A stretch of DNA of 24,929 bases, taken from IMG/VR virus record IMGVR_UViG_3300012948_000020, positions 1 through 24,929 of that record; one strand, given 5' to 3'. The position numbers and the translations under genes were made by a program. This stretch comes from a virus. Lineage: Duplodnaviria; Caudoviricetes. The notes under the pieces were generated by a model, which saw only the letters and a list, made by a program, of their open reading frames with translations, had not been told where the DNA came from and did not search any database. This document shows, piece after piece, positions 1 to 24,929 of the stretch (positions within the stretch are counted from its first letter, which is position 1; each line of letters opens with the position of its first letter).

Positions 1-378
1 GGTCATGTCGAGCGTCATAAGGTCGCATATTCGTTCGGAGCCGGATGTGTCGTAACTGTCGTGTCGGTTGTCGTGCTTCGAAAGTTTGTAAGTCCGTCAA
101 GTGCAATTGGGGCAGCTAGCACAACCACACAACTCAAAAACGTTACGACCAACGATCAGAGTGTTCTTCTGATCCAGACGTTTGCCCGCGATATGGGACC
201 TCCGAGTTGGATGGTCCGATGCGTGGAAACTGGAGTACCGTTTCTATCGCAAAGTCACGCGGCTAGAGAAATGGGTCTTAGCCGAACCATGCTTGGCACT
301 CATTTGAACGGAAAAGCTGCGCATGTTGGTGGATTCCACTTCGAGAGAATCGCTATAGCAGTTCCGAGAAACGGGTAA
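1..378 (+). CDS. 5'-truncated protein with a hydrophobic segment and a C-terminal NUMOD1-like HTH DNA-binding module
   Basis: Frame 1 is open from base 1 (GHVERHKVAYSFGAGCVVTVVSVVVL...). The C-terminus VRCVETGVPFLSQSHAAREMGLSRTMLGTHLNGK..VGGFHFER matches the NUMOD1/IENR1-type pattern. Confidence 0.65.
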   Translation, partial: GHVERHKVAYSFGAGCVVTVVSVVVLRKFVSPSSAIGAASTTTQLKNVTTNDQSVLLIQTFARDMGPPSWMVRCVETGVPFLSQSHAAREMGLSRTMLGTHLNGKAAHVGGFHFERIAIAVPRNG

Positions 379-380
379 AT

Positions 381-409
381 CGCAGAAATAACACGGGTTA
401 TAATGAGAG
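381..409 (+). promoter_or_regulatory. Repeated putative phage promoter motif, copy 1
   Basis: CGCAG-aaataacacgggtta-TAATGAGAG with a 15-nt spacer; the same motif recurs at five or more other sites. Confidence 0.75.
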
Positions 410-485
410 GGTAAAGAGTGTGGCCTCCGGCTGCCTCGTGCAATTAACGGCCTCCGGCTGTATTGCACACGCCCTCTCATTTTTT
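402..485 (+). ncRNA. Putative small structured RNA / terminated leader 1
   Basis: AATGAGAGGG (402-411) pairs with CCCTCTCATT (472-481), followed by a T-run. Internal GTGCAAT/ATTGCAC stem and two copies of GGCCTCCGGCTG. Confidence 0.6.
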
Positions 486-489
486 CTCG

Positions 490-518
490 CGCAGAAATAA
501 CATGGCTTTTAATGAGAG
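490..518 (+). promoter_or_regulatory. Repeated putative phage promoter motif, copy 2
   Basis: CGCAG-aaataacatggcttt-TAATGAGAG. Confidence 0.75.
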
Positions 519-593
519 AGTGACATGCCCGACGTTTAAGGGATACAGCGGCTACCGTCTAAGACCGTGTTCATGCACTCTCAATTTTTTTTT
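514..593 (+). ncRNA. Putative small structured RNA / terminated leader 2
   Basis: GAGAGTG-a-CATG (516-527) pairs with CATGCACTCTC (572-582), followed by T9. Confidence 0.6.
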
Positions 594-606
594 CGAAAGG
601 AGGTCT

Positions 607-816
607 ATGATCAGAGCAGTCGAGAACTTAGTAGTAGGAGACGTGTTCAAGATCGGAGATACTCCTGTCGTCGTTGCTGGATTCGCAAGATCGTCCGAAT
701 TCAGGAACACACACATCGAGCTTTCCTTAATGACTCTTTATAGTGACGGCGGGCGCACAATGAAGATGACTTTGGAAGTGCCTCGACAGTTCCTCGTCGA
801 GTTGTTCGAGACGTAA
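607..816 (+). CDS. Hypothetical protein, 69 aa (MIRAVENLVVGDVFKIG...)
   Basis: Strong RBS GAAAGGAGGT at 595-604 precedes ATG607, so I shortened the 463 ORF to this start. Confidence 0.75.
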   Translation: MIRAVENLVVGDVFKIGDTPVVVAGFARSSEFRNTHIELSLMTLYSDGGRTMKMTLEVPRQFLVELFET

Positions 817-818
817 AC

Positions 819-847
819 CGCAAGAATAACATGGCATATAATGAGAG
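819..847 (+). promoter_or_regulatory. Repeated putative phage promoter motif, copy 3
   Basis: CGCAA-gaataacatggcata-TAATGAGAG. Confidence 0.75.
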
Positions 848-896
848 GAAGGTTCAATTTGGAATCGTTCGCAGCTGGGACTGCGCCTCTCTTTTT
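843..896 (+). ncRNA. Putative small structured RNA / terminated leader 3
   Basis: GAGAGG (843-848) pairs with CCTCTC (886-891), followed by T5. Internal CGCAG-ctggga-CTGCG hairpin (870-885). Confidence 0.55.
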
Positions 897-915
897 ATTT
901 CCGAAAGGAGGTGTC

Positions 916-1059
916 ATGTACGTAGTCGTACAACAGAAGAGCTATGGCTTCTTCAGTTTCATCGGAGATGTCATCATGTTGTTTCTCACGGCAGGTCTGT
1001 GGTTGATCTGGATCTTCGTCCGTGAGATGAGAAGGAGGAACCAGTCCTATATTTTGTGA
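916..1059 (+). CDS. Small membrane protein, 47 aa
   Basis: RBS AAAGGAGGT precedes ATG916; hydrophobic segment DVIMLFLTAGLWLIWIFV. Confidence 0.75.
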   Translation: MYVVVQQKSYGFFSFIGDVIMLFLTAGLWLIWIFVREMRRRNQSYIL

Positions 1060-1065
1060 GCCATC

Positions 1066-1257
1066 ATGCAAAGACAGATCTTCTTCAAAAAACAGATGCT
1101 CGGCAAATGGCGCAGAACAGATGGGGACACAAGTAAGCACGTGAACGAAGAATCAATGTTCCGTGAGATCGAGAAGTTGGTCAACGATGGTTGGGTAGTA
1201 GAACCTCACGGAGTTACTCATGTCAGAGCAATCACGCTTACCCAAAATGAGAGGTAG
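1066..1257 (+). CDS. Hypothetical protein
   Basis: ORF fills the gap between flanking genes in a tightly packed operon. Confidence 0.6.
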   Translation: MQRQIFFKKQMLGKWRRTDGDTSKHVNEESMFREIEKLVNDGWVVEPHGVTHVRAITLTQNER

Positions 1258-1260
1258 CTT

Positions 1261-2049
1261 ATGAATTTGAGCGGATTGACAATGGTAGCAGGCAAGGCGA
1301 AGTACCTACTGAACGAGAACTCCACGACCATCCTTACGGCTGTAGGCGTCGCAGGCACAGTTGGGACAGCAGTTCTAAGCGGTCGTGCGTCGTTCAAAGC
1401 TGCAAGGATCCTTGCGGAAGAGCAGGCAAGAGAAAACGAGCGCGAAACAGGAAAGGAACTGACCAAGCTCGAGAAGGTTGTGGTCGTCTGGAAGTTGTAT
1501 ATTCCGCCGGTCGCAAGTGGTGTTGCTACGGTCGCTGCCATCATCGGAGCGAATCGCATCGCTTCTCGGAAGGTCGCTGCACTGACAGTAGCTGCGGGTT
1601 TGTCAGAACGAGCTCTACAGGAGTACAAGACGAAAGTGATCGAACGGATTGGCCAGCGAGATCATCAGAAGATCCGGGACGATATCGCTCAGGATCGTGT
1701 GAACGAGAACCCGATCGAATCGCAAGAAGTGATCATCATCGGAACAGGTGAAGCTCTCTTCTTCGACAACGCTACTGGGCGGTATTTCCAGAGCACGATG
1801 GAAAGTGTCAAAGCGGCTCAGAACAAGGTGAACTACAACATCACGCATTACATGTACTCGAGCCTGAGTGACTTCTATGACGAGATCGGTTTGCCTGGCA
1901 CAGCGTATACCGATTCCGTCGGATTCAACTCGGATCATCTGCTGGAGCTCGACTTCTCAGCGACGATCTCGACAGACAATCGACCGTGCATCGTGATCGA
2001 CTTCGTAAACCCTCCTATCTCGGGGTTCAACAGGTTCGACTACGATTGA
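1261..2049 (+). CDS. Conserved phage membrane-anchored protein (DUF6353-like), paralog 1
   Basis: N-terminal NSTTILTAVGVAG hydrophobic segment and C-terminal SLSDFYDEIGL...VGF; similar to 4383..5306. Family name is from recall. Confidence 0.8.
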   Translation: MNLSGLTMVAGKAKYLLNENSTTILTAVGVAGTVGTAVLSGRASFKAARILAEEQARENERETGKELTKLEKVVVVWKLYIPPVASGVATVAAIIGANRIASRKVAALTVAAGLSERALQEYKTKVIERIGQRDHQKIRDDIAQDRVNENPIESQEVIIIGTGEALFFDNATGRYFQSTMESVKAAQNKVNYNITHYMYSSLSDFYDEIGLPGTAYTDSVGFNSDHLLELDFSATISTDNRPCIVIDFVNPPISGFNRFDYD

Positions 2050-2089
2050 CTGGAAGACTGTACCGTCATAGCTCGTATGGAAAGGATAA

Positions 2090-2344
2090 ATGAATAAGCT
2101 CCTATATTCTGACGTCCTAACGCTCGTTCTCGGAGTAACTGTGGCGATCGCGTGGGGCGTCTATCTATGGTTGTTTCATGCTCCGTGGTACTACTGGTTC
2201 GTCGCAGGACCGTTTTGCCTTGCTCATGCTGTTCGAGCATTGTATTACATAATCCTGCCTGAGCCAAAGGGTCTAACAGAAGATGAAGCGCGAATTGCAG
2301 CGCGTGAATGGATGCGAGAGAACAATTTGGACAGACGCTGGTAG
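2090..2344 (+). CDS. Membrane protein with two TM segments
   Basis: RBS GAAAGGA; two hydrophobic stretches. Confidence 0.75.
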   Translation: MNKLLYSDVLTLVLGVTVAIAWGVYLWLFHAPWYYWFVAGPFCLAHAVRALYYIILPEPKGLTEDEARIAAREWMRENNLDRRW

Positions 2345-2355
2345 AAAGGAAATAA

Positions 2356-2889
2356 GTGCTCAAAAAGACCATCACGTATGAGGATTTCAACGGAGATACG
2401 GTCAGCGAGGATTTCTTCTTCCATCTATCGAAGGCCGAATTAGTCGAACTTGAGATGAGTCATGAAGGTGGTCTATCTGCATCGTTGGAACGAATCGTCG
2501 AGGCTCAAGACAATGCGGCCTTGATCAAGGAGTTCAAGAGCTTGATCTTGCTCTCGTACGGAAAGCGTTCGGACGACGGTAAACGGTTCATCAAGACACA
2601 AGAAGCACGTGACGAGTTCATATCGACGAACGCGTACGATGCATTGTTCATGGAGTTGGTTACCCAAACTGACAAAGCAGTCGAATTCGTCAACAGTGTG
2701 ATTCCAAAGGACCTACCCGAACTAGCGGAGCAGGTAAAAGTAACGAATCTGCAAGCTGCTCCAGAACCAGAAGTGCGGATCGTCACACCCGAAGAGATGG
2801 AGGCGATGTCCGCGGAAGAGCTTCAAGCGATCGGCCCGAAGATCCAGTCAGGTGAGGTGAGACTGGGTAAGAGCGGCCCGCAAGACTGA
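2356..2889 (+). CDS. Conserved phage hypothetical protein (MLKKTITYEDFNG...)
   Basis: RBS AGAAAGGA with GTG start; 177-aa ORF whose N-terminus is typical of this phage group (recall). Confidence 0.8.
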   Translation: MLKKTITYEDFNGDTVSEDFFFHLSKAELVELEMSHEGGLSASLERIVEAQDNAALIKEFKSLILLSYGKRSDDGKRFIKTQEARDEFISTNAYDALFMELVTQTDKAVEFVNSVIPKDLPELAEQVKVTNLQAAPEPEVRIVTPEEMEAMSAEELQAIGPKIQSGEVRLGKSGPQD

Positions 2890-2999
2890 GGATAACCGTA
2901 TAAGGGGCGACAAAAGGCGGGGACTCGTGGGAGAACCGCTGACAAATCGTCCGTCGGTCCCACGACTGAAAAGCGGATGTGTCCGCCGGTTATCTTCAG
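2886..2999 (+). ncRNA. Putative structured RNA with a 13-bp closing stem and possible double pseudoknot
   Basis: CTGAGGATAACCG (2886-2898)/CGGTTATCTTCAG (2987-2999); TCGTGGGA/TCCCACGA; CCGCT/AGCGG; GGGCGA/TCGTCC. Confidence 0.6.
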
Positions 3000-3004
3000 A
3001 CATT

Positions 3005-3033
3005 CGCAGCTATAACATGCCTTATAATGAGAG
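3005..3033 (+). promoter_or_regulatory. Repeated putative phage promoter motif, copy 4
   Basis: CGCAG-ctataacatgcctta-TAATGAGAG, upstream of the gene at 3057. Confidence 0.75.
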
Positions 3034-3056
3034 GCTATCTACTAAAAGGAGTATAG

Positions 3057-3317
3057 ATGTCAGGCCTTATTTCTATTGCCAAATTTGCTGCAACCACCGC
3101 TGCAAGTTTGAGTGTTGGAAAGGTCCTCAACGACATCATCAAGAATAACGTCACCATCACGACTCGCGTCGATAAGTACGCGGTCAACGTTGGTGGGTTC
3201 ATTCTCGGATCGATGATCGTTGACAAAGCCCGAGAACATCTCAACAAACAGTGGGAAGAAGCAGTTGAAGATTGGAAGAAAAGTAAGAGCGAGGCAGAAG
3301 CAGAAGAAGAGAAGTAA
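3057..3317 (+). CDS. Small putative membrane-associated protein in its own promoter-gene-terminator cassette
   Basis: RBS AAAAGGAG; flanked by motif copy 4 and a terminator. Confidence 0.8.
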   Translation: MSGLISIAKFAATTAASLSVGKVLNDIIKNNVTITTRVDKYAVNVGGFILGSMIVDKAREHLNKQWEEAVEDWKKSKSEAEAEEEK

Positions 3318-3322
3318 GTAGC

Positions 3323-3357
3323 AAAGGGAGAGTCCAAACTCGGACTCTCTCTTTTGT
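3323..3357 (+). terminator. Intrinsic terminator
   Basis: GGGAGAGTCC-aaactc-GGACTCTCTC followed by TTTTGT. Confidence 0.8.
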
Positions 3358-3376
3358 CTTCTAAATTAGGGGTAAA

Positions 3377-4015
3377 ATGGAGCAACCGGATTTTCCTCCA
3401 AATAGTGAGGCGAGTAGGAGAAATCTGCCCGAAAAAGACCTCGAGCGAATTACCACGAGTGAACCGGTTCGAAAACGAAGATCTCTTGGTAAGCAATTTA
3501 AGGACACATTTATAGGTGGCGACGTGAAATCTGCTGTCCGATACGTAGCAATGGATATTTTTCTTCCAGCAGCAAGAGACACGATCGTCGATGCATTCTC
3601 TGGCTGGATCGAGAAGCTGATCTATGGAGATTCGCGTCGATATCGTGGAACCACGCATCCACAGTCGGGACCAACTGGGTATGTCAGCTATAATAGATAT
3701 TCGGGTCCAATGGGGGGAAGCGCAAGTCGACTACCGTCCGCCCAGAGAGCACTAAGTCGTCAGGCTCGGGCTCGTCATGACTTCGATGAGATTGTGTTGG
3801 ACTCAAGAACAGAGGCCGAGCAAGTAATCGATCAAATGTTTGAGGTGGTGAATCGTTATGGATCCGCGACAGTTGCAGACCTCTACGAATTGGTGGGGCT
3901 TTCCAGTGCACACACAGACCACAAGTGGGGGTGGACGGACCTTTCTGGGGCTGGGGTTTCTCGGCTTCGCGATGGCTATCTACTGGATCTCCCGGACCCG
4001 ACGCCCCTCGACTGA
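3377..4015 (+). CDS. Conserved phage hypothetical protein
   Basis: 212-aa ORF; C-terminal YGSATVADLYELVG...TDHKWGW motif is typical of this phage group (recall). Confidence 0.8.
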   Translation: MEQPDFPPNSEASRRNLPEKDLERITTSEPVRKRRSLGKQFKDTFIGGDVKSAVRYVAMDIFLPAARDTIVDAFSGWIEKLIYGDSRRYRGTTHPQSGPTGYVSYNRYSGPMGGSASRLPSAQRALSRQARARHDFDEIVLDSRTEAEQVIDQMFEVVNRYGSATVADLYELVGLSSAHTDHKWGWTDLSGAGVSRLRDGYLLDLPDPTPLD

Positions 4016-4172
4016 GGACGTGAAGGAAGCGGGAGCAGAAGTAAAGGAAAAGGCCGCGCAGGTTCGGGACAAACTCGAGACCAAAAAGAATGAAGTAGTC
4101 AACGACGCGCTCGACGCAACACAGGAGAAGATCGACGATATTCGTAAAGAGGTAGGTGGTACTGACGTCTAA
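3858..4172 (+). CDS. Putative TM plus coiled-coil protein; start uncertain (3858, 3972 or 4020)
   Basis: Fills the 4016-4155 gap. GAGGTG lies upstream of ATG3858; TM segment FLGLGFLGFAMAIYWI is followed by a charged helical tail. Confidence 0.5.
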   Translation: MDPRQLQTSTNWWGFPVHTQTTSGGGRTFLGLGFLGFAMAIYWISRTRRPSTEDVKEAGAEVKEKAAQVRDKLETKKNEVVNDALDATQEKIDDIRKEVGGTDV

Positions 4173-4386
4173 ATCAGTCGAGATCAGAGAATTTGCTCAA
4201 CGTGTGGAACGCTTATGTGAGTTTCTTTTAACTTCGCTAGATGCAAAAGACAGCGGAACAACCGATGTTCTCGTGATCAAAAAGTTAAGAGAAGATGCGG
4301 CCGATATTCAGTTCAATCGGTCTGACATCACAAAATTCGATGGTCTCGATGATTTTATGAGAGGTTTAAATAAGGAGTCGACATGA
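4156..4386 (+). CDS. Hypothetical protein
   Basis: RBS AGAGGT; ATGA overlap with the next gene. Confidence 0.7.
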   Translation: MVLTSKSVEIREFAQRVERLCEFLLTSLDAKDSGTTDVLVIKKLREDAADIQFNRSDITKFDGLDDFMRGLNKEST

Positions 4387-5306
4387 ATCTTCTACCGGCA
4401 GCGATCAGCATAAAGATCGCTCGTACAGCATTAGTGGTTCAGAAGAACTCTCCCGAGATTCTCTTTGGCGCGGGCGTTGTTGGTTTTGTGGGAACCACGA
4501 TCCTGGCTTGCCGAGCCACATTGAGAGTCGACGATGTTCTGAATGAAGCAAAGAACAAGATGGATCTCACCAATACTTTGCAACATGACGATTACGACGA
4601 TAGAGATCGAGCACGAGATCGTACGCTTATTCGGTATCAAACGGCGGCAAAGATCGGTAAGGAATATGCTCCGGTGGTAATTTTGGGCATTGCTTCTATT
4701 GCTGCCCTTACACGATCGCACCAGATCTTGAATCAGCGTAATGCAGGTTTGGTGGCTGCGTACACTGCTCTTGATCGAGGGTTCAAGGAGTACCGAGCTC
4801 GAGTGATCGCGAAGTACGGAGCGGAGGCGGATCGGGATCTGCGATATGGCACTCGGGAGATTACTGTAGTAGACCCAGAGACGCAAGAGAGAACGACGAC
4901 TGTAAGTGCGGGTCTCGGCGCCGAATCGATCTACGCCAAGTTCTTCGACGAGAGCTCTTCGTCATGGAGCAGAGATCCAGAACTTAATCGGTTCTTCCTC
5001 CAGTCTCAGCAGAACTACGCGAACGATCAGTTGATCTCTCGTGGTCATATTTTCCTCAACGAAGTGTATGACCTGCTCGGTTTGGAGCGAACCTCGGCCG
5101 GATCTGTCGTTGGCTGGGTTGTCTCTCATGACGGCTCGACCGACAACAAAGTCGACTTCGGTATCTTCAACGAAGATAGTCAGGCGGCTCGAGATTTCGT
5201 CAACGGCTTCGAAGGAGCCATTCTACTCGACTTCAACGTCGATGGTGTGATCTACAATCTGATCGACACGCTACCTGAGGAGTTGCAATGGCAGCTGAAT
5301 CACTAA
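4383..5306 (+). CDS. Conserved phage membrane-anchored protein (DUF6353-like), paralog 2
   Basis: NSPEILFGAGVVG TM segment and FLNEVYDLLGL...VGW motif; RBS AAGGAG. Confidence 0.85.
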   Translation: MNLLPAAISIKIARTALVVQKNSPEILFGAGVVGFVGTTILACRATLRVDDVLNEAKNKMDLTNTLQHDDYDDRDRARDRTLIRYQTAAKIGKEYAPVVILGIASIAALTRSHQILNQRNAGLVAAYTALDRGFKEYRARVIAKYGAEADRDLRYGTREITVVDPETQERTTTVSAGLGAESIYAKFFDESSSSWSRDPELNRFFLQSQQNYANDQLISRGHIFLNEVYDLLGLERTSAGSVVGWVVSHDGSTDNKVDFGIFNEDSQAARDFVNGFEGAILLDFNVDGVIYNLIDTLPEELQWQLNH

Positions 5307-6064
5307 CGGCACAAGTTACAGAACAAGTAGCCGAGAATCTCGAGGAGACTGCTGCAGTTGTTCGAAAATTCGGCATCTCGAACGTCACATTTCTCGGCGT
5401 TGGACTTGCCGTGGGCGCAGCTGTCGGTTTCTACTTCGGACATCGCTTGATGAAAGAGAAACTTCGGGCCGAGGCTTTCAAGCAGAGTAACGAGGAGCTC
5501 GCAGAACTTCGTGAGATGTACTACAGCAAGCTCAAGGCGATGGAGCCAAAGCCGACTCTCGACGAGGTCGTGGAAGAAAAGGGATACGTCGTAGTCGAAG
5601 AAACAGAGCGACCAACGCGACCTCCGGTTCCAGTTGAGGAACCAAAGCTTACAGAAGAACAGCAGAAAGCAGTAGACGAGGTAAACCAAAGAAGACAAGA
5701 ACTAAATGACTCTCTTGTTTGGGATTACGAGAAAGAAGTTCGAAGTCGAAGCAAGAATCATCCTTACGTGATTCATCAGGATGAATACAACGAAAACACC
5801 GACGAATACCAGCAACTAACGTGGACGTATTACGCAAGTGACAATATTCTCGCCGATGAGAACGACGAACAAGTCAGTCGACCGGAGTTGATCGTCGGCT
5901 TGGAGAGTCTGATGAAGTTCGGACATGGTTCAGACGATTCCAACGTTGTGTTCGTTCGCAACGAACGTCTCGAGTTGGATTTCGAGGTTTGTCGCTTGTT
6001 TAAGAGCTACGTGGTAGAAGTGCAGGGGTTGGATGACACAGAGTCCAATGAGACGCAACCTTGA
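5288..6064 (+). CDS. Acidic membrane-anchored phage protein
   Basis: TM segment FLGVGLAVGAAVGFYFG followed by an acidic coiled coil; RBS GAGGAG. Confidence 0.8.
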   Translation: MAAESLTAQVTEQVAENLEETAAVVRKFGISNVTFLGVGLAVGAAVGFYFGHRLMKEKLRAEAFKQSNEELAELREMYYSKLKAMEPKPTLDEVVEEKGYVVVEETERPTRPPVPVEEPKLTEEQQKAVDEVNQRRQELNDSLVWDYEKEVRSRSKNHPYVIHQDEYNENTDEYQQLTWTYYASDNILADENDEQVSRPELIVGLESLMKFGHGSDDSNVVFVRNERLELDFEVCRLFKSYVVEVQGLDDTESNETQP

Positions 6065-6572
6065 TTATGAATATTACCGATGGCTAGTTCATCAAATCCA
6101 GATTCCCAGAGGCAATACCAACACGTATGAAGATCTGTTCTCGAGATTGCACGATACGGCGTTCGTCTTTGACGTAAGTCCATCTACAGCGGGTGATCAT
6201 AACAGACTACAAGACGCTCTCGATCTGCGTGTGGAGTTCATGCATGGAGCAGACATGATGTTGGAACATCCGGGATCGATGCTTGAGATCTTGATCGCCC
6301 TTAGCCGGAGAACTGCGTTTACCGGTGGTGGATATCCTCCAGTATGGGCGTGGAAGCTTCTCGAGAATCTCAAACTGAACAAGGCGTCCGATCCAATGGT
6401 TGGTGCAAAAGCTGACAGAGTTGAGGATATTCTCGAAGCTGTGATTTGGCGGACGTACGAGCCAAACGGTCAAGGTGGATTCTTCCCGTTGAAACACTCA
6501 ACCAAGGATCAAACCAAAGAAGAACTCTGGGTTCAGATGAACATGTACGTCACAGAAATGATGGGAGAATAA
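6033..6572 (+). CDS. Conserved phage hypothetical protein immediately upstream of the replicase
   Basis: 179-aa ORF with YYRWL...GGFFPL...ELWVQM motifs. Confidence 0.8.
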   Translation: MTQSPMRRNLDYEYYRWLVHQIQIPRGNTNTYEDLFSRLHDTAFVFDVSPSTAGDHNRLQDALDLRVEFMHGADMMLEHPGSMLEILIALSRRTAFTGGGYPPVWAWKLLENLKLNKASDPMVGAKADRVEDILEAVIWRTYEPNGQGGFFPLKHSTKDQTKEELWVQMNMYVTEMMGE

Positions 6573-6595
6573 AAATCCACAGACGTTAGGAGGGT

Positions 6596-9500
6596 TTGAT
6601 GGATTTTTATCAGATCCTCTCTAGAGAAACGAAAGATAAGGGTATTGAACTATACCCTGATTTCATCGTTAAACGCTCTCAGGATCTGATGGTTCAAGGA
6701 CGGACCTTTTATGCCATTTGGGATAAAGAAAAAGGTCTTTGGTCTCGCGATGAGTATGACGTTCAGCGACTTGTAGACGAAGAACTAGAGAGAGAAGCAA
6801 GTAGACTTCGTCAAGAAACGGGAATTAATTACGTGGTAAAATACATGCGCTCATTTCAAAGCAATACTTGGGCGCGATTCAAGCAATTCCTGGCTAATAT
6901 CAGCGACAATAATCATCCTCTCGATTCCAAGATTCTATTCTCGAATTCGGAGATACAGAAGAAGGATTATGCCAGTAGGCATCTGAGCTATCCCTTAGAA
7001 GAAGGCGATATTTCAGCGTGGGATGAGCTTGTTGGGACGTTGTATTCAGTGGAAGAACGAGCCAAAATCGAATGGGCTATCGGATCCATCGTGGCTGGAG
7101 ACTCGAAGAAAATCCAAAAGTTCTTCGTGTTCTATGGGCCCGCTGGATCCGGTAAGTCCACGATTTTGAACGTAATGCAAAAGTTGTTTGACGGCTACAC
7201 GACGACGTTCGATGGGAAAGCACTAGGGCGTGCGGATGGAACATTCGCCACGGAAGCCTTCAAACACAATCCCTTGGTCGCTATTCAACACGATGGTGAT
7301 CTGTCCAGACTTGAGGATAACACTCGGCTGAACTCGATCGTCTCGCACGAACAGATGACGATGAACGAGAAGTACAAGCCGAGTTATTCTGCAAGAGCGG
7401 ATGCATTGTTGTTTATCGGTACGAATCAACCGGTAAAAATCACAGATGCCAAATCAGGAATTATCCGTAGATTAGTAGACATACATCCTACTGGTGTAAG
7501 GATTCCGATCAGGCATTACCAAACCTTGCTGAGTCGAATCGAATTCGAGCTCGGAGCTATCGCTCAGCATTGTCTTCAAGTATATCTGGAAATGGGCAAG
7601 AACTACTACAACGGTTACCGCCCACTCGAGATGATGCTCCAAACCGACGTGTTCTTCAATTTTATCGAAGCCTACTACGATATTTTCAAATCACAAAACT
7701 ACACGACCTTGAAGCAAGCATACGGTCTGTACAAAGAGTTCTGCGGCGAGACCGGTATCGAGAGACCCTTGCCTCAGTACAAAATTCGTGAAGAGCTTCG
7801 TGATTACTTTGACGACTTCAAAGATCGAGGCGAGGTAGATGGAGAAAGAGTACGAAGTCTCTATACTGGATTTAATGCAGAAAAGTTTAAGGTTCCAAAA
7901 GAAACTGATAGCGATCTACCTGCATATTCTCTTGTTATGGATGAGACTAGTTCACTCCTTGATATTGAGTTTGCTGAACAGCCAGCTCAGTACGCAAATA
8001 AAGACGGAGTTCCAGGACGCAAGTGGGAAAACGTTAAACGAACTCTTTCAGATATTGAAACAACGCGTCTCCACTATGTTCGAGTACCCGAAAAACACAT
8101 CGTAATCGACTTCGACCTGAAAGAGCTCAATGGACAGAACAACGCCCTTGAACGTAACTTGGAAGCCGCAAGCAGTTGGCCAGCAACCTATGCCGAGCTT
8201 AGCCAATCTGGAAAAGGCGTACATCTCCATTATGAATATGAAGGAGATTCCGGTGAGCTGGCGACTACATATTCTGAGGGAATTGAGATCAAAGTATATT
8301 CAGGAGATGCATCATTACGAAGAAGACTCTCGCTCTGTAATTCCATTCCCGTTGCAGGAATCAGTAGCGGTCTCCCTCTCAAAAAGAAGAAGGAGAAGAT
8401 GCTTAAGGCCAAGACTATCACATCTGAAAAGGGTCTTAGGGATCTCATAGAACGAAATCTGAGGAAAGAGATCCATCCTGGCACCAAGCCATCTGTCGAC
8501 TTCATTGCTCATATTCTCGAGGAGGCCTATGAATCCAAGCTAAAGTACGACGTCACCGACATGCGTCCCCGTATTCTAGCGTTCGCCAATAACAGCACAC
8601 ATCAAGCATCGACTTGTTTGAAGACCGTTCAGAAGATGCACTTCCAATCAGAACCGGAAGTAGGTCCAGATGCTGTGGTAGAAGTAGACGATGATCGCAT
8701 GGTTATATTTGACGTTGAGGTGTATCCTAATCTCTTTGTCATTTGTTGGAAGTTTCGTGGAGACGACAACGTTGTAAGGATGATCAATCCGACACAAGCA
8801 GAAGTCGAGGCGCTAACGCGACTAAAACTTGTGGGTTTCTACAACCGTCGATTCGACAATCACATTCTGTACGCCGCTGTCTTGGGATATAGCATTCCGC
8901 AATTGTACGAACTTGCTCGAAAGATTGTCGTCGACAACAATCGAAATGCGCCGTTTGCTCAGGCGTACAATCTCTCTTACGCTGATGTCTGGGATTTCAG
9001 CTCGATCAAACAAGGCTTGAAGAAATTCGAGATCGATCTGGGAATCCATCACATGGAGTTGGACTTTCCGTTGAACGAACCCGTAGACGAGAAGGATTGG
9101 CCAAGAGTAGTCGAGTACTGTGTAAATGATGTGAGGGCAACAGAGGCAGTGCTCGAAGATCGATGGGAAGACTTCGTAGCCCGTCAGATTCTGGCCGAGC
9201 TCAGTGGGTTAACCGTCAACGACACGACACAAAGACACACAGCTAAGATCATATTTGGGGACGACAAGAATCCTCAACAATATTTTGTCTATACGGATCT
9301 AAGCGAGGAATTCAATGGCTATACGTTTGATGCTGGAGAGAGCCACTATCGAGGGGAAAACCCAGGTGAAGGTGGTTACGTTTACGCCGAACCTGGTATA
9401 TACAGTTCCGTTGCTCTACTTGACATCGCGTCTATGCATCCCACAACCATTGAAATACTCAATCTATTTGGTAAGTATACTGAAAAATTTGGAGATCTCA

Positions 9501-10381
9501 AGCTGGCGAGAATTGCCATCAAGCGTGGAGATTTTGCCACCGCTCGACAGATGATGAACGGTCGACTAGCTCCGTATCTTGAAAACGAAGAGGGTGCGGA
9601 TAAGCTAGCGTATGCCTTGAAGATCGTGATCAACATCGTCTACGGGCTCACATCGGCAAGTTTCCCTAATCCATTCCGAGATCACAGAAACAAAGACAAC
9701 ATCGTCGCCAAACGTGGCGCGCTCTATATGATCGACTTGAAGAACGATCTACAAGATGCTGGATATTCTGTAGCACATATCAAGACGGACTCCGTGAAGC
9801 TTCCTGAAGCAACACCAGAAGAGATCAACTTCGTAGTAGAGCACGGAGCTCGTTATGGCTATGACTTCGAACACGAGACAACGTACGACAAGCTCTGTCT
9901 CGTGAATGATGCTGTGTACATTGCTTGTAAAGATGGTCAGTGGACAGCTGTAGGTTCCCAATTTCAACATCCTTACGTATTCAAACAATTGTTCTCCGGG
10001 GAAGATTTGGAATTCGACGATTTCTGCGAAAGTAAGAACGTCACCAAGGGGACAATGTATCTAGATAGAGAGGATCATGGCGAAAAAGAAGGAAAAGAAA
10101 AGCAAGAAGACCTCAATTATCGTGACATGCGTCATCTTGGGAGGACTGGCCGGTTCGTACCTGTGTTGGAAGGCGGCGGGACACTTTACCGAGTAGCGGA
10201 CGACAAGTACTATGCTGTGTCGGGTACCAAAGATCATCTGTGGATAGAAGCTGAGATCGCTGCTTCCATGCCAGATCTCCAAATCGATTACTCATATTTC
10301 GAGAAGTTGAAAGACACAGCTATAAAGACCATAGAGGAATTCGGATCATTTGAGGAGTTAGTAAATGGCACAGCAAGATAA
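6596..10381 (+). CDS. Multifunctional replicase: SF3/D5-like helicase + AEP primase + 3'-5' exonuclease + family B DNA polymerase
   Basis: Walker A GPAGSGKST; AEP motifs DFD and SQSGKGVHLHY; exonuclease motifs FDVEV, FYNRRFD and YCVND; PolB motifs DIASMHP, KIVINIVYG and KTDS. Confidence 0.9.
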   Translation: MMDFYQILSRETKDKGIELYPDFIVKRSQDLMVQGRTFYAIWDKEKGLWSRDEYDVQRLVDEELEREASRLRQETGINYVVKYMRSFQSNTWARFKQFLANISDNNHPLDSKILFSNSEIQKKDYASRHLSYPLEEGDISAWDELVGTLYSVEERAKIEWAIGSIVAGDSKKIQKFFVFYGPAGSGKSTILNVMQKLFDGYTTTFDGKALGRADGTFATEAFKHNPLVAIQHDGDLSRLEDNTRLNSIVSHEQMTMNEKYKPSYSARADALLFIGTNQPVKITDAKSGIIRRLVDIHPTGVRIPIRHYQTLLSRIEFELGAIAQHCLQVYLEMGKNYYNGYRPLEMMLQTDVFFNFIEAYYDIFKSQNYTTLKQAYGLYKEFCGETGIERPLPQYKIREELRDYFDDFKDRGEVDGERVRSLYTGFNAEKFKVPKETDSDLPAYSLVMDETSSLLDIEFAEQPAQYANKDGVPGRKWENVKRTLSDIETTRLHYVRVPEKHIVIDFDLKELNGQNNALERNLEAASSWPATYAELSQSGKGVHLHYEYEGDSGELATTYSEGIEIKVYSGDASLRRRLSLCNSIPVAGISSGLPLKKKKEKMLKAKTITSEKGLRDLIERNLRKEIHPGTKPSVDFIAHILEEAYESKLKYDVTDMRPRILAFANNSTHQASTCLKTVQKMHFQSEPEVGPDAVVEVDDDRMVIFDVEVYPNLFVICWKFRGDDNVVRMINPTQAEVEALTRLKLVGFYNRRFDNHILYAAVLGYSIPQLYELARKIVVDNNRNAPFAQAYNLSYADVWDFSSIKQGLKKFEIDLGIHHMELDFPLNEPVDEKDWPRVVEYCVNDVRATEAVLEDRWEDFVARQILAELSGLTVNDTTQRHTAKIIFGDDKNPQQYFVYTDLSEEFNGYTFDAGESHYRGENPGEGGYVYAEPGIYSSVALLDIASMHPTTIEILNLFGKYTEKFGDLKLARIAIKRGDFATARQMMNGRLAPYLENEEGADKLAYALKIVINIVYGLTSASFPNPFRDHRNKDNIVAKRGALYMIDLKNDLQDAGYSVAHIKTDSVKLPEATPEEINFVVEHGARYGYDFEHETTYDKLCLVNDAVYIACKDGQWTAVGSQFQHPYVFKQLFSGEDLEFDDFCESKNVTKGTMYLDREDHGEKEGKEKQEDLNYRDMRHLGRTGRFVPVLEGGGTLYRVADDKYYAVSGTKDHLWIEAEIAASMPDLQIDYSYFEKLKDTAIKTIEEFGSFEELVNGTAR

Positions 10382-10832
10382 CACGGTACTGATGGAAGGT
10401 GTTCGAATTATATTTCGTAACTTCTCCGGCAAAGAGGGCCAGTACAATCGTGAGGGCGATCGTAACTTCGCTGTGTTAATCGATGACGCAACGGCCGAAG
10501 CAATGGCTCGAGATGGGTGGAACGTCAAGACTCTGAGACCTCGTGACGAGGACGAAGAAGAGCACCCACAGCCATATTTGCCAGTCTCGGTAAATTTCAA
10601 AGGTCGTCCGCCCCGGATTGTGTTAATCACGTCTAGAGGCAGGACCAATCTCGATGAAAACTCAGTCGAAATGTTGGACTGGGCGGACATCATCAATGTC
10701 GACTTGATTATTCGTCCTTACGAATGGACGGTCAACGACAAAAGCGGGATCAAGGCATATTTGCAGAGCATCTACGTCACGATCGAGGAGGATGCTTTGG
10801 AGCGTAAGTATGCCGAGATGGACCAAGCATGA
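10365..10832 (+). CDS. Putative single-stranded DNA-binding protein
   Basis: Directly follows the polymerase; FRNFSG...NF and YEW...GIKAYL pattern with an acidic C-terminus, typical of phage OB-fold SSBs. Confidence 0.7.
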   Translation: MAQQDNTVLMEGVRIIFRNFSGKEGQYNREGDRNFAVLIDDATAEAMARDGWNVKTLRPRDEDEEEHPQPYLPVSVNFKGRPPRIVLITSRGRTNLDENSVEMLDWADIINVDLIIRPYEWTVNDKSGIKAYLQSIYVTIEEDALERKYAEMDQA

Positions 10833-11026
10833 TCGAGAATGTGGAATCAGAGTATATTGCGCAGCGCTTCCATGAACTCTATGAGGAGCTTGCTCCAAAT
10901 TTCGGTTACACGACTCGACGATCGTCAGCAGTTCCGTGGGAAAAAGTACCTGAGCCTAATAAGTCGCTTATGATCGCTGTCGCAGACAGGCTCATAATCG
11001 AGGGCACAATTAGGCCAAAACCATGA
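10829..11026 (+). CDS. Small protein, weakly RyR-domain-like
   Basis: IAQRFHELYE...VPWEKVPEPNK pattern; ATGA overlaps at both ends. Confidence 0.65.
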   Translation: MIENVESEYIAQRFHELYEELAPNFGYTTRRSSAVPWEKVPEPNKSLMIAVADRLIIEGTIRPKP

Positions 11027-11118
11027 CGGTAGTTTTAGCTATTGTCATCGCCGTTATAGTTCTGGTCAGCATAGCGTTTGGATATTTCCTTGGTATAACA
11101 CGCAATCGACCCGAATAG
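11023..11118 (+). CDS. Membrane micro-protein, 31 aa (MTVVLAIVIAVIVLVSIAFGYFLGITRNRPE)
   Basis: Not in the ORF track; ATGA-coupled to the previous gene and fills the gap. Confidence 0.65.
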   Translation: MTVVLAIVIAVIVLVSIAFGYFLGITRNRPE

Positions 11119-11126
11119 GACTTATC

Positions 11127-11444
11127 TTGGAACAGACTAGCCTTACGACCAAGTATGTGCGAAAGCCACTATTCGTGGATGCTGTGCAGGTGACCGAGCA
11201 GAACTTTGCGGATATCGCCCGGTGGTGTTTCGGAGAAGTTGGGAACATCGATGAAACTCCGGTGGATAAATCAGCAGAGTATCAACCCACCAAGCAGTAC
11301 ATCCATGTTCGAGTTCACAATCCCAAGAACCCGAGGCAGACAAAGGCGTTTGTGGGAGACTGGATTCTCTACACAGAACGAGGCTACAAGGTCTACACTA
11401 CTAAGGCCTTTCAAGCAAATTTCGATCCGGTAGAAGAAAGCTGA
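11127..11444 (+). CDS. Conserved phage protein (PGDYG-like: RKP..VDAVQ...GDWI)
   Basis: Characteristic motif pattern; TTG start. Confidence 0.75.
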   Translation: MEQTSLTTKYVRKPLFVDAVQVTEQNFADIARWCFGEVGNIDETPVDKSAEYQPTKQYIHVRVHNPKNPRQTKAFVGDWILYTERGYKVYTTKAFQANFDPVEES

Positions 11445-11470
11445 CCAAAACTATAGGGAGGGGTGATATT

Positions 11471-11653
11471 TTGAGCGAGATGAGCTCAGCTGCCAAGATC
11501 GCGGCTGGTGAGGAGAACTCGATCGGTGATATTCGGCGCTACTTCGAGGCAGATGCACGGCCACTTCAACCGAACGAGTTCGTGGCATTTTGGAAGTCGC
11601 TCAGCGAAGAGGACAAGGAAGAGTTCAAGCACGCCGACCTTTCGGCGAAGTAA
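11471..11653 (+). CDS. Hypothetical protein
   Basis: RBS GGGAGGGG; 60-aa ORF. Confidence 0.65.
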   Translation: MSEMSSAAKIAAGEENSIGDIRRYFEADARPLQPNEFVAFWKSLSEEDKEEFKHADLSAK

Positions 11654-11660
11654 TCTAGCT

Positions 11661-11771
11661 GGACCCTGAGTGGGAACTCCCCGATCTCCGCGACCTGGGC
11701 TGACACGACGAACCAGGGAGTGTTGTTCTTGCCGCAGCACGCAGTCCCCGCTGAACAACAGCTTAGGGTCC
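11661..11771 (+). ncRNA. Putative structured RNA upstream of the Rpf-like gene
   Basis: GGACCCTGAGT/GCTTAGGGTCC closing stem; ACTCCC/GGGAGT; TGTTGTTC/GAACAACA; possible loop-loop pairing GGGCTG/CAGTCC. Confidence 0.6.
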
Positions 11772-11790
11772 TTATATTTAGGAGGACCGT

Positions 11791-12108
11791 TTGACAGTAC
11801 TACTCACAGCGCTAGTACTCTTGGTGCACGGTGTGCATCATCAAGATAATCGCTGGAAAGTAGTAAAACCGTACAATGCCAAGTTAGAGCGTATGGCAAT
11901 GTGTGAGTCGACCAAGCGTTGGCATATCGTTACTCACACAAGAACCGCGACATATTACGGCGGACTACAGTTTAGTCTGTCAACGTGGAAATCTGTACAC
12001 GGGAAAGGATATCCTCACAAAAACAGCAAGCTGGAACAGAAGTATCGAGCAGTTTTACTTATTAGACGCCGCGGGTATCAACCCTGGCCTATTTGCGGAA
12101 GCGCATAA
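11791..12108 (+). CDS. Secreted resuscitation-promoting-factor (Rpf)-like lytic transglycosylase
   Basis: Hydrophobic N-terminus; CES (catalytic Glu), YYGGLQF..STW, S..EQ and WP.CG motifs; RBS AGGAGG. Confidence 0.85.
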   Translation: MTVLLTALVLLVHGVHHQDNRWKVVKPYNAKLERMAMCESTKRWHIVTHTRTATYYGGLQFSLSTWKSVHGKGYPHKNSKLEQKYRAVLLIRRRGYQPWPICGSA

Positions 12109-12121
12109 ATTAGGAGAGACT

Positions 12122-12208
12122 ATGATCGATTGGGAAATAGTCAAATCCGTGGGGTTTGTCATAGTAGTGATATGTCTTATCTTCGGGTTTCTCGACTTCT
12201 CTCAGTAA
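12122..12208 (+). CDS. Membrane micro-protein, 28 aa
   Basis: RBS AGGAG; MIDWEIVKSVGFVIVVICLIFGFLDFSQ. Confidence 0.65.
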   Translation: MIDWEIVKSVGFVIVVICLIFGFLDFSQ

Positions 12209-12222
12209 TCTAAGGAGTTAAT

Positions 12223-12486
12223 GTGGCTACAATCGTGCATTGCGATGGATGTGGATTCACTGAGCCCGACGATCTGGCTCAATCACAGCGAAAAATCAAG
12301 AAAGTCACCGTAACCGTCGAACACGATCCTCGTGAGAGTTTCCCAGAAGCCAAAGAGAGAAACTCAGCGGATCTCTGCCCGGATTGTCAGGGACGAATGC
12401 TTCACGAGTACTTTGGTATCCGAGCGGAAGGTCAGCTCGAGACTCCTGCATTTCTTGCACCAAGGAGTCTAAAGGCCGGTGATTAA
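12223..12486 (+). CDS. Zinc-ribbon protein
   Basis: CDGC...DLCPDC; RBS AAGGAG. Confidence 0.75.
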   Translation: MATIVHCDGCGFTEPDDLAQSQRKIKKVTVTVEHDPRESFPEAKERNSADLCPDCQGRMLHEYFGIRAEGQLETPAFLAPRSLKAGD

Positions 12487-12583
12487 GGCAGTTCTTCAAC
12501 CGTGGCAAATTCTAGCTTTTACTGGGTGGTTCATTGGTGTTGAAATCACGTGGATCATCATGAAAGCGAGAAGACAACGATGA
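12479..12583 (+). CDS. Membrane micro-protein, 34 aa (MIKAVLQPWQILAFTGWFIGVEITWIIMKARRQR)
   Basis: Not in the ORF track; AAGGAG upstream; overlap-coupled at both ends. Confidence 0.5.
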   Translation: MIKAVLQPWQILAFTGWFIGVEITWIIMKARRQR

Positions 12584-12687
12584 ACGACTGGGCATTAGTA
12601 GTGCTCATTCTCGGTCTCTGGTGGGGGTTTGTCATTTTATTCGTCGCTGCAGCTTTCGTTAGTACAACGCGACGAAAGATGACTTGA
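12580..12687 (+). CDS. Membrane micro-protein, 35 aa (MNDWALVVLILGLWWGFVILFVAAAFVSTTRRKMT)
   Basis: Not in the ORF track; ATGA coupling; clear TM segment with a basic tail. Confidence 0.6.
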   Translation: MNDWALVVLILGLWWGFVILFVAAAFVSTTRRKMT

Positions 12688-12959
12688 TGAAGAGAAAGCC
12701 GAAGGTCGGAGACCGGATCAAATTCGGTGAGTATCTTGGAATCGTGACGAGTGTGGAACTTCGACATTTCGTCACAATCGACATCACCAACGGCGTGTCA
12801 GAACGTTTGCAGATGAGTCATGTCGATAGCAAGGGAATCGAATTGGTAACGGAGGAAAAACGTGCCAATCAGGCGAGTCAAAGGCGGGTACCAGTACGGA
12901 AGCAGCGGGAAAGTATACAGAGGCAAGGGAGCGAAGAGCAGAGCGTCGAAGCAGGGTAG
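12684..12959 (+). CDS. Hypothetical protein with an SH3/KOW-like N-terminus
   Basis: KVGDRIKF...GIVTSV pattern; coupled to the previous stop. Confidence 0.6.
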   Translation: MMKRKPKVGDRIKFGEYLGIVTSVELRHFVTIDITNGVSERLQMSHVDSKGIELVTEEKRANQASQRRVPVRKQRESIQRQGSEEQSVEAG

Positions 12960-13002
12960 AGCAATCAAAGCCAATCAAGCAAGACAGAAGAAGAAATCAT
13001 GA
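12862..13002 (+). CDS. Small highly basic protein, 46 aa (MPIRRVKGGYQYGSSGKVYRGKGAKSRASKQGRAIKANQARQKKKS)
   Basis: Not in the ORF track; GGAGG at 12851-12855 precedes GTG12862; resembles a widespread small phage protein (recall). Confidence 0.7.
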   Translation: MPIRRVKGGYQYGSSGKVYRGKGAKSRASKQGRAIKANQARQKKKS

Positions 13003-13082
13003 GCTGGATCATCTGGTTGGTCATCATCGTCTTGGTTCTCATGTTTCTCTTCTGGGTGATTACAAGACGGTCGCAGAAATAA
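12999..13082 (+). CDS. Membrane micro-protein, 27 aa (MSWIIWLVIIVLVLMFLFWVITRRSQK)
   Basis: ATGA-coupled; single TM segment with a basic tail. Confidence 0.6.
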   Translation: MSWIIWLVIIVLVLMFLFWVITRRSQK

Positions 13083-13100
13083 CATGTACTATAATGAGAG
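13072..13100 (+). promoter_or_regulatory. Repeated putative phage promoter motif, copy 5
   Basis: CGCAG-aaataacatgtacta-TAATGAGAG. Confidence 0.75.
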
Positions 13101-13141
13101 AGCTGAACGTTTTGAGGTGCTACCTAACGCTCTCTTTTTTT
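13096..13141 (+). ncRNA. Putative small RNA / terminated leader 4
   Basis: GAGAGC (13098-13103)/GCTCTC (13129-13134) followed by T7. Confidence 0.5.
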
Positions 13142-13160
13142 CTTGCTCTCTTTTTTTCTT
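13129..13160 (+). repeat. Exact 16-bp tandem duplication, GCTCTCTTTTTTTCTT x2
   Basis: Read directly: 13129-13144 equals 13145-13160. Confidence 0.9.
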
Positions 13161-13272
13161 CGATTTTCCCAAGTTTGGTAAGCGAAGAGGGAGGATGCCT
13201 TACGTAGACAATCTGCGGCCCAGATGTGTTAGGCCAGGGTCATTGTAAAGCCATACAGGAGGGTATGACCTA

Positions 13273-15195
13273 ATGACCGCAGTAAGAAAGGTGCGACGTC
13301 ACCGTAAGCCGTTGGGGTTTGCGGCGGCGTTTGTGACACTTTCTGCAATTCTGGTGTTTGCGTTCGCCTCGAGCGCACTCATCGGTAGCAGTAACTTCGA
13401 AGGAAACGACGGGAATCTCGTCGTGAACGGAGCCGGTCATACTGACTGGGACAATGCTCCGAATCTGACTTCCGCCCAGGATCAGGAGCGGAGCCAAACT
13501 GACAACTCGTTCGGACAGGGCACGAAGGAAGACAACGTGAACGTTACTGTTGTCTCGGGCTCGATTCCGAATTCGAAGGCCGACCTCGCACGCTATGCAA
13601 CTGCTGGTGAGGTCATCAACGGCGAAACGTATCTCTATCTTGCGTGGAGCCGTGCCAACCAGTCCGGAACGGTCAACTTCGACTTCGAGCTGAATCAGCT
13701 GGCTCAGCCAGATCTGACAACGCCTGGAGCGAAGGTGCTGAACCGGATGGCGGGTGATGCTCTGATCAACTACTCGTTCCAGGGTGGAAGCAACACGCCG
13801 ACGCTCACGAGGCGATCGTGGACCGGCAGCGCCTGGGGACCAGAGGTTCCGATCAGTGGCACCTGTTCTGAGGGAGCAACAAACAGCTCCCCGGTTCTTG
13901 ACACGCTCGGTGGGCGACCGCCGGTTAGCCGTCCTGCTCAGCAGTTCGGTGAGGCCGCGATCAACCTCGTATGTGCTGGAATCGTTCAGCCGAACGCATG
14001 CGAGCCGTTCACGTCGTCGTACGTGAAGTCCCGCTCTTCGACAGCGTTTACGTCGGAGATCAAGGATTTCGTGGCGCCGATTCCGTTGAACTTCTCGAAC
14101 TGTGGTCGGGTGATCATTCGAAAGCAGACCGATCCCAATGGTGCTACTCAGTCGTTCGGATACCATAAATCATTCACCACACAGCCTGCAACAGGGAACA
14201 CATTCTCGTTGCAGGACGATGGTGTTCAGAACTTCACTGGGGTGCAACAGGCAAGTGGTCTGACCGTGAGCGAAGATCCGGCGCCACCTGGCTGGGACTT
14301 CGATCATGTGGACTGCTCGGCATCAACGGGCGTAAGTCCGACAATCAACGGAGCATTGGTGACGTTTGCCATCGACAATGCTTCCGATATTCTCGACTGC
14401 ACCTACTTCAACCGCAGTCGAGGCACGATCATCCTCAAGAAGGTGACCGATAGCGGCAACGGCAGCTTCCTGTTCACATCTGGTACGCTGCCCGGTGCCC
14501 CATTCACACTCACCACAACCGGTGCAGGTGAAGCTGGATCTGCTTCGCAGACGATCAGCGATCTCGTTCCTGGTGTGTATGATGCAGCTGAGCAGGTCCC
14601 TGCCAACTGGCATATCGTCGGAACACCGTCTTGTGACGACAATAGTTCCCCGGCGGCAATCAGCCTGCAGGGTGGCGAGACCGTCACTTGTACGTGGCAC
14701 GACGACCGTGATGTGGGAGCGATCGACATCTCCAAGCTGCGTAAGCATGCAGCTGACGGACCTGGCGATCACCCGCAGTCGGGCGTTCAGTTCCAGGTGC
14801 TGCTCGGCGGTAACGTCGTCGGTAGTGCTACGACTGACTCGAGTGGCCATGCTTGTGTGAGTGGTCTTCTCGTCTCGGCGTTCGCTGGTGACTACACGGT
14901 CCACGAGATCCTGCCTTCTGGTTATCACGGAGAAGCAGACAAGACCGTGACTGTCGTTACGTCGACTGGCTGCGGTGACGAGCCGAATGACGACGCGGAT
15001 GTCACGTTCCACAACACACCACTGACGAACGTAACCGTCTCGATCGATTCTCAGGTCGTTGGCGGCACGGCGTCGACGGTGGACTGCGACAACAACGACC
15101 TCGACTTCTCGACCGGGGCCGGTGGGGATGGTTCACAGACGGCGAACAATCAGGAACCGCAGACCATCCATTGCACGATCGTAGTCGATCCGTAA
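13273..15195 (+). CDS. Secreted beta-rich protein with CnaB/SpaA (pilin, prealbumin-fold)-like repeats
   Basis: Basic then hydrophobic signal peptide; repeats with I.I.K...E...TF/Y.N/D pattern and paired Cys; RBS AGGAGG. Confidence 0.8.
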   Translation: MTAVRKVRRHRKPLGFAAAFVTLSAILVFAFASSALIGSSNFEGNDGNLVVNGAGHTDWDNAPNLTSAQDQERSQTDNSFGQGTKEDNVNVTVVSGSIPNSKADLARYATAGEVINGETYLYLAWSRANQSGTVNFDFELNQLAQPDLTTPGAKVLNRMAGDALINYSFQGGSNTPTLTRRSWTGSAWGPEVPISGTCSEGATNSSPVLDTLGGRPPVSRPAQQFGEAAINLVCAGIVQPNACEPFTSSYVKSRSSTAFTSEIKDFVAPIPLNFSNCGRVIIRKQTDPNGATQSFGYHKSFTTQPATGNTFSLQDDGVQNFTGVQQASGLTVSEDPAPPGWDFDHVDCSASTGVSPTINGALVTFAIDNASDILDCTYFNRSRGTIILKKVTDSGNGSFLFTSGTLPGAPFTLTTTGAGEAGSASQTISDLVPGVYDAAEQVPANWHIVGTPSCDDNSSPAAISLQGGETVTCTWHDDRDVGAIDISKLRKHAADGPGDHPQSGVQFQVLLGGNVVGSATTDSSGHACVSGLLVSAFAGDYTVHEILPSGYHGEADKTVTVVTSTGCGDEPNDDADVTFHNTPLTNVTVSIDSQVVGGTASTVDCDNNDLDFSTGAGGDGSQTANNQEPQTIHCTIVVDP

Positions 15196-15202
15196 ACACG
15201 AT

Positions 15203-15715
15203 TCTCCGGAAGCGCGAGGGAATCCGCCGGAGATAGGGAGGGGTGCCCATAACCACACACTAGTGGGCAAGCATCCCTCCCGCGCGTTTTTCCGTCCTAT
15301 GGTCTAAGGTAGATGGTTGCGAACGGCGCAACTCACGGATAAAACTGAGTTCACAGTAGCATAGGAATCTGTGAGCCAATCCGGTAGTAAGGAAAGCGAA
15401 AGTTCACTTGCAAGGGGCGAGTAGCTTGTAGTTCCAGAATCCGGCGGTACGAGAGGTCGTTATTACAATCAGCGCCAAGCTGAGCTACTCTCGTTAGCTC
15501 AGTCCTTTCGTAGTGGTCTCAGGCATGCGGGCATCGTATCGGGCTTTTCAAAGCATGCAGGGTGAGACGTCGATAGGCCCGAGCGGGCTCACCCATAAAA
15601 TTTAAAGCTTAGATGAGAGGATAAGGGAGACATCTAAGGATAGGGCGGCTCTATCATTTCCGCAAGCCCGAACCCCCTAGATTCTTTTCACTGCGGCGTG
15701 AAGAGGCTAGGGGGT
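15203..15715 (+). ncRNA. Array 1 of back-to-back structured RNA elements
   Basis: About 520 nt with no credible ORF, tiled by stems: TCTCCGG/CCGGAGA, GGGAGGGGTGC/GCATCCCTCCC, TCCTATG/CATAGGA, GCTGAGCTA/TAGCTCAGT, GTCTCA/TGAGAC, CTTAGATG/CATCTAAG and ACCCCCTAG/CTAGGGGGT. Confidence 0.6.
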
Positions 15716-15735
15716 AGGCATTAATTGGGGGATAA

Positions 15736-15945
15736 ATGCACCAAATAACCTTCGAAAAACTCGGCGGCGACGACAGTAGTTGGGTTAAAATATACGATGA
15801 CCCAGACGACGAGGATTTCGAGTTCATGGATCCCGTTCCTCACCATACCTTGTACAGTCAGATCGAGAATCTGAAAAGGCTGGGTTGGAAAGTAAAAACA
15901 GACGTAGATCCAGAGTTTCCCGGATTTATTCTCGTTAAGAACTGA
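15736..15945 (+). CDS. Hypothetical protein
   Basis: RBS GGGGGA; 69-aa ORF. Confidence 0.7.
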   Translation: MHQITFEKLGGDDSSWVKIYDDPDDEDFEFMDPVPHHTLYSQIENLKRLGWKVKTDVDPEFPGFILVKN

Positions 15946-15955
15946 GAGGAAAAAA

Positions 15956-16150
15956 ATGCCAGTAGACAAATTTGTACTTCAACATGAGAAGTGGGGCACC
16001 ATTCATCAGTTGAAGCCTGGTGGCAAAGAGACGTACTGCGGGAACGGCAACAACGGCGGAAATTACAAGCGCAAAAAGCTCAGCAAGGCGAATACACATC
16101 CAAAAGCTCATCCTTGCGGGACAGCGCTGAAGTGCGGAGCAAATCTCTAG
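15956..16150 (+). CDS. Small basic protein with His/Cys residues
   Basis: RBS GAGGA; H...TYCG...PCG...CG. Confidence 0.65.
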   Translation: MPVDKFVLQHEKWGTIHQLKPGGKETYCGNGNNGGNYKRKKLSKANTHPKAHPCGTALKCGANL

Positions 16151-16306
16151 ATGGCAGAGCTGGAGAACGGTCTAATCGAGCATGTGAAGAAAGTTCGGAT
16201 GGCTGAGACTTTGGCAAAAGATGGGCTTTCCGCTGAAGAAATTGCCAAAGCCATGGGTATCAGCGAAGCTAGTGTCCGTTTTCTTTTGAGCGAAACAACT
16301 AAATGA
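16151..16306 (+). CDS. Stand-alone HTH protein, 51 aa
   Basis: Not in the ORF track; GGAG upstream; DGLSAEEIAKAMGISEASVRFLL is a canonical HTH. Confidence 0.75.
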   Translation: MAELENGLIEHVKKVRMAETLAKDGLSAEEIAKAMGISEASVRFLLSETTK

Positions 16307-16408
16307 ATCTCTGGGGTCTGACATGCTGGCCACTGTATCCTCAAGTGCGATCTAAACCGTCTACAAAAATTGGAGTGTGGCCCGTTTATCCACCGAAAGA
16401 GGAAGAAG

Positions 16409-16612
16409 ATGGAAGAGCTAGTAAAAGAAATTCGAAGACTGCGAAACCGAGAAGGAATCCCACTTCACTTTCGTCGTCGCCTCGGCGGTAGTAAACCGGC
16501 CATAACCATCTCGTATGGCTACAAAAGAATTGCGCACAACGTGAGCGAAAAAGAAGGACTTTTGATTGTCAACGCAGTGCGCTGGGTTTACCACGATTTT
16601 GTGAATCCTTAA
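16409..16612 (+). CDS. Hypothetical protein (MEELVKEIRRLR...)
   Basis: RBS GAGGA precedes ATG16409. Confidence 0.65.
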   Translation: MEELVKEIRRLRNREGIPLHFRRRLGGSKPAITISYGYKRIAHNVSEKEGLLIVNAVRWVYHDFVNP

Positions 16613-16623
16613 AAGGAGAAAAA

Positions 16624-16875
16624 TTGCCCGACGAAGTTACCAACATCAACGAAGTTAAGAAGTCGAGTGATGGGTCCGTCAAGATCTCAGTCGAGAAGTA
16701 CGAACAGCTGCTCCAGGCAGCTGCCAAGCCCACGACAATCAATCGGACCGAAGTCATCAAGACAGCCGAGATGGTCGCTCGGGACTATCGGATTTGGGGC
16801 GGCTCCTTCATGGGACTCGGCGCGGCTATTTTCACCGTCGGCGTGTTCCTTTACAGGGCCGGGCTACGAGCGTAA
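16624..16875 (+). CDS. Protein with a C-terminal TM segment
   Basis: RBS AAAAGGAG with TTG start; WGGSFMGLGAAIFTVGVFLY. Confidence 0.75.
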   Translation: MPDEVTNINEVKKSSDGSVKISVEKYEQLLQAAAKPTTINRTEVIKTAEMVARDYRIWGGSFMGLGAAIFTVGVFLYRAGLRA

Positions 16876-16881
16876 ATAAAG

Positions 16882-17230
16882 ACTGAGCCTGGTGACCGAC
16901 GTGAATACGAAGAACCTCGGGTGGATCAGCCCGCACAGGTAGGAATCAGGCTCAGTAAAGTTCGGAGGGGCAGCGGTAGTACCGTATCTGGATAACAACC
17001 AGGAGGCAGATTAATAACCAAGACGGCGCCGTGTTGGGAGTCATTCTGTCTGCCCCCCGATTAGTACTCTCCGAGACACACACATCCGTAGAGTTAAGGC
17101 GGGTAGAGCTCACTCGGAGATAGGGTGGGGACATTTTTAGTGCGTTTATTCCCTTATGCCGGAGAGACATCCTCCCTCTGGTAGGGCCACTAAATTTGTC
17201 CCCATCCGCCGGTTCAAGCCTTTTATTTTT
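16882..17230 (+). ncRNA. Array 2 of four back-to-back stem-closed RNA elements
   Basis: ACTGAGCCTGGT/ATCAGGCTCAGT; TCGGAGGGGCAG/CTGCCCCCCGA; TCTCCGAG/CTCGGAGA; GGGTGGGGACA/TGTCCCCATCC; ends in a T-run. Confidence 0.65.
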
Positions 17231-17245
17231 CGAAAGGATATCTAA

Positions 17246-17482
17246 ATGGATCTGTTCGGACGAAAGCCCGACGCACTTACCAGCCCAGAATTCGTCGCCC
17301 TCGCTTGGCATTTGGCTGGTGCCTCCTTGGTAGCGTCTGTCGTACTGGACAAGAAGGAAGATTTGGAAGTGCAAGAAGTTGGTAGAGTTTTAGGCGTCTT
17401 GTCCTCGAGTTTCTCCGATCGTTTCGGTGTAAAAGAACCGACAATCAAATCACCAGAAGTCTCGACGTATAAAACTAAGTAA
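17246..17482 (+). CDS. Hypothetical protein
   Basis: RBS GAAAGGA. Confidence 0.65.
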   Translation: MDLFGRKPDALTSPEFVALAWHLAGASLVASVVLDKKEDLEVQEVGRVLGVLSSSFSDRFGVKEPTIKSPEVSTYKTK

Positions 17483-17490
17483 GGACCAAG

Positions 17491-17703
17491 ATGATTCCTA
17501 AAGGTTATACGGTCGAAGAACTTGATATACGACTTCCCGGTGAACCAGAGCTGACTACTCGTTTCAAATGGCGTGCCAACTGGCGTTGCAAGACGATGGA
17601 GAAGATACGAAATGGGACGCCATCCTACAGATACGAGGTAATCGACGAAGGCAATCGATATTTGGTAGTGGCAATGCAAAACAGATTGGTGCCGATAAAA
17701 TGA
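17491..17703 (+). CDS. Hypothetical protein
   Basis: RBS TAAGGA; ATGA overlap with the next gene. Confidence 0.7.
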   Translation: MIPKGYTVEELDIRLPGEPELTTRFKWRANWRCKTMEKIRNGTPSYRYEVIDEGNRYLVVAMQNRLVPIK

Positions 17704-17996
17704 AACTCATAGTTGGTGACCGACAAAGTGGACGAACAACTGATCTGATCAAAGCTGTAGCCGACGACATGGCTCACGGACTAACGTCTTACATCGTGTG
17801 CCATACAAGTCAAGATGCTTATAGAATCGCACAAGAAGCGCAGAAGATGGAATTGGATATAAGTTTTTCTATAACATACGAAGAGTTTATTCACAGGCAA
17901 TATTCGGGTAAGAACATAGACAAACTGTACATCGACAATCTTCGTATGTTTCTAAAACATATTTCCATAGTTCCTATCGAGGCGGTGGTTTGGTGA
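17700..17996 (+). CDS. Small degenerate P-loop-fold protein
   Basis: MKLIVGDRQSGRTT (Walker A-like, K replaced by R) and KLYIDNL (Walker B-like). Confidence 0.65.
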   Translation: MKLIVGDRQSGRTTDLIKAVADDMAHGLTSYIVCHTSQDAYRIAQEAQKMELDISFSITYEEFIHRQYSGKNIDKLYIDNLRMFLKHISIVPIEAVVW

Positions 17997-18193
17997 TGCT
18001 TGGTCCTCCTACATGGACATGTCACGTGTGCGGTAAAGAGCGTCCGGATGACAAGATCTCTGTATATTCACAAACGACAATGGAGCATGGCGTTGAAATT
18101 CAGCAAAATGTTCGCTATTGCAACGACAATCCGAAATGTGTGGAAGGTGCTAAGACGATTAGGTGGTTTGATAATGGAGAGGAAAGTGGGTAA
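17990..18193 (+). CDS. Zinc-binding protein
   Basis: WTCHVC...YCNDNPKC; RBS GAGG. Confidence 0.7.
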   Translation: MVMLGPPTWTCHVCGKERPDDKISVYSQTTMEHGVEIQQNVRYCNDNPKCVEGAKTIRWFDNGEESG

Positions 18194-18335
18194 GTGCCCT
18201 TCGTGTGGAGAAGAGCTGAAAAAAGTTGGGCAGTTTAGACCCGAGGGAGAAGCACCTAAAGGTCGATACAAGTGTATGAACTCCGAATGTTCCGAACGAG
18301 GCTGGTTCAATAGACAAGGAGAGCGGAGATCATGA
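18174..18335 (+). CDS. Zinc-ribbon protein, 53 aa
   Basis: CPSC...CMNSEC; AGGTGG upstream of ATG18174. Confidence 0.65.
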   Translation: MERKVGKCPSCGEELKKVGQFRPEGEAPKGRYKCMNSECSERGWFNRQGERRS

Positions 18336-18670
18336 GTGATAGAGAAGGACGCTTAGAAGTTCAAGGTATCGTCTCCATGAAAACCGATGAACCGATGGTC
18401 CAATTTCGTCAGCTCGAGCGTTCTCCCGGGACGGAATGGGAAACAGTCGCCGAATGGCAGGCCGTTGTCTCCGATGCGCGAGAGATGGCTCAGCAAGTTC
18501 TCGAAGCAGCGATGAATGCCACCTATGACGCAGCACTGGTAGGGTGGGTAAAGGAAAACTGGCCTGACGATTGGCAAGAGATGGTTGGACCGCTACTTAC
18601 ACAAATTCGTAGATACCGCGCTGACACGTGGGGACTTCCCGATCAACCGGAGGATTGGCGTAATGGCTGA
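18332..18670 (+). CDS. Hypothetical protein
   Basis: RBS GGAG; ATGA coupling. Confidence 0.75.
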   Translation: MSDREGRLEVQGIVSMKTDEPMVQFRQLERSPGTEWETVAEWQAVVSDAREMAQQVLEAAMNATYDAALVGWVKENWPDDWQEMVGPLLTQIRRYRADTWGLPDQPEDWRNG

Positions 18671-18845
18671 ACCTAAGACCGAAATCGAAAAGCGTCTGGA
18701 CAGGCAGGATCTGGCAATCCGGACGATGGCTCATTGGCTTCACGAGGCTCAAACTGGATTTGGTGCCCAAGACGTCCTAGGAATTGAAGGCATTCTAGAT
18801 GGAACTAAAAGCGCATCAGAAGATAGCACTAGCTCAGCTGACTAA
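18663..18845 (+). CDS. Hypothetical protein (MAEPKTEIEKRLDRQD...)
   Basis: GGAGG precedes ATG18663. Confidence 0.65.
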   Translation: MAEPKTEIEKRLDRQDLAIRTMAHWLHEAQTGFGAQDVLGIEGILDGTKSASEDSTSSAD

Positions 18846-19995
18846 CGGCACGATCCTGTGGGGCGGCGTGGGGGCCGGAAAGTCTGCGGTCGCAGTCGAG
18901 TACTACCTGCGATACGAGAAGCCCAAGGACGTGTACGTGATCACAACAGCCAAGAAGCGCGATGAATTGGACTGGGACAAAGAATTTGTCGAGCGTGGGG
19001 TGAGTAAGCATGAAAGAGGAAAAGATACCGGACTCCTACATGTTGATAGCTGGAATAACCTCCACAAGTACCGAGATGTCGAAGAAGCTTTCTTCATCTT
19101 TGACGAGCAAAGACTGGTCGGCAGTGGTACATGGGTGCGATCCTTCCTTCGAGTTGCCCGAAACAATCGATGGATTCTTCTCACTGCAACCCCAGGGGAC
19201 ACATGGCTGGACTATATCCCTGTATTCGTCGCTAACGGGTTCTATAAGAATAGAACTCAGTTCAAAAGAGAGCACGTCGTTTACAAACCGTATTCGAAAT
19301 TTCCTAAGGTCGATCGCTATCTGGACGAGACACGGCTAGAAAAATACCGAGATCAGATATTAGTGAAGATGCCGTATCCGAAGATGACGGTTAGGCATCC
19401 ACACACAGAATGGGTTGGTTACAACGAATCTCTGTTGGAAAATGTCGTCAAAACCCGGTGGCACATCTACCAAAACAGGCCAATAAAAGATATTGCAGAG
19501 CTGTGGATCGTTATGAGAAGGGTGATCAACAGCGATCCAAGTCGCGTCAGGCGCATAGGAGAGCTTCTAAACATCCATCCGAAGCTGGTGGTATTCTATA
19601 ACTTTGACTACGAACTAGAGCTTCTACGGGGCTTACAACGCGACGTAGCGGTATCTGAGTGGAACGGTCACAAGCACGAGCGCATTCCGACCGCCAGTTC
19701 GTGGGCATACCTGGTACAGTACGTAGCAGGCTCCGAAGGGTGGAATTGTGTAGAAACCAATGCCATATCCTTCTACAGTCTTACCTATTCTTACAAAACC
19801 TGGGAACAGGCGCATGGGAGAATAGATCGTCTGAACAGTCCTTTCATAGATCTGTACTACTATACCCTGAGAAGTAAGTGCTGGGTAGATGACGCCATCT
19901 GGAAGAGCCTGAAAGCCAAGAAAAACTTCAATACGAGCCAATATGACGTCGAAAATCTTGGCATCTTGGCAAATAAAAAAGCTGATTTGGCTTAA
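18799..19995 (+). CDS. SF2 (SNF2-like) DNA helicase
   Basis: Motifs GGVGAGKS, FIFDEQR, LLTATP, SEGWN and QAHGRIDR. Confidence 0.9.
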   Translation: MELKAHQKIALAQLTNGTILWGGVGAGKSAVAVEYYLRYEKPKDVYVITTAKKRDELDWDKEFVERGVSKHERGKDTGLLHVDSWNNLHKYRDVEEAFFIFDEQRLVGSGTWVRSFLRVARNNRWILLTATPGDTWLDYIPVFVANGFYKNRTQFKREHVVYKPYSKFPKVDRYLDETRLEKYRDQILVKMPYPKMTVRHPHTEWVGYNESLLENVVKTRWHIYQNRPIKDIAELWIVMRRVINSDPSRVRRIGELLNIHPKLVVFYNFDYELELLRGLQRDVAVSEWNGHKHERIPTASSWAYLVQYVAGSEGWNCVETNAISFYSLTYSYKTWEQAHGRIDRLNSPFIDLYYYTLRSKCWVDDAIWKSLKAKKNFNTSQYDVENLGILANKKADLA

Positions 19996-20285
19996 ACAAG
20001 CGGTTTGAGCGTGTAAGGATTTGCCCAGAAAAATCGATCCGAAACTTTATGGGGGATTGAGTGTAATATCTATATAGCCCATAACCTACGTATTCTCTAA
20101 CCCTACGCGCACGGAGAATAGATATTAGGTTAAACGCTATAGAAAGTTCTTTGACGTTTTTTCTTGGCAAGGCCAAAAAGTGAGTTTTTAGCTCAACCAC
20201 AAAGAAAATCGAGCAAAAACAGCTGAAAAAAAATCTTGGCAACGATCTTGGCAAATATCTTTTTATAGGAGGAAAACAATAAAAA
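19956..20285. repeat. Putative replication origin with five TCTTGGCA iterons in AT-rich DNA
   Basis: TCTTGGCA at 19956, 19964, 20162, 20234 and 20246; A/T tracts; non-coding from 19996. Confidence 0.5.
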
Positions 20286-20382
20286 CCACCCACAAGGCTC
20301 GCGCAGGTTTCTCAAGGCCTTTAAAAGAAAATCGGCCCGCAAAGCCGTCGCCTTTTCCCAAGGGCCCTAATAGGAGAAAAGT

Positions 20383-20880
20383 ATGGAAGAACAATGGAGA
20401 CCGATAGCGGATTTCCCTGGATACAGCGTCAGTAATCTAGGAAACGTGCGCACTGACAAGTCTGGGAGAATCTTACGCCTAAACGCCAACCAATTCGGCG
20501 TTCTTCAAGTAGGAATGATGCGAGATGGAACCCAATACCACAGATCCGTCCCACTCCTGGTGGCCAAGGCTTTTATTCCTCAGCCTCTTGGGCCTTTTGA
20601 TACTCCTATTAACCTTAACGGTGATCGTCACAATAACGAAGTAGACAATCTAGCATGGCGTCCAAGGTGGTTTGCGATCAAGTACAACCAGCAATTTCGT
20701 TATTCATACCCCCACCACATTCCAATGCCGATCATCGATCTCAACACACGAGAGATCAGTGAGAATTCGCTAGATTGTGCTATGCGTTACGGTCTTCTCG
20801 AGGAAGATCTGGTAATGTCTATCCTAAATCGCACCTATGTTTTCCCAACTTATCAAGAATTTGGCGTTTATGAGGAATAG
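20383..20880 (+). CDS. NUMOD4-domain protein with a degenerate HNH module
   Basis: EQWRPIADFPGYSVSNLGNVR (NUMOD4); INLNGDRHNNEVDNL lacks the first His of the HNH motif. Confidence 0.8.
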   Translation: MEEQWRPIADFPGYSVSNLGNVRTDKSGRILRLNANQFGVLQVGMMRDGTQYHRSVPLLVAKAFIPQPLGPFDTPINLNGDRHNNEVDNLAWRPRWFAIKYNQQFRYSYPHHIPMPIIDLNTREISENSLDCAMRYGLLEEDLVMSILNRTYVFPTYQEFGVYEE

Positions 20881-20889
20881 ATATTAGTT

Positions 20890-20918
20890 CGTAGCCACTA
20901 CGTAGAATATAATGAGAG
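20890..20918 (+). promoter_or_regulatory. Repeated putative phage promoter motif, copy 6 (variant)
   Basis: CGTAG-ccactacgtagaata-TAATGAGAG, followed by a weak AGAGGTAG/CTATCTTT stem and a T-run. Confidence 0.6.
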
Positions 20919-20961
20919 GTAGTAGCTAACTCTATCTTTTTTGAGGAGGTAATCACTAAAT

Positions 20962-21279
20962 GTGAACGAAGCCCAATACCAATCCAAGGTAATACAGAGA
21001 CTTGAGCGCATGTTTCCAGGGTGTTTGGTTCTAAAAAACGATGCGACATACCGACAAGGTATTCCAGATCTCATACTTCTTTGGAATGAATTTTGGGCTT
21101 CGCTAGAAGTAAAAGTTGGACCATCAATTCGTAAACAAGCCAATCAAGATTACTACATTGACAAGCTGAGTGAGATGTCGTTTGCGGCCTATATTTACCC
21201 TGATGTTGAAGAGGAGGTTTTGAATGCGCTTCAACAGGCATTTAAATCTCCAAGGAGAACACGCATTCCTCAGTCCTAG
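20962..21279 (+). CDS. VRR-NUC / Holliday-junction-resolvase-like PD-(D/E)xK nuclease
   Basis: E..Q...GIPDL...LEVK...Q pattern; RBS GAGGAGGT. Confidence 0.85.
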   Translation: MNEAQYQSKVIQRLERMFPGCLVLKNDATYRQGIPDLILLWNEFWASLEVKVGPSIRKQANQDYYIDKLSEMSFAAYIYPDVEEEVLNALQQAFKSPRRTRIPQS

Positions 21280-21781
21280 TTCATATCACTGGATTCACTA
21301 TACACCAGAGCGACTGATTGATCGCTGGACTTCCGCCAAAGCCGGAGAATACGGTGTTGCGCAGCATGACTATGCTATGCGCGAAATCCAAGCTGGTAGA
21401 CTTTCCGATCTTGTTGGAACTGTTGGCCTATACATCAACGATGCTATCAAGTATAGGATGACTTGCGAGCAGGTCCTTTATTTTTCTGAAAATTGCTTCG
21501 GCACTGCGGATACGATTGCGTTTCGATACAACACTCTTCGAATTCACGATTTGAAAACAGGAGTATATCCTGGTTCGGTACACCAACTTGAAGTTTATGC
21601 TGCATTGTTTTGTCTTGAGTACGACAAGGATCCGTTCAAGATCAAAATTGAGTTGCGCATTTATCAAGATAATGAGGTGATTGTGTTCGATGCTGATCCA
21701 GAGGATATTTTCTATATCATGGAAAAAATTCAAGAATTCGACAGGTTGCTCAGCCATCGGCGATTAGAGGAGGAGTCGTGA
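21224..21781 (+). CDS. PD-(D/E)xK exonuclease-like protein (RecB/Cas4-like)
   Basis: HAFLSPS, E, FGTAD, IHDLKTG and QLEVYA motifs. Confidence 0.8.
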   Translation: MRFNRHLNLQGEHAFLSPSSYHWIHYTPERLIDRWTSAKAGEYGVAQHDYAMREIQAGRLSDLVGTVGLYINDAIKYRMTCEQVLYFSENCFGTADTIAFRYNTLRIHDLKTGVYPGSVHQLEVYAALFCLEYDKDPFKIKIELRIYQDNEVIVFDADPEDIFYIMEKIQEFDRLLSHRRLEEES

Positions 21782-24516
21782 TTGTTAGCGAAGAACAACA
21801 TCGTCTTATGCATTACGGCACTCCTCGAAAGTCTGGTCGTTATCCTTGGGGATCTGGCGATAATGCTCCAGAAGCTACTAGAAGCAAGGATATTCTCGAC
21901 GATATTGAATTTCTTAAAAATAAAGGTATGTCGGAAGCCGAAATAGCCAAAGGCATGGGCTATGCGTCGACAACTGAGCTTCGAAACAAGAAGTCCCGAG
22001 CTAAAGCGGAAGTGAAACAAGCATCGATTATCGAAATCGAACGGCTGAAAGAAAAAGGCATGTCAAATACGGCTATTGCTCGGCAGACGGGTATTGCAGA
22101 GCCTACGGTTCGGCTTTACCAGAAAGCAGGAGAGAAGGATAAAGCCGATGTCTATCATTCTACGGCCAATATGCTTAGAGAACAAATCAAGGCAAAAGAT
22201 GTAGTGGACGTCGGAAGAGGAGTTCCCGAAAGACTTGGTATTACGCCTGACCGTTTGAAGGTTTCGCTTTCGATGCTGAAAGACGAAGGGTATGGAATCT
22301 TTGACCTTCCCATTCGACAGCTTGGTACTGGAAACATTACGATTCAAAAAGTGTTGGCAAAACCAGGTATCACCAGAAAGCAAATTGACCAAAACCGGCT
22401 GATCGTCAAACAAATTCAAGATACATATTCTGAAGATCGTGGTCGCAGCTTTCTCAATACTCAGCCGCCACTTTCCATCAGCTCGAGGAGAGTGGCTGTT
22501 GTTTACGGTAAAGAAGGTGCAAAAGCAGACGGTATGATTTACGTTAAGCCTGGTGTGGATAGGTTGAAGATTGGTGACAATCGTTACGGGCAGGTGCGTA
22601 TCATGGTTGATGGTACGCACTATCTGAAAGGCATGGCCGCATACAAGGACAATCTTCCGGATCATATCGATGTGGAGTTTCACACAAAGAAAGATGATAC
22701 CGGTCGTAAAAAAGATGCTATGAAGGAACTCGAAAAAGATCCCGTAACCGGCAAAGTTGATCCAGACAATCCGTTTGGTACGATCGTACGCCAAGTGCAT
22801 AATCCAAAAACGGGCAAGGTTTCATCGGCGATGAATCTGGTCGGCGGTAAAGAAGGAGCTGGAGAAGAAGGTTACTGGGATACCTGGTCACGCAGTTTGT
22901 CTTCTCAGATGTTGTCCAAGCAAGACCCCGCTCTTGCAAAGCAGCAACTCGATTTGACGTTTGAACGCCGTAAAAAAGAATACGATGAGATTCTTTCGTT
23001 GACCAACGCTACGGTTCGGCAACAACTTCTCTATAAGTTTGGCGATGAAGCGGACGCGGCATCGGCACATCTCAAAGCGGCCAATCTACCGAGGCAGTCG
23101 AACAAGGTATTGCTACCGGTTCGAACTATGAATCCAAAAGAGATCTATGCACCTAGCTATAAGAATGGTGAGCGAGTCGTATTGATTCGATTTCCTCACG
23201 GTGGAACGTTTGAGATTCCAGAATTGACCGTGAATAATAAAAACAAAGAAGCTCAAAGAATTATCGGTAGGCAAGCGATTGATGCTGTTGGTATTCATCA
23301 CTCTGTTGCTCACCATTTGTCTGGCGCAGATTTTGATGGGGATACCGTCCTTGTTATTCCAAACCCAAAACGAGATGTAAAGAAAACTTCTCCTCTTGAA
23401 GGATTGAAGGACTTTGATCCAATGATTTATAAGATCAAGGATCCTTCAATTAAACCCCCCACCGCTCAGCAAAAGGGTACTGAGATGGGGAAGATTTCTA
23501 ATCTTATTACCGATATGACGCTTCAAGGGGCAAGCCGAGAACAGTTGACCCGTGCTATTAAACATTCCATGGTTGTTATTGATTCGGAAAAACACGGTCT
23601 CGATTTCAGACAGTCTGAGAAAGATAATAATATTCTTGCGCTGAAAGCGGAGTATCAAGGTGGGGAACGAAGAGGCGCGTCTACCATCATCAGCAGAAAG
23701 AAGTCGGAAGTAAGAGTGCCGAAGAAACAGCTGTGGTCTCCAGGTCCACGCTCCATAGATCCAAAAACCGGGGAGAAGATTTTTAAGACCACCACGCGTC
23801 AGATTGCTGAAACCAAAACTCGAACTATACAGGGAAAGAAAGTAAAGGTCGAGACCGGCCGTATGATAACCCCCCTAGTAAAAAGTACAAAGGGTGCCGA
23901 GGCTCGAGACGCACGTACTCTGGTATCGGGTGATAACATCTATATGGAAACTCTGTATGCCACCCACTCCAACAAGTTGAAGGCGTTGGCAAACGCGGCC
24001 CGGAAAGAAGCAGTCCTTACAAAACCCCCCGCCCAAAACAAATCGGCTAAGAAAGTTTACAAGTCGGAGGTAGACTCTCTCAAAGCAAAACTTGATAAGG
24101 CCAAAGGAAACGCCCCCCTAGAAAGACAAGCCCAGCAGCTTGCTGGAGTGAGGATCCGCCAGCAGCGCCAGGCAAATCCAGGAATGGACAAAGAGACCGA
24201 GAAGAAGATGAAGTTCAAAGCTTTGGATGTGTATAGAGAAAGAGTCGGGGCCAAGAAAGATCAGATAGTTATTACTCCCCGCGAATGGGAAGCGATTCAG
24301 GCAGGTGCAATTAGTAATCACATGTTGACCGAGATTCTTAGTAACGCCGATGTTGATAGAGTTAAATACCTGGCTCTACCAAAGACTGAACCTAAGATGA
24401 CGAGCAACATGCTGGTAAGAGCCCGAGCAATGGCGAATAGTGGGTTTACCCAGGCTGAGATAGCTGAACAACTGGGCGTTGGACTGACTACACTCAAGGT
24501 GGGTCTCAGTGAGTGA
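21778..24516 (+). CDS. Putative single-subunit two-barrel (DPBB) RNA polymerase with HTH domains
   Basis: ADG...QVR...LKG; LIRFP; LSGADFDGD; MGKISN; HSMVVIDSEKHG; HTHs at both termini. Confidence 0.8.
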   Translation: MIVSEEQHRLMHYGTPRKSGRYPWGSGDNAPEATRSKDILDDIEFLKNKGMSEAEIAKGMGYASTTELRNKKSRAKAEVKQASIIEIERLKEKGMSNTAIARQTGIAEPTVRLYQKAGEKDKADVYHSTANMLREQIKAKDVVDVGRGVPERLGITPDRLKVSLSMLKDEGYGIFDLPIRQLGTGNITIQKVLAKPGITRKQIDQNRLIVKQIQDTYSEDRGRSFLNTQPPLSISSRRVAVVYGKEGAKADGMIYVKPGVDRLKIGDNRYGQVRIMVDGTHYLKGMAAYKDNLPDHIDVEFHTKKDDTGRKKDAMKELEKDPVTGKVDPDNPFGTIVRQVHNPKTGKVSSAMNLVGGKEGAGEEGYWDTWSRSLSSQMLSKQDPALAKQQLDLTFERRKKEYDEILSLTNATVRQQLLYKFGDEADAASAHLKAANLPRQSNKVLLPVRTMNPKEIYAPSYKNGERVVLIRFPHGGTFEIPELTVNNKNKEAQRIIGRQAIDAVGIHHSVAHHLSGADFDGDTVLVIPNPKRDVKKTSPLEGLKDFDPMIYKIKDPSIKPPTAQQKGTEMGKISNLITDMTLQGASREQLTRAIKHSMVVIDSEKHGLDFRQSEKDNNILALKAEYQGGERRGASTIISRKKSEVRVPKKQLWSPGPRSIDPKTGEKIFKTTTRQIAETKTRTIQGKKVKVETGRMITPLVKSTKGAEARDARTLVSGDNIYMETLYATHSNKLKALANAARKEAVLTKPPAQNKSAKKVYKSEVDSLKAKLDKAKGNAPLERQAQQLAGVRIRQQRQANPGMDKETEKKMKFKALDVYRERVGAKKDQIVITPREWEAIQAGAISNHMLTEILSNADVDRVKYLALPKTEPKMTSNMLVRARAMANSGFTQAEIAEQLGVGLTTLKVGLSE

Positions 24517-24805
24517 GATGCTTACATCAAGTAGTGAACCAACAGAATACATGCTAACAACAGTGGACAATCCATTCAATCCATTCACCGACTTCGATGC
24601 TTGGTTGGAGTATGACATTAGTTTAGGTTACAACACCATGTCTTTCTTAGACCGCATAGCCATGACATCGTTTGATTTGTCTGAACCAGACGCAGCCGTA
24701 GTGATACAAGATGCGATTGATGAGATTGTTCAAGAGAACGTCTTAGGTATGTGGAGAAAAGTTTCAAGAACTTCAGCAGAACAATTCGAACCAGAACAGA
24801 TGTAA
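24509..24805 (+). CDS. Conserved acidic phage protein (MLTTVDNPFNPF...)
   Basis: Overlaps the RNAP stop; the motif is typical of this phage group (recall). Confidence 0.8.
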   Translation: MSEMLTSSSEPTEYMLTTVDNPFNPFTDFDAWLEYDISLGYNTMSFLDRIAMTSFDLSEPDAAVVIQDAIDEIVQENVLGMWRKVSRTSAEQFEPEQM

Positions 24806-24823
24806 TTTTTTTGAAAGGTTAAG

Positions 24824-24929
24824 ATGAATGTAATTCCAGTTTTTCTTTGGACAAAAAGATGTAAAGGTTGTGATGATACTTCTCCCCACGACGCACACCT
24901 AACAATCTTTGGTAGATTTGCTCTGGGAA
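24824..24929 (+). CDS. 3'-truncated hypothetical protein (MNVIPVFLWTKRCKGCDDTSPHDAHL...)
   Basis: RBS GAAAGG; open to the window end; CxxC...HxxH. Confidence 0.45.
   Translation, partial: MNVIPVFLWTKRCKGCDDTSPHDAHLTIFGRFALG

Follow-up and report, generated by a model that had tools for sequence, protein, structure and literature searches.

The window, i.e., the whole stretch of 24,929 nt that was analyzed (IMGVR_UViG_3300012948_000020), is part of a phage of the 1706/FP_oengus/actinophage supercluster. On its + strand, a 912-aa single-chain two-barrel RNA polymerase-like protein (21778..24516; E=0 to phrog_4291) is encoded behind a VRR-Nuc-type endonuclease (20962-21279) and an exonuclease (21224-21781), and these two genes (20962..21781) lie between the polymerase and the sixth copy of a repeated motif. 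A 51-aa stand-alone HTH protein (16151..16306, +) resembles the HTHs of the polymerase and, judged by its sequence, might act as a regulator or compete for the motif as a second reader.

Six exact copies of this motif, starting at 381, 490, 819, 3005, 13072 and 20890 and with a gap of 15 nt between their blocks in each case, are present on the + strand, as the first-pass annotation of this DNA had claimed; the matches to TAATGAGAG in the window are exactly those six, and the pattern appeared in 0 of 100 dinucleotide shuffles of the window. The reported TAACA in the spacer of copies 381, 490, 819, 3005 and 13072 and TATAAT in five of the six copies (copy 490 carries TTTAAT) were also confirmed, as was the absence of a TTGACA box, with a best match of 1–3 out of 6 positions at a spacer of 16–18 from the window copies. 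In addition, a sigma-70 scan of window positions 1–14000, a range with five copies, called none of them. Copy 1 (380..409, 36.4 bits) has a predicted start at 403, the A of ATG, or alternatively at 405, and the predicted starts of copy 2 (490..518, 31.7 bits), copy 3 (819..847, 34.1 bits), copy 4 (3005..3033, 33.3 bits), copy 5 (13072..13100, 37.2 bits) and copy 6 (20890..20918, 17.7 bits) are 512, 841, 3027, 13094 and 20912, respectively. A weaker copy proposed at 20302 held up in part: with a less biased PWM, this degenerate site (20302..20330, +), located upstream of the HNH gene at 20383-20880, ranked seventh with 15.8 bits, but it is borderline only (95th percentile of null maxima, 15.5; next site, 6.4 bits), and a PWM trained on TATAAT sites scored it below the cut-off of 12.

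Copy 4 heads a leader with an RBS for the ORF at 3057-3317 (phrog_7539), the first of the genes running to the primase-polymerase, and no significant fold was found downstream of it. Copy 6 is followed by a short hairpin and a T6 tract (20937-20942), and then by the RBS of the VRR-Nuc/exonuclease/polymerase operon; Moozy, ReqiPoco6 and FP_oengus keep a motif copy at this place. Behind copy 1, a structured RNA of about 83 nt is predicted (403..485, +; fold z −6.5), in which 403-412 pairs with 471-480 as closing stem, with two GCC-UCC-GGC hairpins and a T tract (480-485) that continues into motif copy 2. A homologue with the same three-way fold occurs in L321/L1039; a search for further relatives of this RNA returned 12 stretches, namely this known homologue and 11 others, which were discarded because they have no upstream box. 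A predicted structured RNA or leader at 512..593 (+; z −2.1) has a T9 end, followed by an RBS and ORF 607-816, and another predicted RNA or leader at 841..900 (+; z −1.9) has a T tract, an RBS and ORF 916-1059 behind it. The entire closing stem of the latter is GAGAGG/CCUCUC, and its folding energy was −18.0 kcal/mol when computed from 841 vs. −9.8 from a sigma-A-type start. Folding computation also predicted an RNA with a GAGAGAGC stem at 13094..13160 (+), whose 16-nt 3′ end is present in tandem duplicate (13129-13144 and 13145-13160). For the window's RNA units, Rfam 15 gave no match at gathering score, and no tRNA was found. A listing for 300-3400 likewise named no RNA holder, which counts neither for nor against them. 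With regard to the proposed pairing of GAGAG with the 3′ end of the downstream unit, it was strong at 381 (z −6.5) and modest at 490, 819, 13072 and 20890 (z −1.6 to −2.1), but was not recovered at 20302 (z −0.36) or at 3005 (z −0.12), which leads directly into an RBS and gene.

Since a related-locus search with a single protein gave no confirmed locus, pattern scans were employed instead. The motif is real, family-wide, one-stranded in orientation and fixed in spacing, and its family-wide form is TCGCA-N6-ACA-N5-TATA-RTGAGA. The true spacing yielded approximately 1700 stretches vs. 82, with no downstream bias, in a control with the spacer one base shorter. Across the family, it marks non-structural genes and short self-closing structured RNA units of 36–187 nt. 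It is a multi-copy, co-oriented motif upstream of a class of genes, and it is absent, or nearly so, from host chromosomes: a search of 596 Gb of prokaryote genomes found just 27 matching stretches, and 25 of these lie on contigs of approximately 60 kb or less. A protein-binding or recombination site (an operator, a replication iteron or a cassette crossover), with hairpins that act in DNA, would agree with the clustering of copies where small genes form a variable region, and with their frequent position directly after a T tract, 21 of 66 units running into the next copy. We consider this very improbable, given that the motif is not palindromic, lies strictly on the same strand as the genes, is mostly followed by start codons 22–38 nt downstream, after an RBS, and has tRNA and tRNA-like genes directly behind some copies.

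The hexamer itself bears on a different explanation, unlikely in our assessment, in which the host sigma-A holoenzyme uses TATAAT as its −10 box with the help of a phage activator on the CGCA box approximately 30 bp upstream, with the 51-aa HTH protein or the HTH modules of the 912-aa enzyme as possible candidates. At T4 middle promoters, MotA is such a phage activator on an upstream box, with sigma-70 on the −10. This arrangement would fit a fixed upstream box without a −35 box, the small HTH gene in the window and the frequency of TATAAT, which is more common than any other hexamer and retained across hosts of two phyla. Nevertheless, the near absence of the motif from host chromosomes argues against it, and so does the variation of the hexamer. 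Among 214 sites sampled via their flanks only, 124 carried a perfect TATAAT, 79 had one or two changes and 11 had at least three, the last being dropped as likely chance. In sigma-A −10 boxes, positions 1, 2 and 6 are fixed, and the second base is the most fixed. The 79 variant sites showed 13, 24, 5, 17, 29 and 5 changes at positions 1–6, so that the second base (24 of 79, compared with 5 at position 3) was among the most variable, contrary to the sigma-A pattern, with position 6 well kept; position 5 was a purine in 207 of 214 sites. Set against this, the hexamer of the actinophage-type copies equals the perfect host consensus in 124 of the 214 sites, which speaks against a phage-enzyme promoter. 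In FP_oengus, 14 geometry-matched copies were found (16 pattern matches, two judged chance; null mean 2.3), of which 11 have CTTTAT and none TATAAT, a further point against sigma-A, and in Lactococcus phage 1706, TATAGT is present in 11 of 12 copies. The upstream block reads CGCG in FP_oengus, compared with CGCA here. No −35 or extended −10 signal was detected: at least four of six TTGACA matches 16–18 nt upstream were found in 22 of 420 sites vs. 38 in a shifted control, and the extended −10 TG in just 17 of 420. The motif has an upstream box, as a T4 middle promoter does, but its hexamer fails the sigma tests.

Further, indirect evidence concerns the position of the start, which the first-pass annotation had placed at or before GAGAG rather than about 7 nt after TATAAT. 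In units of relatives that were anchored solely on +5 to +12 after TATAAT, G at +1 to +4 faced C in 24 of 51 cells, compared with 6 of 53 for A facing C (p=7e-5), which supports the proposal that GAGAG is transcribed. An A stood opposite the hexamer's last T in 29 of 66 dereplicated units, but opposite the T that lies three bases further upstream in just 9 of 66 (p=2e-4); swapped-anchor decoys gave 6–13 matches per permutation compared with 73 real ones, and the A opposite the last T was present in 14 of 79 decoys vs. 34 of 73 real units. Where the last T was paired, C was found opposite position 5 in 7 of the 21 TATAGT units but in none of the 19 TATAAT units (p=0.009), a compensatory count that drops to 3 of 14 vs. 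0 of 15 with a stricter anchor, and two homologous RNAs display a compensatory change (ATG...CAT in L007, GTG...CAC in L787). This last-T pairing is found in under half of the units, and it disappears from the TATAGT set (2 of 17) once the most independent anchor is applied. Nine out of ten changes of the last T are to C, which fits a pyrimidine immediately ahead of a start at the following G and makes the exact start base less certain. Hairpins that arose by inverted duplication of DNA could reach one or two bases beyond the start.

In 12 of 240 gene-leading sites (one of the 12 being an RNA unit and two being duplicates), the Shine-Dalgarno begins at +1 to +6. A sigma-A start would cut it there, so these positions count against such a start. 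A start about 7 nt downstream of the hexamer, and with it use of the box by the host holoenzyme, is at odds with the pairing of +1 to +4 and of the last T and with the Shine-Dalgarno positions, as it is with the hexamer variation and CTTTAT in FP_oengus; pairing and Shine-Dalgarno positions together support a start at or before GAGAG. On sequence grounds, the purine of RTG is the likely start, and the next G a possible one. A leaderless or in-frame ATG in TAATGAGA was also considered and ruled out, the start codons having no frame preference.

An intact two-barrel polymerase is encoded in the genome. The 912-aa protein has GADFDGD at residues 516-522 and HTH modules near residues 44-66, 85-115 and 882-912, and it belongs to a family of at least 8000 homologues. 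DFDGD was intact in all 62 aligned homologues, which again speaks against reliance on the host holoenzyme. The predicted fold, modeled from 62 sequences (pLDDT 78, pTM 0.63) in replacement of a single-sequence model with pLDDT 42, matches QDE-1, P23-45 gp64 and gp96, and P74-26 gp62, and a PDB sequence search returned nothing below E 0.27. In line with the link to the DFDGD protein put forward in the first-pass annotation, phrog_4291 was present in 66 of 76 motif-bearing records and in 42 of 45 that were at least 90% complete, compared with 2 of 22 for spacer controls. However, the polymerase is a core gene (250 records vs. 253 for the primase-polymerase), and therefore co-occurrence cannot prove that it reads the motif; the association is confounded by clade, and any other core phage protein would score equally. 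The polymerase was missing from three near-complete records with the motif: G040 and G092, with one copy each and no primase-polymerase of the family, were attributed to chance, and G074, with four copies, ends 5.3 kb after the primase-polymerase and was likely cut short. Among the records examined, no complete relative without a phrog_4291 gene was found.

A start within the hexamer could also be made by the host core polymerase with an unrecognized phage sigma-like factor, the 912-aa enzyme transcribing other (late) genes; we regard this as quite improbable. In its favor, temperate FP_oengus must begin its lytic program with the host enzyme, the polymerase's own operon lies behind a motif copy, and structural genes lack the motif. 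As far as the accessible text of PMC5467207 goes, YonO is a late-gene enzyme, whereas no motif was found in the structural modules of Moozy, ReqiPoco6 and 1706, and this also counts against our main reading. Against a sigma-like factor, no gene of this kind was found among the 26 window proteins scanned or in four annotated relatives. To our knowledge, no class of sigma factor makes the host core initiate at a distance of one base from its box. Moreover, GenBank notes label the polymerase homologues ReqiPoco6 gp106 and 1706 gp75 as 'structural protein', which would allow injection of the polymerase. An N-terminal 27-position profile matched six ReqiPoco6 head-region frames and one in Moozy, all weakly (E 0.05–0.6).

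Taken together, the repeat is quite probably a promoter read by the phage's own 912-aa polymerase, with a start predicted on the purine of TATA-RTGAGA, inside a −10 look-alike. The preference for a phage-RNAP promoter over host sigma-A is supported by the hexamer variation, CTTTAT in FP_oengus, the last-T pairing and the co-occurrence of motif and DFDGD protein, and a predicted start inside a TATAAT-like box makes the signal likely to be the promoter of the phage enzyme and not a bacterial one. Counted from this start, TCGCA at −23 to −19 and ACA at −12 to −10 would likely be contacted by the polymerase's built-in HTHs, TATA at −4 to −1 would likely be the melted stretch, and RUGAGA would be the first RNA made. 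Many copies would give rise to RNAs of 36–187 nt with their 5′ end paired to a U-rich 3′ end, a pairing that would likely have a protective effect on the RNA and may terminate or attenuate transcription. Because the operon of the polymerase is itself headed by a copy, the first round of transcription would require virion-carried enzyme or host read-through. A broader and more tentative reading, to which we give somewhat less than even credence, is that the enzyme is a one-chain relative of cellular RNA polymerase that needs no sigma factor and travels in the virion. It would read a promoter of three blocks through its own HTHs, initiate within a TATAAT look-alike and, in thousands of phages from soil, gut and dairy, drive unannotated early RNAs that are small and end-sealed (tRNA mimics, triloop decoys and a conserved pseudoknotted RNA) and serve host takeover.

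The polymerase and the repeats have each been published already, and what is new here is the start-site evidence and the small-RNA cassettes. These bear on how single-chain two-barrel polymerases locate their promoters with no sigma factor to guide them, a question left open for YonO. The family has cultured members on laboratory strains of Streptomyces, Gordonia, Arthrobacter and Lactococcus, and with the promoter delimited and its start base predicted, a single protein and a single oligonucleotide would suffice to put the question to the test. A small, orthogonal system for gene expression in Gram-positive hosts could result. Furthermore, a perfect TATAAT need not mean a host promoter, and the motif points to dozens of unannotated phage small RNAs.

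As the first-pass annotation had surmised, similar repeats are known in relatives: in cluster DJ Gordonia phages, which belong to the same supercluster, a regulatory role was suggested for intergenic repeats that lie ahead of ATG starts in the region following the tail genes, and the accessible part of that paper gives no sequence, promoter call, start site or polymerase link (PMC9753669). The 912-aa protein (E=0, DxDGD, HTHs at both ends) belongs to the putative RNA polymerase family phrog_4291 of the 1706/FP_oengus/AM-AU-AW-BI-CC-DJ-EL supercluster described by Koert et al. (bioRxiv 10.1101/842583), where the activity is putative and a whole-text term search found neither 'promoter' nor 'transcription'. 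No account of the motif or of its link to the polymerase was found in the literature, although the original ReqiPepy6/Poco6 and 1706 papers may describe the repeat; the accessible parts of PMC5513430, PMC13313380, PMC7302621, PMC9671017, PMC12859696, PMC13432834, PMC8525569, PMC5883640 and PMC11385150 held nothing on it.

YonO of the Bacillus prophage SPbeta is likewise a single-chain two-barrel enzyme of approximately 100 kDa with an aspartate triad, but it transcribes late genes from one start, with promoter and factor needs left open in the text available (PMC5467207), unlike the many copies that mark non-structural genes and small RNAs here. In Thermus phage P23-45, the single-chain two-barrel polymerases gp96 and gp64 have their own upstream motifs on early genes; the fold is shared with our phage, and so would be the pairing of a phage enzyme with its own repeated upstream motif. 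P23-45 differs in having two enzymes, one fused to the tape measure, 12–15% identity and other motifs, according to the portion of PMC10770324 available. In contrast, the phage described here has one enzyme, three HTHs and a three-block motif of approximately 29 bp. The motif resembles sigma-70/sigma-A and T4 MotA-box promoters in its TATAAT and in the fixed upstream box that replaces the −35, and it departs from them in its conservation pattern, an upstream-box spacing of 14, CTTTAT in FP_oengus and the inferred start. T7-type promoters are multi-copy and private, with a conserved sequence that spans the start, an AT-rich stretch just before it and conserved purine-rich first bases. The motif would work like a promoter of this type, a likeness that is convergent at most, the fold of T7 polymerase being unrelated.

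The motif was recovered at 381, 490, 819, 3005, 13072 and 20890 (copies 1–6), in each case on the + strand and exactly where the first-pass annotation had placed it. These were the sole occurrences of TAATGAGAG in the 24.9 kb, and the same pattern was not found in 100 dinucleotide shuffles of the window sequence. The weaker copy proposed at 20302 did rank seventh in a PWM scan of the window (15.8 bits, with 6.4 for the following site; hexamer columns built from sites chosen by their flanks), but it is graded as borderline because its score barely exceeds the null 95th percentile of 15.5.

CGCA-N14-TATAATGAGA was present in approximately 1100 IMG/VR stretches, as extrapolated from 7/64 parts. 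In columns not used for selection, 200 unique sites showed T before CGCA in 87% and A-C-A in the spacer in 74, 93 and 83%. At sites chosen without the downstream bases, positions +1 to +4, counted from the first base 3′ of the TATAAT-like hexamer, were purines, with GAGA being commonest (75/213). A spacer one base shorter occurred in 82 stretches of the whole collection versus about 1700 with the true spacer, and these short-spacer controls showed no purine/GAGA bias downstream. With regard to annotated relatives, 8 copies were counted in Moozy, 14 in ReqiPoco6, 12 in 1706 and 14 in the temperate FP_oengus, on the coding strand throughout, and none in their structural modules save for chance-level FP_oengus matches. 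A copy directly 5′ of the VRR-Nuc/exonuclease/polymerase operon was common to the window, Moozy, ReqiPoco6 and FP_oengus. Across 185,579 prokaryote genomes, the 29-base form was found in only 27 stretches; 25 of these lay on contigs no larger than a phage, mostly in MAGs. The available text of the cluster DJ announcement describes repeats of this kind 5′ of start codons but gives neither their sequence nor a mechanism (PMC9753669).

Four tests indicated that TATAAT is here probably not a host −10 box. Position 2 is the best kept in the −10 boxes of sigma-A, the host factor. Among 214 sites picked by flanks alone (11 left out as likely chance), hexamer variation was highest at positions 5 (29) and 2 (24) and lowest at 3 and 6 (5 each; n = 79 variant sites), and position 5 was a purine in 207/214. 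FP_oengus keeps the spacing, with CGCG-N14-CTTTAT-G in 11/14 copies and TATAAT in none of the 14, while 1706 carries TATAGT in 11/12. No −35 or extended −10 signal was detected in 420 motif sites. The scarcity of the 29-base form in prokaryote genomes, given above, is the fourth test.

Many motif copies lead into a closed unit. Its 3′ end shows complementarity to the nucleotides that follow the hexamer and closes with a T tract; 73 such units were found among 503 sites with real anchors versus 6–13 with swapped anchors, the decoy control for this pairing. When only +5 to +12 served as anchor, C lay opposite G at +1 to +4 in 24/51 cells but opposite A in 6/53; GAGA therefore lies within the RNA, which bears out the earlier proposal that GAGAG is transcribed. 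An A faced the last hexamer T in 29/66 dereplicated units versus 9/66 for the T three bases upstream, so that pairing reaches the last T, in agreement with the predicted start at or before GAGAG rather than about 7 nt after TATAAT. This last-T pairing was seen in 19/61 TATAAT and 21/57 TATAGT units and, where it formed, the next partner was C in 7/21 TATAGT units versus 0/19 TATAAT units; in two homologous RNAs, ATG...CAT changes in concert to GTG...CAC. The simplest reading of these sequence comparisons would be a start at the purine of hexamer position 5, predicted for the window at 403, 512, 841, 3027, 13094 and 20912 (+). Against this exact base, the last-T signal was absent from the TATAGT set with the +5 to +12 anchor (2/17), and a stricter anchor lowered the compensatory count to 3/14 versus 0/15. 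A start on the G following the hexamer would suit as well, because the last T changes almost exclusively to C. Neither predicted start base is compatible with initiation by sigma-A some 7 nt downstream. As a weaker point, a Shine-Dalgarno sequence begins within +1 to +6 in 12/240 gene-leading sites.

In the window, copies 1, 2, 3 and 5 lead closed units of 58–83 nt, copy 4 leads directly to a gene, and copy 6 to a short hairpin with T6 and then the polymerase operon. A strong terminator-like hairpin of 13 pairs (3323–3354) lies immediately 3′ of the first gene that follows copy 4 and may reduce how much transcription continues into the replication genes. The relatives' closed units (n = 66) span 36–187 nt and adjoin the next promoter copy in 21 cases, an RBS and start codon in 25, and neither or a cut-short end in 20. 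Those ending at a new promoter copy are likely free small RNAs, and the remainder may be leaders or attenuators. No Rfam family matched the window units at gathering score; the first has one homologue, with altered stems and an identical three-way fold. The fifth carries a tandem duplication of its 16-nt 3′ arm and T tract (13129–13160, +), either copy being able to pair with the 5′ end. Stem-locked 5′ ends would likely resist 5′-end-dependent decay, and such protection of these RNA units could explain why pairing runs up to the very start.

Some relatives' units are tRNA or tRNA-like, and tRNA or degenerate tRNA-like genes adjoin the promoter 3′, some with leader-trailer pairing (loci L010 327–399, L570, L497 and L749; FP_oengus record 2933, 1706 record 31074, ReqiPoco6 record 42692). 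A further RNA of ~100–130 nt, characterised by an AGACACG block, stems that covary and a TTCG-TGG loop, recurs behind the promoter in gut and soil relatives (L007:323–445 (+), L029, L152, L168, L497, L549, L785, L787, L871, L979, L1022; ReqiPoco6 near record 43122). It is absent from the window, and its scanned members matched no Rfam family at gathering score. Its loop could pair back as a pseudoknot, a test of which is circular in that members were picked by those motifs. A pistol ribozyme (L021 364–414; 35.3 bits, above gathering) lies just 3′ of a promoter-hairpin unit.

The window covers the non-structural half of a phage that belongs to the 1706/FP_oengus/actinophage supercluster. An Rpf-like transglycosylase-domain gene (11791–12108; PF06737, E 2e-16) suggests an actinobacterial host. 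Downstream of copy 5 lies a 640-aa gene (13273–15195) without a PHROG match. It combines a signal-like N-terminus with SpaA prealbumin-like repeats and resembles a surface or secreted protein of host origin. It is followed by ~540 nt (15196–15735) rich in inverted repeats, without a clear + strand gene, an Rfam match at gathering or a motif copy. The non-coding AT-rich gap 3′ of the helicase (19995–20300), in which CTTGGC recurs together with runs of T and of A, is a candidate replication origin; TAGATATTAG is present at 20120 and again immediately 5′ of copy 6.

The 912-aa protein (21778–24516, +) matched phrog_4291 with E=0, and the 1261-aa window protein the family primase-polymerase. Polymerase and primase-polymerase occurred in 250 and 253 phage records, respectively, with a nearly identical host breakdown, and the polymerase is therefore a core gene. 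In one record (G074 C1:41771–47020), the primase-polymerase lies inside an open frame of 1770 aa that carries an insertion of ~490 aa, which may be an intein. DFDGD was kept in all 62 homologues aligned, out of 120 listed. Among solved structures, QDE-1 was the best match (E 2e-8) to an alignment-based model of the 912-aa protein (pLDDT 78), and P23-45 gp64, P74-26 gp62, RDR2 and gp96 came next; HTH matches lie near both termini of the protein. Polymerase activity of this family was proposed by Koert et al. (bioRxiv 10.1101/842583), the available part of which does not mention promoters. Two homologues are labelled structural proteins in GenBank notes, and several frames of the head region bear a weak resemblance to the N-terminal segment (E 0.05–0.6), which hints at an injected early enzyme. 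Second genes covering only the first 80–140 positions of phrog_4291 were seen in G024, G033, G043, G050, G058, G059 and G061, mostly near the opposite genome end; the shared segment may be a packaging tag.

Co-occurrence was assessed with one locus per contig of about 35 kb or more, comprising 46 records from the CGCA-N14-TATAATGAGA set, 30 from the ~1700-stretch set and 22 short-spacer controls. The polymerase family was present in 39/46 and 27/30 motif-bearing records versus 2/22 controls and, in records at least 90% complete, in 27/28 and 15/17 versus 0/7. The three complete-looking exceptions were two single chance matches and one family member whose record likely ends before the gene; the objection foreseen by the first-pass annotation, that the motif might occur in phages lacking the polymerase, thus found no support in these records. 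This co-occurrence establishes no more than membership of the motif in the clade. The assignment rests on elimination, the intact active site, the HTHs and the P23-45 precedent. The motif itself is a genuine promoter-like element, specific to phages and common to the whole family; that the single-chain polymerase of the phage reads it is considered quite probable.

Separate publications cover the enzyme family and the repeats; no link between the two was found in the literature compared. The present analysis adds a quantitative argument for the start site, the hexamer of FP_oengus and the cassettes of small RNAs. In P23-45, according to the accessible text, every enzyme of this kind is paired with a motif of its own (PMC10770324). 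As far as the available description of YonO goes (PMC5467207), the present arrangement is the reverse, with the motif heading the polymerase's own operon and being absent from the structural genes.

Follow-up and report, generated by a model that had tools for sequence, protein, structure and literature searches.

The question raised by this locus is whether a protein whose best Pfam matches are HTH domains is a complete RNA polymerase and, if so, on which template and from which promoter it works. The window, i.e., the whole stretch of DNA which was analysed, comprises 24,929 nt of the IMG/VR record IMGVR_UViG_3300012948_000020 (Caudoviricetes; positions 1 to 24,929). An earlier note on it had claimed that the open reading frame at 21778-24516 (+) encodes a single-subunit two-barrel RNA polymerase hidden in an apparent HTH protein, equipped with its own promoter-recognition HTHs and needing no sigma factor. 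The protein is likely to be a DNA-dependent RNA polymerase, and a virion-carried polymerase which reads its own promoter is put forward as the best model, with a probability of roughly 0.55.

Catalytic motifs and predicted fold

All of the motifs quoted in the earlier note were found in this one reading frame, where it had placed them: ADGMIYV at 22525-22545, GQVR at 22588-22599 (Q272 at 22591), YLKG at 22621-22632, R471 at 23188, ADFDGD at 23326-23343, MGKISN at 23485-23502 and HSMVVIDSEKHG at 23563-23598, with the three HTH peptides at aa 50-61, 94-106 and 889-901. The frame opens with a GTG start and has a GAGGAGG Shine-Dalgarno sequence upstream. Conservation was assessed in an alignment of the 150 best rows, each 41-60% identical to the query, which also defines the extent to which longer and shorter forms of the family were sampled. 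D251 was kept in 149 rows and G252, Q272, R274, K284, G285, R471, P473, D518, D520, G521, D522, G571, N575, D602 and K605 in all 150, so that the DxDGD residues of the DFDGD loop, whose conservation in homologues had been set beforehand as a refuting test, are present throughout. The eight canonical two-barrel residues (D, R, K; R, P, D, D, D) co-occur in 149 of the 150 rows, and because of this conservation the motif set is not attributable to chance. The proposed AVD..K.G motif held for D602 and K605 but not for its last glycine (G607 in 18/150), and no A[IV]D..K match was found in SPbeta YonO. Eight invariant active-site residues define the superfamily of two-barrel nucleotide polymerases (PMC2919709); by order and spacing, the D251/R274/K284-type residues would correspond to D709/R738/K743 of QDE-1 (PMC2919709), and catalysis would be carried out by D518, D520 and D522 together with D251.

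Table 1. Positions of the polymerase gene, its predicted modules, neighbouring genes and copies of the promoter-like motif in the window.
Feature	Position	Strand	Basis or remark
Motif, CGCA-N4-TAACA-N5-TATAAT-GAGAG	379..411	+	Closed stem and U-tract 405-485, no gene before next copy
Motif, hexamer TTTAAT	488..520	+	Stem and U-tract 514-590
Motif	817..849	+	Stem and U-tract 843-897
Motif	3003..3035	+	Shine-Dalgarno, then gene at 3057, directly downstream
Motif	13070..13102	+	Stem and U-tract 13096-13140
Degenerate motif before VRR-Nuc/exonuclease/polymerase operon (apparent)	20888..20920	+	Score 13.7; hairpin and U-tract 20914-20942
VRR-Nuc and Cas4/RecB-like exonuclease genes	20962..21781	+	Overlap each other and polymerase gene
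Polymerase gene	21778..24516	+	912 aa, 101.5 kDa, pI 9.7; PHROG 4291 / phage 1706 ORF75 family
N-terminal conserved peptide, aa 12-27, H-x-G...SGRYxxG	21811..21858	+	Conservation; unstructured in model
Two tandem N-terminal HTH modules, aa 36-115	21883..22122	+	Pfam and model helices
Helix-helix-beta-hairpin module, aa 117-194	22126..22359	+	AlphaFold model
Two-barrel catalytic core (predicted), aa 231-750	22468..24027	+	Alignment to QDE-1 residues 682-1196
First-barrel residues D251-G252, Q272-x-R274, K284-G285	22528..22632	+	Alignment conservation
Second-barrel R471-x-P473 and catalytic loop D518-F-D520-G-D522	23188..23343	+	150/150 rows
C-terminal HTH, aa 876-911, sigma-4-like by Pfam	24403..24510	+	PF08281, best stretch 889-907
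Small acidic conserved gene, PHROG 4303	24509..24805	+	Overlaps polymerase stop

The AlphaFold model of the polymerase has a pLDDT of 88, falling below 50 at aa 8-33. Its core superimposed on QDE-1 (VIA-align) with a Z of 15.3 and an rmsd of 4.4 Å over 377 residues (Foldseek E 3.8e-10), on RDR2 with a Z of 14.9 over 351 residues and on P23-45 gp64 with a Z of 12.4 (E 1.3e-7), and gp96 was matched at E 1.7e-4. Foldseek gave 25 top-ranked matches at E<=0.001 and, among the matches listed, all were two-barrel polymerases (QDE-1, P23-45 gp64, P74-26 gp62, RDR2 and gp96). The segment aligned with QDE-1 spans both conserved barrel segments, so the predicted structure does appear to contain the DPBB pair, and the two-barrel polymerase reading is supported both by these similarities to QDE-1, RDR2 and P23-45 gp64 and by the conserved residues. 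HTHs at both ends were likewise supported, by Pfam matches (aa 80-116 at the N-terminus) and by model helices at 36-48, 53-59, 65-92, 97-104 and 108-115, and at 876-887, 892-899 and 903-911. The module between the N-terminal HTHs and the core is possibly winged-helix-like, judging from its secondary structure alone. The single polymerase sequence had no match in the PDB, an 11-row profile matched HTH and designed helical-repeat proteins and, at E about 0.9, two phage RNAPs at their DFDGD loop, and the ESM Atlas returned family members only for the polymerase and nothing for the small acidic protein.

QDE-1 and RDR2 provide the closest solved core, but identity to them is 12-15% and the whole-chain TM about 0.3; both are eukaryotic silencing enzymes, and the HTH modules of the window protein lie outside the range aligned with them. 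The nearest solved folds are thus RNA-dependent or dual-template enzymes, an observation which counts against a DNA-dependent enzyme.

Relatives, annotation and template

The protein matches PHROG 4291 over its full length (E=0, 1109.6 bits, profile positions 5-906 of 909). The polymerase is matched by 250 phage records, 249 of them with a query coverage of 80% or more, and the family comprises 825 protein clusters at 50% identity; identity is 35.9% to ORF75 of phage 1706, 51.7% to gp57 of Streptomyces phage Moozy and 60% to the nearest IMG/VR relative (G015). A first scan of viral_contigs with the polymerase as a single-protein query gave no relative. The hosts of family members are Actinobacteria and Firmicutes, and many members, found on long contigs of bacteria, appear to be prophages.

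In 2010 the family received the label YonO-like (Ruprich-Robert and Thuriaux, PMC2919709), and in 2021 it was described as a putative RNA polymerase with HTHs at both ends and DxDGD (Koert et al., bioRxiv 10.1101/842583), the latter report dealing with it as the “HTH domain-containing protein” of an actinobacteriophage supercluster and of Faecalibacterium phage FP_oengus. Full-length homology, HTH ends and DxDGD are common to all of these and the window protein, which is a new sequence in an already described family; the polymerase call is not new, and “hidden” was an overstatement since PHROG 4291 exists and the family had been named in print. The related expectation that automated annotation would see an HTH protein only was correct for Pfam and for 51 of the 60 top-scoring phage records (HTH/DNA-binding), but not for PHROGs (E=0) or for five of those 60, which read “RNA-dependent RNA polymerase.” A literature search, mostly without subscription journals, turned up no title or abstract that reports an assay of the PHROG 4291 family, the motif described below or DUF7211, and nothing on activity, start sites or virions for any family member.

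The assignment to the YonO type holds in part. YonO of the Bacillus prophage SPbeta is likewise phage-encoded, consists of one chain of roughly 100 kDa and shows the same order DG, R..KG, RxPH, DxDGD; however, hhalign against the single YonO sequence gave 1.4% and no significant alignment. Membership in the YonO family proper was thus rejected, YonO and 1706 had already been placed in separate families (PMC2919709), and phrog_8308 was matched weakly (E 1.2e-7). YonO is a strict DNA-dependent RNAP and a late-gene enzyme, its promoter being undefined (PMC5467207). Compact, DNA-dependent phage two-barrel RNAPs with promoter motifs of their own are known from Thermus phage P23-45, in which gp64 is non-virion and gp96 a virion enzyme fused to the tape measure (bioRxiv 10.1101/2022.12.01.518664). 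The window polymerase, unlike gp96, has no such fusion, and where P23-45 has two enzymes and two motifs, one enzyme and one motif were found here.

An RNA-dependent RNA polymerase, copying RNAs of the phage (for example short ones with a stem and U-tract, which would arise downstream of the motif), would agree with the PHROG 4291 label, with a weak Pfam RdRP match and with QDE-1 and RDR2 being the best structural matches, and an RNA-directed role of YonO-like proteins was raised in 2010 (PMC2919709). However, the PHROGs/RefSeq label comes from homology, DNA templates are strongly preferred by YonO (PMC5467207), the DNA-dependent P23-45 gp64 scores nearly as well in the structural comparison, and the presence of three HTH modules alongside a motif in the DNA favours a DNA template; we thus consider RNA dependence very improbable. 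The Pfam match in question, to the eukaryotic RdRP family PF05183 (aa 509-611, E 5.7e-4), scores 19.1 bits against a gathering cut-off of 23.8, and membership was rejected.

Gene neighbourhood

The VRR-Nuc, exonuclease and polymerase genes form one apparent operon, and their order recurs in phages Moozy, Mudcat, ReqiPoco6 and Petito. The block as a whole, helicase - HNH - VRR-Nuc - RecB/Cas4 exonuclease - polymerase - small conserved gene, is present as in the PHROG 4291 family phages, in which it also lies near the right genome end. The small acidic gene follows the polymerase immediately in 34 of 50 loci (strict pattern); a complex prediction for its product with polymerase aa 30-912 gave a score of 0.10 and a mark of 0.32, values which count neither for nor against an interaction. 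No tRNA was found in the window, nor any credible match to Rfam.

A location beside helicase, nuclease and exonuclease genes would suit a DNA-binding regulator or a replication primase, in which the polymerase site serves priming or nothing and the host transcribes, and HTH protein is the name in most GenBank records. Against this stand the invariance of the full catalytic set and the presence of a primase-polymerase fusion elsewhere in the window, at 6596-10381, and we regard this as the least probable of the explanations considered.

A promoter-like motif confined to the group

The motif CGCA-N4-wwACA-N5-TATAAT-GAGA occurs in six copies in the window, one of them degenerate (Table 1), with five matches in the window against none in 100 shuffles. 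In 14 phages, all 139 sites (27 of which are seed sites) lie on the coding strand, and Lactococcus phage 1706 has five sites. Exact matches in IMG/VR fell in 24 records, all of this phage group, of which 15 carry the polymerase (including 6/6 near-complete records) and nine are fragments with other group genes. Outside the motif training, 80 genome_contigs loci (from assembled bacterial genomes, for the most part prophages of gut Firmicutes) gave 115 sense sites, one antisense and one shuffled site. The four bases 3' of the hexamer are 90-99% purine, and a Shine-Dalgarno sequence which would require initiation directly after the hexamer was seen at only 2/96 sites. Of 74 IMG/VR loci, no more than 25 have a motif scoring at least 12 before VRR-Nuc, and the 11 closest relatives (L054-L064; best score 1.9) have none there. 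This group-wide motif makes DNA dependence, and the claimed independence from sigma, more likely without demonstrating either. It may be in print already, for example in Summer 2011; the word “promoter” is absent from the main text of Koert et al. (bioRxiv 10.1101/842583).

Sigma-70 promoters showed no excess at 5000-24929 of the window (21 versus 21.1). Even so, the hexamer itself invites a different explanation, in which the enzyme is a late-gene polymerase and the motif an early promoter read at TATAAT by the host sigma-A holoenzyme, perhaps helped by a phage activator at CGC, an element which lies some 30 bases before the start. T4 MotA is an example of a phage activator which aids the host polymerase. 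Among 82 sites, drawn for the most part from lytic and uncultured phages, TATAAT is the hexamer in 58, and the sigma-70 pattern T-A-x-x-x-T is kept (T 81, A 74 and T 82 of 82). In five window copies the 5' arm of a stem is made up of the bases immediately 3' of the hexamer, and the U-tract comes next; a start 6-7 nt downstream would let this stem halt upstream transcripts whilst the local one reads on. Prophage-like members, moreover, require a host-driven start, and YonO transcribes late genes (PMC5467207).

Several features nevertheless speak against host recognition. Among 76 distinct sites in the 80 genome_contigs loci the hexamer is TTTTAT in 40, and no more than 27 have A as its second base. 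Sigma-70 -10 boxes need A at the second position, and TTTTAT, judged by sequence, is unlike a sigma-A -10 box, although the TTTTAT sites are not independent, being largely one orthologous position in related prophages. The motif has no -35 consensus, and CGC and ACA are near-invariant across hosts of two phyla. The group's core genes include no separate named activator, the polymerase being the sole HTH protein among the conserved genes named (Koert et al., bioRxiv 10.1101/842583), and the head-tail modules of 1706, Moozy and D_HF4_2 contain no copy of the motif. Together with the structural label of 1706 ORF75 considered below, these points leave a late-gene enzyme with a host-read motif unlikely, if far from negligible.

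Proposed virion carriage and transcription programme

1706 ORF75 is deposited in GenBank as a “structural protein,” as is the DUF7211-bearing ORF7 of the same phage. The label of ORF75 is reportedly based on virion mass spectrometry; that of ReqiPoco6 was copied by similarity. The N-terminal peptide at aa 12-27 is a candidate packaging tag, its first half resembling the DUF7211 of head-region proteins (a half match, E 0.03-1 with a custom profile). As a member of DUF7211 itself (PF23847) it was rejected, Pfam giving no match for aa 1-50. In one relative, a single sequence, the polymerase core is fused behind a portal domain; a search for its contig gave 11 loci, each matching the polymerase part only. 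A virion enzyme cannot start prophage induction, and the prophage-like members therefore count against the virion-carried model.

Under the preferred model of a virion-carried polymerase, the enzyme, likely carried in the head, would be injected with the DNA and transcribe the small-gene and replication regions first. Transcription would start at CGC(A/G)-N4-wwACA-N5-TwTwAT-GA through the enzyme's own HTH modules, which would read the CGC and ACA elements, with initiation within the purine run 3' of the hexamer. Late synthesis of the enzyme would proceed from the motif copy before VRR-Nuc, and read-through across the joined cos ends would reach the head and tail genes. The fuller proposal, that a very widespread group of siphoviruses of ordinary size runs its programme with one 100-kDa, head-packaged, tag-loaded two-barrel RNA polymerase with its own sigma-4-like HTHs and one promoter kept across two host phyla, we hold more tentatively, at somewhat short of even odds.

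If the head-packaged, one-chain reading is true, the protein would be a relative of cellular RNA polymerase reduced to a minimum, specific for its promoter and sufficient by itself. Should the enzyme initiate alone at the motif, it would offer a simple model for how promoters were recognised ancestrally and possibly a T7-like expression tool for Gram-positive bacteria, and would help to explain the group's move between host phyla. Re-annotation would be needed for about 250 phage records. The family is now testable: its structure is modelled with confidence, its catalytic residues are invariant, a group-confined candidate promoter is at hand, and cultured phages with family members grow on harmless laboratory hosts (Streptomyces, Arthrobacter, Gordonia and Lactococcus).

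Predicted fold and family of the polymerase

The polymerase motifs quoted in the earlier note were all found at the positions it gave within the 912-aa ORF, and its assignment of this protein to the two-barrel polymerases, in both fold and family type, was borne out by the family alignment and the predicted structure. The eight residues named as invariant in such enzymes by Ruprich-Robert and Thuriaux (PMC2919709) co-occur in 149 of 150 aligned rows. These rows comprise the window protein, seven locus proteins and 142 of the best 150 representatives; the remaining eight representatives, all of them long and two of them fusions, were excluded. The AlphaFold2 model, built from 81 rows, reached a pLDDT of 88.1 and a pTM of 0.80 (Table). 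The proposed Foldseek comparison with QDE-1 was run against the PDB and gave 25 matches at E<=0.001; among the matches listed all were QDE-1, RDR2, P23-45 gp64, P74-26 gp62 or gp96, with cellular RNAP large subunits ranking next. The whole-chain TM was only ~0.3. The structural comparison bears essentially on residues ~230-750; VIA-align placed residues 231-750 onto QDE-1 682-1196 (Z 15.3, rmsd 4.4 Å, 377 residues), with Z scores of 14.9 for RDR2, 12.6 for gp62 and 12.4 for gp64.

The view that the polymerase had gone unrecognised was wrong. Annotation as an HTH or DNA-binding protein does hold for 51 of the best 60 phage records (four more are hypothetical), but five are labelled RNA-dependent RNA polymerase, as is PHROG 4291, which matches from end to end. 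The 2010 paper lists five YonO-like families, including one from phage 1706 (PMC2919709), and Koert et al. (bioRxiv 10.1101/842583) describe an HHpred RdRP match, HTHs at both ends and DxDGD in the same protein, which they regard as a signature gene product and a potential RNA polymerase. The window protein is a member of this already described family, its polymerase function being predicted from sequence and model. That family forms 825 clusters (50% identity, E<1e-30), with an estimated 4,700 stored IMG/VR stretches matching its pattern and 317 confirmed stretches in bacterial genome assemblies. Direct comparison with SPbeta YonO, described in PMC5467207 as a strict DNA-dependent late-gene enzyme with an undefined promoter, gave no significant alignment, and only the motif order is shared.

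A promoter-like motif accompanying the polymerase

A 36-nt repeat (CGCA-N4-wwACA-N5-TATAAT-GAGA) is present in six window copies, every one intergenic and on the coding strand; five match a search pattern that had no match in 100 shuffles. A matrix built from 27 seed sites found seven sites in Moozy, seven in Mudcat, 14 in ReqiPoco6, seven in D_HF4_2 and five in Lactococcus 1706, where the hexamer is TATAGT. All 139 sites from 15 sequence sets (14 phages) lie on the coding strand, a count which includes the seeds, two sites that look false and six records picked for holding one exact match. Sense-strand hits came from 69 of 80 loci in bacterial assemblies outside the training set; the sites numbered 115 in sense, one in antisense and one in shuffled DNA. 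An exact scan of IMG/VR returned 24 records, 15 with the polymerase, including all six near-complete ones; the other nine are fragments without it, bearing other genes of the phage group. Sites are concentrated 3' of the tail and lysis genes, often with one more before VRR-Nuc. The latter scored at least 12 in only 25/74 IMG/VR loci (antisense 0, shuffled 0), and no such score was reached in any of the 11 closest relatives.

With the hexamer excluded from scoring, one set had TATAAT at 58/82 sites and A at the second position in 74/82, compatible with reading by host sigma-A. The assembly set, largely gut Firmicutes prophage-like loci, had TTTTAT at 40/76 and the second-position A at only 27/76, which does not suit host sigma-A, although its sites are related to one another. 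A 50-aa stand-alone HTH protein resembling the second HTH of the polymerase (PHROG 4291 positions 81-118, E 1.6e-4) could compete for the motif.

Purines make up 90-99% at the four bases 3' of the hexamer, and the first five post-hexamer bases pair with the stretch just before a T-run at 14/139 sites, against 3.3 expected from arm swapping (maximum 7), an excess gone from offset 6 onward. On one reading, transcription starts right after the hexamer and yields closed small RNAs or attenuators; on the other, the stems would be terminators that overlap a promoter whose start is further downstream. The window stems had no Rfam match. The first of these units, at 405-485, contains no gene ahead of the next motif copy and is therefore a candidate small RNA. 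tRNA-like elements lie directly 3' of motif copies in related phages, several closed in by leader-trailer pairing; only that of ReqiPoco6 is annotated.

Features of the polymerase, the window and related loci (L and G numbers)
Feature	Position	Strand	Remark
Polymerase N-terminus	aa 8-33		disordered in AlphaFold2 model
Two HTH modules	aa 36-115		AlphaFold2 model
Helix-hairpin module	aa 117-194		AlphaFold2 model
Beta-rich core, then long helices	between helix-hairpin module and C-terminal HTH		AlphaFold2 model
C-terminal HTH	aa 876-911		AlphaFold2 model
Stems	405-485, 514-590, 843-897, 13096-13140, 20914-20942		start 0-2 bases after hexamer, close just before U-tract
Transglycosylase-like gene	11791-12108	+	PF06737 match
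640-aa protein	13273-15195	+	likely signal peptide, SpaA/prealbumin-like repeats
ORF-poor stretch	15196-15735		~540 bases, no ORF of 60 aa starting inside
Stand-alone HTH	16154-16306	+	50 aa
A/T-tract-rich intergenic region	19996-20382		helicase to HNH
Small last gene	24509-24805	+	overlaps polymerase stop
Genes like polymerase residues 570-635	L051 1486-1821	-
	L052 1519-1707	-
	L053 1354-1689	+
tRNA-like elements	L006 23668-23787; L003 31049; G003 4909, 5033; G023 24503		directly 3' of motif copies

Virion clues and fusions

The 1706 homologue, ORF75, is entered as a "structural protein" in GenBank EU081845.1. The N-terminal peptide of the polymerase (aa 12-27) is invariant and unstructured, and its first half resembles the DUF7211 tag of head-region proteins, structural ORF7 of 1706 among them; an N-terminal profile run over 6,818 frames ranked the 11 polymerases first, then mostly DUF7211-type proteins, but these only at E 0.03 or worse. 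The label of ORF75 presumably derives from virion mass spectrometry. As the prophage-like members show, a virion enzyme cannot account for everything.

Two 1,800-aa singletons of the family (P0062 and P0097) carry the polymerase core C-terminally without the terminal HTHs, one with a portal domain in front and also without the N-terminal tag; these are possibly captures into head polyproteins, or assembly artefacts. In P0013 and P0014 a 2H-phosphoesterase-like (2'-5' RNA ligase superfamily) domain, above the Pfam cut-off in one and below it in the other, precedes a complete polymerase. Stand-alone small genes resembling the helices after the catalytic loop occur in three related loci and are possible decoys or regulators.

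Gene content of the phage

The window, a complete virus record of 24,929 bases, may come from a soil metagenome, the only sequencing dataset to contain it in full. It corresponds to the right-hand half of a phage from the group comprising Streptomyces, Arthrobacter, Gordonia, Rhodococcus, Microbacterium and Curtobacterium phages, Lactococcus 1706 and Faecalibacterium phages. Among its products are two DUF6353 proteins, a primase-DNA polymerase fusion, an ssDNA-binding protein, a helicase, HNH, VRR-Nuc, an exonuclease, the 912-aa ORF and a small last gene. The transglycosylase-like gene hints at an actinobacterial host. The 640-aa protein, with a higher local GC of 0.55-0.57 and a motif copy 200 bases upstream, looks like a host-derived acquisition. 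Several inverted repeats are visible by eye in the ORF-poor stretch behind it, where tRNA and Rfam searches found no match. The A/T-tract-rich region is a possible replication origin; it contains the word AATAGATATTAG, which recurs ahead of the motif at 20888.

In relatives (L059, L066, L073, L090, L097 and others), strongly conserved G-run/C-run inverted repeats just 3' of the last gene surround a likely cos site with gene 1 close behind; the window stops before such repeats. The last gene itself encodes a conserved acidic protein (pI ~4.1 in relatives) next to the basic polymerase, of which it is possibly a subunit, chaperone or inhibitor.
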